Source: a virus
Direction: 5' to 3' (one strand)
Length of the DNA stretch: 62,911 bases
Virus record (IMG/VR): IMGVR_UViG_3300045988_079349
Shown: in pieces, positions 1 to 62,911 of the stretch
Layout: every line of letters begins with the position of its first letter
How positions within the stretch are numbered: position 1 is the stretch's first letter
Notes under the pieces: generated by a model
Told to the model about the DNA's origin: nothing
The model's database searches: none
What the model saw: only the letters and a program-made list of their open reading frames with translations
Program-made: the position numbers and the translations under genes

Positions 1-84
1 CCGGCGCGAGCCCGTGGCTGTAGCTGTAGGAGCCGTAGTTCGCAGACCCATCGCCGTAGACACCGCAAACGAGGTTCGAGGCCC
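1..84 (-). repeat. DGR variable repeat VR2
   Basis: ccggcgcgagcccgtggctgtagctgtagg... is about 84 nt collinear with the TR at 60135-60233. All roughly 20 mismatches fall where the TR has T on the plus strand (A on the coding minus strand). The GC-rich 3' block GGGCTCGCGCCGG is identical to the one in the TR (IMH-like). Confidence 0.75.
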
Positions 85-448
85 AATTATCCTTTTCGGG
101 ACTTCCCCAAGGGGTAACCAACCAGAACGAATTCTTGATATGAGGAGTCAGAATATGATTGTACTTTCGGTATTCATCGAAAGTAAGGGGCGCGACAGTA
201 GTATTTAGTGTGCCGTACCCTTTATATCCATCCATTGCGGTGAGATCGACATCACGGGCGATAGCCTTGATACCGGTATTTTTAAACCAAGACTCAATGG
301 TCTTCCGCGAACCACTCTCTTTATAGTTATTGGAGTCTCCAAAAACAGAATAAATTTCTACCTCAAGGGCAATCACGAAGGGATTACCATTAATTTCGTC
401 AAGAACGAGGCACTTTACTCCATTTACAGTAATAGTTTCACCAATCAT
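1..448 (-). CDS. DGR target protein 2 (C-terminal C-type-lectin-fold carrying VR2); 3' end runs off the window start
   Basis: Minus-strand ATG near 446-448 (MIGETITVNGVKCLVLDEINGNPF...) reads without any stop to position 1. The C-terminus ...WLVTPWGSPEKDNWASNLVCGVYGDGSANYGSYSYSHGLAP aligns codon-for-codon with VR1 and with the AAC-rich TR. It is absent from the ORF track only because no stop lies inside the window. Confidence 0.7.
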   Translation of the reverse strand, partial: MIGETITVNGVKCLVLDEINGNPFVIALEVEIYSVFGDSNNYKESGSRKTIESWFKNTGIKAIARDVDLTAMDGYKGYGTLNTTVAPLTFDEYRKYNHILTPHIKNSFWLVTPWGSPEKDNWASNLVCGVYGDGSANYGSYSYSHGLAP

Positions 449-464
449 GTTATTTCTTCCTTTC

Positions 465-650
465 TTAATTAGCAAATTCTTCAACCATGCGGAATAACAT
501 TTCAACTTCATCATCAGTTATATTTTCTAGGAAAATTCCATATTTGCGGCAGATCTTAGCTTGTAGGTCAAAGTCATCTTGCGCTTCTGGGGTTTTAGCA
601 AGTTCTCTTGCCGCTAACTCGAAGGAGCCTGTATAGATAAGAAATGACAT
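465..650 (-). CDS. hypothetical small protein (61 aa)
   Basis: ORF track; immediately upstream of target 2 in an apparent operon. Confidence 0.45.
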   Translation of the reverse strand: MSFLIYTGSFELAARELAKTPEAQDDFDLQAKICRKYGIFLENITDDEVEMLFRMVEEFAN

Positions 651-652
651 AT

Positions 653-1090
653 TTATTTCCTCTTCTCTATAGAGTCGAATTCGTGAATTAGAATGGCTCC
701 ATCAGAGATCTTTTCTGCGCAAGTAATGTGTTTGATTTCATATTTACTTTCATCGGGGCAATAAATAATATGCCCACTTTTCAGCAAAGAAAGAAAGTCA
801 CTTTGATAATAGATATTGCCTCCGTGCTCGTTGCAAACTTTGAGACAAATTTTATATCCTTTATCAACAGAGTAAAGTTCATCCACATCATTATTTACTT
901 CGCATAGCCGCCAAGTCGGATCTCCATTATTTATACTAATTCCGAGAACCGGGATAGGACTATAAGTTTCTTGGATAGCAAAGAATTTAGCTCTTTTGAG
1001 CTGATCAGTGTCAGAAAAATCGAGGAACTCACAAATTTTTACAGTAGAGTTCTTATATCCTTTTGTCTCAACTAGCTTACTAATCTCCAT
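653..1090 (-). CDS. hypothetical protein (145 aa)
   Basis: ORF track; its stop abuts the start of the next gene. Confidence 0.5.
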   Translation of the reverse strand: MEISKLVETKGYKNSTVKICEFLDFSDTDQLKRAKFFAIQETYSPIPVLGISINNGDPTWRLCEVNNDVDELYSVDKGYKICLKVCNEHGGNIYYQSDFLSLLKSGHIIYCPDESKYEIKHITCAEKISDGAILIHEFDSIEKRK

Positions 1091-1139
1091 GACTTTACTT
1101 CCTTTCTTACTTTCTATATATATTATATAATATTTTTAT

Positions 1140-1180
1140 AAAAAAATAAAGACTCCCTTAAAAGGGAGTCTTTATTTACT
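1140..1180. terminator. bidirectional intrinsic terminator
   Basis: Perfect hairpin AGACTCCCTT-aa-AAGGGAGTCT flanked by an A-run on one side and a T-run on the other; lies 3' of the minus gene 1176..1694. Confidence 0.55.
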
Positions 1181-1694
1181 CAAGGCTAATGCCATATCCA
1201 TCTTGGATAAATGACCCTTCTGGAATATAGATATTATATTCTGTAGACCAAGAGCCAAACAAAACATTTAGGACGGGATTTTTAAAGCGGACAGTGTTTT
1301 CTGTTGCATATGGAGCGTCGGAAGTTTCTTGAATGTAAGTTTTATCTGCTTTAATAGACTTTGAAGTGATGCCTTTATCCGTTTGATATAGGAACGAATA
1401 GCAAAGTCCATCTTCTGAACTAAAGTTATCACTTAGTGCGATAATATCATAGGTTGCGATAGTTTCTGCTGAATAGGTTTCGGGGTTTGCACATTCAATG
1501 ATGAATACGCATACTACGAGTGATAGAAATGTTAGAAATATAGAGCCAAACATGGAAAAGAGTGAGCATACTATATACTCGATAATGCTGTCACAACCTG
1601 CGAGCAAAAAGATGAGCAGCATAATACAGAAAGCAATAGGTAGAATAATAGGTAGCATTACATTAACCTCCTTTATATATAAATATAATACCAT
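1176..1694 (-). CDS. hypothetical membrane protein (N-terminal TM helices)
   Basis: ORF track; strongly hydrophobic N-terminal half (LPIILPIAFCIMLLIFLLAGC...). Confidence 0.5.
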   Translation of the reverse strand: MVLYLYIKEVNVMLPIILPIAFCIMLLIFLLAGCDSIIEYIVCSLFSMFGSIFLTFLSLVVCVFIIECANPETYSAETIATYDIIALSDNFSSEDGLCYSFLYQTDKGITSKSIKADKTYIQETSDAPYATENTVRFKNPVLNVLFGSWSTEYNIYIPEGSFIQDGYGISLE

Positions 1695-1897
1695 ATAAAA
1701 TATACAATTTCAAATGCGGGAGGGCATACAACGAATCGTCATAATTTCTCACGGATGCGGGAAAATTTTAGGCAAGAAAATTGCCAGTCCGCAGTTGTTA
1801 TATTGTTTATTTTTTTAGAAAAAAGTTTAACAAATTTTAGGACAAAGCAGAAAAATTATGGTATAATAAAAGTGAAATATAGTAGAGAGGTGATAAT

Positions 1898-2041
1898 ATG
1901 AATTATTCGACTGTTTCTGTTAGATTAACAGAGGAAGAAAAAAAGACTTTAGAAGAGTTTGCGAAGGATAGAGATTTAACTATGTCGCAAGTAATTAGAA
2001 AAGCAGTAAAAGAATATATAGAAAACCATTCGAACGACTAA
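1898..2041 (+). CDS. ribbon-helix-helix (CopG/Arc-like) DNA-binding protein, 47 aa
   Basis: MNYSTVSVRLTEEEKKTLEEFAKDRDLTMSQVIRKAVKEYIENHSND; GAGAGGTG RBS; TGgTATAAT extended -10 about 35 nt upstream. Confidence 0.6.
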   Translation: MNYSTVSVRLTEEEKKTLEEFAKDRDLTMSQVIRKAVKEYIENHSND

Positions 2042-2057
2042 AGGAGACGAAAACAAA

Positions 2058-2276
2058 ATGACTAATAATTATAAGGTTTTTACTTTGAAGTTAGCTAGAA
2101 AGCTATGTGAGTTGGGATTTAAGGTTGTTGGAACAGCACCAAATGCTTAGAAACCTTGGTTAAATGTTTATCTTTTTGAAGATACTTAGGAATTAAGAGA
2201 AGCGATTGAGAAATATAAGGGACAAAGTTCGCTATTGGAGGATGATTGCCATGGCAGACAAAAGAAGAAGTCCTAA
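2058..2276 (+). CDS. small phage protein (DUF5659-like) read through two in-frame TAG codons
   Basis: AAGGAGA RBS then ATG. MTNNYKVFTLKLARKLCELGFKVVGTAPNA[TAG]KPWLNVYLFEDT[TAG]ELREAIEKYKGQSS...KKS then TAA. The family resemblance continues past both TAGs. Confidence 0.5.
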
Positions 2277-2427
2277 TTAGCGAACAGTAAGTCATATTCA
2301 TAAAGAGCCTTGTAATACTAATAATATATATGCTAGAATTAATAAGGATGCTTTATTTGCGGCGAGAAGAGAACTTAGTGATGGTGAGTTTTCTTTATGG
2401 ATATTTTTTGCTAGTTAGTCAGAGAAG

Positions 2428-2640
2428 TTGACAGATTATGATTTTGGCCCTACTATTATTGAGAGGGAGTTGGGTATAAAGAAAGCTAAATATACAAATG
2501 CAATAGAAGGATTGGTAGAAAAAGGGTATTTGATTCCTCTTGAGAAGAAGGGGTATTACGATTTTTACGAAGTTCCTAAAATTATTGACGAGGATAAATA
2601 TAATTATGTCGCTCCTAACGGAGAAAAATTTTCGTTTTAA
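2428..2640 (+). CDS. winged-helix DNA-binding protein (replication-initiator/RepA_N-like); N-terminus may extend upstream through TAG codons
   Basis: ORF track (TTG start). The upstream in-frame stretch KDALFAARRELSDGEFSLWIFFAS[TAG]SEKLTDYD... looks like the start of a Rep_N/wHTH domain but has no canonical start codon. Confidence 0.4.
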   Translation: MTDYDFGPTIIERELGIKKAKYTNAIEGLVEKGYLIPLEKKGYYDFYEVPKIIDEDKYNYVAPNGEKFSF

Positions 2641-2649
2641 TTTTCATGT

Positions 2650-2875
2650 ATTTCTGAGAATACCATGAATTTCATAGTATTGTGAGAAACCTATGAAATC
2701 ATGTATTTGTTGGAAAGCTATGAAAATTTCATAGTATTCTGACAATACTATGATTTTAATTGAAAGATTTATTTCATGGTATTCCAACAATACTATGACA
2801 TGGTTTTCTGACAATACCATGAAAGTAAATAAAAATCCATTTCATGGTATTCTGACAATACCATAAATATAACAT
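2650..2875. promoter_or_regulatory. array of at least four ~27-bp palindromic operator-like sites (TTCATGGTATTCTGACAATACCATGAA and variants)
   Basis: Inverted-repeat half-sites CATGGTATT/AATACCATG (variant CATAGTATT) recur at about 2655, 2715, 2775, 2800 and 2838, between the wHTH gene and the small gene at 2955. Confidence 0.55.
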
Positions 2876-2954
2876 ATATATAAGATAACAAAGAAAAGAT
2901 AACAGCGACTTTTTCATGTATTTGTGAGAAAGCGATGGATAGAGGAGAATAATC

Positions 2955-3104
2955 ATGGAAAATTTTCAAAAGTGGAAGGATATTCAAGGAAGTATAGATG
3001 GGACGATGGGAGCAAATGATTTAGAAAATCGAATTGAAAAGCTGGAAGAAGGTTTTAGAAAAATCGAATCAAAAATTAAAGGGAAAAGTCAAGAAGAAGA
3101 GTAA
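2955..3104 (+). CDS. small coiled-coil protein (~49 aa)
   Basis: AGGAGA RBS; MENFQKWKDIQGSIDGTMGANDLENRIEKLEEGFRKIESKIKGKSQEEE. Confidence 0.45.
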   Translation: MENFQKWKDIQGSIDGTMGANDLENRIEKLEEGFRKIESKIKGKSQEEE

Positions 3105-3390
3105 TGGGTAGGGTAAGAGAGATTAATAGAGGTAGAGGAAAAGGGATTATTGAATCTATATGAGGATTCGAGTTAGATTACAAGCGAAGCCATAAGAAAG
3201 TGGATAGACTATAGGGAGAATATAAGTAAAATTGGAGAAAATTAGAAGAATAGTAGAGAAAATTGGAGAAATAGTAGAGTTGGGTGCCGATCGGGTCTAG
3301 GTACAACCATCACAACACTCGTCAAAACGATCGTAAACCTAGGCTTCCGCGATTCTTCTACTTCTTTCCTCTTGTTTAATAGCAATAAAA

Positions 3391-3415
3391 AAAGAGAGGT
3401 ATCTCTACCTCTCTT
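3391..3415 (-). terminator. intrinsic terminator for gene 3416..3889
   Basis: Hairpin AGAGAGGTA-tct-CTACCTCTCT followed on the minus strand by TTTTTTT. Confidence 0.55.
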
Positions 3416-3889
3416 TTATCTAAGCCCTCTCAAGAACTTAGCTACCACATCTTCATCATTGTTGCTCTTGATGGAAACGGAGACCGATTCATTTCGCATC
3501 TCCTGAATCGCCTTCTCAATTATCTTATCAAGCTCTTCCTCTGTCGCTGCAAGTGCATCATTGATATTATTCATCCCGACAATTCGGGCAGAAATACGAG
3601 CAGTCTCAGTGATAGCCTCTGCATATTTATTGATAGTATCAGCATCCCACTCAGGGTGAGAAGGAGCATAAATAAGAACTGCAAGCTGTCCGATATGCTC
3701 TGCATCAAGATGCTCATCATCAACAGCATTTAGAAAGTCGCACTCAATTTCATCCAAAGCTTGCTGACGAGCCTTCCGAACCTGATTCTGCTTATTAAAG
3801 ACATTTAGAGCATCAGTAAACTCCTTAGCAATATCGTCGAGAGACGCACCGCCATCAAGAGCACATTTAATCATATTAGTATAATCCAT
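3416..3889 (-). CDS. hypothetical acidic protein (157 aa)
   Basis: ORF track; A/G-rich RBS; promoter immediately upstream. Confidence 0.55.
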   Translation of the reverse strand: MDYTNMIKCALDGGASLDDIAKEFTDALNVFNKQNQVRKARQQALDEIECDFLNAVDDEHLDAEHIGQLAVLIYAPSHPEWDADTINKYAEAITETARISARIVGMNNINDALAATEEELDKIIEKAIQEMRNESVSVSIKSNNDEDVVAKFLRGLR

Positions 3890-3902
3890 GGAATATATTC
3901 CT

Positions 3903-3960
3903 CTTTTCTTTCCTTTTATATTTATATTATATAATATTATTTTATAAATTGCAACCGATC
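3903..3960 (-). promoter_or_regulatory. sigma70-like promoter (TTGCAA-17-TATAAT) for gene 3416..3889
   Basis: Reverse complement reads TTGCAAtttataaaataatattaTATAAT. Confidence 0.5.
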
Positions 3961-4600
3961 GGTCCTAGCTTAAAGATCTTTTATTCTAAAATAACTTCTC
4001 TGATTGAGGCATCGACTAGAAAATTCTTAGCTAGAGAATAAGTCTTTTTAATTGTATCTATAAAAGTATAGAAAGGGTGAACATCAAGAAGATTTGCTGA
4101 AAATGAGGCAAATTTTGCTAATTTTTAAGTAATTTTATTAGAAAAATGTGCGTTTTTGCTAGATTTTTAGAGAATTTTCGCTATATTAAGAGAAAAACAA
4201 GAGGAAAAACCTGCGGACCGATCGGTTTACCTAGCTAAAAGTAGAATTTTCTAGCTATTTTTATTATAAAATCTCGTTATTCCGATCGGCGCCGCGAAAA
4301 AATCTCTCGCTGGTATTTGTTTTTCATAGCAACATCTTTGCTATTGTTAGCTGTATAGGGGATAATGTTAGTCTTATGAACACTTGACAATTTTAAATTT
4401 TTTTATTATAAAAAATGGACGAGAAAGCCGCTATTGCTGGACCGATCGGGATAAGATAGAAAACCGATCGGGTTATAATATAATTTTGGGAGATTCTAGA
4501 CTAAGTTGCGTTATGGCCAACTTGCTATGAAAATTTTGCGCTATGGTCCGATCGGGGAAATTCGGGCCGAGTCGCCCGCGACCGGCCCGCCCGCATATTG
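3950..4600. other. ~650-bp AT-rich noncoding region with seven CCGATCGG palindromes and TTTTGCTA-like iterons; candidate replication origin or regulatory hub
   Basis: CCGATCGG occurs at about 3297, 3955, 4217, 4283, 4441, 4465 and 4548. Repeats such as aattttgctaat, gtttttgctagat and aattttcgctata occur at roughly helical spacing. No ORF longer than 60 aa. Confidence 0.35.
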
Positions 4601-4634
4601 GGATAAAAAAACCACCCCATTTCTGGGGTGGTTC
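4600..4634 (-). terminator. intrinsic terminator
   Basis: Minus strand reads CCACCCCAGAAATGGGGTGG followed by TTTTTTT. Confidence 0.6.
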
Positions 4635-4637
4635 TTG

Positions 4638-4990
4638 TTAGCTTAGAATAACCGGGTATGCTTTGCGGATAATGACTGTTACCATGCGCGGGGGCGTGTT
4701 ACAGAGAAAACGGTCATTCCTGATAAAATGTCCAATTCCCATATTCTGCCACAAAGTCCGGTTCAAGTCCTCATACCGCAAAGTATTATACTTAGATAGC
4801 CGGATATACCAATCATAGGTAAAAGCACTATCCGCAGGCATGGTATAATCTCTTGCCCGTTTATAGTTTCTCGTATGCTCGGCGGCTCGTCTTGCAAGGT
4901 CGTTTGTCGTGCCAATCTTGAGAATATAGCGTCCCTTTACGTCTACATAATGTCCGACGTATAGAAACTCCTTCTCCCGTGTCTGCGTGC
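4638..4990 (-). CDS. GIY-YIG / T5orf172-like domain protein; start codon unclear (possible pseudogene or non-canonical initiation)
   Basis: ...EKEFLYVGHYVDVKGRYILKIGTTNDLARRAAEHTRNY... in frame with the track ORF 4638..4841. No ATG, GTG or TTG lies in frame upstream of the motif before a TAA at about 5045. Confidence 0.4.
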
Positions 4991-5044
4991 TAACTATGAG
5001 ATACCTCTTTTCCGGTAGGGCCGGGGTAGGCCAGCCCTACCCCG

Positions 5045-5362
5045 TTATTTCTTAGGCTTCCGCTTTTGGACGAGCGTTAGCTCGAAACTGTCCCCACCGA
5101 TAGAAAACGCAATTTGGCGTTCCTTGTTTGTTATAGCAAGGTCAACAATCGAAAATTGACTGTTTTTCTCCAAAAACTCCGCCAACTCTGCGATTATGCC
5201 GCCTTTAGTTGCGTTTGGTTTGCGTTGCCGTGGTGTAAACTTGTAGGCGGTAGGGGTTTTCCTTGTGCCAGCGTGGGCGAATTTCTGCGCGATTTTCGCT
5301 TTATCGGGCGATAAATCGTATTGCGTTTTTTCGCCAGCTTCCACCGCCTTGTCATAGGCCAA
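5045..5362 (-). CDS. hypothetical basic protein (105 aa)
   Basis: ORF track. Confidence 0.5.
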   Translation of the reverse strand: MAYDKAVEAGEKTQYDLSPDKAKIAQKFAHAGTRKTPTAYKFTPRQRKPNATKGGIIAELAEFLEKNSQFSIVDLAITNKERQIAFSIGGDSFELTLVQKRKPKK

Positions 5363-5499
5363 TAGCTCCGCCTCCTCCTCTGGTGTCAGTTGGAGAGGCT
5401 TATATCTCGATAACCTCTCGGCGTCAGTGATACGGCTCGATATAGTCTCACCCCCTAAGATAGAGTAGGGCGGGGATTTTCGCCCCGCCCTATACGGGG

Positions 5500-5901
5500 T
5501 TACGCCATCTTAAAGAGAGACTTGCCCTTCTTCTCCTGACAGGTCACACGGCCGTCCAGCTTGAGCATCCGCACAAGGGCGGCGGCCTTCTGAGTGGAGA
5601 AAGCGGCCAGAGAGGGCACAGACTTGAAAATGTCGGTACAGGTCACGCCGTCGGTGTCATCGGGCAGGCCGGCCAGATACTCCATAATCTGCTCCTTCAG
5701 GCTCTCGTTCTCCTGCTGGGTCGGGGTCAGCTTCTTGTCACCGCCGGAGCTATTCTTCTTCCGCAACAGCTCCAGCTCATGGTCAATGACGGTCATGGCA
5801 ATCTCCATGGTTGTGCCATGCTTCACCTCCTCACCAGCCAAGAGGGCCTTAATGTCCTCGAAACGCTGGGCCTTAGTGATACGGATTTTCTTCTCGCTCA
5901 T
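5500..5901 (-). CDS. hypothetical protein (133 aa)
   Basis: ORF track; transcribed from the tandem promoter array upstream. Confidence 0.5.
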   Translation of the reverse strand: MSEKKIRITKAQRFEDIKALLAGEEVKHGTTMEIAMTVIDHELELLRKKNSSGGDKKLTPTQQENESLKEQIMEYLAGLPDDTDGVTCTDIFKSVPSLAAFSTQKAAALVRMLKLDGRVTCQEKKGKSLFKMA

Positions 5902-5934
5902 GGTAATACATCCTTTCTGGTTTTTAGGACTGTC

Positions 5935-6260
5935 CTTGTCCTTTGATTATATTGTACCACACTATCGGGAGTTTGTCAAGAGGTTTTTCAAACTTTTTTC
6001 AAGAGCTTTTGCCCTTTACTTGTTTGCCCTCTCTCGTTCCCCTTATAGTGTAACACACTTTGGAGAGTTTGTCAAGCCCTTTTTTATTCACTTTTCAAGG
6101 TTCCTTGCCTTGTTTTCTGTACTTATTATAGCACACTCACAAGGGCTTGTCAAGAGGTTTTTTGAAAGATTTTTGAAAGTTCGCTGTCGCTGTCTACCGT
6201 TCGTCTCTCTCACTTTCTGTACTTATTGTACCACACCACAAAGCGGATTTCAATTGTGAG
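5935..6260 (-). promoter_or_regulatory. tandem array of three (plus one degenerate) sigma70 promoters with extended -10, carried on ~85-bp direct repeats
   Basis: Minus-strand reads: TTGACAaactcccgatagtgtgGTACAAT; TTGACAaactctccaaagtgtgtTACACT; TTGACAagcccttgtgagtgtgcTATAAT. The plus-strand ORF 5594..6259 is an artefact of this repeat. Confidence 0.6.
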
Positions 6261-6424
6261 GTCCTCCAAAAGAACGTGATTTTGGGATAGGGTTTTTGTG
6301 CAAAATGTTGCACAAAACGGAATCAAATTTTTTGTGCAACATTTACAAGGAAAAAATCGGGTCGCGCCGCCCATGCGCGACCCGCCAAAATATAAAACAA
6401 AAAAAGAATGCCGAAGCCCTCTTT

Positions 6425-6606
6425 TTATCCGAAAAGGCAGTTATCTAAAAAGTCGAACAGGTGTTCATCCTCGGCGGGGATGGATACCAGTATATCCCCG
6501 TTTTCATCGGGTTCATCATGGCTCCATCCCATACGCTTGATGATTTCAAGCGCCGTGAAAACGGCATCGGGACAAAGGGAAGAAGTATATACAATTCTTG
6601 TTTGCA
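6425..6606 (-). CDS. hypothetical small protein (~60 aa, MQTRIVYTSSLCPDAVF...)
   Basis: AGAAAGAGGG RBS then ATG; shorter than the track ORF 6425..6709. Confidence 0.4.
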
Positions 6607-6608
6607 TA

Positions 6609-6758
6609 TTTAACCCTCTTTCTTTGAGTAGAACTGGTCGGCATAAAACTGCATTTCTTTCTGCGTTACCTTGGAAAGCATGGCCTTGATGGTAAATACA
6701 TCTGGGCACGTCCGCTCAAGTAGGAAGCGAATAGCCTTATTCTTTAATCCCTGAAACA
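6609..6758 (-). CDS. hypothetical small protein (~49 aa, MFQGLKNKAIRFLLERT...)
   Basis: GAAGGAGAAATAAGAA RBS then ATG; its stop lies 2 nt before the next start. Confidence 0.4.
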
Positions 6759-6789
6759 TTTCTTATTTCTCCTTCTACCGGGCGGGGCA

Positions 6790-7614
6790 TTAAGCCCCGA
6801 CCCGGATTGTCGGAATCTGCCGCAAACTTGCGGAAAGCTGACGCTGAAAATCTGTCATGGGCGGAAACTCCCGCTTGTTCTCATACAGGGCCTTTCTCAT
6901 GGGCTTATGCTGGCGCATACAGTACCACATGATTTCCGCCTCAATCAGAACATCTTCCAGTCCCGTGTGGCTTTCCTCAAAATCAGTGTTGCCGGAGATA
7001 AACCGCCACACGATTTCCGCAGTCTTGCGGGGAACGCCATTAGCCTGCACATACCCGTGTTCCTCACAGAATTTCTTATAGGTGGGCATCTGGCAAATGA
7101 CATCTTGCGTCATTTTCATAATGTCCCAAATTTCCACGCTGTCAAATGGGAACCAATACCGGAATTTGGAACAAGTGACCCAACGCTGAGTGACCCGAAG
7201 GGCGTTATCATCGAAGCGGGCATTATATGCGGCGACCTCCTTAATGCCGTACCGCTCGATAGTGTCCAGCATGGCCTGACGGATTTCATAGGTAGTAGCC
7301 ATCTTGCGACTGCCAGCCCGCAATTCCTCTACATACCGGGGGATTTTCCAGTTATAGTAGGCCGTCCGCATGAGATCCCGTTCATCGTTGAAAATGTCCC
7401 GATTTACAAAACTTGCGGTTTCGTAAATATTGCCCTTGGTGTCTACGACCGCCCAGCCGCAATCATACACCAAAACATTTGACATATCCATACGGACACG
7501 CTCCGGGGTAATGATTTCCCCATCCTCCCCGATTTCAGCGGGGACAGTCTCGGTTAATGTGTTGGCGGTTTCTGTATCGACCACCAGCACATAATGTCGG
7601 CGTTTATCAATCAT
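6790..7614 (-). CDS. DEDDh-family 3'-5' exonuclease (DnaQ-like)
   Basis: Exo I YVLVVDTETAN, Exo II AYNARFDDNAL, Exo III HTGLEDVLIEAEIMWY; 274 aa with no TAG. Confidence 0.8.
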   Translation of the reverse strand: MIDKRRHYVLVVDTETANTLTETVPAEIGEDGEIITPERVRMDMSNVLVYDCGWAVVDTKGNIYETASFVNRDIFNDERDLMRTAYYNWKIPRYVEELRAGSRKMATTYEIRQAMLDTIERYGIKEVAAYNARFDDNALRVTQRWVTCSKFRYWFPFDSVEIWDIMKMTQDVICQMPTYKKFCEEHGYVQANGVPRKTAEIVWRFISGNTDFEESHTGLEDVLIEAEIMWYCMRQHKPMRKALYENKREFPPMTDFQRQLSASLRQIPTIRVGA

Positions 7615-7639
7615 AATCTATCAAGTCCTTTCTCCTCTT

Positions 7640-7870
7640 GATGGTATTATTATAGCATATTTTATGCTTGGTGTCAAGAGGAATTTTATATTTTTTTTCT
7701 CCGTTGAAAAAGGCGTCGCGATAACCTCTCTCACAAAAGGGACTCTTTACCCTACTCTGGAGAACTTTTTCCTTTCCTCCTGACATGATAATAATACCAT
7801 AATTTTGGGATAACTTCAAGATGGGATTTTGCACAAGATTTTCACTTGAAAATTGTGCAACATCACAACA
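7640..7870 (-). promoter_or_regulatory. proximal promoter (TTGACA-17-TATAAT) plus upstream operator/promoter module
   Basis: Minus reads TTGCACAA-N16-TTGTGCAA then TTGAAG-17-TGgTATTAT. This module is almost identical to the one at 9195-9290. Confidence 0.55.
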
Positions 7871-7876
7871 GAAAAA

Positions 7877-7955
7877 AATGCGGCCCGCGGCGTTCAAGCG
7901 CGGGCCGCTCAAGTTATGAAAAAAATAAAAGCGGGGTTTTCCCCGCTTTTATTTA
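7877..7955. terminator. GC-rich palindrome (GCGGCCCGCGgcgttcaaGCGCGGGCCGC) followed by a bidirectional terminator hairpin (AAAAGCGGGGttttCCCCGCTTTT)
   Basis: Perfect stems; the second hairpin is flanked by A-runs and T-runs. Confidence 0.5.
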
Positions 7956-8144
7956 ATCCCTATGAATTACGGTCTTGAAAATGCTCCTAAGGATGCAAAT
8001 GATAATCCAGATGCCGAAAGTGATTTTCCACGAGAAGGTGAGGGCAAACGCCCAACAGATGAGCCAGATCAGCAGGGCCGTGCCGAAGAAAGAAACCACA
8101 CAGGTGACAAGAACTATAAGGGCGGCAACGAGAAAAGCAAACAT
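7953..8144 (-). CDS. small two-TM membrane protein (63 aa)
   Basis: ORF track; AGGAAGGAGA RBS; hydrophobic throughout. Confidence 0.5.
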   Translation of the reverse strand: MFAFLVAALIVLVTCVVSFFGTALLIWLICWAFALTFSWKITFGIWIIICILRSIFKTVIHRD

Positions 8145-8153
8145 TTTTGAAAC

Positions 8154-8324
8154 ATCTCCTTCCTATCGGGAACGCCTTAAATGGCGTTCCCGACTTTAAA
8201 GCACTTGGCCGAAGGCGACCAAAGAGAACCGGCCTTGCGCTTGGCGTCAGAACGGGCGCGGTCAACATCCTTGCCCACACCCACGAACACATGGCCCGCC
8301 GCAGTCTTAAAGTAGAAATTCATC
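8154..8324 (-). CDS. hypothetical small protein (~56 aa, MMNFYFKTAAGHVFVGVGKDVDRARSDAKRKAGS...)
   Basis: AAAGGAAG RBS then ATGATG. A perfect hairpin GGGAACGCCttaaatGGCGTTCCC spans its stop. Preferred over the track ORF 7987..8292, which has no RBS. Confidence 0.35.
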
Positions 8325-8459
8325 ATAGTAAAGCTTCCTTTCTTTTATGAGGGTTATCCCCTCTTGATGATTAAATTATACCACAATGCGGTGAGATTGT
8401 CAAGAACTTTTTTACGTATTTTCCAGATATGGGGCGGGGATTTCACCCGCCCCTTTTAT

Positions 8460-8924
8460 TTAGTCCAGATTGTTGATATATTCAATAATGTTTGTAGTTT
8501 GGGGGTCTACGGTATCCCCTAAATGCCAGCCGTTTCTAATTTTGCCGTTATCATCAAAGAGGATAAACGGCGGTTCATAGAAACTACGGAATACACATTT
8601 AGCTTTAGTTGTTCCATACGCCACACAATGGCATTTATGGGCCGGAAATTTATGCCTTGCAAGCCATTCCTTTTTGGCGGCTGTGACTGCTTTCTTATAT
8701 TCAGGGGGGCTTTCAGGGGGCAACCATGTAATAACTCGAACCTCCCACCCGTTACTAATTGCGTTTAGAAGCGCATTTCGGAGGGCGTTCATATCCCACA
8801 TGGGGGCGGCGTCTCGGAATGGGCTGGGGTCTCCATCGCGGAGTTTTTCAAGCCAGTTGGGGACTGCGTATAGATCTGCAATTGTCCCGTCCATATCAAA
8901 GCAGAGCATTTTTTTAGTTATCAT
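8460..8924 (-). CDS. HAD-superfamily 5'(3')-deoxyribonucleotidase-like protein
   Basis: N-terminal HAD motif I LCFDMDGTIADLY; NT5C-like size and layout. Confidence 0.6.
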   Translation of the reverse strand: MITKKMLCFDMDGTIADLYAVPNWLEKLRDGDPSPFRDAAPMWDMNALRNALLNAISNGWEVRVITWLPPESPPEYKKAVTAAKKEWLARHKFPAHKCHCVAYGTTKAKCVFRSFYEPPFILFDDNGKIRNGWHLGDTVDPQTTNIIEYINNLD

Positions 8925-8954
8925 ATATATATAACCTCCTTTTGTTTTATTATA

Positions 8955-9179
8955 CTACCTGTTGCCTATCTTGTCAACAAGTTTTTCAAAGAAATTTTTA
9001 TGCCGATATACCTTATAAGGCATTGACGTATAATCCACATAAATTAGAGGGTCGCGCAAAAGAATAGCTTGCATATAGACCCCATAATTCTCTGTGGTGG
9101 TAGTACCACCAAATTGGCGGCGGTAGATTTCAGCCACAGTTAAACACTCATTAGGCCGAATAAACTTTGAAGGTTTCAT
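8955..9179 (-). CDS. hypothetical protein (74 aa)
   Basis: ORF track; AAGGAGGG RBS. Confidence 0.5.
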   Translation of the reverse strand: MKPSKFIRPNECLTVAEIYRRQFGGTTTTENYGVYMQAILLRDPLIYVDYTSMPYKVYRHKNFFEKLVDKIGNR

Positions 9180-9194
9180 TTAGTGTCCCTCCTT

Positions 9195-9330
9195 CTTTCT
9201 GTACTAATAATACCATAATTTAAGGATAATTGCAAGATGACATTTTGCACAAGATTTCAAGTCAAAAATTGTGCAGAACTTACAAACAAGAAAACTCGGC
9301 GCGCTGTGAGCGTCAGCGCGCCGTCGAAAT
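9195..9330 (-). promoter_or_regulatory. operator/promoter module (second copy) plus GC-rich palindrome
   Basis: Minus reads TTCTGCACAA-N16-TTGTGCAA then TTGCAA-17-TGgTATTAT. Upstream palindrome CGGCGCGCTGtgagcgtCAGCGCGCCG. Confidence 0.5.
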
Positions 9331-9362
9331 TTTGGTATAAAAAAAGAGGGCCGAAGCCCTCT

Positions 9363-9821
9363 TTAATTTTCTGCAAATTGAGCTAGAAATTGCGCAGAAA
9401 GTCGAACCATATCATGCGCTGATTCTTTATCGTTTTTATAGCAAATAAAGCCGATTACCTCACCTTCTGCAATAATAGGAGTAACAAACAACGATTTTCC
9501 CTTCCATTCAGTACCCCAATTACGAATATTGAACCATTCATCCGGGGTCTTTGACATTCCGAAGGGGCGAGGGCCGCACAAAAGACTTGAATTATCAAAA
9601 ACCGACGCTAAAATGCCGTTAATGCTTAAAACTTTTTGAATATGTGCGGCCTGAGGAGCAAAAGAAGATAGTAGGGAATATTTCTTGAAAACCACCCCGC
9701 CATCTTCAATAAAGATTTCTAGCGGGTCGCCTTCCCGAATATTCATATTCCGACGAATTTCCTTAGGAATTACTACCCGGCCGAGATCATCAATGCGCCG
9801 CACAATGCCAGTTGCTTTCAT
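9363..9821 (-). CDS. SpoVT/AbrB-family transcriptional regulator (AbrB swapped-hairpin N-domain plus GAF-like C-domain)
   Basis: MKATGIVRRIDDLGRVVIPKEIRRNMNIREGDPLEIF matches AbrB/SpoVT. The likely start is this ATG rather than the track's TTG at 9842. Terminator AGAGGGCcgaaGCCCTCT plus T-run at 9343-9362. Confidence 0.7.
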   Translation of the reverse strand: MKATGIVRRIDDLGRVVIPKEIRRNMNIREGDPLEIFIEDGGVVFKKYSLLSSFAPQAAHIQKVLSINGILASVFDNSSLLCGPRPFGMSKTPDEWFNIRNWGTEWKGKSLFVTPIIAEGEVIGFICYKNDKESAHDMVRLSAQFLAQFAEN

Positions 9822-9872
9822 TTTTTTTATTAGAGAGGGCAAGGCTATTGCTTGCCCTCTCTACCTCCTTCC

Positions 9873-10268
9873 TTAAAACTCCTTGCGCAGTTCCTCAAGC
9901 ATGGCTGTTAAGGTGTTCATATCTCCACCCATTTCTAATTTGACGCACATGAGCCGGGTCTGCTCGTTAATCCATGTGTTAATCTCTGCGATTTCATCAT
10001 CCATTTTTTCCTTGGCCGGAGTATAAATGCCGCAAGTGCAGGTCTGGATGACATTCTCGCAATATCTGGAAGTCTTATAGCCCTTAGCCTGCATTTCCGC
10101 CTGGATAGTATCGCCCAGCTCATTGGCCGACTTGACGATAGCCTCCTTAAAAGCCTCCAGCGCGTCGAACTCTGGCTGATACCTCTCCCGGATAGCCGCC
10201 TCCTTACAGGCAGAAATCTTGCGAACCTCGTCACGAACATATTCTTCAATTCTCTTAGTAACACGCAT
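9873..10268 (-). CDS. hypothetical protein (131 aa)
   Basis: ORF track. Confidence 0.5.
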   Translation of the reverse strand: MRVTKRIEEYVRDEVRKISACKEAAIRERYQPEFDALEAFKEAIVKSANELGDTIQAEMQAKGYKTSRYCENVIQTCTCGIYTPAKEKMDDEIAEINTWINEQTRLMCVKLEMGGDMNTLTAMLEELRKEF

Positions 10269-10339
10269 TTCTAAAAACTCCCTTTCTGTTTTAATTTGAG
10301 AGGTTTTACTCGTTTCCCCTCTTTACATTTAATAGTATA

Positions 10340-10460
10340 GCAGATTTCGGGAGAAGTGTCAATCGTCAAAATGCACAACATTTGCAAACATATTTTGTTG
10401 AAACTGCTGATCCAGAAAAAATCGGACCGCGCCCATCCTGCGCGGTCCGCCCGCGAAAAA
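10340..10460 (-). promoter_or_regulatory. operator/promoter module with GC-rich palindrome
   Basis: Minus reads CAGTTTCAACAAaatATG, then TTTGCAAATGTTGTGCA, then TTGACA-17-TATACT. Upstream palindrome GGACCGCGCccatcctGCGCGGTCC. Confidence 0.45.
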
Positions 10461-10495
10461 AGACAAAAAGAAATGCCCCGAAAGGGGCAAATCTT

Positions 10496-10852
10496 TTAAA
10501 AATTTCCCTCTACATTGTCGCTACAAACCTCCCACCACATATCTTCATCCAGCAGGCCCAGCTCTTCAAGCCACCTGCAAAGTTCCTCTGCCTTTTTGGA
10601 AAGTGAAACCAGATGAACCATGCAATCCTGATCCCGGAAAACAAATATCTTGTCCTTTTCTTCGGTTTCCACTCCCTTCGGGACGGGTTCATTCCCATAG
10701 GCTTCGCCGCATTTCTGCATAAGCAGGCCCCGGTCAGTACCTACAATCTCCAGAAAATCGCCCTCGTTAATTCCGAGAGACTGGCGCACCTCCTTGGGGA
10801 TAACCACGCGTCCCAGATCATCCATCCTCCGAGTGATGCCGATAACTTTCAT
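10496..10852 (-). CDS. AbrB/MazE-family DNA-binding protein (118 aa)
   Basis: MKVIGITRRMDDLGRVVIPKEVRQSLGINEGDFLEIV. Confidence 0.7.
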   Translation of the reverse strand: MKVIGITRRMDDLGRVVIPKEVRQSLGINEGDFLEIVGTDRGLLMQKCGEAYGNEPVPKGVETEEKDKIFVFRDQDCMVHLVSLSKKAEELCRWLEELGLLDEDMWWEVCSDNVEGNF

Positions 10853-10914
10853 CTTTATACTTCCTTTCTAAATTTTATGGTAGGCGCCTAGTTGCCCAGG
10901 CGCCTTTATCCAGT

Positions 10915-11235
10915 TTACAGCATAGACAGAAGGGCGTCAATGTCAACCTCACTGGATACGCGGTCGGCCTCCTCGTCAAAGACTGCCTTCAAAATGTCGG
11001 CCGCATCATCTGGAGTACAGGCATCCTCAAGCAAGAACTTCCCCAGAGATTGAACCAAAGCTAAATCAGCCGAATGGCGGTCTACCGTACGCATCGCCAT
11101 ATGAAGGGCAATCAGGCCATCCTTATCCTCCTGGGTCATCTTAGGCAGAGTAGTCATAATATGCTTCCTTTCTGGTTTATAGAGTTTTCCTTCTCTTGAT
11201 AGTGTTATTATATCATAAAGGGCTAGGTTTGTCAA
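10915..11235 (-). CDS. hypothetical protein (106 aa)
   Basis: ORF track; promoter TTGACAaacctagccctttatgatataaTAACAC-like upstream. Confidence 0.5.
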   Translation of the reverse strand: MTNLALYDIITLSREGKLYKPERKHIMTTLPKMTQEDKDGLIALHMAMRTVDRHSADLALVQSLGKFLLEDACTPDDAADILKAVFDEEADRVSSEVDIDALLSML

Positions 11236-11241
11236 TACCCT

Positions 11242-11385
11242 TTACATCGGAGTATTTATAATATATCCGAACATTGCGATTTCAGCCGTGAAGAATATAG
11301 CAAGCCAGAAATGCTCTTTTACCAGAGCCACTACATACTGGATCGTTAGGCAAATGGCAAGAATGATTATGATAAAAGTTGTCAT
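11242..11385 (-). CDS. small membrane peptide (~47 aa, MTTFIIIILAICLTIQYVVALVKEHFWLAIFF...)
   Basis: ATAGGAGAAACAAAT RBS then ATG; below the 60-aa track cutoff. Confidence 0.35.
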   Translation of the reverse strand: MTTFIIIILAICLTIQYVVALVKEHFWLAIFFTAEIAMFGYIINTPM

Positions 11386-11412
11386 ATTTGTTTCTCCTAT
11401 GGTGGAGAGGGA

Positions 11413-11652
11413 TTACACCCTCTCCACCTCGATAATTTCCATGTCGAAATCTTCCCAGCAGGCCCCAAGGAGCATATCATGCCGCAGGTCGTTTTCGCTT
11501 TCGTAGTCCATATCCTCCAGAATATCCTGCCAGTTATCGGGATTATATTGCTTTTTCAGCCAGTCCCAGCCCGCGCCACGAGCTAACCGCAGATCATCAG
11601 ATACACAGATAATCTTCTCACGATTATCAGCCATAACCACATAGCTTTTCAT
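11413..11652 (-). CDS. hypothetical acidic protein (79 aa)
   Basis: ORF track. Confidence 0.5.
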   Translation of the reverse strand: MKSYVVMADNREKIICVSDDLRLARGAGWDWLKKQYNPDNWQDILEDMDYESENDLRHDMLLGACWEDFDMEIIEVERV

Positions 11653-11898
11653 TTTCTTTTACTCCCTTTCTTGAGGGCTTTTGTTCTCCCCTCTTGATGG
11701 TCTAAGTATACCAGAACGGGAGGGGAAAGTCAAGCGATTTTGGGAAATTTCCTCTCGTCAATTTCACCAATAAACTGATCCAAAAATTGTGCAAATTGCC
11801 TCTTGACAAAAAATTCCGGCCGCTGCGCTCATGCGCGGCCGGCTGAACAATATATTTTGAATTGGAAAAGAAATTCCTCCCATTTTGGGAGGAAAATC

Positions 11899-12096
11899 TC
11901 AATCTACATATTCTCGATTTAAAACTTTTACAACCTCTTCAGGTTTACGTCGAGACCGGAAAAGAGCATCTTCATAGGAATAACCAGAGATATTGTCGGT
12001 CGAGCCATTTTCAAGCAAAATCTCAAATTCATACATATCTCTCAACTTCCTTTCTTTTGATAACTTAATTTTAACATAAGAATTTCGGGAAGTCAA
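11899..12096 (-). CDS. hypothetical protein (65 aa)
   Basis: ORF track only. Confidence 0.35.
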   Translation of the reverse strand: MTSRNSYVKIKLSKERKLRDMYEFEILLENGSTDNISGYSYEDALFRSRRKPEEVVKVLNREYVD

Positions 12097-12329
12097 TCGG
12101 TACTTTCAACAATTTTCATTCCATTTGCTTGTATAATTCGCATAGCTTCTTCAAGAGAAGTATTGTCAACGGAGCCACAGTCGATACAAATATATTTTCT
12201 GCCATCCTTTACCATAGTAGTGAAATAATATTCTTGACCAGAAACAAGGCCCATCTACTCTCGTAGTCTTACGGGAATCATGATGCGCCCACTTGAATCC
12301 AATTTCCTTGAGAAAGTAGTTTCTTGCAT
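12093..12329 (-). CDS. AbrB/MazE-like swapped-hairpin protein containing one in-frame TAG (78 aa)
   Basis: MQETTFSRKLDSSGRIMIPVRLRE[TAG]MGLVSGQEYYFTTMVKDGRKYICIDCGSVDNTSLEEAMRIIQANGMKIVESTD. The AbrB-domain alignment (RKVDELGRVVIPIELRRTLGI...) runs straight across the TAG. Confidence 0.55.
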
Positions 12330-12581
12330 TTTGATAAATAAATTCTAGTGACCTAGGTTCGTGCGAAAAACGACTCCATCACGGGAATCGCCGATTTGTA
12401 ACAATCGGAGGGAATAATTACCACTCGCAAGGCATTTTCTGGCAGAACTGAGCCATAGGACAATTCTTACAAGAATCCTAGTTCAAACAGAACTCCAGAA
12501 TGACCGCAAGAGCTTTCAGCACTTCTAAGGTTATTAGAAAACTCCTTTCTTTGTTTTTCTATATATATTATAGAATATTTT

Positions 12582-12616
12582 TTTAAAAAAAGCAAGGGCT
12601 GACTTATGCCAGCCCC
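12582..12616 (-). terminator. intrinsic terminator for gene 12710..12961
   Basis: Minus reads GGGCTGGCATAAGTCAGCCC followed by TTGCTTTTTTT. Confidence 0.5.
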
Positions 12617-12709
12617 AGCCTCTGCAACCAGACAAGGTGATATTTCCCCAATCTTACCAAAACTGTTCCATATCCCTTATTAGTCCAAACGGTGGAACCA
12701 ATAGGATAT

Positions 12710-12961
12710 TCACGCGGAAGTCTCTCGATAGTCATTGATAATCCCCTTTTCTGTAAAGAATCCGACAAGATGTTCTGCTGCACTGGACTTATGCGGAGTT
12801 ATCAACAACCACGCACCGCGAAGATTATCAATAGTCGATAAAGACCAGTCCGCGCCCATCTGACTAATTAAGCACTCGAAACTTGCTCGATCCTCAAGAG
12901 AGTTAAACGAAACTACATATTTTCCCATGCGGAAATCGACCTCCATAGAATTTTTTATCAT
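12710..12961 (-). CDS. hypothetical protein (83 aa)
   Basis: ORF track. Confidence 0.45.
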   Translation of the reverse strand: MIKNSMEVDFRMGKYVVSFNSLEDRASFECLISQMGADWSLSTIDNLRGAWLLITPHKSSAAEHLVGFFTEKGIINDYRETSA

Positions 12962-13000
12962 GGGGAGTGGAAGTCATAGACCTCCACTCCCGCAGGTTTC

Positions 13001-13240
13001 TTATGCGTTAATGTAGATATTAACGCCACCTTCTTCTCTCATTTCAATCTCAGTCACCTGCTTCTTGAACAGGGCGCTGAGGTCATCGCCATAAAAGTCA
13101 CCGCCGAGCTGGAGCTTCCATTCCTTGTCAAACCGGAAATGTGCGCCGGTATTGCTGTCGATTACCTGAATAGCCGCATCCTCTTCCAGACAGAAAGAGT
13201 ATTGCCGGAACAAAATCACAACGTCTTTGAAGCACACCAT
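13001..13240 (-). CDS. hypothetical protein (79 aa)
   Basis: ORF track; promoter TTGACA-17-TGgTATATT upstream at about 13290-13330. Confidence 0.5.
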   Translation of the reverse strand: MVCFKDVVILFRQYSFCLEEDAAIQVIDSNTGAHFRFDKEWKLQLGGDFYGDDLSALFKKQVTEIEMREEGGVNIYINA

Positions 13241-13339
13241 TTCTTTTACTTCCTTTCAAATTCTTTTTGTGGTCTGTCTCTCTGGACAAGTATAATATAC
13301 CATACCCACAAAGGAATGTCAAGCGATTTCGGGAGAAAA

Positions 13340-13441
13340 ATTCTCGGCAGATTGCACAAACTTTTGGCCATATAATTGTTGAAACTGCCGAACAAACAAA
13401 AATTCGGGCCGCGGCGCACGCTGGCGGCCCGGCGAAAAGTC
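13340..13441 (-). promoter_or_regulatory. operator/promoter module with GC-rich palindrome
   Basis: Minus reads CAGTTTCAACAAttATATG, then TTTGTGCAA, then TTGACA-17-TGgTATATT. Palindrome CGGGCCGCGGcgcacgCTGGCGGCCCG. Confidence 0.45.
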
Positions 13442-13640
13442 AATATGGGAAAGTGCACAAAAATATCCGGCAATCTTTGTGCAGATTACCGGATAGAATA
13501 TTAAAACATCACAGTAAAGAAGTTATACTCACTATGCTGTGGATTTGGATAGCTGTTATCTGCTACTATGTCAGCCCAGCTCAAAGCAATCCAGAGAAGG
13601 AGAGCGGCGCAAAGGCCGCCTCCTATATACCGTAGCACTC

Positions 13641-14027
13641 TCATACCGCAGGCTCCTTCCCCAGAAGGTCATACCGTCCAGGGATTTCGGCATTAAGCCT
13701 ATCCCATTCTTTGGCAGTTACCCTGTCATACTCATTATAATAGTTATCCCGAATGATATAAAGCTGTTCTGTGGTGTCCTTATCCAGAGCGGCCTTATAC
13801 TCGTCAAGAGAGGCAGGACGAGTGTGAAGCTTGCTGTTGATATACCGTGCATTGATAAAGGCCCAATGTGGCATGACGGCCTTAGAGATAGCATTAAAAG
13901 CGTCTAAGTCAAGGATGATACCATCATCCACAGCGGCCGCCTTCACATTCATGGAGTAACGGAGAACACGCACGAACTCAGGCTTATTAAAGGTGGGATT
14001 GGTGTAATACTTGATGAAGTTAGACAT
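13641..14027 (-). CDS. hypothetical protein (128 aa)
   Basis: ORF track. Confidence 0.5.
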   Translation of the reverse strand: MSNFIKYYTNPTFNKPEFVRVLRYSMNVKAAAVDDGIILDLDAFNAISKAVMPHWAFINARYINSKLHTRPASLDEYKAALDKDTTEQLYIIRDNYYNEYDRVTAKEWDRLNAEIPGRYDLLGKEPAV

Positions 14028-14082
14028 ATCTTTTATCCTTTCTCCCCGTATAGCCGTTAGGTCAGCTTCTTGTGGTATATGG

Positions 14083-14232
14083 TTACTTGATAGCTTCGCC
14101 GGTAGACAGGTCTACAATCCAATAGTCAGGATTGACAAGCTCATGGTCTACTCTCCATCTTGCGTGTGCAAAAGTAGACGGCTCATAGTATCGCATTTTG
14201 TCACCCACTAAAACCTGCAACTGATACCTCAT
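14083..14232 (-). CDS. hypothetical small protein (~49 aa, MRYQLQVLVGDKMRYYEPSTFAHARW...)
   Basis: AGAAAGAAGG RBS then an internal ATG of the track ORF 14083..14346. Confidence 0.4.
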   Translation of the reverse strand: MRYQLQVLVGDKMRYYEPSTFAHARWRVDHELVNPDYWIVDLSTGEAIK

Positions 14233-14303
14233 AATACAGCCTTCTTTCTTTTGATTATTATAACCCTGCCTTGCCTTGGGTTTTGCAAGGCAGGGTTTAT
14301 AAA

Positions 14304-14681
14304 CTACTGCTGATTGAGTTCTTTTTGCTGGTCTTTCGTTGCCCAATCAAGAGAGGTTCTGACCGTCGGACGCTTGCGGTATTGCTCCGCCTCTGCCTCT
14401 GTGCCGCCTTTAGCTAAAGCGTAGGCTTTCCAGTCTATCGCTCCTTTAGCGGTAGTCTCTTTATAGACCACCGCATGAACGGCGCCCTTTATCTGGACTG
14501 TGCCGTACAGATAAGAGGTCTTATCCGTGGTCTTGAACTCTTTCCCCAAACGGGTGAAAAGCTCTTTCGCTTTGGCCTTGGCCGCTTTCTCTGCAACCTC
14601 TGCCGCCGCTACTGCTTGCTTAGCGGCTAAGTACTCCATGATGACCTTCCTATCATCATTAGTAAAATCAATCTTTTTCAT
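14304..14681 (-). CDS. hypothetical Ala/Lys-rich protein (125 aa)
   Basis: ORF track; promoter TTGACA..TGaTACAAT at about 14725-14765. Confidence 0.5.
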   Translation of the reverse strand: MKKIDFTNDDRKVIMEYLAAKQAVAAAEVAEKAAKAKAKELFTRLGKEFKTTDKTSYLYGTVQIKGAVHAVVYKETTAKGAIDWKAYALAKGGTEAEAEQYRKRPTVRTSLDWATKDQQKELNQQ

Positions 14682-14849
14682 CTTTTTTACTCCCTTTTTT
14701 TTTGTGGTGTGGTTCTCTTGTGTTCTGCCTGTATTGTATCAAGTCTTTTAAGACTTGTCAATACTTTTTTTTGAAAAATTTTTAATTTTCAAGGTTCAGG
14801 GGTTTTGCCCTTGTCCTAACTGGACAAGTCCAGTTTACACCCATTGACC

Positions 14850-14945
14850 CCATTTGTCAACAGTTTTTTTGCACAAGATCCGCATTGTCCTGTTGTGCAG
14901 TTTGCACAAGTCTTGTCTTTACGCGCGTGCGCGTGTTCCTTTAGG
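14850..14945 (-). promoter_or_regulatory. cluster of TTGTGCAA/TTGCACAA operator boxes plus GC-rich palindrome
   Basis: ttttttgcacaagatccgcattgtcctgttgtgcagtttgcacaag followed by cgcgcgtgcgcg. Confidence 0.4.
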
Positions 14946-15317
14946 GCGTGGCTTTTTACTTTCATGCTTTAATGAGTGAAAGAGGCTGACTACACTTCAG
15001 CACTTTACCATGTGAAAGGGGAGGGTGTATTTTGGGAAAAACTGGAAATTTTTTCGCAAATTCGTTCTGCCACGCCATTTCAAAATCCAAATCGTACTTT
15101 CAATCTCAATAACGGAAAAAAGATGAAAGGCTAAATTTAACCTTTCATCTTTTTTCCACAACTAGGGCAAAAATTATATTCTCCTGCTTCATCATAGGTA
15201 ACTAATAAATCGCCATCTTCCTTATAACACGAATGAGTGAATCCGCAATTTAAACACAAAGAATATAAGGCTCCATTCCCCTTAAATTTTATAATAAGCC
15301 ATTTTCCATTCTATCCC

Positions 15318-15755
15318 TTAATGGTATAATTGATATTTTCTGCCAATCTTATCAATCTCCTCAGCTTCCATTGGCCTAAATCCAATACAAGTGAGAGTCC
15401 CTTCAGGACTCTCTTTTTCCAGCTCTGTCCTGCAAGCATCGTAAATCAAAAAGTAATCTTTATACTCCTCCATACCGAGCTCTTTAGCTGCTTCGACCGC
15501 CCGCAATAAATCATCTTTATTCTTCGCGCGGCAAACAACTTTAGTCTCTGCCCCCGTTATCCAATCATGGAATAAGTCTGTATCGAGACTTATATCCATA
15601 TGATACATAATGCCATCTCTTTCCCGAACCACTTCTTTGCTTCCCCAAAGAATCTTTTCCAAAAGAAAAGCAATAGAAGCATGGGAAACTTGCGCAGCTA
15701 GCTTACCCGGAGACATATTTAAATCTTTTCTAGCTATAATTAACTGTTTATACAT
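15318..15755 (-). CDS. pth2: peptidyl-tRNA hydrolase, PTH2 family
   Basis: LIIARKDLNMSPGKLAAQVSHASIAFL matches the PTH2 signature (vVRtDLkMgkGKiaAQcsHA). Confidence 0.65.
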   Translation of the reverse strand: MYKQLIIARKDLNMSPGKLAAQVSHASIAFLLEKILWGSKEVVRERDGIMYHMDISLDTDLFHDWITGAETKVVCRAKNKDDLLRAVEAAKELGMEEYKDYFLIYDACRTELEKESPEGTLTCIGFRPMEAEEIDKIGRKYQLYH

Positions 15756-16504
15756 TCTTTACCTGCTTTCAAAAATGCTCTAAAATTCTGGGAATTGCGG
15801 TCAGGAATTGCAAAATAAATATTTGGAATATTATAATTGCGAGCTGCGCCTATGAGCAAGGTTGCGACCGTATACGGATCTTGCATAAAAACTCCACAAC
15901 CCCAGGCTCCCGCGACTAGATTTTCCACACCGTTTTCCTCAGCAATCTGATACATAAAGTGAATTCGATTTTCAAGAACTCTATCATTCTCGCTTTTACT
16001 CACACTCTGGTATCTATGCGCCGTTCGGAAATTCGGGGCCGCGCAAGTTATAACATCTGCTTCCTTTTGTTTGTTATTCCGCTCGAATACTACACTAGGA
16101 GAATACAGCGCTCTATTCAAGTATAAAGCCTTATTTAACCTCTGCCGATTCCATGCGTAATACGTCCCATCAAAAGCAAGAAGAATAGGGTAAAGATTGG
16201 ATTCATGACACAGAGCCTCTTCTTGCGCAGGACTACCTTCTAGGAAGAAACCACCAGGACTTTTATAACTGGCATAGTTAAGAATTGCTGTTCTACCATT
16301 GTCAGATAAGTTGAATAGACAAGATACGCTATCCATATCTGTTAGAGTAAAAGCTGGTTTCTGATTGCCGGATTCATGCTGTGTAAAAGAATCTGGACTA
16401 TATACATATGTGCGCTCGATAGATAATTTAGTGTTTGCGGCAAGTCTAGTTTTAATATCTTCATAATGAGCTCGTGCCTTGATTGCGCGCTCCTGTTTTG
16501 TCAT
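15740..16504 (-). CDS. macro-domain / bacterial PARG-like protein (TIGR02452/DUF2263 family)
   Basis: NYASYKSPGGFFLEGSPAQEEALCHESNLYPIL and LVAGAWGCGVFMQDP match the DUF2263 PARG-like signature motifs. Confidence 0.6.
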   Translation of the reverse strand: MTKQERAIKARAHYEDIKTRLAANTKLSIERTYVYSPDSFTQHESGNQKPAFTLTDMDSVSCLFNLSDNGRTAILNYASYKSPGGFFLEGSPAQEEALCHESNLYPILLAFDGTYYAWNRQRLNKALYLNRALYSPSVVFERNNKQKEADVITCAAPNFRTAHRYQSVSKSENDRVLENRIHFMYQIAEENGVENLVAGAWGCGVFMQDPYTVATLLIGAARNYNIPNIYFAIPDRNSQNFRAFLKAGKECINS

Positions 16505-16703
16505 CGCGGCCTCCTTTTATAAAAATGCCGTTGGGCAAAATTAAATAATTGTCTTATTTTATTTTTCAAATAAAGTGTGTTGAGTTTTTAATTCCTCGAT
16601 CTTCTACTTTAACTCTTTGTTTTCTTTTATTACTTTTGCATATTCGCATGAATCATCGCATCTAATTGGATCATACTATTGATGCAATCTAAGATAACAA
16701 TAA

Positions 16704-17063
16704 TCAATGCATGGGTTCATATTTACACCCCTTTATTCTACAATCTAGTAAACACTGTCCTGTAGCTCCATCACAGGGAATTGCATCAGGGTAATCCTCA
16801 AAATAAGACGAAGCTAATAGGACTTCATACCCGAGTTCTCGCAATATTCTTTCTGCGATATATCTATTCCTCAGCTTTACCCATTCTTCTCTATTTATTT
16901 TTGTTTCTCTGTATATTTCTCTGGATTTCTCCATATCTACTGTTATGCTGCCATCAATATTAGTCTTAAATGTTGAATCCTGTGTACGATAAAATTCTCG
17001 AAAAGGATTTTCAATATGAAGAACCTCTCTAGCATAATTATCAAAATCTTCTGAGAATTTCAT
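16704..17063 (-). CDS. hypothetical protein (ATG overlaps the folD stop as TAATGA)
   Basis: Track ORF 16704..17096; the more likely start is MKFSEDFDNY at about 17063. Confidence 0.5.
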   Translation of the reverse strand: MKFSEDFDNYAREVLHIENPFREFYRTQDSTFKTNIDGSITVDMEKSREIYRETKINREEWVKLRNRYIAERILRELGYEVLLASSYFEDYPDAIPCDGATGQCLLDCRIKGCKYEPMH

Positions 17064-17854
17064 TATCTTCGCGCCTGTTTCGCTAACTATAAGCAATTTT
17101 TCATCAACCCCAATCTAGTCAATAATCCCACCCCTCCGGGCACAGGAGTTGACCACACTTCATTTCTCTTTGCAATATCTTCAAGTTCAACAAAATCGCC
17201 TTGAATAAAATTCGCCTAATTTCTACGAATACCAACATCAACAACAATAGCGTGAGGGCAAGCCTCTCTTGTCAAAGTAAAATCTCCAACTGCGGATACT
17301 ACTAAATCTGCTATTCTTGCTAAATAAAGCTTCGCATTTACATTTGTTTTACTGTGACAGATAGATACAGTCATATTTCTCGCCAACAACTCTTTCGCCA
17401 TTGGCTTACCAACTATATTACTTCTACCTAATATTAAAGCACTTTTACCTTCATACTTAAAACCACAGTCATCAAGATAGTCTACTATTCCTCTTACCGT
17501 TGCCGGTAAAACAAGAGTAGAAGAAGTTAAACCGTCGCAGTCTTTTATCGTAGGAATTACATCAATAGAAAAAGAACTCAATGAATCTCTTAGTGGCATT
17601 TGTGCTATAATACAATCAGTATCTATACTATTTATGTAATTATTTAAATCTGCGGGAGTCCAGTGTTCTGGAACTTTAATCACGCTTACTGGCCATCCTA
17701 ATTCATCAAAGTCGTCTACTTTTTTCTATATATAAATCTAATTTCCGGCATCCCCGTTAGTTGCATCAATTATGGTCAATGATGGCTTGACATCGGACTG
17801 CCGCAATTCATCTTTCTATTGTTTAAAATATTCTTTTATGTTAATCTATTGCAT
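17063..17854 (-). CDS. folD: FolD-like bifunctional methylene-THF dehydrogenase/cyclohydrolase, translated through 6 in-frame TAG codons
   Basis: Joins the track ORF 17216..17683 to both of its flanks through TAG. N-terminus ...TIIDATNGDAGN[TAG]IYI[TAG]KKVDDFDELG...CIIAQMPL; core GRSNIVGKPMAKELL...VVDVGIRRN[TAG]ANF...; C-terminus ...TPVPGGVGLLT. Confidence 0.75.
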
Positions 17855-18179
17855 CTGGTTCTAGCCCCCATGGATCATCAGTATCATAATCAATCATATC
17901 ATAGAATGATATTTTGTTATTAGGCGTTATTTCTAAAACCTAATGTGGGATACAACATATTTCATAATCAGAATCTCTATCTAAATTATATGAAGCATAA
18001 ATATGCAAAGCCGTTGGTCTTGCATTATTGATATTTTGAACATCCCATAAGTCAACAGTGTTTTTATGTCCAAGTATGTCTGTTAGAACTTCTGGCTATA
18101 CTGCTATGCTTATAATTAAAATGTTAAAGTAATACTATGCTCGTTTTGGTAATTCAGAATAGGGTGTATCGAAAAACAT
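17841..18179 (-). CDS. hypothetical protein (112 aa) with 3 in-frame TAG codons
   Basis: GGAGG RBS then ATG; MFFDTPYSELPKRA[TAG]YYFN...IPH[TAG]VLEITPNNKISFYDMIDYDTDDPWGLEPDAID then TAA. Confidence 0.4.
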
Positions 18180-18209
18180 GATGGCGAAGCCTCCTATCTT
18201 ATTTCTATA

Positions 18210-18250
18210 ATTATATTATATCATTTTTAAATAAATTGGTCAAATTTTAT
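18210..18250 (-). promoter_or_regulatory. sigma70 promoter (TTGACC-17-TATAAT) driving the minus-strand operon; lies in a divergent promoter region
   Basis: Minus reads TTGACCaatttatttaaaaatgaTATAAT, about 25 nt upstream of the GGAGG RBS. Confidence 0.55.
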
Positions 18251-18294
18251 TATTTATTTGTAAAGTTTTGTCAAATATAATAGGAGATGATAGA

Positions 18295-19008
18295 ATGAAG
18301 AAAACACATTGTATTTATATGCATAAAAACAAGATTAATGGGAAAATTTATGTTGGTCAAACATTTTAGGATAATCCTAATGCTAGATGGCAAAACGGGC
18401 ATGGATATATAAAACAGCCAAAGTTTTTTTCAGATATTATAAAATACGGATGGATAAATTTTGAACATATTATTTTAGAAGAAAACTTAACGCAATAGGA
18501 GGCGAATGAAAGAGAAAATTTTTGGATTCAATATTTTGATAGTTGTAAAAATGGGTATAATACAATTTCAGAGAATAATAGATCAGAGGTATAGAAAAAA
18601 ACAACAAATAGCCTTATTGTATGCTTAAATACAAATAAATCATATAAAACATTAAAAGAAGCGTCTTTGGATACCGGAGTTGATCCATCTGCAATTTCAA
18701 GATGTTATGGAGGATAGCGTAAAAGTGCAGGAATAATAAATGGTGTTCCTGGGTTTTGGATTTTAACAACATCGGATAAAAGCCTTATTAATAAAATAAA
18801 AAATAATTATAATGATGCTATAAGAAAGATAGTTTGTGTTGAGACTTCTAGAATTTTTAATTCTTTAGATGAGGTAATAGAATATTGTGGATTGCCAGTA
18901 TCTTCTTCAAATAGAGCAAGATTAAAAAGTATTTTAAAATATAAGACAAATTCTTCTTTTGGGCGAGATAAAGAGTTAAATATAAAATTACATTGGAGTT
19001 ATCTATAA
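18295..19008 (+). CDS. GIY-YIG homing endonuclease (I-TevI-like, with NUMOD DNA-binding repeats); 4 in-frame TAG codons
   Basis: MKKTHCIYMHKNKINGKIYVGQTF[TAG]DNPNARW...FEHIILEENLTQ[TAG]EANERENFWIQYFDS...; NUMOD-like IVCLNTNKSYKTLKEASLDTGV and IVCVETSRIFNSLDEVIEYCGLP; TAA stop. Confidence 0.7.
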
Positions 19009-19040
19009 TTTGTAATAAGATTTGACAATCTAGTTTTTTT

Positions 19041-20126
19041 TTGTTATTATATGAGTATAAAAAGGAGATGAACCAGTATATGATAAAATTAGACTATACG
19101 ATTGAATCTCCCGAAGAGCGCAAGGCGCTTGTCGAAAAAATAATCGCAGAAAATCCTGATTTAACTCCAGGTTATTTAGAAGTATTAGCAGATTATTTAG
19201 TTCTATGTATGGAGAAACAAGAGAAGAAAGAGAAGAATATATTGACTGATAACCGAATGGCTACCGTCAATAAACGAGAATGTTCTTTTGAGGGACTCGC
19301 TTCATAGATGGAAAATGGCGAGGATGGCATTTATGGTTTAATGTCAGATAATAAAAATGTTATATTTTAGCCAAAGATTTCTATTACACAAAAAGATTTA
19401 GATTCTATACCATGTTTAAAATAGTTAAGAGAAACCATTAATGCTTGGGAAGGTGCCTTGAAACGCGCCGCGGGAACGAAACAAGCCTATATGATGAAAA
19501 AAGCATTAATAGAAATGCGAAAAGATTAGTATATTATTAAATAGGCATATCAAAAGCCTATAGTTCCTTGTAAGCTAACAAGAAATACGAGAACACATAT
19601 ACCTCTTGATGATGAAAGTTATCTTAATGGATAGGAAGTAGTCGTTAAAGGTATTTCCTTAATGAATCCAAATGTAGTTTCTGCTATTTTATGCAATTAT
19701 TCAAAATTAAAAGAAGATAGTTATGATTAGTTCGATGGAGATACATGGTATCTAATTCAAGCATTTGAAGAGATATGCGATAAAGCTCTTGAGGATTTTC
19801 CAATCTATTTACGAATTGTTGAGTTAAAAATTGATAAAAAGCAGAATAATGAGATATAGGAAATATTGAGTGAAGAGTTTGGAAAAACATATAGCGTGGA
19901 ATATATCTCTAGTTTATGGAGAAATAAAATTCCTAAATTAATTGCCGAAGCTGCTTTAGAGGATTTTTTATATTGGTAGTATAAAAATAGAAATTACCCA
20001 ATGAAAAAATGTTCTAAATGTGGGCAATTAAAGCCAGCCCATAATCAATTCTTTTCAAAAAATAAGACAAGTAAAGATGGATTATATTCAATCTGTAAAC
20101 ACTGTCGTAATAAGAAAAGGGGTTGA
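19041..20126 (+). CDS. hypothetical protein (~361 aa) with a C-terminal zinc ribbon; about 12 in-frame TAG codons
   Basis: Extends the track ORF 19041..19307 through TAGs to a TGA; C-terminus CSKCGQLKP...SICKHCRNKKRG. Confidence 0.5.
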
Positions 20127-20131
20127 TTATA

Positions 20132-21304
20132 GTGAGTCATTATTGTAAAAAATGTGGTAAGACTATGGATGATACATAGTTTTATACATCAAAGAATATA
20201 GAAAAATATCCTCCAGATGGAAAGATGGATATTTGTAAAAAGTGTCTTACTATGCACGTAGATAATTGGGATCCAGAAACTTATAAATGGATTTTATAGG
20301 AAATTGATGTTCCATATATCAAAGAAGAGTGGAATGGCTTATTGGAGAGGTATGGAAAAGATCCAAAGAAGGTTACTGGATTAACCATTATTGGACGCTA
20401 TTTATCCAAAATGAAATTAAAACAATGGAATAAGTATACTTGGGCAGATACAGAGGCACTAGAGAAGGATTCAACCGAGAAAAAAGTTCTTAATATGAAA
20501 GCTCAAGGATTTACAGAGGATGAAATTCAAGAGCAATTAGCTATTGATAGAACTCCACCAAAACCGAAAGAATTGGAAGATGTTTAGGCTCCAGTTGGAA
20601 CTCCAGAATATCAAGATCCAGAAGAGGAAGAAGACGACTTTAGTGATTAGCTAACAGAAGAAGATAAATTAATGCTTCGTCTTAAATGGGGTCGAGGCTA
20701 TTCTTGGGAAGAAAGAGTAAGAATGGAGTAGCTCTATAAAGATATGATGAGTTCATATGATATTTAGGGAGCTGGACATAAAGATACTCTTATTATGGTA
20801 TGCAAGACTAGTTTAAAAGCAAATTAGTTAATTGATGCTGGAGATATTGATGGCTTTTAGAAAATGTAGAAGGCCTATGATAGCTTAATGAAAAGTGGAA
20901 AGTTCACTGCCGCCTAGAATAAAGGAGAATCCGGCGAATTTGTTGATTCTATTGGTGAGTTAGTAGCATTATGCGAGAAAGAAGGGTTTATTCCTAGATA
21001 TTATACTGATGGGCCATAGGATAAAGTAGATAGAACTCTTTAGGATTTGTAGCAATATACGCATACTCTAGTTACAGAAGAAATGAATCTTGGTAATATG
21101 ATTGAAGCTTCTTTGAGAGAAATCGTGAAAGATAAAGAGCGCGAAGCCAATATTGATGTTGAAGATAGTGATGAGGATGAAGATTTATTTAATTATGAAC
21201 ATCCAGAACTGACAGAAGAAGATTATCAAGAGTATGAGGATATGAAAGAATCTGAAAGAGATAAAGATGAAGAAATGTTAAATAGCATACTAAAGGAGGT
21301 TTAA
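20132..21304 (+). CDS. hypothetical protein (~390 aa): N-terminal zinc ribbon, acidic C-terminal tail; positional candidate for the small terminase/packaging protein
   Basis: GTG start; CKKCGKTMDD...CKKC; in frame with the track fragments 20342..20587 and 21083..21304; about 17 TAGs. Confidence 0.4.
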
Positions 21305-21306
21305 TA

Positions 21307-23052
21307 ATGGCGCTAAAAGATTTATTAAACCTCTCGAACAATAATAAAAAAATTGGACTCTCAGAAGAAAGAGTTCGAGCTATAATTCCAGTTGCAAGAT
21401 AGTATGTAGCATTTTGGAGAGAGTATCCAGATATGTTTATTGATTTCTTGTAGACTGGTGGAGATGAAACTAGGAAAAAAGAAATTAACTTTTATTTTTA
21501 CTAGAGAGTTTTCTTGCGGGCCGCCATGCGATATAAGTATGTATACATGGTATTCCCCCGTGCTTATTCTAAATCATTTCTTTCTGTAATGGTGCTTATG
21601 TGTAGATGTATTTTATATCCTGGATGTAAGTTATTCATTACTTCTGGGGGAAAAGAACAAGCTGCGGGAATTGCTAAAGAAAAAGTCTAGGAAATATGTA
21701 ATGCAATCCCTGCACTCCAAAGAGAAATTGATTGGAGACGAGGCAAGACGCAGGAAGGAAAAGATTATTGTAAATATATCTTCAAAAACGGTTCCTACTT
21801 TGATAACGTAGCAGCTAGAGAATCCTCTCGTGGTAAACGTAGACATGGAGGACTTATTGAGGAGTGTGTCGGCGTAGATGGAGATATTCTAAACGAAGTT
21901 TTAATTCCTTTGATGAACGTTGATAGAAGATGTTTAGATGGCTCTGTTCATGAAGAAGAAACACTTAATAAATCCTAGATTTATGTTACTACTGCGGGAT
22001 GGAAGAATACATTCCCTTATAATAAACTTATTACTCTCCTTGTGCGCATGATATTAGAACCAGAAAAGAGTATTGTTATGGGCGGAACATGGAGAATTCC
22101 TGTGTTAGTAGGATTGCAATCCCGCAATTTCGTATAGGAACTAAAATAGGACGGTACTTTTAATGAAGCTTCATTCGATAGAGAGTATGAATCTAAGTGG
22201 AGTGGAACTGTTGAAGATGCTTTCTTTAATGGAGATGCTTTTGATAGAAGTAGAAAACTCCTTTAGCCTGAATATGAATCGTCTGGAAGATCTTCTGCAC
22301 AGGCTTATTATGTTCTTTCTGTTGATGTAGGTAGAAAGAAATGTCAATCTGTTGTTTGTGTCTTTAAGGTAACTCCTTAGTCACAAGGACCTGCTATAAA
22401 GTCTTTGGTAAATATATATACTATGGACGATGAACATTTTGAAGATTAGGCAATTAAGTTAAAGAGATTATATTATAATTATAAGGCTAAGATTATTGTA
22501 ATCGACGGTAATGGCCTTGGCGCCGGATTGATGGATTATATGGTTAAACCTTAGATAGTACCTGATACCAATGAAGTTTTTCCTGACTTTGGTGTAGCTA
22601 ATGATGAAGATGGTGAGTATAAGCGGTTTAGGACAGAAAACACAGAATATGATGCCATCTATGAAATTAAGGCTAACGCTCCTATTAATACCGAGGCGCA
22701 TAGTAATGTTTAGACACAATTAAGAGCGGGAAAACTTAGATTTTTGATTGATGAAAAAGTTGCAAGAAATAAATTGCTTGGTACTAAAAAAGGTTAGGCT
22801 ATGAAACCAGAAGAACGGGCAGAATATTTAAAACCGTTCACTTTAACTTCTATATTAAGAGAAGAAATGCTGAATTTGCGAGAAGAAAATGAAGGCGTGA
22901 ATATTATTTTGAAACAAGCAAATAAATCCGTGCCTAAAGATAAATTCTCTGCGCTTGAATATGGGCTGTATTATATTAAATAGGAAGAAGATAGTAAACG
23001 CAAGCGTAAAAGTAGAAGATTTTCAGACTTTATGTTTATGAGCGAGGTGTGA
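21307..23052 (+). CDS. terL: terminase large subunit (~581 aa); about 14 in-frame TAG codons
   Basis: AAGGAGG RBS; an ATPase region with a Walker-A-like PRAYSKSFL motif and a C-terminal RNaseH-like nuclease motif IVIDGNGLGAGLMD; in frame with track 22801..22983. Confidence 0.7.
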
Positions 23053-23054
23053 GT

Positions 23055-23411
23055 ATGAAAGCTAGTCGTGGAGAAATTAAAATTCATGAAATACTAGAGC
23101 AAAATGGCATAAACTTTAAAGAAGAGTATGAATTTCCTGGGTTAAAAGCGCCAAGCGGTAGACCACTTCGTTTTGATTTTGCTGTTTTTGATGATGATGG
23201 AAATCTTGATTTTTTAATTGAATATCAAGGAAAATAGCACTATTAGGCTGTAAGTAAATTTGGTGGAAATAGAGGGTTATATCAATAGAAATATAATGAT
23301 AATCAAAAGCGTAGATTTTGTGCCTTAAAAGGAATTACGCTTATAGAAGTTCCCTATACCGAGGAAAATATCATCTCTTATGATTACTTAATGAGCAAGG
23401 CTGGATACTGA
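23055..23411 (+). CDS. PD-(D/E)xK (Vsr/DUF559-like) endonuclease; 3 TAGs
   Basis: RPLRFDFAV...LDFLIEYQGK[TAG]HY gives the D...E.K catalytic core; start overlaps the terL stop. Confidence 0.5.
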
Positions 23412-23428
23412 ATCCGGGAGGTGATATT

Positions 23429-25057
23429 TTGTTAAAGAGTAGACAAGAAAGTATTAGAGCCAAAGGTTTTGATTTATTAAATCAAGACGTTACTCGCTAT
23501 TAGCAGCAAGAGGAAGAAGATGACTTAGATTATAAGAGCATTGATTATGCTAAGATGCGGGTGGGGCTTCGCTCGGTAGATGATGCGCTTATTAATCTAG
23601 GTACATATAAGAAAATAAATAGAAATTATGGAGATAAGAAGTTCGTATTAAATGCTATTTATAAGCATGATTATAGAACTCTAAGAGAAATCTCTAATTA
23701 TTTCTATGAAAGTAGCGGTATATATTACAGATTATGTAAATACCTAGCTTTCTTATACAGATTTGATTGGTATATAACCCCATATATCGTAAGCGCGCAG
23801 AAAGATAAGGAGAAGTTATTAAAAGACTTTTCTAAAGTATTGCTTTATCTTGATAAATCTAATATAAAGAGAATGTTTGGTAATATATCATTAGATATCA
23901 TCAAAGAAGGGGCATATTATGGTATAATTGTTGACTTCGGAGATAGGTTTGCCATTTAGAAGCTACCTGCTTCATATTGTCGCAATAGATATTTCCAAGG
24001 CCCTAATCCTATTGTTGAATTAAATCTTGAGTTTTTTGATGTTTATTTCCCAAACCCACAGTATAAGGTTCAGATATTAAAGATTTTTCCTCAAGATATA
24101 TAGAAGGCTTATATTCTTTATAAGTAGGGGAAATTAAAGGGAGATTACCCGGGGAGTACAACTGTTTGGTATCCTCTAGATCCTAGTGTTTCAGTTAAGT
24201 TTAGCTTAAACGATAATGAATTTCCCTTTCTTGCGGGAGTTATTCCTTCTATTATTGATTTGGATTAGGCGCAAGAATTGGATCGTCAAAAAACAATGTA
24301 GCAACTATTGAAAATCATCATTTAGAAGTTGCCTCTTGATAAGAATGGTGATTTAATTTTTGACGTTGATGAAGCCAGAGATATTCATAATAACGCAGTT
24401 GCAATGCTTAAAAGAGCTATTGGAGTAGATGTATTGACAACTTTTGCGGATATTGAAAAAATTGATACAAAAGACAATAACTCCAATACAACAACCGACG
24501 ATTTGGAAAAGGTTGAACGTACAGTTTACAACAATTCAGGTGTAACTCATAATTTGTTTAATGCCGATGGAAATATTGCTGTAACAAATTCTATATTGAC
24601 TGATGAATCTAGCGTTAGAGATATACCTCTCATGTTTACAGAATTACTAAATAGAGTGGTAGAAAAATTCAATCGCAAGAATCATTATGAATTTAGAGCT
24701 GAGATGTTAGAAACAACATAGTTTAATTATAAAGAATTATCAAAGTTGTATAAAGAACACGCTCAGTTAGGATATTCTAAGATGTTGCCACAAATCGCTT
24801 TAGGGCATTCTCAATCAAGCATTTTAGCTACATTAACGTTTGAGAATGAAGTATTGAACTTGGCGGAGATTATGATTCCTCCTATGAGTTCTAATACCAG
24901 AAGCGGAAAAGATTTGGGTAATAATAATTAGTCATCTAATACTAATTCTTAGAATAAATAGACAAGTTCAACTAACAATAATGGAGCCGGAAGGCCAAAG
25001 AAGGAAGATGGCGAAAAGTCTGATAAGACAATAGCTAATCAAGAAAGTTCGTCATAA
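23429..25057 (+). CDS. portal protein (putative, ~542 aa); about 13 TAGs
   Basis: GGGAGGTGA RBS then TTG; gene order terL-nuclease-this-scaffold-capsid; in frame with track fragments 23555..23959, 24329..24721 and 24746..24931. Confidence 0.5.
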
Positions 25058-25071
25058 AGGAGGGATTGAAC

Positions 25072-26325
25072 TTGCATATTAGTGTTCCTATTTTAAACAC
25101 AATGGAATATATTTAGAACACTTAGATTTCTCCTCTAGTTAGCAAAGGCGTTTGTAAAGTTTGTTATGTCGGTCAACAGCCAAACCGCAATCATACAGTG
25201 ATTACTAAGGAAGTAGCTGTAGAGATGGGGCGTAAATTGCCGGGAAGTCCTATTGTTGGCTATTTTAATCAAGAGACAAAGGATTTTGAAGGTCACAATA
25301 GAGCGATTGATATTAAAGACGGCAAGTTTGCTATTGTTGATGTAACAAGACCTTATGGATTTGTTCCAGATAACGCTAATGTATGGTTTTAGAAGTTCAA
25401 TGATGAAGGTGTAGAAAGAGAATATCTAGTTACTGATGTATATATTTGGACTGGTGTTTATCCAGAATCTAAGAGAATTTTAGAAAATGGAAACAACCAT
25501 TCTATGGAATTAAATGAAAAAAATCAGTCAGGATTTTGGACAAAAGATGAAAAAACAAATGAAAGAATCTTTATCTACAATGAAGCATTGATTGAGAAAT
25601 TATGTGTTCTCGGAGAAAATGTTGAGCCTTGTTTCGAGGGAGCTCAATTTAGTTCTCAATTTTCTTTAGAGGGTAATCAAGAGTTTTAGAAACTTAAAAC
25701 TATGGTATACTCTATGATGGATCAATTAAAAGAAACTTTTAATAAAGGAGGCTCTCAAGAACCTATGGATAATGAGAATAAAGCACTTACCGAATTCGAG
25801 AAAAATAATCCTAATCCAGAGGATAAAAACAAGGAGAAAGAAAATTCTTCTGGAACTCCTGCCCCTGAGAAAGAGGGAAAAGAGGATAAGGATAAGAAAG
25901 GCAAGTATAATCTCGAAGATGTAACTGAATATACAGAGTTGCTTGCTAAATTTAATGAATTAGAGAGTAAATATTCTGCTCTTGAGCAAGAGAAGAATAC
26001 TCTAGATACCGAAGTTGCTGAATTGAAAGAGTTTAAGCTCAAAGCTGAACGTCAAAATAAGCAACAAATGATTGATAGTTTCTATATGCTTAGCGATGAT
26101 GATAAGAAAGACGTCGTGGAGCATATTGACACTTATTCTTTAGATGATATTGAAGCTAAGTTATCTATTCTTTGTGTTAGAAATAAGGTAAACTTTAACC
26201 TTGAGGATAAACATGAAGAGGATGATAAGACCCCAAAAGGACTTTTCAATTTGGAGCATCCAGAGACAGATAATGTTCCTGATTGGGTAAAAGCAATTCG
26301 TGAGACTGCTAAGAGCAGTATTTAA
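25072..26325 (+). CDS. head scaffolding protein (possible protease-scaffold fusion), ~417 aa
   Basis: C-terminal coiled coil ELLAKFNELESKYSALEQEKNTLDTEVAELKEFKLKAERQNKQQ; position before the capsid gene; 5 TAGs in the N-terminal half. Confidence 0.5.
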
Positions 26326-26338
26326 GGAGGATTAAAGA

Positions 26339-27028
26339 ATGGCTAAGAGTTCTAAAAGATTAGGTAATGCTACTTTTGTCCAATATGGATATGGTCAAGT
26401 AGAACCAAACCATCTTTCCGCTCCAAGAAATGGTCAGGTATATGCTCAGCTTCCTGCTGCTAGCACAATCACCCTTCTTGAGAATGGTCAATTCGTAAAG
26501 TATGACTATGCTAAGGGTGTATGTGATTTTAGCACAGAGGCTACTTCTGGTGCTTGGATGATGGTATTCAATGAGGTAAAAATTTATAGAGATCGTGAGA
26601 CTGATGCCGATTTTGCTATGATTAAAGATAACTATAACGCTCGTGTTTATAGCCCAATCGGACAGACCGTTTCTACACTCGCTACCATTAATGACTATAC
26701 TGGTGAAGCTGTACGTGAAGGTAGTAACGTAGCATATAAAAAGAATATGGAAACATTTACTTATCCAGCTTTGATGCCAGAAGGAACTAAAATGGTTCCA
26801 CGTGTAATTAAGATTAGTATTGGTGATATTTGGACAACTAATACTATTAAGGCTGATGCCGGTTCACTTGCTGTTGGAGATCGTTTAAAGATTGGTACTG
26901 ATGGTTATTTAACCGAGGATACTGAATCTTCTGCTAAGGGTGGAGATTTAGATCCTATCTTTACAGTAGTAAAAGTATACACCATGCCCGATCTTCAACC
27001 CGGTGTAAAAGTACAGCGTGTAGGTTAA
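26339..27028 (+). CDS. TAG-free structural protein (229 aa), possibly head decoration/auxiliary capsid protein
   Basis: ORF track; lies between the scaffold and capsid genes. Confidence 0.45.
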   Translation: MAKSSKRLGNATFVQYGYGQVEPNHLSAPRNGQVYAQLPAASTITLLENGQFVKYDYAKGVCDFSTEATSGAWMMVFNEVKIYRDRETDADFAMIKDNYNARVYSPIGQTVSTLATINDYTGEAVREGSNVAYKKNMETFTYPALMPEGTKMVPRVIKISIGDIWTTNTIKADAGSLAVGDRLKIGTDGYLTEDTESSAKGGDLDPIFTVVKVYTMPDLQPGVKVQRVG

Positions 27029-27047
27029 TTGGAAGGAGTGAAGAAGA

Positions 27048-28100
27048 ATGTTAGATAAAGCTAATTTACTTAGTTTAATGAAGACTGTCGCCAATGCAAA
27101 TCCTTCTGGTACCTATAGCTATCAAGGAGAATCCTTTAGCTACGACGCTTTGAACACCACTTTGCGCAATGAGTTAAATGAGCTTGTTGGCACAGATGAA
27201 CTTTATAGAGAAAATAAACATACTCTATTCTCTTTAATTGAGCAAACTATGGATGAAGTTGTTCCTAATCGTTTACTCAATTCTTATGGCAATTTTGCCG
27301 AGATTAGAACTTTCGGACAGGGAGATAAACCTGTATTTACTCGTAGAACTGGACTTACCCGTGCTAAGCAATTCATCACTCGTGTGGGACTTGCTGGCGT
27401 ATACGAGACCTTTAAGCTCGGTTCTGAGAGCTTCGAAGTTGGTACAAGTGCTATCGGCGGAGCTGCTCGTATCGGATTCGAGGAGTTCCTCGACGGAAGA
27501 GTAAACTTCGCAGAACTTACTCAGATTGTAACTGAGGGTATGCAAGAGCTTATTTATAGAGAGATTGCTCAAGCTCTTATGGGTTCTATTAATCAGCTTC
27601 CCGCGGCAAACCGTTGTGCCGTTGCTGGTTTTGATGAAGCTACTATGGATTATCTTGTAAATACTGCTAGTGCTTATGGTCAGCCCACTATTTACTGTAC
27701 TCGTGAGTTTGCAGTAAAGATGATTCCAGACAACGAGGCTTGGATTTCTGATAACATGAGAGATCAGTATTGGGGAACTGGATACCTTGCTAACTACAAG
27801 GGAACTAGAGTGGTAATTCTACCTCAAACCCTTGAGGATGAGACTAACTCTAGAAAGATGATTGACCCTGGTTATGCTTGGGTTATCCCCGGTGGAGCAG
27901 ATACTCGTCCTGTTAAAGTTGCTTTTGAGGGTACTACTCACGTGCGCGAGCGCGATGATAACGACGACTGGTCTCGTGATATTCAGGTTTACCGCAAGGT
28001 CGGAGTTGGCGTAATGATGGCAAATAACATTTTCTCTTACGTTGATACTGAACTTCAAGGTGAGCTTGATAATACTAACCCAAATCCAAATAATGGTTAA
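27048..28100 (+). CDS. major capsid protein (putative HK97-fold), 350 aa, TAG-free
   Basis: ORF track; position after the scaffold gene; strong terminator immediately downstream. Confidence 0.6.
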   Translation: MLDKANLLSLMKTVANANPSGTYSYQGESFSYDALNTTLRNELNELVGTDELYRENKHTLFSLIEQTMDEVVPNRLLNSYGNFAEIRTFGQGDKPVFTRRTGLTRAKQFITRVGLAGVYETFKLGSESFEVGTSAIGGAARIGFEEFLDGRVNFAELTQIVTEGMQELIYREIAQALMGSINQLPAANRCAVAGFDEATMDYLVNTASAYGQPTIYCTREFAVKMIPDNEAWISDNMRDQYWGTGYLANYKGTRVVILPQTLEDETNSRKMIDPGYAWVIPGGADTRPVKVAFEGTTHVRERDDNDDWSRDIQVYRKVGVGVMMANNIFSYVDTELQGELDNTNPNPNNG

Positions 28101-28102
28101 TT

Positions 28103-28140
28103 AAAAGGGGATAGGGAAATATCCCTATCCCCTTTATTTA
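28103..28140 (+). terminator. intrinsic terminator after the capsid gene
   Basis: AGGGGATAGGGAaatATCCCTATCCCCT followed by TTATTTA. Confidence 0.6.
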
Positions 28141-28161
28141 TTGAGAAAAAGGAGATATAAT

Positions 28162-28698
28162 ATGAAAGATAAGTGTATTGTTTATAATAAAAGTGCGGGC
28201 CGCGCGGTATATAAACTGCCTGAGCTTGGTGTACGTCGTATGTTCTATCCAGGTGAGCATAAAGAGATTAGTGTATCTGAGCTTGAAAAGTTGGTTCAAA
28301 CACCCGGAGGCCGCAAGCTGATTTATAATTATCTATTAATTGATGATAAAGAAATTATTGAATATCTTATTAATGGGAAAGTTGAACCAGAATATTGGTT
28401 AAAAGAGAAAGATATTGATTCGTGGATGCAGTCATGCTCTTTGGATGAATTCAAGGATGCTCTTGATTTTGCCCCTGATGGGACAAAAGATTTGATTAAG
28501 GCTCACGCGGTTTCTCTTCCTTTGAATGATATTTCAAAGCGAGATGCGATAGAAAAACAATTAGGTTTTAACGTTACTAAAGCGTTGGAATTAACCGCGG
28601 ACGAAGGAAAAAATTCTAAAAATGAGGTTAAGCCTGTTAGAAGAGCATCGGTTGCAAGTGATGATACTCCAAAGCGTAGAGTAACTATATCCGAGTAA
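28162..28698 (+). CDS. hypothetical protein (178 aa from the internal ATG), TAG-free
   Basis: Track ORF 28141..28698; AAAAAGGAGATATAAT RBS before MKDKCIVYNK. Confidence 0.5.
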   Translation: MKDKCIVYNKSAGRAVYKLPELGVRRMFYPGEHKEISVSELEKLVQTPGGRKLIYNYLLIDDKEIIEYLINGKVEPEYWLKEKDIDSWMQSCSLDEFKDALDFAPDGTKDLIKAHAVSLPLNDISKRDAIEKQLGFNVTKALELTADEGKNSKNEVKPVRRASVASDDTPKRRVTISE

Positions 28699-28717
28699 GA
28701 TAAGGGAGGTTATAGCC

Positions 28718-29254
28718 ATGGATAATAAGTATCCAATTTAGGGCGATCCTACCCTTTTTGAAGAAGTGTACGATAGATTTTTTGGTAAAATTACTGATGA
28801 TATGTATATGGAATGGACTAAGGAAGATACCGAGAAAGATTTGTATAATATTTTAATGGATGCGCTCCCAGGGTTTGAATTTCCTAGATTTCCATTATAT
28901 AGTTTTACCAATGTTGAGATAGCTAGTGAAGAGACTGGGACGGTTGCTGTTCCAGCCTTTTCCGCACATTTAACAACTGAAGAAATAAACATTCTTGCAT
29001 TATTGATGTATAATACTTGGTTATAGCGTTAGGTAGCATCAATAGAGTAGACGAGAATGAAATATTCTGGTACAGATTTTAAAATGACTTCTTAGGCTAA
29101 TCATTTAGCAAAATTGATAGAGCTAAAGAAGGAAGCTGAGCGTCAAAGCCACCATATGCAACGTCTTTATAAAAGAAGAAAACTAATTGATAATGAAGGG
29201 TCTTATAAGTCGAATTGGTCTACTCTTAGAGAAACGAGTGTTTTTGATGGATAA
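28718..29254 (+). CDS. hypothetical head-tail connector-region protein (~178 aa), 6 TAGs
   Basis: GGGAGG RBS; in frame with track 28766..29026. Confidence 0.45.
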
Positions 29255-29558
29255 ATATGAAATTGATTTTCCATTAGATACTAGAGAGCAAGACTTAAAG
29301 AGGCTAATCAATTAGTTATGGAAGTTAATACCAATGAAGGAAAACGATGAAGACTGGATAAATCATTTAAATACTATGATAGAGGAAATTAGTGGTTTGG
29401 TTAGGATATATAAAGATAAAGTCGAAGGTCTTATCTTATTATCTAAATTAGAAGGTTTAACTTCAAGTGTATGTAAAGAAGATTTTATGATTTATCGAAA
29501 AACAGTCTTTAGATGTATAGATTTATTGGCATAGGTAATAAAAGATGACGAATCTTGA
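29247..29558 (+). CDS. hypothetical protein (~103 aa), 2 TAGs
   Basis: Start overlaps the previous stop (ATGGATAA); in frame with track 29334..29534. Confidence 0.4.
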
Positions 29559-30537
29559 ATTAATGAGGAAAAGACTCGAGTGGCAAGGCGGCGTTCGGCA
29601 AGAAGATAGAATGATAAAGGATAAATGGCGCACTCTTCAAAAAGCGTTATAGTATTCTTATCAAAGTTGTTCAGTTTAGATGGTACAAAAATCATCTTAG
29701 GTATTAGATGCATCTTTAGATGCTATTGATAATGAAATGGGTATTTATCCTATATATAGAGCGCTTATTAATCCCGATAAAGTAAAACAAGATTATGATG
29801 ATAAGATAATTTCAATAGATCATATGGCAAAATATGAACCGGGAGATGTCTTTGAGTGGAAAAGAACTGGGACTTATTGGATTATCTATTTAGAAGAAAT
29901 AACCGAGGATGCTTACTTTAGAGGAGAAATAAGACGTTGTAGATATAAGATTAAATTTAAAGATTAGGATGGAAAATGGTGTGAAACATGGGCGGCAATT
30001 AGAGGGCCAGTTGAAACTTAGATAGAATCTATTCAGAAAAATCAAGAGAGATTAGATAAACCTAATTTAAGTTTAAATATCCTCATGCCAAGAAATGAGA
30101 AAACAATTCATGCTTTTGATAGATATAAAGAATTTCTATTTGCGGGACGGTGCTGGAAAGTCTAGGCTCCAGACGATATTAGCATGAGAAATGTTATTGA
30201 AGTCAATGCAGAAGAGGACTATATCAATAGAGATACAGACGATATTGAGAATAGTATGAAAGATGGATTAGTTTTTGAGCCTGTTGATCCTACTCCAGAA
30301 AGTGGAATATTAGGTGAAACTTTCATTAAGCCCTTAATAAAAGAGACTTATTCTGTTGAAGAACCTAATGGAACTTGGTCAATACTAGAAAAAGATTTCC
30401 CTGTAACTTTATGTCCGAATGGAAATAAAGCAGTAGATTTAGTATGGAATAAATCTACTCATGGTCAATTCACTCTAATATGGGAAAAAGAAAATATTAC
30501 GCTAGAAAAAGTTATTGTGGTAGAGTCTTTGTTCTAA
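29545..30537 (+). CDS. hypothetical structural protein (~330 aa), about 7 TAGs
   Basis: In frame with the track ORFs 29737..29967 and 30184..30537. Confidence 0.5.
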
Positions 30538-30549
30538 GGGGTGAAATTA

Positions 30550-31086
30550 ATGAAAAAGAATACCTATGAATATCCTAAATCTAGTTTATTGGGAATTTAG
30601 AAAGACGCTTCATTGATTATGGAGAGGATACTTTCTAATTAGAATGTTTTAAAGTTATTAGCTTATAATACTAGAGATTGGAAAAGTAAACCTGCGGTTA
30701 CCGGAGATATGATAAAGGAAATGATTGAAACATAGCAAATTTCTCCTGTGCCTAAAATTAAAGTAGATAGGCCAGAAAAATCATATTTGCGATTAATTTA
30801 TGGTACGATGGTTAGAAATTCTACTAATCCTGAATATAGAGATAATACCTTTGGAATAGATATTATATGTCATTATGATAATTGGGATTTAGGAGATTAT
30901 GATTTGCGTCCTTATAGGATAGCCGGAGAGATAGATTCAATGTTGGATAAAACTCATTTAACTGGGATAGGAGAACTTGAATTTGTATCCGCTGTTCCGT
31001 ATATTTATGATGAAGAGTTTGCCGGTTTGTCTCTTACCTATCTTGCAATTCGTGGTAATGAGGATAAGGTAAATCCACTTGTCTGA
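30550..31086 (+). CDS. hypothetical protein (~178 aa), 4 TAGs
   Basis: Ends with the track ORF 30748..31086. Confidence 0.45.
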
Positions 31087-31102
31087 TTATAGATTAGCTT
31101 TA

Positions 31103-31828
31103 ATGGCTGGGATTGATATTCCCATTCCTGAATTACAACTTATTATTCATGTTCCCACCATTAAAGAAATAGCTCTTATAGGCGAGACAAAATTTTTTAT
31201 GGCAGTTCAATATCTTTGTTTAGACAAAGAATCATTAATATAGGACGAAATTCTTTCATCATCCTTAACTAATTTTCAAGTATTGATGAAGGTGTTAGAA
31301 CAATCTTAGGATAAGGATAAGAAAGATGCAATTATCATGCTTCTTACGTTATTATTTCCTGACTATATACCACTATTTACGAGAAATTCTATTATTTTAA
31401 CAAAATAGAATGAAAAGCAACCTATTTTGATAGATGATAATAACTTTGATATTTTCCAAGATACATTAAAAGAGGTCTTATGTGTAAATAGCATATTTCA
31501 AGGTAATAATGTTATCTATAATCCTGCGAATGATAGAGCAAAAGAAATAGCAGAGAAGTTAATGCGGGGACGTCGTAAAGTAGCGGAAATAAAGAATAAG
31601 GGAAATAATGAAAGTGTTTTAACACGTTATGTATCTATCCTAACAGTTGGATCTTAGACAATGAGCTTGGAGGATTGCCTTAATCTCAATATGTTTTAGA
31701 TATTTGACTTGATGGAAAGATATAATGCATTTATTGAATGGGATGTTGATCTGCGGATTCGTCTTGCAGGCGGCAAACCGGATAAACCAGTTGAATCATG
31801 GATGCGAGATATACATCCTAAAAATTAA
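31103..31828 (+). CDS. hypothetical protein (~241 aa), about 8 TAGs
   Basis: In frame with track 31427..31657. Confidence 0.4.
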
Positions 31829-31842
31829 GGAGGAATTAGCTC

Positions 31843-33237
31843 ATGCGTTTTGGTATTCGTGAGATTTGCGATGTAGTGCTTCGTGCGAAGAGTTATCAAA
31901 CCCTTGGTAATCGTAAGTTCTACAAAAATGAACCAGTTTTATATTTCGACACTTTAAGAACCTCTACTCTTGAGGGTGCTGCAACAACAGTATATGCGCA
32001 GGGCGGACGTGGATATTCTAGATTGATTGCTTGGGAAGGTGAGCGTACTCTAACCTTTACAATGGAAGATGCTCTACTTTCTCCAGAAAGCTTCTCTATT
32101 CTTTCTGGTGCTGGCCTACTTGATGCAACAAAAGAAGCTCCTATCTATGTTCACCAGACTTCTCAGATTGAAGTTGAGACTGCCAATACTATTATTGTTC
32201 CAGACAAGGCTTGCTGGAATGGATTTACTGACCATGATAATGAAATGTATCACCGTTCTGCCGACATCTTTGTGATGGTGTTAGGCGATGATGGTCAAGT
32301 TAATGCCGAGCCTTGTATTCCTGTTTCTGTAAGTTACACAGAAGATGGCAAAACAACTTTAACTTGTTATTCTCATGCTGGCGTACTTCCTGCGGGAACC
32401 ATTGTTTTAGTTGACTACTATGTAAAGCGTACCGGTGGAGCACAGATGATTGAAATTACTGCTGATAAGTTTGGTGGTAACTATTATCTTGAGGCTTCAA
32501 CTCTATTCCGTCGTGAGAGCGATGGCGTAGATATGCCTGCTGAATTTATTATTCCTAACTGTAAAGTTCAGAGTAACTTCACATTCAGTATGGCAGCTAA
32601 CGGAGATCCTTCTACCTTTACCTTTACAATGGACGCTTTCCCTGATTACACCAAGTTCGACCAAACCCATAAGGTATTGGCTGCAATTCAAGTAATCACT
32701 GATGAAAGCGGTGAAACCGAGGAAACTCGTGAGCCATGCTCTGAGAATGTAGGTACTTATGAGAGCGAAGCTGCTGATGTGACTGTAAGTTTCGTATCTA
32801 ATAGTGCTACAGCCGCAGAGCTTGATGTTACTGGTAGTGTAACAGGAAAGGCTTATGACACTGAGACTTATGGCGATACTATAGCAGAAGCTGCTCAGAT
32901 CAGCCTGCAAATCCCAGTAGAGAGTGATAGTACCCAATATAATGTGGTAACTACAAACCCAGCTTATGAGAGATACTTCTCTACAGACCCAGGAATTGAA
33001 GGTAATACAAAGACTCAAACCGTTAGCGGCGAAGAGTTAGCTCAAGGATTGCTTGTAATTCTTACTAGCGAAGATCAGGCAACTCCTATTACCGCAAAGA
33101 TTAATAAGATTAATGGTGATTTTGAAAAGACTTATACCATTAATAACAAACTTAGCTTTGCTACATCTGCCGCAGCAAAAGCTAAGACTAGCACCCGCAA
33201 TAAGTTAGTCTCTGTCACCGAGGATGACGGAATTTAA
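31843..33237 (+). CDS. major tail (tube) protein with an Ig-like C-terminal extension (464 aa), TAG-free
   Basis: ORF track; AAGGAGG RBS; lies upstream of the chaperone and tape measure genes; strong terminator after it. Confidence 0.5.
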   Translation: MRFGIREICDVVLRAKSYQTLGNRKFYKNEPVLYFDTLRTSTLEGAATTVYAQGGRGYSRLIAWEGERTLTFTMEDALLSPESFSILSGAGLLDATKEAPIYVHQTSQIEVETANTIIVPDKACWNGFTDHDNEMYHRSADIFVMVLGDDGQVNAEPCIPVSVSYTEDGKTTLTCYSHAGVLPAGTIVLVDYYVKRTGGAQMIEITADKFGGNYYLEASTLFRRESDGVDMPAEFIIPNCKVQSNFTFSMAANGDPSTFTFTMDAFPDYTKFDQTHKVLAAIQVITDESGETEETREPCSENVGTYESEAADVTVSFVSNSATAAELDVTGSVTGKAYDTETYGDTIAEAAQISLQIPVESDSTQYNVVTTNPAYERYFSTDPGIEGNTKTQTVSGEELAQGLLVILTSEDQATPITAKINKINGDFEKTYTINNKLSFATSAAAKAKTSTRNKLVSVTEDDGI

Positions 33238-33239
33238 TC

Positions 33240-33276
33240 TAAAGGGAGGACTTAATGTCCTCCCTTTTTCTTTTTA
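33240..33276 (+). terminator. intrinsic terminator
   Basis: AAGGGAGGACttaaTGTCCTCCCTT followed by TTTCTTTTT. Confidence 0.6.
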
Positions 33277-33293
33277 TAAGGAGTAATTGGAGT

Positions 33294-34730
33294 TATGGAT
33301 ATTGATATTTATGATTATGTTTAGCGTTGGTCTATTAACTATATTGTATATCACAGTAGCCATTTGAGAGAATATGGCGACGTAGAATCAGCGAATACCT
33401 TATTCAGCGCATAGTATCAATAGGCAGTAAATAAAGCATAGACCGCGGGAATTGAGGCTTAGATCTCCTCAATTCAAGAATAGATGCAGCTAAAAGCGCC
33501 TTCCGCAGCCAGTGGATTAAAGATTCTAAGTGATCTAGAGATAGGAACCCTATTAGACTCTACTCTTGATTAGATTGCCGCCGGTATTAATGAGGGTATT
33601 GAATTAGCTGGTGGATAGGTAGATTTTGAAAACTATAATACTATATTGCAATAGGTTGGAAGCTTTAATAACTTGTTATCAACTGGTACACCGGAAATAT
33701 AGAGAGTGAATGATTTCTTTAGGTTACTTATATCAGCTTTAACGAAAGCGAATATGATAAATGTTAATGTTCTTGATGCTTTAACATAGATTGGAAGATA
33801 GCTAATAGGAACTAGCTTTTAGATAGATTAGGCATAGCAAAGTTATGTTATGGCTGTTGGCAAAGGAGATATAAATATCGCAAAAGATGTAATAGATTCT
33901 TTAAACAGGGCTGTTACTCGTTTAAGTGAATAGGGATCAGTAAACTCTCGTTCTTTTGCTAATACTATTGCTTATATATTTAGAAGGGTTATTGGAAATT
34001 AGATTAGTTAGGCGATAGTTGCAGAGGGTATATCAATAGGAGTTAATACCGCGGATAGTATATTAGATAAGGTAATCGCGCAATCTGGTGGAAAATTGCG
34101 ATGGGTTGATAAAGGATAGAATAATGTCTCTAAGTCTAAAGGTACTACAAATATATTTAATAATGATACCTTTAGTTTGCAAGTAACCAAGGGCAATCAG
34201 ACTTTTAATATAGAGATAGGGACAAATGTAAATGCAAGATGGCAAAATAAGAAAATGTCTTAGAATAAAATTTCTGCTTCTTCAAGTATGAATGTTGGAG
34301 AATATTTTTCTGGTTAGCCAGAGAAGTATCTTGCTTATAATATGATTGCTCATAGATATACTGGAGCTGATTTTGAAGAATCGTTTAATAATATACGGGC
34401 TTCTGTTGCAGCGTCCTTCTTTAATTAGTGGATTCAGTCTAGTGAGTTTAGTTCATAGAAGGGTCATTTAGGATAGTTTATTATAGTTAATGGTAGAGTA
34501 TTTTCAATCTAGCGAATTATTAATAATATCTGTGATGATATTGTTAGAAATAGTGCTCATGAAGTGGTTTCTATTGGTGGAGAAGGCGCTCTGGGTAATA
34601 AGTGGTATGGCAATTCTGGAGCAAACATATTAGATGCAATCACCCGTAGTAATATAGTCAATGGAGTTATAAATAAATTAACTATTGCAGCAACTTTAAA
34701 TAATAATATACTATCTAAATACGCATATTA
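33294..34730 (+). CDS. hypothetical Gln-rich protein (~478 aa) with about 40 in-frame TAG codons
   Basis: Single frame from ATG to TAA with TAG as the only internal stop; lies between the tube and chaperone genes. Confidence 0.45.
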
Positions 34731-34794
34731 AACTTGACAATAGTTAATTTTTCTAGTATAATAAAAATATAAATGAGATAAAGGAGATTTTACA

Positions 34795-35325
34795 ATGACT
34801 TTTAAAGATTTGGGGCTTGAGCCTAAAGTTAAATATACAGAAGTAAAGGTTGGAGCAGATAAGATTTTGTCTGTGGCTAATTATCTTCCTATTGCTGATA
34901 AAACAAATCTTATTATGTTTGTCACTGATTTATCAATAGATGAGGCAACTGGCTGTTTTAGTCCAGTTAGAGTGGAGACCTATTTTGCTATTGCTATATG
35001 CAGATGGTATGGCGGAATTACTTTTGAGCCAGAAGATGTGCATGAAAATATCGCAAAAACCTATGACACTCTTGAGACAAACAGTGTAATTGATGCAATT
35101 CGTGATATTATTCCGGTGGAGGAACTATCTTTTATTGAGGATTTAGTTAAGGATACTATAAGCGATATTTCAAGATATAATAGTTCTGCGGCCGGCATTA
35201 TTCAGATGATGAATAAAAATGCTTCTGGTCTTGATACATATATTACTGATATGCTAGAAAAGATTAAGAATGGTGAAAATCTTGAAACACTATCAGTAAT
35301 TAAAGATGTGGTTGGAAAAGATTAA
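34795..35325 (+). CDS. tail assembly chaperone candidate (176 aa), TAG-free
   Basis: ORF track; immediately precedes the tape measure gene; terminator-like hairpin at about 35375-35410. Confidence 0.4.
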   Translation: MTFKDLGLEPKVKYTEVKVGADKILSVANYLPIADKTNLIMFVTDLSIDEATGCFSPVRVETYFAIAICRWYGGITFEPEDVHENIAKTYDTLETNSVIDAIRDIIPVEELSFIEDLVKDTISDISRYNSSAAGIIQMMNKNASGLDTYITDMLEKIKNGENLETLSVIKDVVGKD

Positions 35326-35435
35326 TAAATCTAATAAAATTTACAAATTAGATAGAGAATTAAAAGGCTCTTGAGAAGATATAATTCTCAAGAGCCTTAT
35401 TTGTTTTATCGTAGAGATAAAGGAGGAAAAGGACT

Positions 35436-38400
35436 GTGGCTAATAAAAGATTAAACTATTAGATTGGGTTTACCGCTGATACTACTGAACTTTATAGAGC
35501 AGTAAATGATGCCGTTAAAGCATTAAATAGTATTGGTTCAGGCCAAAAATCTTTTTTAGGTTTAGATAGTGCTACTCAATAGGCAAGAGAACTTTAGACA
35601 ATTTTAACCTCTGCTTTTAATGAAAATACTGGGAAATTAGATCTAACTACATTTGCTAAAAGTTTAGAGAGAAGTGGAAAAAGTTTAAATGACTATGGAC
35701 GTAGCTTAACAAGTATTGGTCCAGCAGGATAGGAAGCTTTTTCATAGGTAGTTAAAGCTATATCTTCTGCTGAACTTCCATTAGTAAGAACGAGTAAATT
35801 ATTCGATCAGCTATGGATAACAATGAAAAATACTGTTCGTTGGCAAGTTACCTCAACTGCTTTAAATAGTTTTGTTGGTACTCTTGAAACCGCCTATGGT
35901 TATGCAAAAGATTTAAATGAATCTTTAACAAACATTCGTATAGTTACTGAAAATTCTGCGGAAGATATGGCTCTATTCGCGGAATAGGCAAATAAAGCTG
36001 CTAAAGCATTAAGTACAACTACTGTAGACTATACTGATGCAGCTCTAATTTATTATCAATAGGGTCTTACTGAGTAGGAAGTTTTAGATAGAACTGAAAC
36101 TACTATAAAAATGGCGAACGCCGCAGGTGTTAGTGCCTAGACTGCATCTGATCAGTTAACTGCGGTATGGAATAACTTTTATGATGGAAGTAAAAGTCTT
36201 GAGTATTATGCAGATGTCATGGTTCGCTTAGGTGCGGATACTGCATCAAGCTCTGATGAAATTTCAGAAGGTATCTAGCAGTTCGCCGCAGTTGCAGAGA
36301 CAGTAGGTTTGAGTTATGAGTATGCAGCATCTGCATTAGCAACTGTTACTGCTACAACTCGTGAATCTGCGAATACTGTAGGTACTGCATTTAGAACATT
36401 ATTTGCACGTATTCAGGGCTTAAATCTTGGCGAAACACTTGATGATGGAACTACTTTAAATAAATACTCTTAGGCTCTTGATAAAGTTGGAATTAACATC
36501 TTTGATGTTAATGGAGAAATTAAAACCATGGATACTCTATTAGATGAAATGGGAGAGAAATGGGAAACTTTATCTAATGATCAATAGATTGCATTAGCAT
36601 AGACTGTAGCTGGAGTACGTCAATATACCCGCCTTATTGCTCTCATGGATAACTGGGATTTCTTCTAGGAAAATCTAGAGAGTGCGTATGGCGCTAGTGG
36701 TTCTTTACAGGAGCAGGCTGATATTTATGCTGAATCTTGGGAAGCAGCTAGAGATAGAGTAAGAGCATCTGCGGAAGATATTTATGATAGTATTATAAAT
36801 CCTGAATTATTTATAAGTGCTGATAACATAGCTTCTCCATTCTTATCTGGAATTGCAGATATTGTTGATGGAATGGGTGGATTAAATGGTATTTTATTAA
36901 CCACTGGTACATTAATCACTTCAGTTTATGGGGATAAGATTGCCAATTCAATGAGAAATATGGCAACAAATATTAGTATTATTACTGGAGTAGAAGCTGA
37001 ACGAGCTAGAGTATTATAGTCTAATGCTGTTGATATATTGAAAAATTTAGAATCTACTTATGCCGCAGGCGACGCAGAAGCATATAGATTAAATATTATG
37101 TATCGTTAGGCAGAAGTGTAGGGGGCTATTAATTCAAAATATGATTCGATGACTATTGAGCAGAGGAAATAGTTATAGTCACAATAGCAGTAGTTAGATA
37201 TACTTAGAGATGAAAATTTAATTATTGCTGACACTATAGGAAAACTATAGCAATCAGCTACGGAAAAATTTGGTTCAATTTTCATTAATATCCCTCAAGG
37301 CTCAGAAGGTTGGCAGGATCAGTTAAAAGCAGAAATAGATTAGTGGAACAAAAAAGCTAAAAAGACATATCGGATCAATTTAGAAATTAATCCTGACACA
37401 ACTGTTGAAACTGTTTTTAGTAATATTTCTAAATAGCTTGATTCATTAGCAAAAAAACATGCTAGTTTACGACTTATTTCTAATTAGTTTTAGAATTTAG
37501 ACGCTACAAGTGAGAAGTATGAATAGAATTTAAAAGAATTAATTGCTACCTACTCTAATTTAGGTACTTCAAATAAGACGGTCTAGGAGATGGAGTCTTA
37601 TTTAAAACGTCTTGGAACCCAAGCAGATAATACAGAAAGTCAAATTAAAGAATTGGGTAATGTCCTTTCTTAGCTTGGAGTAAATAAAAATAATATAAAT
37701 TCTTATATTGATACTTTGATGAATTTGCATTTATAGCTGCAAAGAGGAGAAATTACTTAGGAAGCATATAACAATGCTGTTTAGCGAGTTGTAACTAATA
37801 TTAATAACCTTAATTCTTCTTCTAAAGATTGGGCTAGTGGAATAGTATAGGCTGGAAATGCTATATCATCTCTTTTAATGGCGGTTAATGGCATCAATAG
37901 TATTGGTAGGGTTTTTTCCGATGAGGATATGACCTCTGGAGAAAGATTTATTACAATTCTAACTGGATTAAGTATGATTATTCCATCTGTTACTTCCGCT
38001 ATGAAATTCCTTAATCAAGAAAAAGCGATTTCTGTAGCGGTTACAGGAACAGAAGTTACTGTAACTGGAAGTAGTATAGCTGCAAATTTAGCTAGAACCG
38101 CTGCAAATAAAATTTTAGCAGTTTCTGAGGGAGAAGTGGCTACTGCGACTTAGGTAAGTAATGCAGCTATGGCAGCAAGATTGATTATGTTAGCTCCATA
38201 TGTAGCACTTATTGCAGCATTAGTAGGTGGAATCTACTTAGCAGTAAAAGCATACAATGCTGACGCGGACGCTGCGAAGCGAGCTGCCGAAGCTGCGGAA
38301 GAGACGCAACAGGCTGTAGAAGATGCTACTTCAGCGTATGAGGAATTAAAATAGACTATTTCGGATTATAGCGAAGCCCTTGATAGCATTAATGAGCTAG

Positions 38401-41400
38401 AAAAAGGAACAGAAGAATTTGCAGAATAGATAGAAGACGCTAACAAAAAAGCTAAAGAATTAATTGAAACATATAAATTGTTTGGGCAATATAGTTATGG
38501 TTCAAACGGATAGATAGTATTTGATGAAGGAGTACTAGAGAATCTTTAGGAGCAATAGGCTAGTAATCTTAGTTCATTAGAAAGCGCCAATTATTAGACA
38601 TAGATAACTGCGTCTAATGCAAATTTGAAAGCTTTGGCTACTAGTACGATTAGAGAAACTGGACTAACCTATGGTTACTCTTATCAAGATCGTTCTGGAA
38701 ACGAGTAGGAGATGCAGCGTCTCATTTCTCATGATATGTTAGATGAATTAGCTAATAATTATTATGAGTTAATGAGCGAGGCTTCTGACGGATTTGTAAC
38801 TCTTGAGAGTGGAATTTAGCTTTCTGTCGACGCAGTTGCAGATGCGAAGGATGCATTAGAGGAATATGCCGATGCCGCAAAATCGGCGGCAGAAGAAACA
38901 GAATACTTTGCTAGCTAGATTTTAACTAATTATGTTGGACAAAATTATGAAGGTACAATAGATAGCAATGAAGATTTAATTCGATAGGCTGCAAGTAATC
39001 AAGTAGGTAATACTCAACTTTCTTCTGGAAAAACTGTAGATGAAGCATTGGCAGAAATTAATGCTGCAAATGCCAATAATGCTACTATTAAAGATTTGCT
39101 AAGAGAACTATATAATACGGATTATATGTTCTTAACCGATGAAAGATTGGGTAAGGAATACGCGGAAAAAGTTCTTGGATGGGATACTGCCTCTATTGGT
39201 TATTCTGGAGGATGGGGAAAAGGAACTCTTTCAAATGCCGCTACTGGCGAATCTGTAGAAATGACAGACTAGGCTATGCGCATTGCTTTATAGAATCTAC
39301 TTATGTAGGAGAAAATTTTAAAGCAGTATGCAGACGAAATAGAAAATAATGCTGAAGGAGCTATTGATATAGATTCTTACATTTAGGAGTTAAATGAAGA
39401 TATTAATAATATCAATACTCAATTTGGAGAGGAATTTGGTACAGCATATGCTCAAGCCTTAGCAAATGAAGGAGATATAGATTTTGTTAATTTATTAGAA
39501 CAATCTTTTTCTCCTGAATAGGTAGAAGAGCTAAAAACTAAGGTTAGTTCTGGATTGTTAGATATTCCTTAGGAGTTTCTTGATGCTTTAACTTCTTCAA
39601 TAGAAGATTATGACGCCAGTAATTATTGGGCTAATTAGCTTGAGACAAGTAAGAAAAATGCGGCAGAAATTGGTAGTATCCTTTCTTCTTACCAAAATGA
39701 AGAGGAATTAGATGAGGATTAGCTAGCCTTCTTAGATGAATTGATGGCTAAATATGAAGATTTATCTAATTTACAAGCCACAAATTAGCATGACTATCTT
39801 GAAAGATTAAGAGAGATACAAGAACAAGAAGAAAAAACGTATCTTACTGGATTAGAGGATTCTGCTAATTAGCAAAGAGAGGATATTTAGCAATTAGAAT
39901 CAGAAATAGCAAGATTAGAAGATGCTGGATATGCTCCACTAGATTTAATAGAGGAATTACAATAGAAATTATAGAAGCTTGCAGACACAGAGTATAAAAT
40001 TTAGATTGCTCTCGATACGGATTTAGCTTCTGATATTGATTAGGCATTCGGGTTAGCCAATGAAATAGAATAGCTTAAAGGATATTTGGAAGATGGCCTT
40101 GAAATAACATATGATAGAGCCTAGGAAATAATAGCGGCTGGCTATGGCGCTATGCTTACTAATGCAAGAGAAACGGCAGATAGTACTATTGAGTTAAATA
40201 GAGAAGTTGTTAATAATTTTATTGATGGTAAATAGTAGGAAATAGAAGCTGATAGATTAGCAAGAATAAAGTAGTTAGAAACTGAGAGAGAAGCATTAGT
40301 CGCTAAGCGAGATTCTCTTTATGCTGGATTAGAAGCTTTAAAATCTGGGCTTAAAGCAGAGGATGCGGCCTCTAAAGCTGCGGCACTTGCACAAGCAGCT
40401 ATTTATAAAGCTGATGCCGATTCAAAAGAAATTACAGCTGAAAAAAAGGCTGACGCAGAAGATTTAGCCAATGAAGAAATTGCTAATGATGCCGCCGCTT
40501 TAGTCGATGCTTTGGGAATAATGCATGAAACTGATGCAGAAAATTCTCAATAGGCGTATGATGATATTGAAACTGCGGCGAATCAAAGTGGAGCATCATA
40601 GGTTAGCGTTTGGAATTAGGTTTAGTTAGCAGCAGTTAAAGCATCGTAGGCAATAAAAGCTGCTTATAGCGGGCAGGAAAGTACTTATGATCCCGTGCTA
40701 TTTGAAGGACAGGATAATGTCTCCGTGGGGGCGACCAGTTCACAAACTGCTGATAATACATATGTATTTTCTAAAGCAGATGTTTAGACATTAACTGATG
40801 AAATCCTTAATGCCGCTTAGAATAATATCGAAGTATTAAATAGCGCTACAGAGCAAGCTATTGATGAAATATAGTTAGAATTGAATTCTGTTAATGCTTA
40901 GATCGGTTCTGTAGATGCTGGAATTGCGGCACTAAAAAGCGCTAATTTATCTTTAGATAAAACATAGGCTAACTTAGGTAGTGGTTCTGGCGGAGATAAC
41001 GAAGGTACAAAATATGATGCCGAGGATGAAAAAACTCTTGAAGATATAGAAGATAGATACCATGAAATAACTCGTGAGATTGAGAATTAGAATGATTTAT
41101 TGGATGATATTGGTAATAATATAGATAGAGCATATGGAGCGAAGAAATTATAGGCTTATTAGAAAGAGCTTCAAGAGTTAGAAAAACAGCAAGCTAATTA
41201 TAATAAGATGCTTGATGAGGCTGAGACTTATCTTGAGAAAGATAGATCAGAACTTCAAGGATTATTTAACAATTCTCTTATTTTTGATGAAAATGGAGAA
41301 ATTGAAGGTTATCAAGACGTTCTTCAATCTATTATTGATGATTACAATAATAACTTCTTAACCGATTATAATGCTTTCTTATTGATGTTTAGTAGTCTTA

Positions 41401-44234
41401 CTAAAGATGAATAGGAAGCTAGATAGGCGGAATATGATAGTTGGCAATTACAAAAAGAAGTTGCTGATGAATTATTCTAGGCTCGTTAGGACGCTTTAGC
41501 TCAATATGAAGAAACTCTCGATAAGATTCAAGATGTAAAAGATGAGCAAGAAGAGCTAGAAAGAAATATTGCAGATAATAGATTAAATTAGATTGAATAT
41601 AAACTTGAAGTTGCGATAGATATAAAAGATGCTAAAGATGCGGTTAATGAGCTAACAAGACAAATAGCAGAATCTTTTGGTGATGAGCTAACTCATGGAA
41701 TGGAAGTCGCTCGTATTGATAAAAACAGTATGAACGAGAACATTGAAATCATCAAGAGCTATGAAGAAGCCCTTAAAAGTTATCAGGAAGAATTAGCTAA
41801 TGCCACAGATGCGACTAATATTGATGAGATTGTAAGTAAGTTATCTGACTTACAAGGTAAAATGATTTCTACCGCAGAGGCTTTGCTTGATTGGGTAGAA
41901 GGTCTTGAAGAAATGCTACCAGATGCATTAGATGCCGCGTCAGAAAGATTTGCTGCTTTTACTGATTAGCTTGATCATAATGAATCTGTTCTAGGGCTCA
42001 TCAAAGAATTATATGCTCTTTAGGGAGTTACATATAAGACCGAAGAAGGATTTGAATAGCTTCAAGAAGTAAGCGAAGAAACTATGAAGGCTTAGGTCGC
42101 CAATGCATAGCTGAATAAACAATGGTATGACGGAATCCGTCAAGAACTATTGGAAGCTCAAGCTGCATTAGATGCATTAGGCGGAGATGAAACCGATCCT
42201 GCATATGATGGTTTAAAAGCTAATAGAGATGCTCTACTAGAAGAATTTAATGAAGCACAAGAGGCTATGTTAAGTTCCGCGCAAGCTGCTATGGAGACTG
42301 CTTAGGAGATGTATACTCAAGCTATTGAAAGAGCAGTATATGAATTTGGATAGGCTGTTTCTGGTGGAGTAGGATTAGATCTACTACAAGACAAATTCGA
42401 TCATTATATCGAACAAGAGGATAGATATTTAGATAAAGTAAATGAGGCGTATGAGGTATCTTCTTGGTATAATAAACTACAACAAGATATTGATAAAGCT
42501 ACTAACTCTAAGATGAAAGATTAGTTAAAGTAGCTGCAAGAGGAAATTGATATACGTAGAGAGAATAATACCTTATCTGAGTACGATTTAGAAATTCTCG
42601 AAGCTAAGTATAATGTTCTTTAGGCTTAGATGGCACTTGAAGATGCTCAAAATGCAAAGAATCAACTTAGATTAGTAAGAGATAGTCAAGGTAACTGGAA
42701 TTATCAATACACCGCAGATGCGAGCTAGATAGCAGATGCAGAGCAGAATTTACTTGATGCGGAGAACGAATGGTATAATATAGCAAAGCAACAGGTAGAG
42801 GATGTTACAGGAGAGATTATTTCTACTTGGCAAGAGTGTCAAGATAAGATAAAAGAAATCTATTCTGATATGACCTTGACTGATGAAGAAAGATCTGCTC
42901 GCGCGCAAGAAATTTATTCTTATTATACGCAGAAGGTTAAGGACTTAGAGAGCGAAAAACAGATCGCTATTTAGGATATGACCGAAGCCGGCAATAAAGC
43001 CTTAATTGATATGGCTATTGTTGCGGGAGATGAGGTAAGTGACTTAACTGGAATTACAAGTCAAGAAATTCAAGATATTATAGCTAATTCCGGCTCTAGC
43101 ATTATTGATTTGTTGCTATCAGATAATGAGTAGATTCAAGATATAGTAGGAAGTAATACAAAACTTATTGACCTATTTGATAACGTATTTGCGAAAGACT
43201 TAGCGAATATGACCGCTAATGCCGGCAACTTTGAAGAGTTTTTATCTAATGCAATGGATGAAGCTAGCGGAGCGATGGAGGATTATCAAACTACTGTTTC
43301 TGGAGTAGCCGATTAGACTGGAACAAGTCTTGATGATTTAAAAGATTATATCGACGATGTTTCAACTTCTACTGATTTGTGTTCTGAGGCTGGATCAAAA
43401 GCTGTTACTTAGATGTTAGAATAGATAAGCACTATTCAAGATTTAAGTCAAGAGTATTTAGATATGGCCGATTCAGTCAGAGAATATGTAAGATCACTTG
43501 AAGAAGCCGCTAGAGCTGCTGGTAACACAATAGAAAGCGCAGGAAGTATAGATAAAGATGACTTGCCTTCTTCTGATTCAAGTCAATCTTCTGATACTGA
43601 TAAAGGTAGCTCAGGCGATAGTGGTAGTGGATCTTCCAGTAGTGGAACTGGAGGAGGTAATGGAATCCCCGAAGTAGGAGATGAAGTTATTTATACTGGT
43701 GGAACTTACTATCATGATTCTTATGGCACTGATCCTGCTGGTAGACGCGGTCCAGGTAAAAAGGTTAGAATAACAAACATAGCTAAGGGTAGACCTTATC
43801 CAATCCATGTACAGTCCAATAATTCCGCTTATGGATGGCTAAAAGAAAGTTAGATAAGTGGCTTCGATACTGGAGGATATACTGGAGAATTTGATAATGC
43901 TAAATTAGCTTTCTTACATGAAAAAGAGTTAGTTTTAAATCAAGAGGATACGAAAAATATCTTGGCGGCGGTCTCTGCTATGAGAGCCTTTGGACCTAGT
44001 TTTATAGCCTCTATTGAGAAAACTCTTGACGGGAACGCACTATCTATTTCTAGTATTATGGCATCTAGATTGGGAACTAATACCTAGATTGCGCCGACAG
44101 ATAATGTGGTTTAGCCAAATATAAATATTGAGCGAGTTGAATTCCCCAATGCGACATCTTCTGATGAAATTCAAGATGCTATTCGTAGTTTGGCGGATGA
44201 TGCTACTCAATGGGCGAATAGAAGAAAAGAATAA
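35436..44234 (+). CDS. tail tape measure protein, ~2,932 aa, with roughly 100 in-frame TAG codons
   Basis: AAAGGAGG RBS then GTG. One frame stays open to a TAA when TAG is read as sense. It joins the track ORFs 37878..38153, 38169..38354, 39048..39272, 41208..41414, 41700..41969 and 43464..43853, all in the same phase. Long Ala/Glu-rich coiled coils, a hydrophobic segment (38169..38354) and a C-terminal SH3-like domain. Confidence 0.8.
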
Positions 44235-44285
44235 TAGGGGAGATTTTCTCCCCTATTATTCCCTATGAGTAAAAGGAGGAAGAAT

Positions 44286-47200
44286 ATGAATACAGCTTCT
44301 GAATCTATTTTTTAGACAATAGATATTCTTGTTGATAAAGCACTATCAAAATTAACTTATGATAAAACTGTTTCAGCAGAGATCAATAGTATCGTTAATC
44401 TTGATACTGGAGAATATAAAGTTAAATATTCTGGTAATATAGTATCTGCTTTTTCTGATGATGTAAAAAAGCAATATAAAGTAGGAGATACTGTATACGT
44501 TACCATACCTCAAGATGACTTGTCAGCAAGGAAAAGAATAGTATGTAAAACAAGTGAATAGTCGCTATCATACGGAGAGATGCTATCTTTATCTAATTCA
44601 ATAATAGAGAAAAGCCCAACCTTTGATACCATGTATGAATATGATAAAAACGCGGAAAGGAGCGTTGTAGCTGGAGCGCCTGCCGATAGTGATCTAAGTC
44701 AATAGATTATTTATGATGGTATTGAAGAGGGTTATCATGGATTATTCCAACAATACGCAAACAATAATGAACTTATTAGAATCAAGGCTTCTTTCTTGAC
44801 CACCTTCCACTGTGAGCATACAAAAGGAAATTATGGTTTAGATATATAGTTTTTCACAAAAAGTGGAGATATAGTTTCTTACAAACTAGATCTAAGCTCT
44901 TTTAATGGAGATCCATATCGCTTTTAGGTCTATAGCCCGCAATCTGTAGTCATAAAAACTCAAAAGAATTATTTAACTGGACTTAAACAGATTAAATTAT
45001 TTGAAGAAAACTTTGTCTATGATCGTTATGTAGAATCTGGTGTAGTTACAGATAAAGAGAATAGAACTGTACCTAATATTTTTGTAAAGGATATAGAGAT
45101 TCAGTTTGTTGAATAGAAAGATTTAACTGATAATTTATATTACTTAGATATATCAACCCCGCGAGGAAACTCATTCACTAACGAGATCTCTTCTCTTGAT
45201 TTGGTTGGTAGATTGATTTATTAGGGCGATAATATTATGGACGAAGAAACCTGTGAATGTAAATGGTTTGAGAGGGATGTAAGCGTTTTACTAGGGAGCG
45301 ATTTGTATGACAAAAATGCTGGGGTAGGATGGGCTCCCGTCACAGCGTCCGAGAGCAATACGCTGACACTTAATGCTGAATAGGTTGAGTATCAAAAGTA
45401 GTATAAATTGATCGTTGTATATAATGATAGCGTGACATTAAGCGCAGAAACAACGATTTATAACTTAACAAGTGACTATAGTTTTGAGTTAGATCAAACT
45501 ACGGTTGGTGAAGATATTATCATTCAAATTTAGAACAATGTAGATGATACTGTTTTAATTGGAGATTGGTATATGCTTTATCCAGATGGAAGTTATACCG
45601 CAGTAGGGTTAAAACAAAATTCTATCACTGTAACTAATTTACTGCTATATTCTTCTGTTACTTTTGTTTGCGGCGTTTATAATAAAGAGTATAGCTAGAT
45701 TATTTGTGTATTAGAACATCTTGTCACAAATAGTTCTTCCGAGGAAGATGTTACAATCACTTATAATGGAGAAGATACCTTTAGATATGATGCAAACGGA
45801 GATATAACAATAGAAGATGCTGAGAAGGAACGAACTCTTTAGGTTGTTTTAACTTGGAAAGATGGAGTTGGAACTTCTTATAAGGTTGAATGGATTGGCC
45901 CAGATGGGAAAAATATCACTAATTCAAGATATAATCCTAGTGAATCTATGATAGAAAATCTTTGGGTTGACAATAGCAATATTTTACATTATACTATTAA
46001 ATAGAAGTATAAAGTTAATTTTAATAATAATACTATCTTAGTTCGTATAGTTACTATGGATGAATAGAGATACTCTTTCTAGAAAGAGATTTTATTCTTA
46101 AAAGATGGAGATTAGGGTACTAATGGTACGACCTATGTTACTGCAATTCGTCCTTTTGATGAAAGTACCGGCCTAAAACTTTCTGGTTTGGTTCCCCTTA
46201 TCTATAGAGATGACTCATGGCAAAATACTTTACCTTTAAGATGTTATGTATATAAAGATGGAGAGCTAATTAACGACAATGGAAGCTATACATTAACCTA
46301 TAAGTGGACAGGGGTTAATGTTAATATTAGGGATAGTGCCTTGGATGACCGCAAGATAATTAGTGGAGATAATCAACTAGTGTCTACTCCTATTGGTGGT
46401 TATGTGAAGGTATAGGTTACTATTAATGATAATAAGAATAATAGAACTTATGATATTTATAGTAATTATCCTATTGATGTCGCTGTTGATTTTTCTGATC
46501 AAGAAATAGAGAGTATTGATATTAGCTCTATTCCTTCTTATATTAAATATACTGCTTCTGGAGTAAATCCCTAGTTCTATAGTAATAATATTGAATTTAT
46601 TGTCAACAAAGTTGATTAGAGCAAGAATATTACTTCTATTGTAGAAGAAATATTAACAATAGAAGAATAGGATGGTCTTTACTATTTAGAACCGGCTTCT
46701 AGCTTTATTTTTGAAGATAATAGTATTGCATTGTTAAAGTGTGAATATGAGGGAAAATGTATTTATCATCCAATTATCTTGTATCTTGACACCTATGGAA
46801 ATGAATTAATTAATGGGTGGGATGGTACATAGCTTGAAATTGATGAAGAAAATGGTCAGTATATTTTGGCACCATAGATAGGCGCAGGAGAAAAAGATAG
46901 CTTTAATCGTTTTACTGGTGTAGTAATGGGGAAAGATAGTGTCTAGTCTAAAATTGGTTTGTATGGATATAAAGCAGGAGTTAATACCTTTGGTCTAATG
47001 GAAGATGGTACAGCCTTCTTTGGATCCAAAACTGGTGGTGGGTAGATTATTATTGATGGTACCTCTGCCGAAATTTATGGAGGAGGAAATTCTTCTGGTG
47101 AAGGTGGAGACGCATCCAATGGAATGACTATTACACTAGCAGATCTTAAAGCTGATGGCTCTACAGAGGCTATTAAAATCGGTGGCGGTGTTTTCACAGT

Positions 47201-48206
47201 AAAGTATAATGGTACTGTAAATGCGGCCAATGCTGAAATTTCAGGAACTATTTATGCTTCTTCCGGCAAGATAGGTGGTACAAAAACTGGGTCTAATGGT
47301 TGGACTATTGAAACCAATAGACTGTATAGCGGTTCTGGTTCAACAAGAGTCGAATTGAATAGCCAGTCGCCTACTAATACATCTACACCTACAAATAATA
47401 ATGATTTTGCTATGTGGGCTGGTAGTGCAACTGCTTCAAGCGCTAAGTTTTCTGTCTCTAAAGGTGGATTAATTACTGCTAAATAGGGAAATATTGGAGG
47501 ATGGATTCTTTCTTCTAATAAACTTACTAGCGATAATTACAGAACCGGTATAGCAAGTTCAGGAACTTATCGTTTCTGGGCTGGAGCTAGTTCTAGCAGC
47601 ACAGCAGATAGACCTGTTTTCTCTGGTTCTTCTTATTTTTATGTTACCAGTTCAGGTGAGATGTAGTGTAAAAATGCAACGATTAATGGCTCTATTTATG
47701 CAGACGATGGCGAAATCGGCGGGTGGACTATTAGTCCAAGTAGAATCTCTGGAGGCGGAACCACTCTATATTCAAATGGTAGGATTGTATGTGAGGATTT
47801 TGAATCTGATAACGTAGATATTAGTGGAGATATTAATGCGACTACTTTAACCTGTGATAATGGCGAAATCGGCGGGTGGACTATTAGTGAAGATGGATTA
47901 GAGAATGGTACTACAAGATTGTTTAACGGCTTAGTATAGACAGAATAGGTACAAATATATTATAATGATCATGGTCGCTGGAATACTTATCTTGGATTTT
48001 TAGGATATGTACCAGGTAGAGATGATGATGGTGTTACTGACAATATTGGTATTAGGACACTTGATTAGGGATAGAGTATTATTCTTTAGTCTGCAAGAAA
48101 TATAGCTTTAAATGCTGAGGGAGCAGGTATCTGGGTAAATGCAGAAAATTTCAACATGAATGTACCAAAATCTGGATAGAAAGGTATTTATGCCTAGTTT
48201 GCATAA
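44286..48206 (+). CDS. large tail protein (~1,306 aa; distal tail/tail-associated protein with repeated GEIGGWTIS-type motifs), about 60 TAGs
   Basis: In frame with track 46188..46415 and 47124..47486; repeats KIGGTKTGSNGWTIE, GEIGGWTISPS, GEIGGWTISED. Confidence 0.55.
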
Positions 48207-48219
48207 GGAGTGATTATAT

Positions 48220-48960
48220 ATGGGTTCTGTAACCTTACACTCTCCCTCTTATTCTAGTGTTGGATAGAGATATGCTTCAATAAGTTGTACTGCGGTAGGA
48301 TGGGTATATCCAAGCGATTCTGGAACAACCACAACCGGAGATAGTAAAAATGGTTCTAGAACTACTATCTCTTATAGTAATACAGTATGGAGTTGGAGTT
48401 TTAGTGATGGAGGAACTTCTAGCTCTAAAGAACCAACTCATACCTTTACTGGTTTAACTGCGGGCAGGGCAAATACGGTAAGAGGGACGTTGAGTGCTAG
48501 ATGCACAAAAACCACTACTGTAACTAGATGGTCTACCCATAGAGAAGAGGTAGGAAAAGACGAGGAAGGAAATCCAATTTATGAAGATGTAACAACAACA
48601 ACTGGTCCGACTACATCTAGGACAACAGTTAGCTTGGGGTCTGCATCAGATAGTGTAACTGTATATACACAACCAACTGGTTTTTCTTTTGGGTGTAGCC
48701 CGGGAGATTATATAGCAGATTATGCCACCGCAGCTAACTGGAATGAATTAGCCGATTAGGTTGGTAAATATAAAAGTTGGCGCAATCAATCAAGTTAGTA
48801 TTCTTCATATGATTATTTGAAAGTTTCAAGTGGAGATTGGATAACCGCAAGCATTTATAATTCTATGGCATCTGCCTGCGGGACTTCAAGAGTTACTGCG
48901 GATGAAACCTTGATTAGTGCAGCATTATTTGAAGCATTGGCGGATGCGGTTTCGCCATAA
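48220..48960 (+). CDS. hypothetical tail protein (~246 aa), 3 TAGs
   Basis: In frame with track 48490..48759. Confidence 0.45.
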
Positions 48961-48980
48961 GAGAAAAAGGAGTTTTAATT

Positions 48981-49286
48981 ATGAAAATGTCAAACAAGGA
49001 TATTTTAGAAATAACCGAGGGATTAAGTAATATAGTTCAAGATCAATCATGCCTTCCCGCAAGTGTGTCATATTCGGTGATAAGAAATTTAAAAATTCTT
49101 TCTTCTATTGCTGAGGATATTTATAATGAGCGCAAGAAAATTATTGAAAGGTATGGAGAACAAGTAGACGATATTACTTATTCAATCCCAGAAGAGAAAA
49201 GAGACGCGGCGAATAAAGAACTAAATAACTTATTAGCTGTAAATACTAGCGTTCCATTAGCTACCTTTTCTATTGATATTTTGTAG
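48981..49286 (+). CDS. hypothetical protein (101 aa), TAG-free
   Basis: ORF track; terminator follows. Confidence 0.5.
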   Translation: MKMSNKDILEITEGLSNIVQDQSCLPASVSYSVIRNLKILSSIAEDIYNERKKIIERYGEQVDDITYSIPEEKRDAANKELNNLLAVNTSVPLATFSIDIL

Positions 49287-49337
49287 GGATATGATATTCC
49301 TTTAAAGGTTATGAATATTCTATACTTTATGGTGGAG

Positions 49338-49378
49338 GCTGACGAGGAATAAAACTCGTCAGCCTTTTGGCCAATTAT
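49338..49378 (+). terminator. intrinsic terminator
   Basis: AGGCTGACGAGgaataaaaCTCGTCAGCCT followed by TTTGG. Confidence 0.55.
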
Positions 49379-49437
49379 CTTTATTAATGATATAAGATTT
49401 TTTAAATATCTTAGATGAGAAAAAGGAGGCGTTAACT

Positions 49438-52227
49438 ATGCCAATTAGTATTTACCCGCCTACTCTGTAGAGCACATAGCCAGCGTTTCTAGCCAGTGTG
49501 AATGTATATCAAATCTATTTTACCTTACAGTCAATTACATCTTTTAATGATATAGGACATATATAGGTAAGAATAGTGCGTTAGTCGAATAATAAAAGCA
49601 TTGTTAATACAAATCAATACCCAGATGGGACAATCTATAAAGCACCCTCTGCTATTGGTTCCCTGGGCAATTAGTATTTTGTATCAATCAATAAAAATGA
49701 ATTGTTCGAATCTTGGTAGCCAGGGTATTTATATAAAGTGCAGATGCGCTTTGGAATTAATCCTATGTATACCTCGGTAGATGAATTTGCAACATGGAAA
49801 CAATAGCAAATAGATGAAGGAGCTTTCTCTGAATGGTCTACTGTAATGGTAATTAAAGCGATAGATACTCCGACTATTATTATAGAAAACGACGAGGCAA
49901 AGCGAGAAGATGTTATATCTACAGAACGAGTAGAAGCAACTTTAACACCGCTATTTATTGGCAGTTACAAGATTGAATCTAGTAGTAATGAATTATTGGA
50001 TAAATATAAATTTGATTTATACAAAGGTTCTTCGTAGGATCTCAGTGATTTAATCGAAAGCTCTGGGTGGATCTAGCATAATGGCTCTATTAATAATACA
50101 GATACTCATAGATTTAAAACAGTATTAACTAATAGTGAAGATTATACTGTTGTGTACTCTATTATTACCGTCAATGGTTATGAGGGAGAGTCTGATTAGT
50201 ATAATTTTTCTGTTAGTCGAACTTATCTAGGTGATTTAGAAGGAGTATCTATAAGAGTTGAAGATAGCGATATATATTGCAAAGAGAATGGTTGTATAAA
50301 GATTTTTTGCACAGCAAAAGATGGATTAAGTGGAAGTTATGTAATAACTAGAAGTTCAGAGAAAGATAATTATTAGATATGGGAAGATTTGAAGTATCTT
50401 AAATTTTCTAATTAGGTTTTGAACGATTCACTAATCTATACCGATTTTATTATTGAAAGCGGAATTAGATACAAATACGCTATATAGCAAGAGAACTCCG
50501 CAGGATTGCGGACTTCCTAGGTATATGAAACCTCTAACCAAGGTCGTAGTGTTGATTTTGAGCACAGCTATATTTATAGAGATGGAGTATAGTTAAAACT
50601 ATCACTCAATCAAACCTTATCCAGCTTTAAACATACCACTTTAAGAAGTAAATAGGATACTTTAGGAGATAAATACCCTCATTTAATTTAGAATGGTAAT
50701 GCTTACTATGCAGAATTTCCTATTTCTGGTTTGATTAGTTTTTAGATGGATGAATATTAGACATTCTTCTCTCTAGATGATGATGGCCTTTATTATAATG
50801 GCAAACTTGCAATCCCAGAAGATAAGTTTACTATCAAAAATGTGGTTAGAGGAAAATGTCAAGAGAGATAGACAACTCATTCAGAAGTCTCAACTAATGA
50901 GAGTAAATTATCTATTTCAACTGATTTAACAGATGATAATGTTTTCATTGAAAGAGCTTTTAGAGAAAAGGTAGAAGAATTTTTAAATGATTTTAACTAT
51001 AAATTATTTAAGTCTCCAACCGAAGGGAATATAGTTATAGGCTTGCTTAATATTTCTTTGACTCCGAATAATACGGTCGGCCGCATGCTCTATTCTTTTT
51101 CTGCTACGGCATATGAAGTATTAGAGAACACCATAGAAAATTTAAATGAAGTTAATATAATTGATATTGGTGAATTTGAGAGTTTAGCAAGCGAAGATAG
51201 AATAAATTCCTTTGGGCAGATAAGCGGAATTTATGGTCGAAATATAGACTTATACGCAAAGATAAGAGAATAGGAAGAGGTTAGCATAGGTGGAGGGTAT
51301 AAACTAAACTTAGTTTAGGTTACTGATATCCTAGTTGAACAATACCCAAAGATAGATCTAACCGCGTAGCTACTAGAATTAGAAGCTCTTAGAGCGGAAG
51401 CCGCAGGTAATGAAGAAGATACTTCTGAGTATGATAGATAGATTGAGGAATGTGAAAATTTAATTCTTGCTCTTGATGGGCCTGAATCTGCGACTATTGA
51501 AATTAATGTTAATGGTTCAAGGATCTTAGTTGCACCAGGTAGAATGTATCATTTAAGTGAGAATGTTAATTCTCTATCTCTATCTGCATCAACAGTTCCT
51601 ATTATTGTGAATTATGTTTGTCAGTTAAATTAGGTTGAAGATGTTTCAGTGGGAGTTGTTTCTGCTATTGATGCTTCTCGTATTTGGGGTTAGATTTCTG
51701 GAATATTTACAGGAACAGATGGTGTTTTAAAGTTTTATAACTATGATTATAAGAATAGTGACACATATCGCATATTTAGTAATGTTCCTGCGAATATGGA
51801 AAAATTTCTAGTTAGGGATAAACAAGGAGATATTATTGTTGATAATACGACTTTTAATCTATATAAAACGGTAAATATCTACGAGATAATAAAAGAAGAG
51901 ACACAAAAGCAAGTTGAGCTTATATATAATACACACTTTGAATTAAGTAGCGATGGACAGCTAACAGACGGAGAGATTTATTACACTTTTAGTGATATTA
52001 CTTTGTTCGATATAGAAGCAGACGAAGGAACTACTATTCTTCTTAGCTCAAATGCTGATGGAAGTAATCCTATTACTGTAAAAATCGGTCCCACAGGGAG
52101 ATATACACTTAACCCATTGGATAATATGATTAAATATATCGCTCTAGAAAGCGCTCAATTCTGTGTAATAAACTATAAGTGTTTAACAAATCAAATGCGT
52201 ATGAAGGTGGAATAGTATTATGTTTGA
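49438..52227 (+). CDS. large tail/baseplate structural protein (~929 aa), about 45 TAGs
   Basis: In frame with track 49846..50037, 51043..51273 and 51796..52215. Confidence 0.5.
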
Positions 52228-54124
52228 TTATTTAAACGATATGGAATTTCTTACTGCCCTTGATAAGTTAAACATTAAAACCCATTATGCGAAAATTATT
52301 TTGCTTTCTTTCGATGAAAAACCTATTAGAGAGATACAAGGTCGCATAACAGCAGGAAGTTTAAGTGTTAATGGTTCATCTTCAGTGCGCAGAACAATTA
52401 GTTTAACTATGCTAGCCGATGGAAATAATAGCGATATAGAGAATATAGATAACGAGATTTCGATAAACAAAAAGGTTAAAGTGTTTGTTGGATATAATAA
52501 CCCCTTAAGATCTTATTCTAGTTATGGAGATATAATTTGGTTTCCTTGCGGACTATTTGTCTTGTCTAATGCATCAATAGCAAGATCGACTTCTGGATGG
52601 ACAATTTCTATAAATGGAAAAGATAAGATGTGTTTATTAGATGGAACTGCGGGAGGTACCTTTCCAGGTTCTATTACCCTCCATGAAAGTTACATATAGA
52701 AGAATGATGGAGATATAGAGATTGTATATCCGACCATATTCCAGATTATATATGAAGCGGTAAACCACTGGGGAGGGGAAGCTATAGAGAATATAATTAT
52801 TACAGATATAGAGGAAACCTGTAAAATGTTGGTTAAGTATATTGGTGACAAACCAGTATATTTTAGTAATAATTATGAGAGTATGGATTTCTCTCCCAGC
52901 TCAGACTTCCCGCATATGGTAAGCTATGGATAGGATGCTGGATATAAAGAAACAGAATTTACATATCCCGGTGAATTGATTTTAGATGCTGGTGATACTG
53001 TAACTGCATTACTAGATAAGATAGTGGATGTTCTTGGAAATTTTGAATATTTCTATGATATAAACGGTCGTTTTATCTTTTAGGAGATAAAGAACTATCT
53101 TAATACTGGAAGCCCTTTAACTGAACTTACGCCAGCAAACTATGTAAAGAGTTATAATAATGCTAAATTCTTATATTCTTTAACCGAGCTTGATACCACG
53201 ACTGCGATAACCCGCAGTCCAAAGTTTGATAATATTAAAAATGATTTTTATGTTTGGGGTAAAAGAAAAACTACATCTGATGTAGAAGTGGACATTAGAT
53301 ACCATTTAGCTATTGATACCAAACCTATTATAGATTTGGCTGGGTATTATATGTGGGCTATTAGTGATAAAGAAACTGGACTAATAGTAAGATATGATTT
53401 TAATAATATAGCTAGTGATTACTCTGTATCTGGATATGAAACAAAATTAATCGGGTCTCCATGTGATGAGTGGCGAGAAGAGCTGTACCGTAGAGCATTA
53501 AATGCGCAGGTAACTAATAGCGTATATGATAACTACTATGATTCCGAATTAATCGCGGAATGGCGTAATTTATATGATCCATTGAATGAGAAATGGGATG
53601 AATACGATCATTGGAACCCTGATGTTTTTAACAATCCAGAAAATTTGAACTATTGGTTAGATTTTATAGATACGGGTTCAGAGATGGGAAAATATTCAAT
53701 AAATGAAATAGGCAGAAGGACTAAAGTGGTTAATGGTTCTGATATAACTTCCGTATATAATATGGAAGCCCCTGATATTATTTTTATTGAAGGACTTGAT
53801 TAGGACTTGATAGCAGAATATCGAGGGATAGGTTAGAGATTTTTTGTTCTTACTTCTGAATACTATGATTTATTTTCAATAAGCTCTACTAATGCGAGTT
53901 GTTTTGATAAGATTAGAGAAATGTTGTATTAGAATTTAAATTATAATACAACCATATCTATTACTTGCTTACCAAAGTATTATATGGAGCCAAATAATAT
54001 TCTCTATATTGAAGATAAAGATAGCGGCATTAGTGGAAATTACTAGATAACTCAGTTTACTTTGCCTCTTGCTTATAATGGAACTATGAGCATTACTGCA
54101 ACGGAAGTATTAACGAGAGTATAA
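52220..54124 (+). CDS. baseplate/tail hub-like protein (~634 aa), about 12 TAGs
   Basis: In frame with track 52220..52699 and 53288..53803; C-terminal LYIEDKDSGISGNY.ITQFTL resembles baseplate proteins. Confidence 0.5.
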
Positions 54125-54140
54125 GGAGGAGTAGGAGATA

Positions 54141-54731
54141 ATGCCAACTGTTGGTCAAGTATATTATAATGTAATAGATAATAACAGTGGTAGCTACGTC
54201 TCTAGTGGGTAGAATATATTTAGTGATATTATTGCCTAGGTAGGAGCCTCTCAATTTAATAAAGTTGGGGTATAGGCTCCTGCCGGCACAAAAATAGTTA
54301 TGAATGAATCAAAGACTATTATGGTTGGTAGAACTGGAATATATGAACTAGATGATGACATAGCTATTACTAATATGTATTTTATTAGACCTAGAAAGTA
54401 TGAAAAAGATGAAGAAGCCTCCTAGTAGGCGATTGAGTAGGGAACTGAAGGAATGTAGGCTGCGGATAAAAAACGAGCAGACGATTTGGAACAATTTTAT
54501 AAAGAAAATCCAGTTATGCCAGACCCGGATACAGATCCAGAGGGATATAGAGCTTACTGGGATTCATATAATAATATTTAGACTACCTATATAGAGGCTT
54601 ATTAGACAGCATTAAGTTTGTATAATTAGGGTGTAAACGGTATATATGTGTTACCCAATCCTGATAATATTGATGCTCCAGAGAACTATTAGGATTTGTA
54701 TAATGTTATTATTGATTTTATCTATGTATAA
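54141..54731 (+). CDS. hypothetical tail protein (~196 aa), about 14 TAGs
   Basis: GGAGGAG RBS then ATG. Confidence 0.45.
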
Positions 54732-54745
54732 GGAGGTGTCAAACT

Positions 54746-56656
54746 ATGGAAAGTTTCTATGGAGGACCTAAAGGTAGAGATTTTGATATTAAGGAAATCT
54801 TTACTAGCAAATATTAGATGGATAGAGATTTATCAAAGGGTTGGACATCTTCTATCTTCCCAGGTGATCTCGTTGTTGTATCATATGGTTTGCCAAGCGA
54901 TACAAACTATGATATTTATAAGAATGAAGATTTATAGAATTATGGGAAAAGCTATAACTCTACTCTTTGGCAAAAATGTTATAATGATAAAGATGGAAGC
55001 GGATCTGCGGGTGGCCTATACTATAAGATGATAGCTTCCATGACTGGTAATACACCAAGAATTAGCTTAAATGACACAGAAGTCTTGGATGCAGATGAAG
55101 ATCCAAACGTGGTTTGGGATAATACCGATCTAGATAGACTTTGGCTTACTTTTCAGTTACCATAGAGTTAGAATATCTAGTTAGGAGAGACTACTATTCT
55201 GGATTGTAATGAACTTCCAGAAGCGTCTTTAGACACGACCGATATAAATAATCCTAGCTTAAAGTTGTCCTTACCGCAATCTTAGGTAATTAATACTGCA
55301 TTAGTAGAATTATTAGATGTAGGTGAAAATCCAAGAGTATCTTTAGAAGTTTCAGGAGATTATTCTATCAACAAACCGGCAATTAAGTTTTATCTACCTG
55401 TATCTTAGTCATTATAGGAAGGTATTACTACAACTTTAGATGCTAATGAAAAACCTAGATTTGAAATAAATTTTGATGATATAAACAATCCAATTATTAA
55501 TTTCTTCTTGCCTCAAAGTTAGGTGATGGGAGATCCAGAAACTACGGTAGTGGGACCCGAGGAGAATCCATCTGTAGTAATGGATGATTCGAATATTAAT
55601 GCGCCAGTATTGAAATTTAGTTTACCAGAAGCGGTTAAATTTTACTATGGCGAGTTACTAGGCGAGAGAACAGAAGGAACTTACGAAGAAACTAATGATT
55701 CTTTTGTGGATTATAATGTTGGTGATTATTACATTAATGCACCAACCGGTTTTATTTATAAAGTAATCAATAAAACTGGAACCACTTGTACTTTTTAGTA
55801 TATAGCTTGTATTTAGTCTCCTCTTCCTACTATAGAAGTTACAGAATTAAAGCCATATACAGATAAAGGTTCTGAGTTTGAGCCGACAATTCCTACGGTT
55901 ACAAGGGAGTTTACTAACGAAGAACAAACTGCCTGGAAGCTAGTTTTTGGGCTGCCATCCGCGGTTAAATACACTACTTCATTTGCTTTTGTTGGAATTG
56001 ACGAAACTGGCTCTGTATCCAATGAAATTACAGCAGATGACACTATAAATATTGATTTTAAGATTCCTAGAGGATCAAAATTATACTCTGGAACTTAGAT
56101 TTCTGATTCAACAACATCTACTGTTATTGAGGGTGCGAAAGCTGGAGATTTATATTTAAATACAGAAACCGGAGATATATATGAATTAAATTCTTCTGGT
56201 ATATGGGAGAAAAATTCCGGCAATTTAAAAGGCCCTGTTGGCGAGGCTCTTAATATCGTTAAGAGCTACACAATAAATGAGACAGACACGCTAAAAGATT
56301 CTTTATAGAATGGTGTAGATTATATTGAAGAAAACTATGATGGAGAAATTAGCGCGTAGGATATTTTCTCTATTACGTGGGTAGAATATGAAACTAACCA
56401 AGAAACTTCTTACTGGTATTATAAAGCCGCAGATGGAGTGTGGGGAAGAGTCTAGCTAACTGGCGGTATTTCTAACCTTATTGATAATAGTTATAATAGT
56501 GAAGATGGTGGAGAAGTAACAAATAAAACTTACAGTATTCACTATATTAATAGCTTAATAGGTGGAACTATTACAAATAAGGATAGATAGACATATTCTG
56601 CAACATAGATTGAAGAATTACTATCTTGGGGAAGTTTTAGTGATTTAATACCTTAA
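54746..56656 (+). CDS. tail fibre / receptor-binding protein candidate (~636 aa) with repeated LP(Q)SQ beta-strand motifs, about 22 TAGs
   Basis: In frame with track 55523..55798; repeats FQLP[TAG]S[TAG]N, LSLPQS[TAG]V, FFLPQS[TAG]V. Confidence 0.5.
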
Positions 56657-56689
56657 TTTATATTTAGAGAGTATAAAGGAGGGCCTAAA

Positions 56690-57472
56690 ATGGCTTTATT
56701 TAAGATTTTTAAAGGCGCAGAAGAGGATCTTAATGATGTACCTCTTCATGAAGGATACGCCTATTTCTGCGAGGACACAGGAAATTTATTTATTGATGTA
56801 AGTAATATAGAGGGCGAACGTCTACAGGTCAATGCCTATGCTGCTCAAGTTTTAAAGAATAATGTTACTGAAATTGATATTGACGACATTTTTCTTAAAA
56901 ATATGACTGCTACTGTAGCGTAGGGTGGAACTGGACATGATACATTAACTGTTAATGCTTTGCTAGTAGGAAATGGAACAGAAGCATTAAAAATGATTGA
57001 AATTGCAGCCGGCAGTTTAGTAATCGGAAATGCGGAAAATGGTGTGGCTGGTTTACAAGGTGCTGGTGCTTTATACGCGATTACTGCGGGTGCACCTACA
57101 TTTGGTACACTTCCAATCTAGGTTGGAGGAACTGGAGGCACGACAGCCGCGCGAGCCAGAACTAATTTGGATGTATATAGCAAGTCAGAAACAGATAACC
57201 AAATTACTGGTAGCACATCTGTAGCTTATACAACCACTCTTGCCGCGGCATCATGGGTATTGAACGGAGATATGTATACATAGACATACTCTAATACTGC
57301 TTTAACTTGCGGAAAAGCGGGAAATGTGCCACCTATCATTACTTATACTTCTAATTTAGAGGAATATAGTAAAATTGATCATGCTGATGCAACTGTAGGA
57401 TCTGGAATCACTTTCTACACAAAAGATAAACCAGAAAGCGATATTGCTATTGTTATTATTGATGTAAAATAA
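56690..57472 (+). CDS. tail fibre protein (~260 aa), 4 TAGs
   Basis: Track 56690..56923 extended through TAGs; motif GGTGHDTLTVNALLVGNGT. Confidence 0.5.
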
Positions 57473-57512
57473 AAAAAAATAGGGAGAACCTTTTAATTAA
57501 GGTTCTCCCTAT
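57473..57512. terminator. bidirectional intrinsic terminator
   Basis: AAAAAAAAATAGGGAGAACCttttaattaaGGTTCTCCCTATTTTTTTTA. Confidence 0.6.
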
Positions 57513-57517
57513 TTTTT

Positions 57518-57976
57518 TTATTCCTCGCAAGGAGGTCTACTGTATAAGTGATAATGCGGTTTTTCTTCTCCAAACCATTTCCATCTAAGGTAATCATCTA
57601 ACACTATTGCTAAAAGGCTCAAGAAGAACCATGCAATAGAGAAGGGCAAGCAAATCTGCCCCATAAAGTTAAGTGGAATGTTAGAATAATCCCAAATACC
57701 TAAACCTAGTCTTATATTTAAAACTAATCCAAAAATTAATTCTAAAGCAGTTATAATTAAAGATCCTTTTACTCCTTGAGTTAAGATAGATTCTTCCCAA
57801 AGAATATTCTCATTCATTAGTCCAATTAATAGAAAGCATAAGCCACCTAGCAAAAACATAGACCAATGACAAACTCCAAGGCTAATAAAAGTTTTATAGA
57901 GGAACTCTATACTGTAATATAGAGTTCCTCCTACTACGAATAGAATTATATTTTTATTCGCTGTCTGTGTCTTCAT
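57518..57976 (-). CDS. integral membrane protein (4 predicted TM helices), TAG-free
   Basis: ORF track. Confidence 0.55.
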   Translation of the reverse strand: MKTQTANKNIILFVVGGTLYYSIEFLYKTFISLGVCHWSMFLLGGLCFLLIGLMNENILWEESILTQGVKGSLIITALELIFGLVLNIRLGLGIWDYSNIPLNFMGQICLPFSIAWFFLSLLAIVLDDYLRWKWFGEEKPHYHLYSRPPCEE

Positions 57977-58616
57977 AACTCAATTCAATAGCTTTTAATT
58001 CATCTATTGAATTAGCTCCAAATATCTAGGTTTTATATTCTTGCATTAAGTGGTATTTTGGATATACCGCATTAGAAATAGCTAAACTTAGAGCGGATAA
58101 TTGCTCTAAAGTCCATGGTACACACTCTTCGTGTCGAGCGTGCCACTCAAGCGTAGGATTTTCTACTTCAGCAGCTACAGCCACCTAGAATTGATTGAGA
58201 TTTAAGCTAATCTCAGATTGGTCCTCCTACGTAATTCCATATTCTTTTCCATCGACCCAAGTTAACGGGTGGGTAGCAAGATACTCTGCGAATAGTTTCT
58301 TGTTTTCCTCTTGTTTATCATATTTTGCCTAATCTAAATCAGCGATGAAAGTACCATCTTCTTGATTATACTTTGAATAGTTAGGAATGACGTTTGATGG
58401 AATTGTTTCCAACTCTAATACTGTAACAGCATTAGGTTGATTTAATACATCGGCTTTGACTAGAGTGTAATGAGTATCACTATCTGAGCCGATAACCCCA
58501 GTTCCCTCTTCTTCCTCGCAGGCAACGACAATACCATTTGAGGATTGCAGTTTAATGTAACGTGCTTCTGAAAGAATATCAACTACTATATTCTCTCTAT
58601 TTAATAGAATATACAT
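57954..58616 (-). CDS. hypothetical protein (~220 aa) with 4 in-frame TAGs
   Basis: Track ORF 58329..58616 continues through the TAG at 58329 to a TAA at about 57954. Confidence 0.4.
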
Positions 58617-58768
58617 TACTTTATTTCAACTCCTTTGAATAATGAACGAAAATAATTGTCCATGTCCTGAATTATATAAAAGCAAGTTCCTTTAGAAATA
58701 TGCGCCCTCCAGCCCTAATAAGATTTCTAAACTTCTTCAGTTGAAATTTTATTATCTAACCATAAAGC

Positions 58769-59833
58769 CTACATTTTCTTTAGTTTTCTGCGCTGATGAG
58801 CTACTTTTTTCTTGAAAGGAAGTTGTATTATATGATTAGTTTCTGTGAGATGAAAATTCCACTTTAAATATTTAAAAGGAGCGTGGCGTTCGCCATCTGC
58901 GTGAATAGGAGAAATTCTAGTGATAGTAGTTTTCTTCTTATTCATCTTTAATCCTTGTTTATTTAAGCGAATTTCTATTTGTTTCTCACATTCGGCCAAG
59001 TATTTACTGTCATTATGGAGCAAGTATAAATCATCCATATAACGACCATAATACTTAATATGTAACTCTTCTTTTATGAAGTGGTCAATTTCGTTCAATG
59101 CTAGCAATGCGAATAATTGTGACGTTTGACTTCCTAATCCCAGGCTCTTTCTTTCATATTCATAATACTTACGACCAGGCTAGAAATGAGTAACATTAAC
59201 TCTTTCATACTTGTGTCGCTTACTTGTGTAATATATTTTACCGGGTATAGGTGAAGTGTCTTTTGTTAGCTTAAAAGAAAATGTATCTATCAAGTAACAA
59301 CATAACTAATAAACAAGTTTATCTTTTATTAGCCGTTTAGCTGCTTTCTTTAAAGATTCATGGTCAATAGAATCAAAATATTTCTGTATATCAATTCTTA
59401 ATCCATAAAAATCTTTTCCTAACCCATACTCTTTATGAGCCTATTGGAGATGTTTCTTAACTCTTTCCAGAGCGAAGTCTATTCCCTTTCCTTTTAGGGT
59501 TGCACAATTATCATAGATAAATCTAGGAGTTAATTCTGGTAGCAAAACTTGTTCACATAACGCATTTTGTACCAGTCTGTCGTTGATATGACACGCTCTT
59601 ATATCTCTTGGTTTGCCTCGTTCGATTATCGAAAAACAACTAAACACAAGCTGTTCGTATTCACACGCTCGCAGGTCAGCTTCTGTTTTTAAAATTGTTT
59701 CTATCCTATTCTCTCCAAAATTAATTGTACTATCTTTCCATCGAACGTTTCGACATACCTTATAAGACGCCTCATACATAGCGTCAAAACTACAAAAACG
59801 CTCGAAAGCAGTATCTTGTTTTATTTCAGACAT
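58769..59833 (-). CDS. DGR reverse transcriptase (~354 aa) containing 2 internal in-frame TAG codons and a TAG stop
   Basis: Track ORFs 59441..59833 and 58769..59107 are in the same phase; the gap between them is open except for TAGs at 59441 and about 59180. Motifs PRDIRACHINDRLVQNALC, SQLFALLALNEIDHF (DGR-type motif 4) and YGRYMDDLYLL (YxDD). Confidence 0.8.
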
Positions 59834-60134
59834 ACTTTCTCCTTATCATGTAGCTATAGTGGTAGCTACTCGAGCTCCACGTCTACAGTCTTACTTTATC
59901 CACTTTTTCAGTGAAATGGTTAAGTTCTCCTTAGATGAAAAGGCAGATCTACCTATAGTATATTATTCGATAGTTGTAGAGCAAAGCTCTTTAATGGTCT
60001 CTCAATCTCTTCCCCACATAAAGTGAGTGCAATCCAGAGTAAACCTTAATTAGATGGATAATAATATACTCCGGGGTACTATTTAGGCGTTGCTCGTTTG
60101 CGCTGCTCCGCAGCTTAACTCGCAACATGATAGC

Positions 60135-60233
60135 TCCATCTAATCCGGCGCGAGCCCGTTGCTGTTGTTGTAGTTGTTGTTGTTCGCAGATCCATCGTTG
60201 TTGACATTGCAAACGTTGTTCGAGTTGTTGTAG
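60135..60233 (-). repeat. DGR template repeat (TR)
   Basis: The minus sense is Asn-codon (AAC) rich: ...NYNNSNNVCNVNNDGSANNNNYNNSNGLAP. It matches VR1 and VR2 except at its adenines. It lies between the avd-like gene and the RT. Confidence 0.8.
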
Positions 60234-60430
60234 TTACGGGACCGAAAGATACAGAACTTAACCGTAGAAAAATATTATCGACCTCTCCTATATCTCTTAG
60301 GAGCTGAATATCTATGCTCTGTTATAAGTTTATCTCTATTTTTTCTATCTTGGATTGACTCTTTTACTCTCTTTGTCAATCTAGCTAGATGTTCAAAAGA
60401 GCGTCTTTTCTTTTTGCTGTTCTGAGCATA

Positions 60431-60769
60431 CTAATAAATACATAGGTCGATTTGTCGAAATATACTATCACAATATTCTAGTGCTTTATTATGATAGTCA
60501 TTTCTCTTTGCAAGGGTTTCTTTGTCTTTCAAGTTTATCTTACATGCCTCATAACAGCAAGCATGTAAGCCCTTTCCGCACTTAATTATATCGTACCCGA
60601 ACGCTTGAAGAGGTTGACCCTCTCCAAGCAGTCCAGGCTTACAAATTTGTTTTCCATCCTTATCATATTCTCTAGGACGAGTTAAGACTAAAATATATCC
60701 CATTAAGTCGCGTGCTTTATAAAGACAATCTTGCTTTGATATGTGTCTATCTTTTACTTTTACAGACAT
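60431..60769 (-). CDS. putative accessory variability determinant (Avd-like), 112 aa
   Basis: ORF track; size and position (target - this gene - TR - RT) fit the canonical DGR layout. Sequence similarity to Avd is not recognisable by eye. Confidence 0.45.
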   Translation of the reverse strand: MSVKVKDRHISKQDCLYKARDLMGYILVLTRPREYDKDGKQICKPGLLGEGQPLQAFGYDIIKCGKGLHACCYEACKINLKDKETLAKRNDYHNKALEYCDSIFRQIDLCIY

Positions 60770-60850
60770 TTAAAATCTCCCTCACTTGAATATATAAAAT
60801 TTTAGTTGGACAATTTAATCTTAACTGTCCCGAATTGTTATTTTATTGTG

Positions 60851-62618
60851 TTATCCGATAACGAAAGCCGGCGCGAGCCCGCAGCTGCTGTAGTAGCCGT
60901 AGGTGTCCGCAGACCCATCGATGCCGACAAGGCAAACGTAGCTCGAGGTGTTGTAGTAACGGGACCTCTCCCATTGATACGCATATGAGCTAGTTGGATT
61001 ACCGTTTGCATCTCCTAAGTACATAACCCTTCTAGAGTTGCTTGTGTAGTAACTATACGCAGCATTATAACCTTGAGTACACTCTGCTTTAGAGGTAGTA
61101 CTGTTTGAAGTGGAGATAGGAGAGTAAGAATCTAATCCGTATTCTCTTTCGGATAATAAGAATACTGTTTCATCATTATAGGTTACAGAACCATTTCTAG
61201 AGCTATTTGTACTAGGACAAGTACCCTTCTTTACTGTCTTAATAGAATCTTTCGCGCTACAGCGGTTATAGAAATCTTGACATAGATCTCTAGCAGTTGA
61301 TCCAATCCATACTGCATTGCTACCAAAATCTGTAGAATTAGGAAGAGCGGAGACAGCATTAAAAGCTAAAGTTCCTGTTCCATCCTAATCTGCGCCAACG
61401 CATCTCATTAATACTTGATTACCACCTAAAACAGAAGATGATAAACTTACTCTTTTAGTCTTACCTACGCAATTTTGTCGCTCTCCAGATGATGCCTTAG
61501 CGGCCCATGTTTTTAATCCAGCCCACCATTTAGCATCACCAACAGCAGTTTCAGATCCCCACTCCCAATAGCTAGCTGTTACTGTAACAGTTTTATTACT
61601 TGGAGCCGTATAGTTAGTTCCTGCTGCAACCTTGATAGTAATAGTTGTAGAAGAAATAGCTGTACTACCGTCGCCTTTAATTGTAAGAACGTTCCCACTT
61701 AAAGATAAAGTTAAGCCAGAAACGCTAGTTGGGCTATAACTAATAGCTCCATCTCCAGGACGGGTAATAGTAACTTTTACGCCTGCACTATAGTTATCTC
61801 CATCAAGAGCTACAGAAGTTGGACTTACTGTTAAAGTCCCAGCAGCTTTATTGATAGTCCAGTTTACATCAAGATTTGATGTAGTTCCATCGGCCCATCT
61901 ATAATTACTATTTAGTGTGAAAGTAGCAGTATAGGTTCCAGCGTTAGTCGCGGAAGTTGTCCCGCCAATCGTCATATAAGTGGTATTAAAGTTATTCCAA
62001 TAGGAAGCACCACTTACTGATTGGCTACTACCAGTATAGGTAAGATTATTCTTCCATGTTGGTTTCGGCACCGATTTTCTTTCAACAGTAACATTGAAAG
62101 AAGCAGACTGAGTTACTCCATTTTCTGTGTAAGAAACAGTAATTTTCTAGGTGCCAACCGCAGTTAATGACGTTGGAGAGCAACTATACCCGGTAACCGC
62201 GGATGATGTACTATCAGAATAACTTGCTGTAACTACCATTCCTGTTGTTTGGAGAGTGTCTCCATATTCATAAGTTGTCTTAGTTGGGTTAGTAGTAACC
62301 TAAATACTAAGAAGTTTATGAATAACAGTAATGTCTTGAGTGGTCTAACAAGTTTCTCCTGATTCAGAGTAAGTAATTGTTACTTTAGTAACCCCATCAG
62401 TTAAAGGGTTTGGAGTAACTTGATACCCAGTTACTTCTGCTGTTGTTACAATAACGCCGTCCATGCCGTAAGATGCGGTGACTACCATTCCCGCGGGATT
62501 AAAAGTATCACCAGCAAGATAGCTCGTTTTAGTAGGGGGAGTGGTTACTTCAATTTTTACAAGAGAAAGAGAACCTCCACCTTTTCCACCCTATTCAGCT
62601 AAAATACATTTAGGCAAA
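60851..62618 (-). CDS. DGR target protein 1: tandem Ig-like (Big_2-type) domains plus a C-terminal C-type-lectin-fold ending in VR1; contains TAG codons and an apparent +1 frameshift near 62080-62110
   Basis: GAAGGAGG RBS then TTG (about 62617). The frame A ORF runs to a TGA at about 62081. Frame B (the track ORF 61385..62071) continues through a TAG to a TAA at 60851-60853. The C-terminus reads ...GNPTSSYAYQWERSRYYNTSSYVCLVGIDGSADTYGYYSSCGSRPAFVIG. Confidence 0.65.
60868..60966 (-). repeat. DGR variable repeat VR1
   Basis: About 99 nt collinear with the TR; all roughly 20 differences fall at TR adenines; shares the GC-rich GGGCTCGCGCCGG 3' block. Confidence 0.8.
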
Positions 62619-62911
62619 TTATTTACCTCCTTCTATCTAGCTATTGTTTCAAACAAATCTAAACTACTAGATAGAAGGTCGAGGATGGAAGCGATCTTCG
62701 CTCCAGTCTTTTAGAAAGCCATAAACAATTTCCGAGAAAAAGTACACTTTTTAACAGGAAAAATACTTTTTCTTCCTAGATAACAAAAAATTGGGAAAAG
62801 GGTAAGAAACCCTTTTCCCAAAAGTGAGTATCTTACTCTTTTCAAATATACTTGAAAAAGAGTATAGATTGATTATATATGTTTGACCAAGTTCAGTAAA
62901 GTGTACTTTTT

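What the first reader, a model, noticed from the sequence alone, without database searches (positions are those of the whole stretch)
12093..12329. An AbrB-like regulator with a single in-frame TAG among otherwise standard-code early genes, and a DUF5659-like gene (2058-2276) with two
The AbrB swapped-hairpin domain alignment continues seamlessly across the TAG (IPVRLRE-TAG-MGLVSGQEYYF). Without suppression only a 24-aa stub would be made. This may be a suppression-dependent switch that senses onset of the late phase.
Basis: partly seen in the sequence, partly recalled or inferred. Interest (0 to 1): 0.6.

Follow-up and report, generated by a model that had tools for sequence, protein, structure and literature searches.

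The report
Amber-interrupted AbrB-like regulator in recoded phage
A small phage gene for an AbrB-type DNA-binding protein contains a TAG "stop" that this phage reads as glutamine, so the protein can be completed only once the phage has switched the cell's genetic code; this is a clear new example of an already described phenomenon.

Summary
Window 12329-12093 (minus strand) is a 78-codon ORF with one in-frame TAG at codon 25 (12257-12255).

The window is a TAG->Gln recoded phage: late genes carry up to about 100 in-frame TAGs.

In 37 related loci:
- The TAG sits at codon 25, 32 or 40, or is absent.
- Where a TAG column also holds other codons, these are CAA/CAG (always so at codon 25), or other residues at the variable positions.
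- The 24 codons upstream are under strong purifying selection.
- "Short" database homologs are standard-code gene-calling artefacts.

So one 78-aa divergent AbrB/SpoVT-superfamily protein is made by reading TAG as Gln. A relative encodes tRNA(CUA) behind an early-type promoter.

The gene is not unique. A 38-codon Cys-rich ORF in the same small transcription unit, an RHH/DUF5659/HTH-like cassette (1.9-2.6 kb) and a 53-codon ORF (16.6 kb) also carry TAGs, inside an otherwise TAG-free early block (0 TAG vs 417 CAR at clade level; this unit 11 vs 62, p=4e-10).

TAG<->CAR turnover in the unit matches late genes, and nine of 33 relatives in the ortholog table have no TAG in it. The protein therefore depends on suppression, but nothing shows the TAG is a selected "sensor". 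This is a new member of a known kind (Borges et al. model).

The parts
12093..12329 (-). 78-codon CDS for a divergent AbrB/SpoVT-superfamily protein (ATG 12329-12327, stop TGA 12095-12093)
   Evidence: Translation. Homologs of 76-80 aa. AbrB N-domain profile match, E about 1e-4. hhalign to the window's Pfam-positive AbrB paralog: 87%, E 3.8e-6. PHROG 4681. Foldseek top hits are all AbrB/SpoVT/MazE, but weak.
12255..12257 (-). In-frame TAG, codon 25, decoded as Gln
   Evidence: Column 25 in 32 orthologs: TAG 7, CAA 13, CAG 12. TAG25 also found in two further lineages, L056-L059.
12418..12534 (-). 38-codon Cys-rich ORF upstream in the same unit (MTLEVLKALAVILEFCLNQDSCKNCPMAQFCQKMPCEW in relatives). 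In-frame TAG at codon 19 (12480-12478). In the window its start codon is ATA instead of ATG.
   Evidence: TAG at codon 19 or 32 in 21 of 33 loci. ATG in all relatives. SD GGAG at 12545-12542.
12567..12595 (-). Conserved sigma70-like promoter of the unit: -35 TTGCTT (12595-12590), 17-nt A/T-rich spacer, -10 TATAAT (12572-12567)
   Evidence: Read. TATAAT and TTGnnT are conserved in the 18-sequence alignment. It falls below the scan threshold because the -35 matches only 3 of 6.
12595..12616 (-). Intrinsic terminator ending the upstream gene (12710-12961); marks the 5' boundary of the unit
12366..12408 (-). Two hairpins between the small ORF and the AbrB-like gene. Hairpin 1 is 12408-12391. Hairpin 2 (CGATTCC..GGAGTCG, 12390-12371) is followed by a T-run (12370-12366). 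Candidate internal terminator or attenuator.
   Evidence: RNAalifold on 12 sequences: 7-bp stem kept, 2 pairs with compensatory changes.
12342..12356 (-). Highly conserved motif CTAGGTCAnTAGAAT about 13-27 nt upstream of the ATG (possible operator, -10-like element or 5'-UTR element). No Shine-Dalgarno precedes the ATG.
   Evidence: Unique in the window, not a repeated promoter motif.
11899..12036 (-). 45-codon ORF downstream in the unit (own RBS aaggaag), function unknown
   Evidence: Orthologs in 25 loci, TAG in 1. No Pfam, PHROG, PADLOC or NCBIfam hit.
11874..11894 (-). Intrinsic terminator closing the unit
2058..2276 (+). DUF5659-family gene with TAGs at codons 31 (2148-2150) and 44 (2187-2189)
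   Evidence: Relatives have 2-3 TAGs, at other positions in distant clades.
1898..2640 (+). Cassette around the DUF5659 gene: RHH/CopG protein 1898-2041 (no TAG in the window; TAG in relatives) and a 129-aa HTH_36-like protein 2251-2640 (2 TAGs)
9363..9821 (-). TAG-free AbrB/SpoVT-type paralog (152 aa)
   Evidence: PF04014 43.7 bits, TIGR01439 50.2 bits.
10496..10852 (-). TAG-free AbrB-type paralog (118 aa)
   Evidence: PF04014 34.4 bits, TIGR01439 38.8 bits.

Best explanation
The window is part of a roughly 147-kb gut phage of Firmicutes that decodes TAG as glutamine (code 15) in part of its genes. It is a distant relative of 'Phage Phass-1'. The ORF 12329-12093 is one intact gene. Ribosomes carrying the phage's amber-suppressor tRNA(CUA) read codon 25 as Gln and make a 78-aa protein. 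Its first ~50 residues form a divergent AbrB/SpoVT-type swapped-hairpin DNA-binding domain, followed by a short C-terminal helix. The gene lies in its own small transcription unit: weak sigma70-like promoter, 38-codon Cys-rich ORF, hairpin/T-run, AbrB-like gene, 45-codon ORF, terminator. This unit sits inside a block of TAG-free early genes driven by consensus host-type promoters. In this unit TAG is used like any other Gln codon, as it is in late genes. The unit therefore belongs to the class of genes whose products are made only after suppressor tRNA has accumulated. As a consequence, the full-length regulator cannot be made at the very start of infection. Shown: read-through as Gln; one polypeptide; membership of the AbrB superfamily at profile level; contrast with neighbouring genes; a suppressor tRNA in a close relative. 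Inferred: DNA binding, delayed timing, and any role in shutting off early genes or turning on late ones.
For: Recoding of the genome: ORF coverage jumps from 31.7 kb to 82.2 kb when TAG is treated as sense, and late ORFs carry 3-103 in-frame TAGs. TAG = Gln in this gene: in 32 orthologs the TAG is at codon 25 (7 sequences), 32 (6) or 40 (11). Column 25 otherwise holds only CAA/CAG; columns 32 and 40 are variable positions that hold CAA/CAG or other residues. Two more TAG25 lineages are seen in L056-L059. This implies at least 5 independent CAR<->TAG changes. One polypeptide: the 24 codons upstream of the TAG show 11 synonymous vs 1 non-synonymous codon differences (window vs L003), 9 vs 2 (vs L031) and 7 vs 0 (L014 vs L010). 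The AbrB-domain alignment spans the TAG. Contrast with neighbours, one representative per clade: unit 11 TAG/62 CAR, other early genes 0/417 (Fisher p=4e-10), late genes 250/500. Over all loci, about 1170 early Gln codons include only 2 TAGs. TAG behaves as a neutral synonym: TAG<->CAR switches are 2/7 in the unit vs 20/69 in late genes (clades A vs C), and 2/7 vs 3/63 (D1 vs D2, p=0.07). Nine of 33 recoded relatives have no TAG in the unit. Suppressor: tRNA with anticodon CUA at L055 8938-9013, on the same contig as the L007 ortholog. It lies on the same strand as the early block, about 440 nt downstream of a perfect TTGACA-17-TGnTATAAT promoter. Phass-1 also has tRNA-Sup-CTA (PMC10607447). 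Separate unit: flanking terminators; conserved promoter, leader and hairpin. General model: Borges et al., bioRxiv 10.1101/2021.08.26.457843.
Against: No suppressor tRNA lies in the window itself; it was found only in a relative whose AbrB-like protein is 88% identical. The single sequence does not reach the curated AbrB thresholds (PF04014 18.3 vs 24.7 bits; TIGR01439 17.5 vs 28.3). The monomer AF2 model is only moderately confident (pLDDT 69.8) and its Foldseek E-values are >= 0.0097. No Shine-Dalgarno precedes the ATG at 12329, so how translation starts is unclear. Timing is inferred from codon usage only; there are no expression data. The unit's TAG share (15%) is lower than in late genes (33%, p=9e-4), so it is not a typical late gene either.
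Confidence: 0.75

Rival explanations
1. Selected translational gate. The TAG is kept by selection so that the regulator, although its mRNA can be made early by host RNA polymerase, is completed only when suppressor tRNA has built up. The protein then flips transcription from early to late, for example by repressing the strong early promoters.
For: TAG islands inside the TAG-free early block fall on small DNA-binding-type proteins: the AbrB-like protein, RHH, DUF5659 and an HTH-like protein. Every TAG-bearing ortholog has exactly one TAG. Closely related clades carry it at different codons (A: 25, C: 32; D1: 25, D2: 40), which could reflect replacement that keeps one TAG. The D1/D2 turnover is nominally higher than in late genes (2/7 vs 3/63, p=0.07). 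The unit has a host-type -10 box. Borges et al. propose exactly this logic for lysis regulators.
Against: Nine of 33 recoded relatives have no TAG in either gene of the unit. Turnover is statistically the same as in late genes. The TAG share in the unit roughly tracks genome-wide TAG use: the window's super-clade is high in both, L009/L012 low in both. Two AbrB paralogs in the same block are TAG-free. None of this excludes a useful delay, but it gives no sign of selection for the TAG itself.
Confidence: 0.2
2. The TAG is a true stop. The locus is a split or decaying gene that gives a 24-aa peptide and/or a separate 53-aa protein started at the adjacent ATG (12254).
For: TAG-ATG are adjacent, a layout that permits termination-reinitiation. 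A weak purine-rich 'gagag' precedes that ATG. Standard-code gene callers report 50-56-aa products (P0024, P0042, P0043). At least two early genes in this genome seem to end at TAG (8955-9179 and 14304-14681).
Against: There is strong purifying selection on the upstream 24 codons, including between TAG-bearing lineages. The AbrB domain needs both halves. TAGs at codons 32 and 40, and TAG25 followed by CTC in L028/L029, leave no downstream ATG. CAA/CAG is found at the same site in relatives. All 'short' homologs have the upstream part in their DNA.
Confidence: 0.03
3. The protein is the antitoxin of a type II toxin-antitoxin or addiction module (the PHROG 4681 label), not a phage transcription regulator.
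For: PHROG 4681 'antitoxin', E 7e-8. MazE/AbrB-type fold. The small neighbouring Cys-rich ORF is repeatedly inactivated in relatives by frameshifts, Cys->Tyr changes, TAG->TAA, and ATG->ATA in the window, as can happen to toxic genes.
Against: No recognisable toxin is present: the 38-aa and 45-aa neighbours have no Pfam, PHROG, NCBIfam or PADLOC match and are far smaller than MazF, VapC or Doc. A conserved terminator-like hairpin separates the small ORF from the AbrB-like gene.
Confidence: 0.05

Closest known systems
Stop-codon (TAG->Gln, code 15) recoding in gut phages with a standard-code early phase (Borges et al. 2021/2022; Ivanova et al. 2014; Peters et al. 2022; 'Phassvirus' group, Babkin et al. 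2023)
   Same: Late structural genes are full of in-frame TAGs. An early block is free of them. TAG is almost unused as a terminator. A phage tRNA(CUA) sits in a large tRNA region. Hosts are presumed to use the standard code. The idea that in-frame stops hold back proteins until the code switch is already published for lysis regulators.
   Different: Here the recoded genes include small DNA-binding-type regulators embedded as separate little units inside the early block. The per-site TAG/CAA/CAG turnover across about 12 clades is documented for one such gene. This phage family is not in GenBank phage records. Phass-1 is only 51% identical in a head-module protein (probably the major capsid protein, by position) and has no ortholog of this gene.
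Bacillus subtilis AbrB / Abh / SpoVT N-terminal domain (swapped-hairpin beta-barrel transition-state regulators; PDB 1z0r, 2k1n, 1yfb, 2fy9, 2ro5)
   Same: Residues 1-34 align position for position with AbrB 1-34, including the GR(I/V)xIP motif and the arginines matching AbrB R8, R15 and R23. The size of the N-domain and the secondary-structure order agree.
   Different: It is below curated family thresholds. Position 24 is E/D instead of R. The C-terminal part (invariant YICIDCG, then one helix) is unrelated to the AbrB or SpoVT C-domains. The protein is phage-encoded and interrupted by a recoded stop.
MazE/AbrB-type antitoxins (PHROG 4681, PF04014)
   Same: Same fold superfamily and a similar length.
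   Different: No partner toxin is present (see membership test).
Programmed stop-codon read-through (e.g. Q-beta A1 protein, MuLV gag-pol)
   Same: A protein is extended past a stop codon.
   Different: In those systems the stop is fixed in position, is read through at low efficiency, and both products function. Here the TAG moves between Gln codons and is replaced by CAA/CAG in relatives, which is the signature of true reassignment.

Membership tests
Code-15 (TAG->Gln) recoded phage gene | The in-frame TAG aligns with Gln codons in homologs | tested here: met
   Column 25: TAG 7, CAA 13, CAG 12. Columns 32 and 40 hold TAG alongside CAA/CAG and other residues at these variable positions. Further TAG25 lineages.
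Code-15 (TAG->Gln) recoded phage gene | The genome has many in-frame TAGs in essential late genes, and TAG is depleted as a terminator | tested here: met
   Stop-codon census (almost all TAA/TGA).
Code-15 (TAG->Gln) recoded phage gene | Phage-encoded suppressor tRNA with CUA anticodon | tested here: inconclusive
   Absent from the 62.9-kb window. Present in a close relative's contig (L055 8938-9013). The rest of this genome could not be read.
Code-15 (TAG->Gln) recoded phage gene | Direct evidence (peptides) that Gln is inserted at TAG | not testable with these tools
   Needs proteomics. Shown for crAss-like phages by Peters et al. 2022 (PMC9523058, listed; not read).
SpoVT/AbrB superfamily (swapped-hairpin DNA-binding domain) | Sequence match to the family models above curated thresholds | tested here: not met
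   PF04014 18.3 vs 24.7 bits; PF02381 21.2 vs 23; TIGR01439 17.5 vs 28.3. This applies to the single sequence only.
SpoVT/AbrB superfamily (swapped-hairpin DNA-binding domain) | Profile-level homology to bona fide members | tested here: met
   Family profile vs PDB: AbrB 1z0r/2k1n/1yfb E 1.2-1.6e-4, Abh 1.2e-3. hhalign vs the Pfam-positive paralog: 87%, E 3.8e-6. PHROG 4681 E 7e-8.
SpoVT/AbrB superfamily (swapped-hairpin DNA-binding domain) | Conserved DNA-contacting arginines (AbrB R8, R15, R23, R24; their roles are from the AbrB literature, recalled) | tested here: inconclusive
   R8, R15 and R23 are invariant in the family and align with AbrB. Position 24 is E/D.
SpoVT/AbrB superfamily (swapped-hairpin DNA-binding domain) | Predicted fold matches solved members | tested here: inconclusive
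   AF2 monomer pLDDT 69.8. The nine best Foldseek PDB hits are all AbrB, SpoVT, C56 or histone-like AbrB-fold proteins, but E is 0.0097-0.5. The fold is an intertwined dimer, which a monomer model cannot show.
SpoVT/AbrB superfamily (swapped-hairpin DNA-binding domain) | Dimerisation and DNA binding | not testable with these tools
   Needs biochemistry.
Type II toxin-antitoxin module (MazE/AbrB-type antitoxin) | An adjacent cognate toxin gene (MazF, VapC, Doc, etc.) | tested here: not met
   The neighbours of 38 and 45 aa have no hits in Pfam, PHROGs, NCBIfam or PADLOC.
Programmed translational read-through signal | A stop codon conserved in position across homologs | tested here: not met
   The TAG is at codon 25, 32 or 40, or absent.

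The most novel reading that the evidence does not exclude
The TAG codons in the small regulator units embedded in the early block (AbrB-like plus Cys-rich ORF; RHH/DUF5659/HTH-like cassette) act together as a translational timer. Their mRNAs are made by host RNA polymerase from the start, but the proteins appear only when phage tRNA(CUA), itself driven by an early promoter, passes a threshold. These proteins then shut off the consensus early promoters and/or license late transcription. On this reading the code switch is wired directly into the transcription cascade, rather than only protecting lysis and structural genes. The TAG-ATG junction in several lineages could additionally give a truncated 53-aa isoform before the switch and the full DNA-binding form after it.
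Probability: 0.25. Interest if true: 0.65.

Novelty: new member of a known kind. Interest (0 to 1): 0.4.

Why it matters
It is a clean, well-controlled example showing that, within one phage genome, TAG-free and TAG-bearing genes are separated at the scale of single small operons. Presence of TAG can therefore be used as a read-out of when a gene is translated. It also points to specific candidate regulators (an AbrB-like protein, an RHH protein, a DUF5659 protein) that can be made only after the code switch. These are natural targets for testing how recoding phages coordinate the early-to-late transition. Practically, it shows that public protein databases hold many broken fragments of this family (24-, 39- and 50-56-aa pieces) because genes were called with the standard code.

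Tried and rejected
1. A repeated phage promoter motif. The conserved CTAGGTCAnTAGAA upstream of the gene occurs no more often in the window than in shuffles, so it is local to this gene.
2. A leader-peptide attenuator that senses TAG suppression (small ORF with TAG, then hairpins and a T-run). The two hairpins do not overlap, and a ribosome at the leader's TAA would cover only hairpin 1. I found no alternative pairing that would open the terminator, so the model is not supported. It remains untested.
3. Excess TAG turnover as a sign of selection. Not significant against late genes.
4. Promoter type as a timing marker. Consensus sigma70 promoters precede both TAG-free and TAG-rich genes, so this is uninformative.
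5. Toxin-antitoxin reading. No toxin found.
6. Suppressor tRNA search. There is none in the window or in L001-L051 by ARAGORN, Rfam, blastn with the Phass-1 suppressor, or my own CUA-loop scan. It was found only after walking about 18 kb along a relative's tRNA region.
7. A 117-nt tRNA with an insertion in the anticodon arm (L051 4894-5010). I could not assign an anticodon.
8. GenBank phage searches with the locus DNA and with the protein gave no match. Rfam found nothing in the window.
9. A weak freyrasin/ranthipeptide hit of the Cys-rich ORF (E 0.045) was dismissed as noise.

Full report
**1. What is in the sequence**

On the minus strand, window 12329-12093 is a 78-codon frame: MQETTFSRKLDSSGRIMIPVRLRE-TAG-MGLVSGQEYYFTTMVKDGRKYICIDCGSVDNTSLEEAMRIIQANGMKIVESTD-TGA. 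The TAG is codon 25 (12257-12255) and is followed directly by ATG. The second gene named in the finding, 2058-2276 (+), has TAGs at codons 31 and 44. Read with TAG=Q, it passes the Pfam DUF5659 cut-off across both TAGs.

**2. The genome is recoded**

Treating TAG as sense raises long-ORF coverage from 31.7 to 82.2 kb, whereas treating TGA as sense does not have this effect.
- The plus-strand block from about 18.3 to 57.5 kb holds large ORFs with 3-103 in-frame TAGs. It includes a 2932-codon ORF and a head-module protein (probably the capsid protein, by position) that is 51% identical to one in Phage Phass-1.
- The minus-strand block from about 0.4 to 16.5 kb consists of small ORFs that are almost all TAG-free. 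Most are preceded by perfect or near-perfect TTGACA-17-TGnTATAAT promoters and separated by intrinsic terminators. The scan found 78 promoter-like sites against 50.6 expected, and 40 terminators against 16.8 expected.
- I read this as an early, host-polymerase-driven block, by analogy with the host-takeover modules of SPO1-like phages. That analogy is my own knowledge, not a test.
- The block encodes a PTH2 peptidyl-tRNA hydrolase, a microbial-type PARG and two clear AbrB-type proteins.

**3. TAG is glutamine in this gene, and the gene is one polypeptide**

A database search found 43 homologs, most 76-80 aa, with Q at position 25. Some of these could have been called with code 15, so I fetched the DNA of 33 related loci.
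- The TAG is at codon 25 in the window, L001/L002, L031/L032 and L028/L029. It is at codon 32 in L003-L008 and at codon 40 in eleven loci. It is absent in ten loci.
- At codon 25, sequences without TAG have CAA or CAG (E or R in two distant homologs outside the 32-sequence alignment). At the variable codons 32 and 40 they have CAA/CAG or other residues.
- Two more distant lineages also have TAG25 (L056-L059).
- This needs at least five independent CAR<->TAG changes.
- The 24 codons before the TAG differ mostly synonymously between lineages: 11 vs 1, 9 vs 2, and 7 vs 0. They are therefore translated and constrained.
- Codon 26 is not a conserved ATG. It is CTC in L028/L029, and there is no ATG after the TAGs at codons 32 and 40.
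- The short database entries (24, 39 and 50-56 aa) are pieces of this gene cut at TAG by standard-code gene callers. For P0042 and P0043 I confirmed the upstream part in the DNA.

**4. What the protein is**
- The family profile matches the N-domains of B. subtilis AbrB, Abh and SpoVT over residues 1-34 (E 1.2e-4 to 0.09).
- It matches the window's own Pfam-positive AbrB paralog by hhalign (87%, E 3.8e-6) and PHROG 4681 (E 7e-8).
- R8, R15 and R23 are invariant.
- The single sequence stays below the curated Pfam and NCBIfam cut-offs.
- The AF2 monomer model is moderate (pLDDT 69.8). Its best PDB matches are all AbrB-fold proteins, but with weak scores.
- I file it as a divergent member of the SpoVT/AbrB superfamily with its own C-terminal part (invariant YICIDCG plus one helix). 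DNA binding is inferred.
- The 'antitoxin' label is not supported, because no toxin-like neighbour exists.

**5. Its surroundings**

The gene sits between two minus-strand terminators, 12616-12595 and 11894-11874. Between them, in order:
- a conserved but non-consensus promoter (TTGCTT-17-TATAAT, 12595-12567);
- an SD and a 38-codon Cys-rich ORF (12534-12418) with its own TAG (codon 19, 12480-12478);
- two hairpins, the second followed by a T-run (12408-12366); its 7-bp stem is kept in 12 diverse sequences, with two compensatory pairs;
- a highly conserved motif, CTAGGTCAnTAGAAT (12356-12342), that is unique in the window;
- the AbrB-like gene, which has no Shine-Dalgarno;
- a 45-codon ORF (12036-11899).

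In the window the small ORF's start codon is ATA, whereas every relative has ATG. In several relatives the small ORF is broken in other ways.

**6. How unusual is a TAG here?**

I built an ortholog table over 33 loci.
- Across about 20 neighbouring early genes, about 1170 aligned Gln codons contain only 2 TAGs.
- The AbrB-like gene has a TAG in 23 of 33 loci and the Cys-rich ORF in 21 of 33.
- With one representative per clade: unit 11 TAG/62 CAR, other early genes 0/417 (p=4e-10), late genes 250/500.
- TAG is also nearly unused as a terminator. The exceptions are two early genes in the window's own clade that seem to end at TAG (8955-9179 and 14304-14681), whose orthologs end within 1-9 codons.
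- The unit is not the only island. The plus-strand RHH/DUF5659/HTH-like cassette (1898-2640) and a 53-codon ORF (16559-16720) also carry TAGs at Gln sites that differ between clades.

**7. Gate or by-product?**
- All relatives are recoded, but to different degrees: 6% to about 58% of late Gln sites are TAG.
- Nine loci have no TAG in either gene of the unit.
- Between genome pairs, TAG<->CAR switches in the unit are as frequent as in late genes: 2/7 vs 20/69; at most a hint at 2/7 vs 3/63, p=0.07.
- TAG therefore behaves in this unit as a normal synonymous Gln codon. The simplest reading is that the unit belongs to the set of genes translated once suppression is on.
- Dependence on suppression is real for the window's gene. 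Selection for the TAG as a sensor is not shown.

**8. Where suppression comes from**

The window has no tRNA. In close relatives, a tRNA region of about 35 genes starts about 7 kb beyond window position 1, on the strand of the early genes.
- It includes tandem tRNA-Gln(UUG/CUG), a tmRNA and an insertion-bearing tRNA.
- Further along, contig ...084596 carries a tRNA with anticodon CUA (L055 8938-9013). It lies about 440 nt downstream of a perfect early-type promoter.
- Phass-1 likewise has tRNA-Sup-CTA in its tRNA region (PMC10607447).
- This fits the published model in which early expression of the suppressor turns on the alternative code (Borges et al.).

**9. Comparison with what is known, and verdict**

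The phenomenon is already described: code-15 phages with a standard-code early phase, in which in-frame stops hold back proteins. What is added here:
- a documented case in a divergent AbrB-like regulator;
- the fine-grained mosaic of TAG-bearing regulator units inside a TAG-free early block;
- per-site evidence of TAG/CAA/CAG interchange.

I rate it a new member of a known kind, of moderate interest. The more novel reading is a translational timer wired into the transcription cascade. It is not excluded, and I give it a probability of about 0.25.

Noticed in passing
window 58616-59833 (-), 60130-60255 (-), 60853-60978 (-), 2-127 (-): A diversity-generating retroelement. It has a reverse transcriptase (PF00078, 60.9 bits, 6 in-frame TAGs) and a template repeat rich in AAC. 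There are two variable repeats, at the C-termini of the 588-aa protein 60851-62617 and of the ORF at the window start. They differ from the template almost only at template adenines, and the C-termini are hypervariable among relatives.
   Followed up: partly
window 12418-12534 (-) and orthologs in L001-L033, L058, L059: The 38-aa Cys-rich ORF is strongly conserved between distant clades yet repeatedly damaged in individual genomes. The damage includes ATG->ATA in the window, 1-2-nt indels (L003, L005, L010), 8-11-nt deletions (L013, L017) and TAG->TAA (L018/L019). There are also recurrent Cys->Tyr changes at the CKNC motif in at least six genomes. Unexplained; it could mean the peptide is costly or toxic in some hosts.
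   Followed up: partly
window 8955-8957 and 14304-14306 (-): Two early genes (8955-9179 and 14304-14681) appear to end at TAG; their orthologs end at TGA or TAA within 9 and 1 codons. If so, TAG serves as a stop for early genes and as Gln elsewhere in the same genome. After the switch, the 8955 gene would fuse in frame to the downstream HAD-like gene (8460-8924).
   Followed up: partly
window 26339-28698, 31843-33237, 34795-35325 (+): Five late-block genes have no TAG at all, although their neighbours have many. They include the capsid-like 27048-28100 and a virion protein at 31843-33237. These are probably the most highly expressed virion proteins, which avoid the suppressed codon.
   Followed up: no
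window 15318-15755 (-) and 15740-16504 (-); L051 2025-2340: The early block encodes a PTH2 peptidyl-tRNA hydrolase (83 bits) and a microbial-type PARG (91 bits). Relatives encode a tmRNA (RF00023, 114.6 bits) inside the tRNA region. Ribosome-rescue functions in a recoding phage may deal with ribosomes stalled at TAG.
   Followed up: no
L051 4894-5010 (= L049 1418-1534): A 117-nt tRNA was detected only by Rfam (49.8 bits). It has a roughly 44-55-nt insertion in the anticodon arm and lies next to the tandem tRNA-Gln genes. Its anticodon could not be assigned.
   Followed up: partly
window 16559-16720 (-): A 53-codon Cys-rich/coiled-coil ORF with two in-frame TAGs lies between TAG-free genes. Its orthologs have TAGs in 8 of 9 loci. 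It is another isolated TAG-bearing gene at the edge of the early block.
   Followed up: partly
window 17063-17887 (-) and 18295-19008 (+): A FolD-like methylene-THF dehydrogenase/cyclohydrolase (7 TAGs) and a GIY-YIG nuclease (4 TAGs) mark the boundary between the TAG-free and TAG-rich regions. Both are preceded by near-consensus sigma70 promoters, so promoter type does not separate the two classes.
   Followed up: no
L001/L002, ortholog of window 20165-21304: In the 99%-identical relatives, the TAA stop of this late gene is replaced by TAG, which under code 15 would extend the protein.
   Followed up: no

Follow-up and report, generated by a model that had tools for sequence, protein, structure and literature searches.

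In phages that have reassigned a stop codon, Borges et al. (bioRxiv 10.1101/2021.08.26.457843) proposed a code-switch model in which the early genes can be read under the standard code, the recoded stop abounds in structural and lysis genes, and recoding serves as a translational timer; the word "hydrolase" is absent from the text of that paper. In the operon described here, by contrast with that model, the boundary runs inside a single unit with an early promoter, where two upstream genes would be gated and genes downstream of them would not. The Prevotella Lak megaphages resemble our phage in being TAG-recoded and in encoding both FolD and a PARG-like protein (about 31-32% and 36-37% identity, respectively), but they are about 540-550 kb in size and have a Bacteroidota host, their FolD and PARG-like genes lie far apart, and PTH2 is undetected in them.

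Peptidyl-tRNA hydrolases of the archaeo-eukaryotic type (Pth2) in jumbo and other large phages were discussed by Iyer et al. (2021, PMC7824862) as products of ribosome-rescue and RNA-repair genes, with the proposal that they free tRNA from peptidyl-tRNA. The Pth2 of our locus falls into the same Pfam and PHROG families (phrog_1866) but belongs to a TAG-recoded phage of probably about 150 kb, has about 25 extra residues inserted behind helix 1, and is coupled in its translation to a PARG-like gene. In the cultured Enterococcus phages EF1, EF5, H1 and VRE9_1-4 (MF001358, MF001361, OP534061, PP680567-70; ~134-142 kb), a PTH2 homologue (about 32% identity) likewise stands in an early/nucleotide-metabolism cluster. 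In EF1, H1 and VRE9 it adjoins the gene for dihydrofolate reductase (DHFR), with FolD about 1.5-2 kb away, and in H1 thymidylate synthase and a tRNA array are also near. These phages, however, use the standard code and are of another lineage; their cluster lacks a PARG-like gene, and its genes neither overlap nor share an operon.

Bacterial-type poly(ADP-ribose) glycohydrolases (PARGs) have the signature GGG-X6-8-QEE with a catalytic Glu pair (PMC5966428). Their substrates are PAR, 2'-OH RNA ADP-ribose and 5'-phosphate ADP-ribose, and they reverse both kinds of RNA ADP-ribosylation and shield cells from the ADP-ribosyltransferase (ART) toxin RhsP2 (PMC11833690). The protein found here belongs to the same TIGR02452/PF10021 family as DrPARG (5zdg), T. 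curvata PARG (3sig) and S. coelicolor SCO0909, and the QEE motif is present. It differs from them in being encoded by a phage, in having no match to a PHROG family, in having Phe for the third signature Gly, and in having no PARP/ART partner in the window.

The window, that is, the whole stretch of 62,911 nucleotides analysed (IMG/VR virus record IMGVR_UViG_3300045988_079349), contains seven tightly packed minus-strand genes in the order A, folD, C, Cs, PARG, Pth2, F, located at the junction of a TAG-free early arm and a TAG-rich late arm (Table 1). As read from the sequence, they form a single operon: the genes are co-directional and close or overlapping (A/folD by 14 nt, folD/C by 1 nt, C/Cs by 17 nt and PARG/Pth2 by 16 nt), there is one promoter, no terminator occurs internally, including between Cs and PARG, and a terminator stands at the end. 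An earlier note on this DNA had described a single strong TTGACC-17-TATAAT promoter at 18210-18250 that drives a hypothetical gene with three TAG codons, folD with six, an unknown gene, a PARG-like gene and a PTH2 gene; the promoter, the layout, the positions and the TAG counts were all found as described. The note overlooked Cs, and gene F and the terminator carry the unit past its limits (15318-18179).

Table 1. Features of the operon, in order of transcription (window coordinates)
Feature	Position	Strand	Length (aa)	In-frame TAG	Remarks
Promoter	18215-18243	minus			sigma-70/sigma-A type, TTGACC-17-TATAAT, TG extended -10; 11/12 consensus match
Gene A	17841-18179	minus	112	3	AGGAGG ribosome-binding site
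folD	17063-17854	minus	263	6	methylene-THF dehydrogenase / methenyl-THF cyclohydrolase
Gene C	16704-17063	minus	119	0	helical protein, invariant C-terminal Cys4 cluster
Gene Cs	16559-16720	minus	53	2	CxxxC...CxxxC and coiled-coil tail
PARG	15740-16504	minus	254	0	bacterial type; DUF2263/TIGR02452 macrodomain ADP-ribosyl glycohydrolase
Pth2	15318-15755	minus	145	0	Pth2-family peptidyl-tRNA hydrolase; PF01981, phrog_1866
Gene F	15137-15259	minus	40		zinc-ribbon ORF (CxxC...CxxC), TTG start; weak zinc-ribbon Pfam matches
Terminator	15113-15158	minus			intrinsic-terminator-like hairpin at gene F end, 21-bp stem, A-tract/U-tract arms

By its sequence, the promoter is of the class read by host sigma-A-type RNA polymerase, with a consensus that other early-arm promoters share. 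The stricter pattern TTGAC-N18-TATAAT was found at seven sites in the window, where chance would give 0.09, and six of these fall in the minus-strand early arm. Both the promoter sequence and its distance to gene A are kept in five relatives (L001, L002, L004, L005 and L086). The terminator hairpin has a dG of -29.5 kcal/mol (z -9.4), and none of 200 shuffles folds as well; a terminator-like hairpin within PTH2 (15413-15393) was rejected for want of a T-run.

Gene A has no match in Pfam, NCBIfam, PHROG or PADLOC, and its orthologues at 52-62% identity carry 6-8 TAG. The assignment of folD is supported by the profiles PF02882 (122 bits) and PF00763 (34 bits, cut-off 32.8) and by phrog_7320; its product has both domains and aligns to C. 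jejuni FolD (3p2o) over the catalytic YxxxK motif (Y41-x3-K45), GRSNIVGKP, which is the NADP-binding GxSxxxGxP motif, and PVPGGVG. Since its NCBIfam score is far under the equivalog cut-off (140 vs 355), this is a divergent FolD. The gene opens in a minigene-like manner with ATG-CAA-TAG. Gene C, whose ATG has one base in common with the folD TAA (TAATG), belongs to a family with only 20 members in the last word-indexed homologue search. Cs has a good Shine-Dalgarno sequence (AGGGG) and is kept in relatives at about 50% identity with 0-2 TAG, and gene F is 90% conserved in L001. PADLOC gave no match for C, Cs, PARG or PTH2 either.

The PARG-like and PTH2 assignments of the earlier note are borne out by domain searches. 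PARG scores 182 bits against TIGR02452 (cut-off 50) and 91 bits against PF10021 (cut-off 23.5), and it aligns to DrPARG and TcPARG with a PDB E-value of about 1e-20. Its signature reads P83-G84-G85-F86...Q94-E95-E96, with the single deviation that the third Gly is Phe, at a position variable in the family, while G84, G85, Q94, E95 and E96 are invariant in the family. The diphosphate-binding loop GAWGCGVF (residues 199-206) matches the DrPARG loop exactly and does not vary within the family; Q94-E95-E96 and G199/G202-C-G-V-F206 are unchanged in 17 homologues. Confirmed relatives of this protein occur at 165 IMG/VR sites as well as in all 15 Lak genomes. No ADP-ribosyltransferase target, toxin or partner PARP was found in the window, and Pfam gave no match for nine early-arm proteins. 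With the invariant QEE and GAWGCGVF motifs and the bacterial precedent (PMC11833690), the proposal that the phage enzyme reverses ADP-ribosylation, possibly as an anti-defence function, is plausible.

Pth2 scores 83.2 bits against PF01981 (cut-off 23) over residues 2-144 and profile positions 1-115, although it is under the NCBIfam equivalog cut-offs (83 vs 126 and 67 vs 82), and its PDB matches are 1rlk, 1wn2, 1xty and 1q7s. The catalytic motifs, an N-terminal GK(L/I)AAQ with its Lys and D-x-x-x-T-E/Q with its Asp and Thr, align with the structures 1rlk and 1wn2, and K18, D106 and T110 are invariant in 15 homologues; in S. solfataricus Pth2 the catalytic residues are numbered K18/D86/T90. Conservation within the operon is highest for Pth2, at 83-84% identity vs about 60-65% for the others.

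A DNA-level search of a phage GenBank collection returned a 75-bp match only, so that the genomic context was drawn from protein-anchored loci. The operon, its promoter and its TAG split are conserved in related SPbeta-like contigs of ~100-165 kb, and the nearest match in a genome collection, a 148,971-bp contig that had been binned with an Oscillospiraceae MAG, has the operon as well. The PARG and PTH2 genes stand near each other in tier-1 relatives, where PARG is followed by PTH2, in tier-2 relatives (L014, L015, L018/L145), where PTH2 is followed by PARG, and in further arrangements at L062, L108, L257, L291 and L304. An apparent relative with degraded PARG and PTH2 (L011) was dropped; its many small deletions look more like poor assembly.

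The coverage by open reading frames is 0.25 under the standard code vs 0.86 with TAG read through. TAG positions align mostly with Q in relatives (2616 cases; E is next, with 578), and at folD columns 4 and 47 some lineages have TAG where TAG-free orthologues have Gln. On these alignments, TAG encodes Gln in this phage (code 15). The TAG-spanning alignment test of relatives, which near-identical loci or non-coding frames can confound, was run with identity caps and a positive control. Scans for a suppressor tRNA gave no tRNA of any kind in the window, which leaves some 90-100 kb of the genome outside it, nor in 16 of 17 related loci; the other locus, L062, has tRNAs, none with a CUA anticodon. 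The machinery of the code switch is therefore unseen in these regions.

TAG makes up about 50-60% of the Gln codons in recoded and late genes. In PARG it accounts for none of ten, in PTH2 for none of three and in C for none of two (together 0/15), and its absence from these genes exceeds chance; PARG is CAG-rich, resembling the early genes. The division into TAG-recoded upstream and TAG-free downstream genes, to which the earlier note had drawn attention, recurs in relatives: across lineages at about 60-65% protein identity, A has 3-8 TAG and folD 3-6, and C, PARG and PTH2 always have none. TAG is likewise absent from the late genes for the major capsid and a sheath-like protein, so TAG-free status is no proof of early expression. 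Moreover, folD itself is TAG-free in the tier-2 relatives, and L304, a more distant recoded relative, has one in-frame TAG within PTH2; the split is therefore lineage-specific rather than universal.

The reading that we favour, and consider moderately probable as a whole, is that the region is one early-class accessory operon read by the host RNA polymerase in an SPbeta-like tailed phage that infects gut Clostridia and reads TAG as glutamine, with Pth2 as a general accessory gene. We infer the early timing from promoter type and codon content. A (first in-frame TAG at codon 15), folD (TAG at codon 3) and Cs would remain incomplete until TAG suppression is set up, and gene C, since it starts on the folD stop codon, would probably depend on folD translation. 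The PARG gene is preceded by a strong ribosome-binding site of its own (AAAGGAGG) and Pth2 overlaps PARG, so that both could be translated immediately under the host's standard code. They would most likely be early maintenance or counter-defence enzymes for the translation apparatus, with PARG clearing ADP-ribose off the RNAs or proteins that host ADP-ribosyltransferases target and Pth2 releasing tRNA from peptidyl- or N-blocked aminoacyl-tRNA; FolD would give one-carbon units (for dTMP, purines and formyl-Met-tRNA) once replication and late synthesis run. If so, this is a conserved, concrete case in which recoding divides one early operon into immediate genes and genes that await suppression, which makes the recoding-as-timer model directly testable. 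Phage-borne bacterial-type PARGs are candidates against RNA- or protein-ADP-ribosylating defence toxins.

A more specific version, which we regard as unlikely, would make the in-frame TAG a translational timer within one early transcript, with the standard-code PARG-Pth2 pair repairing the translation apparatus against defence toxins. Both enzymes would be made within the first minutes after infection. PARG would take ADP-ribose off tRNA, rRNA or mRNA, at 2'-OH groups or 5' ends, and Pth2 would liberate tRNAs that are caught as peptidyl- or N-acetyl-aminoacyl-tRNA; A, FolD and Cs would be released only after the cell has switched to TAG = Gln. Were this true, the recurrent, non-obligate PARG-Pth2 linkage would mark an unrecognised phage module against RNA-modifying toxins.

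The earlier note had considered a phage-borne PTH2 notable in a genome that relies on stop-codon suppression, but a survey of its co-occurrence with recoding does not support a special link. PTH2 homologues are present in 46 phage GenBank records, mostly of cultured phages annotated with the standard code (of Mycobacterium, Enterococcus, C. difficile, Sinorhizobium, Xanthomonas and others), and none is from Prevotella (Lak), though all 15 TAG-recoded Lak genomes in the same database match the PARG-like and FolD queries. About 59 IMG/VR relatives, at about 56% identity, have PTH2 without a Gln-type TAG signal within 10 kb, a verdict that for these tier-3 contigs covers the PTH2 neighbourhood, so that their genomes may be recoded elsewhere; many of them end PTH2 itself with TAG. 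The tier-3 contigs are absent from the best 80 major-capsid alignment loci, and there are no late genes in their flanks. Homologues at about 52% identity also occur in Faecalibacterium chromosomes. We infer that large phages carry Pth2 as a general accessory gene rather than as recoding machinery, which corrects the tempting but unsupported idea that phage Pth2 is part of a recoding toolkit. An adaptation of Pth2 to stop-codon suppression, whereby it would recycle peptidyl-tRNA dropped at un- or poorly suppressed TAG (e.g., in the ATG-CAA-TAG of folD), would fit the TAG-free state of PTH2 and its 83-84% identity across the recoded tier-1 and tier-2 lineages, the TAG within the first 3-15 codons of several recoded genes, and the local recoding of all the closest 24 IMG/VR relatives that bear this PTH2. 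Against the survey and the TAG in the L304 gene, however, such an adaptation seems quite improbable.

Another possibility, to which we give little credence, is that PARG and PTH2 are recently acquired morons without a lytic role, perhaps conferring on lysogens immunity to ADP-ribosyltransferase toxins, and TAG-free by virtue of a standard-code origin. Their GC content of 0.40, vs 0.31-0.37 in the neighbouring genes, could indeed reflect recent acquisition, and the CAG-rich PARG would agree with this; PARG is variably present at the tier-2 locus, a relative's PTH2 (P0115) adjoins an integrase and bacterial genes, and bacterial PARG is a protective immunity enzyme (PMC11833690). However, the TAG-free state of PARG persists at only 65% identity while the adjacent A and folD have gained TAG, which points to selection, not recency; the operon's most conserved protein is PTH2, and the window shows neither an integrase nor a lysogeny module. 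The shift in composition and codon use at the Cs/PARG boundary might also be taken to split the operon into two transcription units, with the mapped promoter serving A-folD-C-Cs and an internal one, in the 54-nt gap before PARG, serving PARG-PTH2-F. A promoter-like site with a 9/12 match does occur 5' of PARG at 16583-16556, but it was rejected because such sites are at background level (20 found vs 16 +/- 4 in shuffles). A -10-like TATAAA in the gap is too near the Shine-Dalgarno sequence, which a transcript from there would lose, and the Cs-PARG interval is without a terminator; two units are thus very improbable indeed. As to the relation between the two enzymes, the 16-nt overlap of their genes here, and their proximity (within about 3 kb) in at least seven arrangements or lineages, would be expected of an obligate two-enzyme system acting on one substrate, e.g., an ADP-ribosylated and acylated tRNA 3' end. 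This is hardly likely, since PTH2 is within 6 kb at only eight of 80 PARG loci, PARG is missing within 10 kb of about 59 of 83 PTH2 loci, the L139 operon has PARG without PTH2, and each gene occurs without the other in Lak (PARG-like) and in the Enterococcus phages (PTH2); some contigs hold both genes 9-13 kb apart. PARG and Pth2 are neighbours in several lineages, yet most of their occurrences are unlinked.

The operon sits where the early and late arms of the window meet. When TAG is read through, translation of the minus strand starting at 18179 yields the genes A, folD, C, Cs, PARG, PTH2, and F, whose junctions are overlaps of 14, 1, 17, and 16 nt or else gaps of 54–58 nt; this layout shows what reads as one tightly packed operon with a predicted terminator at its end. 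The elements that an earlier note had listed here were confirmed and slightly extended, in that Cs, F, and the terminator were added.

Features of the operon, its surroundings, and the two arms of the window
Feature	Position	Strand	Remarks
A	18179-17841	-	112 aa, 3 in-frame TAG
folD	17854-17063	-	263 aa, 6 in-frame TAG
C	17063-16704	-	119 aa, 0 in-frame TAG
Cs	16720-16559	-	small ORF overlooked by the earlier note; 53 aa, 2 in-frame TAG
PARG-like	16504-15740	-	254 aa, 0 in-frame TAG
PTH2	15755-15318	-	145 aa, 0 in-frame TAG
F, zinc ribbon	15259-15137	-	40 aa, 0 in-frame TAG
Operon promoter	18243-18215	-	TTGACC-17 nt-TATAAT, TG before TATAAT; 11/12 match
Terminator hairpin	15158-15113	-	21-bp stem, A- and U-tract arms; dG -29.5 kcal/mol, z = -9.4
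Other perfect TTGAC-N18-TATAAT	6125-6153, 7649-7677, 8375-8403, 8949-8977, 11207-11235	-
Other perfect TTGAC-N18-TATAAT	34734-34762	+	late arm; directly upstream of TAG-free gene 34795-35325
GIY-YIG segment	18246-19013	+	768 bp; ORF 18268-19008; 2 nt from operon promoter -35
Early-arm gene	14304-14681	-	stop codon TAG
Sigma-factor-like gene	19041-20126	+	first of late arm; 9 in-frame TAG
Sigma-factor-like, YonG-like, portal, major capsid, sheath-like genes		+	late arm
581-aa gene		+	late arm, terminase position
2932-aa ORF	35436-44234	+	tape-measure position; 103 in-frame TAG
TAG-free late genes	26339-28698, 31843-33237, 34795-35325	+	zero in-frame TAG
Reverse transcriptase and 601-aa Big_3/DUF6273 gene region	58616-59833 and 60851-62656	-

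In this AT-rich window, loose promoter matches are no commoner than background (20 versus 16 ± 4), but the strict pattern TTGAC-N18-TATAAT is found at 7 sites where 0.09 would be expected. All but one of these lie on the minus strand in the early arm, and the TG extension is present at five of the six. This enrichment on the early arm shows the operon promoter to be of a putative early, host sigma-A class. Its sequence and its spacing to gene A are kept in relatives as far off as the locus L086. Between the divergent promoters lies a GIY-YIG homing-endonuclease gene (phrog_314; 4 TAG; GC 0.27). The segment that carries it is missing from all the close (tier-1) relatives compared there (L001, L004-L009, L011, L171-L176), and the tier-2 loci L021, L022, and L184 have a copy with 77% identity at this site or close to it.

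FolD matches PF02882 (122 bits), PF00763 (34 bits, barely over the cut-off), and phrog_7320; it can be aligned with C. jejuni FolD (3p2o), retaining YxxxK, GRSNIVGKP, and PVPGGVG, and is, by its score far under the NCBIfam equivalog cut-offs, a divergent member. The PARG-like protein (TIGR02452, 182 bits; PF10021, 91 bits) is clearly a member of TIGR02452/PF10021 as judged by these profiles; it can be aligned with DrPARG (5zdg) and T. curvata PARG (3sig), and its Q94-E95-E96 and GAWGCGVF loop are invariant in 17 homologues. PTH2 (PF01981, 83 bits; phrog_1866) is matched by solved Pth2 structures from archaea and human; K18, D106, and T110 are invariant, and an insertion of ~25 residues follows the first helix. 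The enzyme families of the operon are thereby shown with their predicted catalytic motifs intact. No family assignment for A, C, or Cs was found in Pfam, NCBIfam, PHROG, or PADLOC; C has four invariant C-terminal Cys, and its model gave only generic helical matches to known folds. In some homologues of the PARG-like protein (P0210, P0215), there is a fusion to a PF10686 domain; should this be the YAcAr SLOG domain, the fusion would hint at some connection with nucleotide or ADP-ribose-derived signalling.

Counting ORFs of 150 aa or more, coverage of the window is 86% with TAG read through versus 25% under the standard code, and TAG reads as a sense codon in the phage DNA of the window. IMG/VR, public assemblies, and GTDB genomes were searched for relatives with protein anchors, and the loci retrieved were placed in three tiers by PTH2 identity to that of the window (tier 1, at least 81%; tier 2, about 60%; tier 3, about 56%). 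In pairwise alignments of the recoded relatives, TAG stands opposite Q 2616 times, E 578 times, and N 462 times. Column 4 of folD is Gln in tier 2 and TAG in every tier-1 lineage; column 47, the conserved Gln of (S/N)-Q-x-Y, is TAG in the window and L021 and Gln elsewhere. At the level of aligned sequence, TAG is shown to be Gln. In C, PARG, and PTH2 together, TAG accounts for 0 of 15 Gln codons versus about 0.5 in the recoded genes, and this holds over 35% protein divergence; such absence agrees with selection to keep these genes readable in the standard code.

Early in infection, the host polymerase would transcribe the operon and, before suppression becomes active, ribosomes would get no further than codon 15 in A and codon 3 in folD. 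C is probably under-translated too, since no Shine-Dalgarno sequence is evident before it and its start codon sits on the stop of folD (TAATG). PARG, with the ribosome-binding site AAAGGAGG, and the overlapping PTH2 would be translated immediately, and FolD would serve one-carbon supply after the code switch, the onset of TAG being read as Gln. Bacterial-type PARGs strip ADP-ribose from the 2'-OH and 5'-phosphate of RNA and shield cells from an RNA-targeting ADP-ribosyltransferase toxin (PMC11833690). On the basis of this precedent and of known Pth2 chemistry, the PARG-Pth2 pair most likely protects or repairs the translation apparatus early on. The components of the operon belong to known kinds; of modest interest are the translational gating inside one operon and the under-described phage-borne bacterial-type PARG.

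Other readings of the operon can be set beside its relatives. Tier 1 (one of its members, a contig of 148,971 bp, was binned with an Oscillospiraceae MAG) has the gene order of the window, A-folD-C-Cs-PARG-PTH2, in subclades whose proteins are only 52–68% identical (PTH2, 83–84%). A always has 3–8 TAG, folD has 3–6, and C, PARG, and PTH2 have zero; the TAG partition inside the operon is shown, in these predicted genes, to be conserved. That PARG and PTH2 are recent cargo is unlikely beside this constancy; gene content differs further out. Tier 2 has folD-C-PTH2, with a downstream PARG in some members only, and there folD, C, PTH2, and PARG have no TAG, alongside recoded late genes on the flanks. 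Tier 3 (~59 loci, GC 0.32) has PTH2 alone, and many of its copies use TAG as stop. L139 has A-C-PARG-folD without PTH2; L304, a more distant, recoded Clostridia MAG contig, has A-x-PARG-x-PTH2 without folD, its PTH2 (7995-8645) being 216 aa in length with a long insertion and a single in-frame TAG, at codon 35. The PARG-PTH2 linkage is recurrent, as in L108 (PARG, two genes, then PTH2), but not obligate: PTH2 is at most 6 kb away in only 8 of 80 PARG-anchored loci, and on some contigs the two are 9–13 kb apart. An obligate couple of PARG and Pth2, for all their overlap in the window, is hence quite improbable. The operon shows no convincing promoter or terminator in its interior, and its division into two transcription units is very improbable indeed. 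In one tier-1 lineage, an additional 109-aa gene lies between PARG and PTH2 (L002, 9687-10016).

The earlier note had also tied phage PTH2 to stop-codon suppression. PTH2 should then track recoding, and it does not; the note's interpretation survives in part, without the claim that PTH2 is special to a recoded genome. By tblastn, PTH2 occurs in 46 phage records, with cultured phages of Mycobacterium, Enterococcus, C. difficile (phiCD211), Sinorhizobium, Xanthomonas, Pseudomonas, and Agrobacterium among its bearers. None of the 46 is a record of the Prevotella megaphages (Lak), and in the same database 15 of 15 TAG-recoded Lak genomes match the PARG-like and FolD queries. In the ~59 tier-3 loci, the comparison, which covered 10 kb around PTH2, gave no Gln-type TAG signal, a result that holds for this neighbourhood. 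PTH2 adjoins DHFR in H1, a cultured Enterococcus phage, with thymidylate synthase and a tRNA array nearby; in H1, EF1, EF5, and VRE9, FolD is ~1.5–2 kb from PTH2, and in phiCD211 PTH2 is near RtcB and NrdDG. Iyer et al. (PMC7824862) already described jumbo-phage PTH2 as a ribosome-rescue or RNA-repair factor, and Borges et al., in the text of their survey of recoding, nowhere use the word "hydrolase". A Pth2 role specific to recoding, despite the recoded setting of the window, is rather improbable.

The minus-strand arm (about 4.5–18.2 kb) is nearly without TAG and has a GC of 0.41–0.46; the plus-strand arm (18.3–57.5 kb) holds the late genes at a GC of about 0.33, with TAG as ~50–60% of Gln codons. 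Pfam YonD_N/YonG_N matches in close relatives mark the late arm as SPbeta-like. Read-through of the TAG stop of one early-arm gene would add 25 residues, and within one genome early genes appear to use TAG to end translation and late genes to use it as a sense codon. The sigma-factor-like gene matches phrog_5767, and its nine TAG suggest that late transcription itself may be gated by the code switch. Five late genes are TAG-free (26339-27028, major capsid (phrog_4088), 28141-28698, sheath-like, and a 176-aa protein); of these, the first four have a GC of 0.37–0.42, higher than their TAG-rich neighbours. Late genes that are presumably highly expressed thus show TAG avoidance too. The supergroup defined by the major capsid protein has more than 600 matches in IMG/VR.

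A reverse transcriptase gene (phrog_1423; 6 TAG) lies near that of a 601-aa Big_3 and DUF6273 protein, and the pair looks like a diversity-generating retroelement cassette. Many Faecalibacterium species have PTH2 homologues with ~51–53% identity in their chromosomal contigs (L266-L278, e.g., NZ_CP170812.1, 2.15 Mb).

What the first reader, a model, noticed from the sequence alone, without database searches (positions are those of the whole stretch)
18295..57472. TAG is a sense codon in most late genes (code-15-like reassignment), with an all-or-nothing pattern gene by gene
On the plus strand from 18.3 to 57.5 kb almost no long ORFs appear in the standard code. When TAG is read as an amino acid, single frames open into full-length terminase large subunit, portal, scaffold, a 2,932-aa tape measure protein, baseplate and fibre proteins. 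Every one of these ends at TAA or TGA, never TAG. Track fragments inside each gene share one phase. The minus-strand folD (17063-17854), the DGR RT and DGR target 1 behave the same way. In contrast, the capsid gene (27048-28100), the tail tube gene (31843-33237) and the gene at 26339-27028 have no TAG at all. So do nearly all early genes. Recoded genes carry TAG at roughly 3-9% of codons. This bimodality is the signature of phage-encoded TAG suppression (TAG to Gln) in a standard-code host. It is thought to time or limit late-gene translation.
Basis: partly seen in the sequence, partly recalled or inferred. Interest (0 to 1): 0.9.

Follow-up and report, generated by a model that had tools for sequence, protein, structure and literature searches.

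The report
Gut phage reads TAG as glutamine
This window is part of a roughly 148-kb gut phage that reads the stop codon TAG as glutamine in most virion genes, a trick already described for its relatives, while keeping TAG out of its most abundant virion proteins.

Summary
On the + strand of 18,295-57,472, ORFs of at least 100 aa cover 28.9% of the DNA in the standard code. They cover 99.2% when TAG is read as sense, and only 31-38% when TGA or TAA is.

TAG sites align with Gln in relatives 7-21 times more often than other sites do. This holds for the standard-code Enterococcus phage EF1 (P = 8.5e-11). No other residue is enriched more than 2-fold.

The window has no tRNA. A conspecific contig (98% nucleotide identity) carries one tRNA(CUA) about 26.6 kb left of the window. 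No release-factor motif was found in about 140 kb.

The gene-by-gene pattern is real. Twenty-two late genes carry TAG at 0.8-5.6% of codons, not the 3-9% claimed. Five carry none (38 expected, P = 3.5e-17): major capsid, tail tube, and the genes at 26,339, 28,141 and 34,795. This depletion holds across 28-36 orthologues. Strong hairpins follow three of these genes.

The phenomenon is known. The closest described relative is phAss-1, of the NCBI "Caudoviricetes code 15 clade", and public gene calls for this phage already use code 15. The conserved TAG-free set is the only modestly new point. Host code and timing remain untested.

The parts
18295..57472 (+). Late (virion) gene block of 27 back-to-back genes. 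All end in TAA or TGA. Twenty-two carry in-frame TAG: 309 TAG in 11,450 codons.
17063..17854 (-). folD-like gene (263 aa) with 6 in-frame TAG. One TAG aligns with the Gln of the FolD 'ASQxYV' segment in two of the three solved structures shown.
18295..19008 (+). GIY-YIG homing-endonuclease-like gene with 4 TAG. It is present in some conspecific contigs and absent in others.
19041..20126 (+). Sigma-factor-like gene (phrog_5767, E = 4e-40) with 9 TAG. All 31 recoded-clade orthologues carry TAG; the standard-code EF1 orthologue has none.
21307..23052 (+). Terminase large subunit candidate (581 aa, 14 TAG). PHROG TerL hits are weak. It matches the syntenic region of phAss-1 at 42% identity over 96% of its length.
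23429..25057 (+). Portal protein (phrog_2739, E = 1e-81) with 11 TAG.
26339..27028 (+). TAG-free 229-aa protein just upstream of the capsid gene, possibly a capsid decoration protein (weak fold hits only). None of its 36 orthologues has a TAG.
27048..28100 (+). Major capsid protein (Pfam YonB in public calls; 51% identical to phAss-1). TAG-free here and in 33 of 36 orthologues.
28104..28135 (+). Terminator-like hairpin with a 14-bp stem, 4 nt after the capsid gene stop.
28141..28698 (+). TAG-free 185-aa gene of unknown function.
31843..33237 (+). Tail tube protein (Pfam YomU_Tube; phrog_2729). TAG-free here and in all 31 orthologues.
33241..33267 (+). Terminator-like hairpin with an 11-bp stem, directly after the tube gene.
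33295..34731 (+). 478-aa gene with 25 TAG (5.2% of codons); function unknown.
34734..35398 (+). Self-contained unit: a perfect sigma-70 consensus promoter (34,734-34,762), a TAG-free 176-aa gene (34,795-35,325) and a 14-bp hairpin (35,364-35,398).
35436..44234 (+). Tape measure protein, 2,932 aa with 103 in-frame TAG (Pfam PhageMin_Tail in public calls).
44265..57472 (+). Distal tail genes, each with 1-33 TAG. Only 52,220-54,124 ('tail protein') and 56,690-57,472 ('tail fiber') get a family label.
58616..59833 (-). DGR reverse transcriptase (RVT_1, E = 2e-16) with 6 in-frame TAG.
60851..62656 (-). DGR target 1 (Big_3 and DUF6273 domains) with 6 in-frame TAG. Its variable repeat lies at 60,865-60,966.

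Best explanation
The window is about 43% of a roughly 148-kb SPbeta-like siphophage that is abundant in public metagenomes and related to the human-gut phage phAss-1. In this phage TAG is an ordinary glutamine codon. In the recoded late genes it supplies 55% of all Gln-like codons.

Shown:
- A single tRNA with anticodon CUA lies among early/middle genes, about 26.6 kb left of the window, in a conspecific genome.
- The genes with sigma-70-like promoters at 5.9-11.7 kb, and most replication genes, contain no TAG.
- Most virion genes, a sigma-factor-like gene at the head of the late block, and the endolysin (outside the window) contain TAG.

Inferred, following the Borges et al. model:
- The host uses the standard code and can translate the TAG-free genes directly.
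- The TAG-containing genes become translatable only once the suppressor tRNA has accumulated.

Within the late block, TAG has been kept out of five genes: major capsid, tail tube, and the genes at 26,339, 28,141 and 34,795. Three of them are followed by strong hairpins. My inference is that the two known high-copy proteins (capsid and tube) show that TAG decoding costs yield, so selection purges TAG where protein demand is highest.
For: - Only TAG-as-sense opens the frames: 99.2% coverage against 28.9% in code 11.
- Recoded genes give full-length family matches.
- TAG sites align with Gln at 26-42% against 1.7-3.5% for other sites: P = 8.5e-11 for standard-code EF1 and 1e-57 for L020. This matches the behaviour of CAA/CAG sites, and no other residue exceeds 2-fold enrichment.
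- Between relatives, TAG and CAA/CAG interchange freely.
- CAG is depleted in recoded genes. CAG/(CAA+CAG) is 0.21 there and 0.47 in TAG-free genes, as expected if TAG arose from CAG.
- TAG positions are spread uniformly along genes.
- The tRNA(CUA) scores 60 bits against Rfam tRNA. It has a canonical cloverleaf, the anticodon loop CU-CUA-AA and an encoded CCA. It sits in contig IMGVR_UViG_3300045988_075249, 98.1% identical to the window, and is conserved in two further relatives.
- Public gene calls on conspecific contigs are already full length with TAG read through.
- TAG-free set: 0 TAG observed against 37.9 expected. Across the clade these five genes carry 8 TAG in 41,510 codons; ten neighbouring genes carry 1,503 in 110,752.
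- Hairpins follow the capsid gene, the tube gene and the 176-aa gene.
- The endolysin has 10 TAG.
Against: - There is no protein-level evidence.
- The tRNA(CUA) is not in the window. It was found in conspecific contigs, not in the same assembly.
- Its amino-acid identity is not shown. It is no closer to the phage's tRNA-Gln genes (0.69 identity) than to its Leu or Met tRNAs.
- The host is unknown. MAG bins name Oscillospiraceae and Eubacterium, which is weak evidence, so the host's code is assumed rather than tested.
- A tape measure gene with 103 TAG needs about 98% read-through per codon for a 10% yield. That is full reassignment, not leaky suppression, yet no release factor or RF1 antagonist was identified.
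- About 6.7 kb of the genome was never scanned.
- The function of three of the five TAG-free genes is unknown, so the 'high-copy' argument rests on capsid and tube.
Confidence: 0.85

Rival explanations
1. The TAG-free late genes are not dosage-selected. They are kept in the standard code because they must be translated when no suppressor is present, either before the code switch or from a prophage.
For: - The 176-aa gene at 34,795-35,325 has its own perfect sigma-70 promoter and a terminator, like a moron.
- Borges et al. report standard-code integrases in recoded prophages.
- A resolvase-family gene lies just right of the window.
Against: - Capsid and tube proteins have no known role before assembly.
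- No comparable promoter precedes the capsid or tube gene.
- The resolvase-like gene itself carries 4 TAG.
Confidence: 0.15
2. The TAG-free genes were recently acquired from a standard-code phage and have not yet accumulated TAG.
For: Their G+C is higher than that of their neighbours: 0.39-0.42 for capsid, tube and the 229-aa gene, against 0.31-0.36.
Against: - The same genes are TAG-free in 28-36 orthologues spanning 29-100% identity, including phAss-1, with conserved synteny.
- GC3 barely differs (0.24-0.33 against 0.23-0.28), so the G+C difference reflects amino-acid composition.
Confidence: 0.03
3. No code switch takes place: the host itself reads TAG as Gln (native code 15).
For: The host is unidentified. 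The very high TAG load (103 in one gene) would be easier to carry in a host without RF1 activity on TAG.
Against: - The phage carries its own tRNA(CUA).
- Promoter-proximal early genes and most replication genes avoid TAG.
- No bacterium with code 15 is known (general knowledge).
- The hosts predicted for recoded gut phages use the standard code.
Confidence: 0.03
4. TAG encodes another residue (for example pyrrolysine, which is ARAGORN's label for a CUA anticodon), or the interrupted genes are pseudogenes or assembly artefacts.
For: ARAGORN prints 'tRNA-Pyl' for this tRNA.
Against: - That label follows from the anticodon alone.
- Only Gln is enriched at TAG sites.
- The tRNA has an ordinary cloverleaf.
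- The same exact capsid protein, from the same gene block, occurs in 1,964 blocks of the public assembly collection.
- Only TAG, never TAA or TGA, interrupts the frames.
Confidence: 0.01

Closest known systems
Phage phAss-1 (OQ749652) and the proposed Phassvirus group; NCBI 'Caudoviricetes code 15 clade' (Babkin et al. 2023, PMC10607447)
   Same: - TAG read as Gln in terminase, portal, tape measure and fibre genes.
- tRNA(CUA) placed within a large tRNA set.
- No dedicated aminoacyl-tRNA synthetase reported.
- Tape measure of about 3,000 aa and a genome of 130-150 kb.
- Syntenic SPbeta/EF1-like head and tail module.
- Capsid gene TAG-free.
   Different: - Only 51% capsid identity, and no megablast match to any record in the phage collection.
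- One tRNA(CUA) found, against three in phAss-1.
- Carries a DGR with two targets. Conspecific contigs also carry a tmRNA and a ROOL RNA.
- I did not check phAss-1 for these three elements.
TAG-recoded crAss-like and Lak phages and the gut 'alternatively coded' clades (Borges et al. preprint 10.1101/2021.08.26.457843; Peters et al. 2022, PMC9523058)
   Same: - In-frame TAG concentrated in structural and lysis genes.
- Suppressor tRNA carried by the phage.
- Early and replication genes compatible with the standard code.
- TAG-to-Gln confirmed by metaproteomics in crAss-like phages.
   Different: - A different phage lineage (SPbeta-like), with a presumed Bacillota host.
- No RF2 gene, unlike Lak phages.
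- The passages I read do not describe a conserved TAG-free set of high-copy virion genes.
Enterococcus phage EF1 and SPbeta-like phages (standard code)
   Same: Same head and tail gene order, with homologous capsid (36-38% identity), portal and tube proteins.
   Different: EF1 has no in-frame TAG in any aligned gene. It serves as the standard-code outgroup showing Gln at 26% of the window's TAG sites.

Membership tests
Code-15 (TAG to Gln) recoded phage | In-frame TAG, and only TAG, interrupts conserved genes; reading it as sense restores full-length ORFs | tested here: met
   Coverage is 99.2% with TAG as sense and 28.9% in code 11. The TGA-sense and TAA-sense controls give 31% and 38%. FolD, portal and RT match their families at full length.
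Code-15 (TAG to Gln) recoded phage | TAG positions align with glutamine in homologues | tested here: met
   Gln is enriched 7-21 fold at TAG sites, with P between 8.5e-11 and 1e-57. The profile equals that of CAA/CAG sites.
Code-15 (TAG to Gln) recoded phage | Phage genome carries a suppressor tRNA with anticodon CUA | tested here: met
   None is in the window. There is one in a conspecific contig at 98.1% identity, at L054:13,466-13,540, and it is conserved in L056 and L059.
Code-15 (TAG to Gln) recoded phage | Host uses the standard code, so the code is switched during infection | not testable with these tools
   The host was not identified. MAG bins name Oscillospiraceae and Eubacterium. 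TAG-free early genes are indirect support only.
Code-15 (TAG to Gln) recoded phage | TAG is not used as a terminator | tested here: inconclusive
   All 75 public gene calls end in TAA or TGA, but the gene caller reads TAG as sense. A few small early ORFs may end at TAG.
Code-15 (TAG to Gln) recoded phage | Peptides with Gln at TAG sites | not testable with these tools
   This needs proteomics. It has been done for crAss-like phages only.
phAss-1 / EF1 / SPbeta-like phage group | Homologous, syntenic head and tail module (YonG, terminase, portal, YonD, YonB capsid, YomW, YomV, YomU tube, giant tape measure) | tested here: met
   Pfam labels come from public calls.
phAss-1 / EF1 / SPbeta-like phage group | Member of the proposed genus Phassvirus (nucleotide identity above about 80% to phAss-1) | tested here: not met
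   There is no megablast match, and capsid identity is 51%. It is a different genus-level lineage within the wider group.
Diversity-generating retroelement (side feature) | Reverse transcriptase plus template and variable repeats that differ only at template adenines | tested here: met
   RVT_1 match at E = 2e-16. All 20 (VR1) and 16 (VR2) mismatches fall at template T on the + strand, which is A on the coding strand.

The most novel reading that the evidence does not exclude
TAG decoding in this clade is efficient enough to read 103 TAG in one gene with a single tRNA(CUA) and no release-factor gene. Yet it is costly enough that selection has kept TAG out of the highest-copy virion genes (capsid, tube, and perhaps a decoration protein) across the whole clade.

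That combination would mean two things. First, TAG load acts as a codon-level dosage partition among late genes. Second, the phage has a still unidentified way of neutralising host RF1.
Probability: 0.3. Interest if true: 0.5.

Novelty: new member of a known kind. Interest (0 to 1): 0.3.

Why it matters
For annotation, the window must be read with table 15 or most virion genes fall apart. Public pipelines already do this for the phage.

Biologically it adds one abundant, heavily recoded lineage to the phAss-1/SPbeta-like group. Its exact capsid protein occurs in 1,964 blocks of the public assembly collection.

The lineage offers a clean natural experiment. Standard-code relatives (EF1), lightly recoded relatives and heavily recoded relatives share the same gene order. 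A fixed set of late genes stays TAG-free throughout. That contrast could be used to measure what stop-codon reassignment costs, and to search for how RF1 is neutralised.

Tried and rejected
- tRNA search in the window: ARAGORN with and without introns, and Rfam, found nothing. I then walked along a conspecific IMG/VR contig, using all 8 viral scans. About 6.7 kb stayed unscanned.
- A tRNA-like gene with a 42-57-nt insert in its anticodon arm (L051:5,340-5,458) was considered as the suppressor. No CUA anticodon could be derived from it; ARAGORN's intron model gives GCU.
- Theta (HDV-like) ribozyme next to the suppressor: Rfam shows nothing there, but the family may not be in Rfam.
- Release factors: a GGQ-motif scan of the window, 64 kb of the contig and both flanks found no RF-type site. 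This is a motif scan, not a profile search.
- Suppressor identity by similarity to the phage's other tRNAs was uninformative.
- PDB sequence searches with the capsid, tube, 229-aa and terminase proteins gave no hits.
- The AlphaFold model of the 229-aa protein was poor (pLDDT 54). Its fold matches to capsid decoration proteins are not significant, E = 0.18 or worse.
- Pfam and PHROGs gave no label for most distal tail genes.
- Whether the early ORF 8,955-9,179 ends at TAG: the TAG lies inside the next gene's -10 promoter element and is TGG in a relative, so the question stays unresolved.
- The 290-294-kb contigs carrying this phage look like two genome lengths rather than prophages. This could not be checked.

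Full report
**Observation**

The window is 62,911 bp with 36.7% G+C. In the standard code it has few long ORFs: the longest is 465 codons. Reading TAG as sense gives a 2,937-codon ORF and back-to-back ORFs along the + strand from 18.2 to 57.5 kb.

With TAG as sense they cover 99.2%. The two controls give 30.6% (TGA as sense) and 37.8% (TAA as sense).

The reopened frames encode recognisable proteins:
- FolD matches solved FolD structures end to end, E = 1.7e-29.
- The portal matches phrog_2739, E = 1e-81.
- A sigma-factor-like protein matches phrog_5767, E = 4e-40.
- The DGR RT matches RVT_1.
- Public calls on conspecific contigs label YonG, YonD, YonB, YomW, YomV, YomU_Tube and PhageMin_Tail, the SPbeta-type head and tail set.

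Those public calls are already full length with TAG read through. Existing pipelines therefore treat this phage as code 15.

**What TAG encodes**

I translated TAG as X and aligned the window's proteins with the syntenic regions of eleven relatives. These range from 98% nucleotide identity down to phAss-1 and the standard-code Enterococcus phage EF1.

Window TAG sites pair with TAG or with Gln, and their substitution profile matches that of true CAA/CAG sites:
- In EF1, 17 of 66 aligned TAG sites are Gln (25.8%), against 3.5% at other sites (P = 8.5e-11).
- In closer relatives, Gln is enriched 19-21 fold, with P down to 1e-57.
- No other residue is enriched more than 2-fold.

Within the late block, TAG supplies 55% of Gln-like codons in recoded genes. 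CAG is depleted there: CAG/(CAA+CAG) is 0.21, against 0.47 in TAG-free genes. That is what a CAG-to-TAG origin predicts. TAG positions are spread uniformly along genes.

**Decoding machinery**

The window has no tRNA gene. The exact capsid protein occurs in 1,964 blocks of the public assembly collection, on contigs of about 147-149 kb.

I walked along IMG/VR contig IMGVR_UViG_3300045988_075249, which is 98.1% identical to the window. The walk found:
- A tRNA array starting about 9 kb left of the window, with 29 ARAGORN-called tRNAs, a tmRNA and a ROOL RNA.
- Exactly one tRNA with anticodon CUA, at contig position 18,859-18,933, about 26.6 kb left of window position 1.

This tRNA scores 60 bits against the Rfam tRNA model. 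It has a normal cloverleaf, the anticodon loop CU-CUA-AA, a mismatched 1-72 pair, G73 and an encoded CCA. It is conserved in two related species. It lies on the strand of the early/middle genes.

No release-factor-type GGQ motif occurs in the roughly 140 kb examined. The amino acid carried by the tRNA is inferred from the alignments, not from the tRNA itself.

**Gene-by-gene pattern**

Of the 27 late genes, 22 carry TAG at 0.8-5.6% of codons, with a mean of 2.7%.

Five late genes carry none: 26,339-27,028, the capsid gene, 28,141-28,698, the tube gene and 34,795-35,325. At the rate seen in the other genes, 37.9 TAG would be expected in them (P = 3.5e-17). All 40 of their Gln codons are CAA or CAG (P = 1.3e-14).

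This is not a recent accident. Across 28-36 orthologues at 29-100% identity, these five genes hold 8 TAG in 41,510 codons. Ten neighbouring genes hold 1,503 TAG in 110,752 codons. These loci are not independent samples.

GC3 barely differs between the two sets, which argues against foreign origin.

Strong terminator-like hairpins sit directly after the capsid gene, the tube gene and the 176-aa gene. The 176-aa gene also has a perfect sigma-70 consensus promoter.

**Mechanism**

Shown:
- TAG is a Gln codon in this phage.
- A conspecific genome carries a tRNA(CUA).
- Promoter-proximal early genes and most replication genes avoid TAG.
- Virion genes, the sigma-like gene at the head of the late block, and the endolysin (10 TAG, outside the window) depend on TAG decoding.

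Inferred:
- The host uses the standard code, so these proteins can be made only after the tRNA accumulates. This is the model of Borges et al..
- TAG is purged from the highest-copy proteins because decoding it costs yield.

One tension remains. A gene with 103 TAG needs about 98% read-through per codon for a 10% yield. The code change must therefore be nearly complete, yet no RF1 antagonist or RF2 gene was found.

**Comparison with what is known**

Stop-codon recoding in gut phages is established. The nearest described relative, phAss-1, was published as a TAG-to-Gln phage with tRNA-Sup(CTA) genes and a 3,149-aa tape measure. The authors noted divergent recoded relatives.

The window's phage is a different lineage in that wider group: 51% capsid identity and no nucleotide match. 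It is a new member of a known kind.

The passages I read do not mention a conserved TAG-free set of late genes. Cook et al. report that table 11 still finds the capsid gene in 56.9% of code-15 phages. That fits capsid genes often being TAG-poor.

**Caveats**

- There are no protein data.
- The host is unknown.
- The suppressor lies outside the window, in a conspecific assembly rather than the same one.
- About 6.7 kb of the genome was not scanned.
- Three of the five TAG-free genes have no assigned function. The 229-aa protein gave only a weak hint of a decoration fold.
- 'Never ends at TAG' is partly true by construction.

Noticed in passing
window 58,616-62,656 and 1-514: A complete DGR. It comprises an RT (58,616-59,833, minus strand), a template repeat (60,142-60,243) and a small basic ORF (60,275-60,769) that might be the accessory protein. 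Target 1 carries VR1 at 60,865-60,966. A second variable repeat lies at 1-80, in a small target gene that runs off the left end about 60 kb away. All 36 TR/VR mismatches fall at template adenines.
   Followed up: partly
window 5,900-11,750 (minus strand): A family of repeated promoter-like elements (TTGACA, spacer, TGnTAnAAT) sits upstream of small TAG-free genes. They lie in a 5-15 kb island of 44-52% G+C, against 31-38% in the late block. This is probably the early region read by host RNA polymerase.
   Followed up: partly
window 18,295-19,008: The GIY-YIG endonuclease gene at the head of the late block is present in one conspecific contig (L006) and absent from others (L002-L005, L007). This suggests a mobile homing-endonuclease insertion. 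It carries 4 TAG.
   Followed up: partly
window 28,104-28,135; 33,241-33,267; 34,734-34,762; 35,364-35,398: Strong hairpins follow the capsid gene, the tube gene and the 176-aa gene. A 12/12 sigma-70 consensus promoter precedes the 176-aa gene, which gives it a moron-like layout inside the tail module.
   Followed up: partly
L050:10,054-10,649 and L050:7,487-7,802 (conspecific contig, left of the window): The phage's tRNA array contains a ROOL RNA (350 bits), placed between its two tRNA-Gln genes. It also contains a tmRNA with tag peptide DNDYFENYLAA.
   Followed up: no
L051:5,340-5,458: A tRNA-like gene (Rfam 50.9 bits) has intact acceptor, D and T arms but a 42-57-nt insert in the anticodon arm that forms two hairpins. 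Its anticodon and function are unclear.
   Followed up: partly
window 8,955-9,179 (minus strand): A small early ORF whose first in-frame stop is TAG. That TAG lies inside the -10 element of the next gene's promoter and is TGG in a relative. TAG may still act as a terminator for some early genes.
   Followed up: partly
L069:14,683-16,089 (conspecific contig): The endolysin combines Phage_lysozyme2, Amidase_2 and SLH domains and carries 10 TAG. The S-layer-homology domain hints at a host with an S-layer.
   Followed up: no
ENA contigs of 290,702, 293,444 and 294,660 bp (L006, L007, L048): Three assemblies carry this phage on contigs about twice the genome length. They may be head-to-tail dimers rather than prophages in host DNA. 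This was not resolved.
   Followed up: no

What the first reader, a model, noticed from the sequence alone, without database searches (positions are those of the whole stretch)
26339..33237. The most abundant virion proteins (capsid, tail tube, the 229-aa protein) are completely TAG-free while their neighbours are TAG-dense
The 350-aa capsid gene and the 464-aa tube gene have zero TAG. The surrounding portal, scaffold, connector and tape measure genes each have 5 to 100. Selective avoidance in high-copy proteins suggests suppression is inefficient or costly and that TAG density is tuned to the expression level required.
Basis: seen in the sequence. Interest (0 to 1): 0.55.

Follow-up and report, generated by a model that had tools for sequence, protein, structure and literature searches.

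The report
Abundant virion genes avoid recoded TAG
In this gut phage, which reads the stop codon TAG as glutamine, the three proteins made in the largest amounts (capsid, capsid decoration, tail tube) never use TAG, apparently because TAG is a slightly poorer codon that selection removes only from the most heavily translated genes.

Summary
Under code 15, TAG makes up 303 of 588 Gln codons in the late module. The 229-aa, 350-aa and 464-aa genes have 0 of 36 (P about 3e-13).

Homology and fold evidence identify them as a capsid decoration protein, the major capsid protein and the tail tube. These are the three components present in hundreds of copies per virion.

The same three genes are TAG-free in about 12 related lineages (capsid identity down to 51%), while their neighbours gain TAG repeatedly. 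Only 3 of 106 Gln-codon columns ever hold TAG, each in a single genome, against 278 of 654 elsewhere.

They also share a strong bias typical of highly expressed genes (CGT, CTT, GCT, C-ending Phe/Asn/Tyr/Ile; almost no ATA, AGG, GGG, NCG). An unsupervised analysis that ignores Gln codons separates them. Conserved terminator hairpins follow the capsid and tube genes.

TAG avoidance is therefore one facet of ordinary translational selection. This is a clear, well-replicated example of a phenomenon noted anecdotally before. Interest is moderate.

The parts
26339..27028 (+). 229-aa TAG-free gene; probable capsid decoration (cement) protein
27048..28100 (+). 350-aa TAG-free gene; major capsid protein
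   Evidence: It has 0 TAG in 13 Gln codons. tblastn matches genes annotated as major capsid protein in Bacillus phages Thrax1, Thrax3 and Kirov. Two distant family members hit Pfam Phage_capsid_4. PC1 is +3.56. In close relatives, codon 240 (L006) and codon 313 (L007, L008) show CAG to TAG as tip variants.
28104..28135 (+). Terminator-like hairpin immediately after the capsid gene
   Evidence: 14-bp stem followed by a T-rich tail (ATTTATT); the top-listed terminator-like site in 18-37 kb. MFE is -24.9 kcal/mol. A hairpin of -19.6 to -24.7 kcal/mol sits at the same place in the L003, L009, L012, L017, L025 and L031 lineages; the stems displayed for L009, L012, L017 and L031 are not all the same (L012 is close to the window's).
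28162..28698 (+). 178-aa gene, TAG-free in the window only; function unknown
   Evidence: It has 0 TAG in 3 Gln codons. Homologues in L016, L023 and L050 carry 3, 1 and 1 TAG, so it is not a consistent member of the TAG-free class. PC1 is +0.86.
31843..33237 (+). 464-aa TAG-free gene; tail tube protein with an extra C-terminal domain
33241..33267 (+). Terminator-like hairpin immediately after the tube gene
   Evidence: 11-bp stem followed by TTCTTTTT. MFE is -21.3 kcal/mol. Equivalent hairpins are present in L003, L017, L025 and L031.
34734..35398 (+). Small TAG-free gene (34795-35325, 176 aa, acidic) with its own consensus promoter and hairpin, in the tail-chaperone position before the tape measure
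   Evidence: It has 0 TAG but only 1 Gln codon. Homologues are TAG-free in all lineages, 0/1 to 0/10. A perfect TTGACA-17-TATAAT lies at 34734-34762 and a 14-bp hairpin at 35364-35398.
23555..26325 (+). Comparators upstream: portal (23555-25057, 10 TAG of 22 Gln codons) and scaffold-like gene (25102-26325, 4 of 17)
   Evidence: The scaffold-like gene is intermediate in both TAG fraction (0.24) and codon bias (PC1 +1.46). Across 11 genomes, 9 of its 76 Gln columns hold TAG.
28718..31828 (+). Comparators between capsid and tube: five head-tail connector/completion genes with 5, 2, 6, 3 and 5 TAG
   Evidence: TAG is 40-75% of their Gln codons.
33295..44234 (+). Comparators downstream: 478-aa gene of unknown function (33295-34731, 25 TAG of 35 Gln codons) and the tape measure gene (35823-44234, 98 TAG; the ORF from 35421 has 103)
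   Evidence: The tape measure protein is confirmed by PHROG matches at E 4e-59.

Best explanation
The window is the late (virion) module of a TAG-to-Gln recoded siphovirus from the human gut. It is related to phAss-1 and to other large phages whose contigs are binned with Clostridia.

In most late genes TAG behaves as a near-neutral synonymous Gln codon. It accumulates from CAG by C-to-T mutation pressure until it is the commonest Gln codon.

Three genes are translated far more than any other late gene: the capsid decoration protein, the major capsid protein and the tail tube protein. Their products are needed in hundreds of copies per virion. In these genes weak translational selection removes every suboptimal codon, and TAG is one of them.

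The inferred reason is that UAG is read by a phage suppressor tRNA. That tRNA must compete with host release factor 1, and it is probably less abundant or less well charged than the normal Gln tRNAs. Each TAG would then cost a little yield or speed. This matters only when multiplied by a very high translation load.

Shown: the avoidance, its conservation, its coupling to general codon bias, and the identity of the proteins. Inferred: the molecular cause of the cost, and the actual expression levels.
For: 1. Statistics: 0 of 36 Gln codons are TAG against 0.515 in the 27 late genes pooled and about 0.55 in the remaining late genes.
2. Replication: the three orthologues are TAG-free in about 12 lineages with capsid identity from 100% down to 51%, while neighbours carry TAG at 13-54% of Gln codons.
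3. Across 12 genomes only 3 of 106 Gln columns in the three genes ever hold TAG, all singletons, against 278 of 654 in other late genes (Fisher 4e-19).
4. Mutational opportunity exists. 29 Gln columns in the three genes mix CAA and CAG. Two independent CAG-to-TAG tip variants occur in the capsid gene of 96-97% identical genomes. The ratio of TAG columns to mixed columns is 3:29 against 278:119 (P 1e-11).
5. General codon bias in the three genes against other late genes: CGT 0.58 vs 0.15, ATA 0.02 vs 0.31, GGG 0 vs 0.09, NCG near 0. TTC, AAC, TAC and ATC are each roughly doubled.
6. A PCA of codon usage that excludes Gln codons puts exactly these three genes at the extreme of PC1, followed by the scaffold-like gene. 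The same CGT-rich, ATA-poor bias is seen in every lineage.
7. The effect is specific to TAG, not a first-position composition shift. In the three genes TTG:CTG is 6:1 but TAG:CAG is 0:17 (P 5e-5).
9. Strong hairpins, conserved in position, directly follow the capsid and tube genes.
10. A related genus encodes tRNA-Sup(CUA) together with tRNA-Gln(CUG) and tRNA-Gln(UUG).
Against: - No expression data exist; copy numbers are inferred from protein identity.
- The decoration-protein call rests on a low-confidence model.
- The host and its tRNA pool are unknown, so 'optimal codon' is inferred from the internal contrast and from general rules for C-ending codons.
- No suppressor tRNA or release-factor gene lies in the window, and none could be recovered for this lineage.
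- The base after in-frame TAG gives no specific sign of release-factor competition.
- In crAss-like phages the capsid gene can carry recoded stops (PMC7886860), so the rule is not universal.
Confidence: 0.7

Rival explanations
1. Timing or independence from the code switch. The three genes are kept in standard code so that they can be translated before the suppressor tRNA accumulates, or if suppression fails. This would give capsid and tube subunits a head start.
For: TAG-free genes are translatable by the unmodified host apparatus. Published models hold that recoding delays late genes (bioRxiv 10.1101/2021.08.26.457843). The TAG-free gene at 34795-35325 has a perfect host-type promoter of its own.
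Against: - The three genes are interleaved, on the same strand and with gaps of 13-20 nt, with portal, scaffold-like and connector genes that need TAG read-through and are required for the same assembly steps.
- No host-type promoter precedes them, and promoter-like sites are not above chance.
- The hypothesis does not predict the strong bias at non-Gln codons.
- TAG variants in the capsid gene are tolerated in relatives.
Confidence: 0.1
2. Accuracy rather than efficiency. UAG may be decoded heterogeneously, for example Glu instead of Gln if the suppressor is charged through the indirect pathway, or by near-cognate tRNAs. Mixed residues would be most harmful in proteins that build large symmetric lattices.
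For: The three TAG-free proteins are exactly the lattice-forming ones. This reading is compatible with all the statistics given for the best explanation.
Against: It does not by itself predict the general bias towards fast codons, although accuracy selection can produce similar bias. The portal, connectors and tape measure are also oligomeric yet TAG-rich. No data on misincorporation are available.
Confidence: 0.1
3. TAG as a built-in attenuator. TAG number would be positively selected in low-copy genes to set virion stoichiometry within polycistronic late transcripts.
For: TAG is the majority Gln codon in low-copy genes, and the scaffold-like gene is intermediate. The densest TAG gene (33295-34731) lies right after the tube terminator.
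Against: There is no gradient among TAG-bearing genes (rho -0.31, P 0.2). TAG:CAG in those genes equals the mutation-driven TTG:CTG ratio. About 100 TAG in the tape measure would abolish its synthesis unless read-through is nearly complete, which leaves little room for attenuation. TAG positions differ between lineages, consistent with drift.
Confidence: 0.08
4. Mosaic origin. The three genes were recently acquired from a standard-code phage and have not yet accumulated TAG.
For: Their G+C is higher (0.39-0.42 against about 0.33) and their codon usage is distinct.
Against: Their identity to each relative ranks the same way as for the flanking genes. The TAG-free state and the bias are present in every lineage down to 51% capsid identity. 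Synonymous turnover at their Gln codons is high. The preferred codons are mostly T-ending, so this is not a simple G+C shift.
Confidence: 0.03

Closest known systems
TAG-to-Gln (code 15) recoded gut phages: phAss-1/'Phassvirus' group, crAss-like and Lak phages (PMC10607447; bioRxiv 10.1101/2021.08.26.457843; PMC9523058)
   Same: In-frame TAG occurs throughout the late structural genes. TAG aligns with Gln. TAG is not used as a stop. Related genomes carry suppressor tRNA(CUA). Capsid identity to phAss-1 is 51%.
   Different: Those papers stress enrichment of recoded codons in late and lysis genes as a timing lock. They tested only for gene families that prefer the recoded codon. Here the informative signal is the opposite one: depletion inside the late module.
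Translational selection on codon usage in highly expressed genes, including phage capsid genes (general principle; T7 capsid deoptimisation, PMC5592923)
   Same: The three genes show the classical signature: C-ending Phe/Tyr/Ile/Asn, CGT for Arg, and avoidance of ATA, AGG, CGA and GGG. They separate on the first axis of codon usage.
   Different: The disfavoured set here includes a reassigned stop codon. This gives a natural readout that UAG remains a second-rate sense codon in a recoded phage.
Anecdotal reports of capsid genes without alternative coding in recoded Crassvirales (bioRxiv 10.64898/2026.08.21.746148; one Zeta-group example in PMC7886860)
   Same: The major capsid gene lacks TAG although other structural genes have it. 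The 2026 preprint also suggests pressure for efficient translation.
   Different: Those are single-genome remarks in an unrelated podovirus-like order. Here the pattern also covers the decoration and tail tube genes, is replicated over many lineages, and is tied quantitatively to codon bias and to tip polymorphisms. Other crAss-like phages do have recoded stops in the capsid gene.
Lambda-type head and tail gene order (portal, scaffold, D decoration, E capsid ... V tube, G/T chaperone, H tape measure)
   Same: The order of portal, scaffold-like, decoration-like, capsid, connectors, tube, small acidic protein and tape measure is the same.
   Different: An extra 478-aa gene of unknown function lies between tube and chaperone position. 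No G/T frameshift arrangement is evident. The tape measure is very long (about 2,800-2,940 aa).

Membership tests
Code 15 (TAG = Gln) recoded phage | Conserved late genes are broken by TAG under the standard code and restored when TAG is sense | tested here: met
   ORFs of 100 codons or more total 0.50 of the window length under code 11 and 1.31 (six frames, with overlaps) when TAG is sense. Terminase, portal and tape measure become single ORFs.
Code 15 (TAG = Gln) recoded phage | TAG positions correspond to Gln in homologues | tested here: met
   297 of 624 aligned codons in relatives are CAA, CAG or TAG. The next most common are Lys, Glu and Asn. The capsid tip variants are CAG to TAG.
Code 15 (TAG = Gln) recoded phage | TAG not used as a terminator | tested here: met
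   All 27 late genes end in TAA or TGA.
Code 15 (TAG = Gln) recoded phage | Suppressor tRNA with anticodon CUA encoded by the phage | tested here: inconclusive
   There is no tRNA in the window or in the flanks of relatives. One is present in phAss-1 and phAss-1-like contigs. The rest of this genome was not recoverable.
Translationally selected (highly expressed) gene class | Distinct codon usage on the main axis of an unsupervised analysis | tested here: met
   PC1 (26% of variance, Gln codons excluded) is +3.5 to +4.0 for the three genes. All others are at +1.5 or below.
Translationally selected (highly expressed) gene class | Shift to C-ending codons for Phe, Tyr, Ile and Asn, and avoidance of rare Arg, Ile and Gly codons | tested here: met
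   TTC 0.48 vs 0.22, TAC 0.26 vs 0.13, ATC 0.21 vs 0.12, AAC 0.35 vs 0.16. ATA 0.02 vs 0.31. AGG, CGA, CGG and GGG are all 0.
Translationally selected (highly expressed) gene class | Preferred codons match the host tRNA pool; high measured expression | not testable with these tools
   The host is unknown. The only hints are MAG bins of Oscillospiraceae, Eubacterium and Bacillota. No expression data are available.
HK97-fold major capsid protein | Homology to established capsid proteins | tested here: met
   tblastn matches annotated major capsid proteins of Bacillus phages at E 1e-7 over 80% of the length. Two distant family members hit Pfam PF25209 Phage_capsid_4 at E 3e-6. There is no direct PDB sequence hit. 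The fold was not modelled.
Siphophage tail tube protein | Tail-tube/Hcp fold and position upstream of the tape measure gene | tested here: met
Capsid decoration/cement protein | Decoration-protein fold; gene adjacent to the capsid gene | tested here: inconclusive
Recoding as a late-gene/lysis timing lock (Borges et al. model) | Early genes in standard code, late and lysis genes recoded, code-change module | tested here: inconclusive
   The late module is recoded, and a sigma-factor-like gene carries 9 TAG. Several crude minus-strand ORFs also carry TAG. No lysis cassette or code-change module was identified in the window.

The most novel reading that the evidence does not exclude
The TAG-free trio (decoration, capsid, tube) may be a deliberately maintained 'standard-code core'. 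It would let the bulk building blocks of the virion be made independently of the phage's suppressor tRNA. TAG load in the remaining late genes would then act as a gate or attenuator that sets timing and stoichiometry. On this reading, per-gene recoded-codon density would be a designed layer of expression control in recoded phages, not just mutation-selection balance.
Probability: 0.12. Interest if true: 0.7.

Novelty: new member of a known kind. Interest (0 to 1): 0.4.

Why it matters
This is a clean natural experiment on how complete a stop-codon reassignment is. Even in a phage where TAG is the commonest Gln codon, and where about 100 TAGs are read through in one gene, selection still treats UAG as second-rate in the most heavily translated genes.

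That has three uses. It bounds the efficiency of natural amber suppression. It gives a simple sequence-only marker for the highest-expression genes in recoded phages: TAG-free genes with strong codon bias inside a recoded module. It also warns annotators that intact ORFs inside a fragmented region are expected, not evidence against recoding.

The same result tempers the view that recoded-codon density mainly encodes regulation.

Tried and rejected
- Direct sequence searches of the three proteins, and of a 48-member capsid profile, against PDB sequences found nothing. The local Pfam copy gave no hit for any of them. Their precomputed families PF27173 and PF27364 are newer than that copy.
- I tried to find the suppressor tRNA of this lineage. 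There is no tRNA in the window, in the flanks of relatives, or in a locus extending about 7.9 kb beyond the left end of the window. A degenerate Sup-tRNA pattern recovered 11 contigs, none of them this lineage; the two checked carry a phAss-1-like tRNA array. An exact 40-mer from the right end of the window found no contig, and one from near the left end found only a short 13.7-kb contig.
- The base after in-frame TAG is depleted in T relative to CAA/CAG (P 3e-4). GAG and TTG show the same depletion, so this is not evidence for release-factor competition.
- Short capsid fragments in the protein library might have meant capsid genes split by TAG. The one examined is split by a frameshift in a short assembly.
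- Host-type promoter-like sites are not more frequent than in shuffled sequence (74 against 80 expected), so they say nothing about separate early transcription of the three genes.
- Recent horizontal acquisition was considered and rejected on congruent divergence and conservation of the pattern.
- A graded relation between TAG fraction and codon bias among TAG-bearing genes was tested and not found.


Full report
WHAT THE WINDOW IS

The 62.9-kb window has 36.7% G+C and no tRNA gene. Under the standard code the + strand between about 18.2 and 57.5 kb is broken into short ORFs. With TAG read as sense it becomes a tight array of long genes, including a 2,938-codon ORF.

PHROG matches identify a portal protein (23555-25057) and a gene with weak terminase large subunit matches (21307-23052). 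They also identify a scaffold-like protein (25102-26325), virion structural proteins and a tape measure protein at E 4e-59.

The 350-aa protein is 51% identical to a protein of phage phAss-1 (OQ749652). NCBI files phAss-1 under 'Caudoviricetes code 15 clade'. The protein is more distantly related to proteins of Enterococcus, Mammaliicoccus, Staphylococcus and Bacillus phages (a Staphylococcus one is named SPbeta-like), three of which are annotated as major capsid protein.

The phAss-1 paper (PMC10607447) describes TAG-to-Gln recoding in 41 ORFs and three suppressor tRNA(CUA) genes. It says terminase and tape measure carry TAG, and does not list the major capsid protein among the TAG-carrying proteins or comment on it.

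TAG = Gln holds here for three reasons:
- Window TAG codons align with CAA, CAG or TAG in 297 of 624 cases in divergent relatives. Lys, Glu and Asn come next.
- No late gene stops with TAG.
- The TAG variants seen in the capsid gene of close relatives sit at CAG codons.

THE OBSERVATION

I called 27 late genes from ATG plus Shine-Dalgarno sites. TAG supplies 303 of their 588 Gln codons (0.515).

- 26339-27028: 0 of 8
- 27048-28100: 0 of 13
- 31843-33237: 0 of 15

Binomial P values against the other genes are 2.7e-3, 6e-5 and 1.2e-5. Jointly the probability is about 3e-13.

The neighbours carry 2 to 103 TAG, which is slightly wider than the '5 to 100' in the finding. Two further small genes are TAG-free in the window (28162-28698 and 34795-35325). 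They have only 3 and 1 Gln codons.

WHAT THE THREE PROTEINS ARE

The 350-aa protein is the major capsid protein. The evidence is homology to annotated capsid proteins, Pfam Phage_capsid_4 hits in two distant members of its family, and its position after the portal and scaffold-like genes.

From general knowledge of tailed-phage architecture, these are the three components present in hundreds of copies per virion. A tape measure of 2,800 residues or more also implies a very long tail. Portal and connectors are present at 12 copies, and tape measure and tail-tip proteins at 3-6. These copy numbers are inference, not measurement.

REPLICATION IN RELATIVES

A scan of IMG/VR with the capsid protein gave 32 loci with 100% to 55% identity. 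A scan of genome contigs gave three more, binned with Oscillospiraceae, Eubacterium and Bacillota MAGs.

In every lineage the capsid, decoration and tube orthologues are TAG-free, while the surrounding genes carry TAG at 13-54% of their Gln codons. Per-lineage Fisher P ranges from 4e-11 to 0.08.

The exceptions are informative:
- L006 has CAG to TAG at capsid codon 240.
- L007 and L008 have CAG to TAG at capsid codon 313. These three genomes are 96-97% identical in the capsid protein.
- L023 has one TAG in the decoration homologue.

Across 12 genomes, only 3 of 106 alignment columns that hold any Gln codon in the three genes ever hold TAG, each in one genome. In the other late genes the figure is 278 of 654, many of them lineage-specific (Fisher 4e-19). 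The three genes are not short of synonymous change: 29 columns mix CAA and CAG. TAG columns to mixed columns is 3:29 against 278:119 (P 1e-11).

TAG therefore arises in these genes, is tolerated, and does not persist.

Identity to each relative ranks the same way for these genes as for their neighbours. Recent acquisition from a standard-code phage is therefore unlikely.

LINK TO GENERAL CODON BIAS

The three genes differ from the other late genes at almost every degenerate amino acid. Fractions are given as three genes vs other late genes:
- CGT 0.58 vs 0.15 of Arg; AGG, CGA and CGG are absent
- ATA 0.02 vs 0.31 of Ile
- GGG 0 vs 0.09
- GCG, CCG, ACG and TCG near zero
- CTT 0.48 vs 0.21
- AAG 0.63 vs 0.30
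- TTC, AAC, TAC and ATC each about doubled

The last four are the classical markers of translational selection in bacteria. This is established knowledge; the host itself is unknown.

A principal-component analysis of relative codon usage that leaves out the Gln codons puts exactly these three genes at the extreme of the first axis (+3.5 to +4.0). The scaffold-like gene follows at +1.46, and it also has the lowest non-zero TAG fraction, 4 of 17. The same CGT-rich, ATA-poor contrast is present in every lineage.

The avoidance is specific to TAG and is not a first-position composition effect. In the three genes TTG:CTG is 6:1 while TAG:CAG is 0:17 (P 5e-5).

In the other late genes TAG:CAG (about 6:1) parallels TTG:CTG (about 7:1). 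CAG is depleted relative to AAG and GAG. This is what C-to-T pressure would do to a neutral synonymous codon, and the late module has a strong G>C skew on the coding strand.

OTHER SIGNS OF HIGH EXPRESSION

The terminator-like hairpins with the longest, most G+C-rich stems in 18-37 kb lie directly after three stops:
- the capsid stop (28104-28135)
- the tube stop (33241-33267)
- the stop of the 34795-35325 gene

A hairpin is found after the capsid gene in five of the nine relatives tabulated (-19.6 to -24.7 kcal/mol); L009, L017 and L031 carry stems unlike the window's. One is found after the tube gene in four of the six with a tube homologue. Having the most abundant protein as the last gene before a stable 3' hairpin is a familiar phage arrangement. 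This is inference.

MECHANISM AND LIMITS

The best reading is mutation-selection balance. TAG is near-neutral and mutationally favoured in ordinary late genes. It is purged, with all other suboptimal codons, from the three most heavily translated genes.

The cost per TAG must be small. The tape measure gene has 98-103 TAG, and only 5% of ribosomes would finish it at 97% read-through per codon, or 37% at 99%. At 99%, seven TAGs in the capsid gene would still cost about 7% of the most abundant product.

The molecular origin of the cost is inferred, not shown. Candidates are competition with release factor 1, low abundance or poor charging of the suppressor tRNA, and misincorporation. The base following TAG gave no specific signal.

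There is no gradient among TAG-bearing genes (rho -0.31, P 0.2).

The timing rival holds that the three genes are translatable before the code switch. It fits poorly for three reasons. The genes are packed between TAG-bearing genes needed for the same assembly steps. No host-type promoter precedes them. The rival also does not predict the bias at other codons.

COMPARISON WITH THE LITERATURE

Late-gene recoding is well described. The main survey tested only for gene families that prefer the recoded codon, and it reported lysis genes and a crAss 'tail tube' family. Capsid genes of crAss-like phages can carry recoded stops.

A 2026 preprint on one amber-reassigned Crassvirales phage remarks that its capsid gene shows no alternative coding and suggests selection for efficient translation. 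Yutin et al. show one similar example.

The idea is therefore not new. What this analysis adds is the extension to the decoration and tube genes, replication over many lineages, tip polymorphisms that show the selection is ongoing but weak, and the quantitative tie to general codon bias.

VERDICT

It is a new member of a known kind. Interest is 0.4.

Noticed in passing
window 34734-35398: A perfect host-type promoter consensus (TTGACA, 17 nt, TATAAT) precedes the small TAG-free gene 34795-35325, and a 14-bp hairpin follows it. This looks like a self-contained transcription unit inside the late module, just before the tape measure gene. It might be expressed by host RNA polymerase independently of the late programme.
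   Followed up: partly
window 33295-34731: This 478-aa gene has the highest TAG density in the window (25 of 35 Gln codons, 7.3% Gln). It has no PHROG or Pfam hit, shows only 23-31% identity in relatives, and is absent from several lineages. It is wedged between the tube terminator and the promoter above.
   Followed up: partly
window 19068-20126: A sigma-factor-like gene (phrog_5767, E 1e-39) at the head of the late module carries 9 TAG. If it drives late transcription, its own synthesis would depend on suppression, which would make a possible regulatory cascade.
   Followed up: no
window 18295-19008 and 23055-23411: GIY-YIG-type and HNH-type homing endonuclease genes sit inside the late module, flanking the terminase region. 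Both contain in-frame TAG (4 and 3).
   Followed up: no
window about 4000-16000: A stretch with clearly higher G+C (0.41-0.46, against about 0.33 in the late module) holds small, mostly minus-strand ORFs. Some are CAG-rich and TAG-free (for example 5500-5901 and 6790-7614). Gene calls there are crude and the strand assignment is uncertain.
   Followed up: no
window 35421-35822: The tape measure ORF opens 134 codons (5 TAG) before the first ATG. The PHROG match starts at profile position 586 at residue 1, so the true start may be upstream or non-ATG. No G/T-type frameshift arrangement with the preceding gene is evident.
   Followed up: no
L035 (phAss-1 96-114 kb), L041, L042: The phAss-1-type genomes carry a near-complete tRNA array. 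It holds tRNA-Gln(CUG), tRNA-Gln(UUG) and tRNA-Sup(CUA) side by side, that is, three separate tRNAs for the three Gln codons.
   Followed up: partly
L034 893-1914: A capsid homologue in a short Logan assembly is split by a frameshift at residue 212, probably an assembly error. Such fragments inflate the count of short 'capsid' proteins in the protein libraries.
   Followed up: yes
window 26000-28000 and 32000-34000: The two TAG-free gene blocks show up as local G+C bumps (0.40, 0.39) and as dips in the otherwise strong positive GC skew of the late module (0.11-0.14 against 0.17-0.30; about 0.10 at its 3' edge, 56-58 kb). This fits selection holding C-containing codons against C-to-T pressure.
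   Followed up: partly
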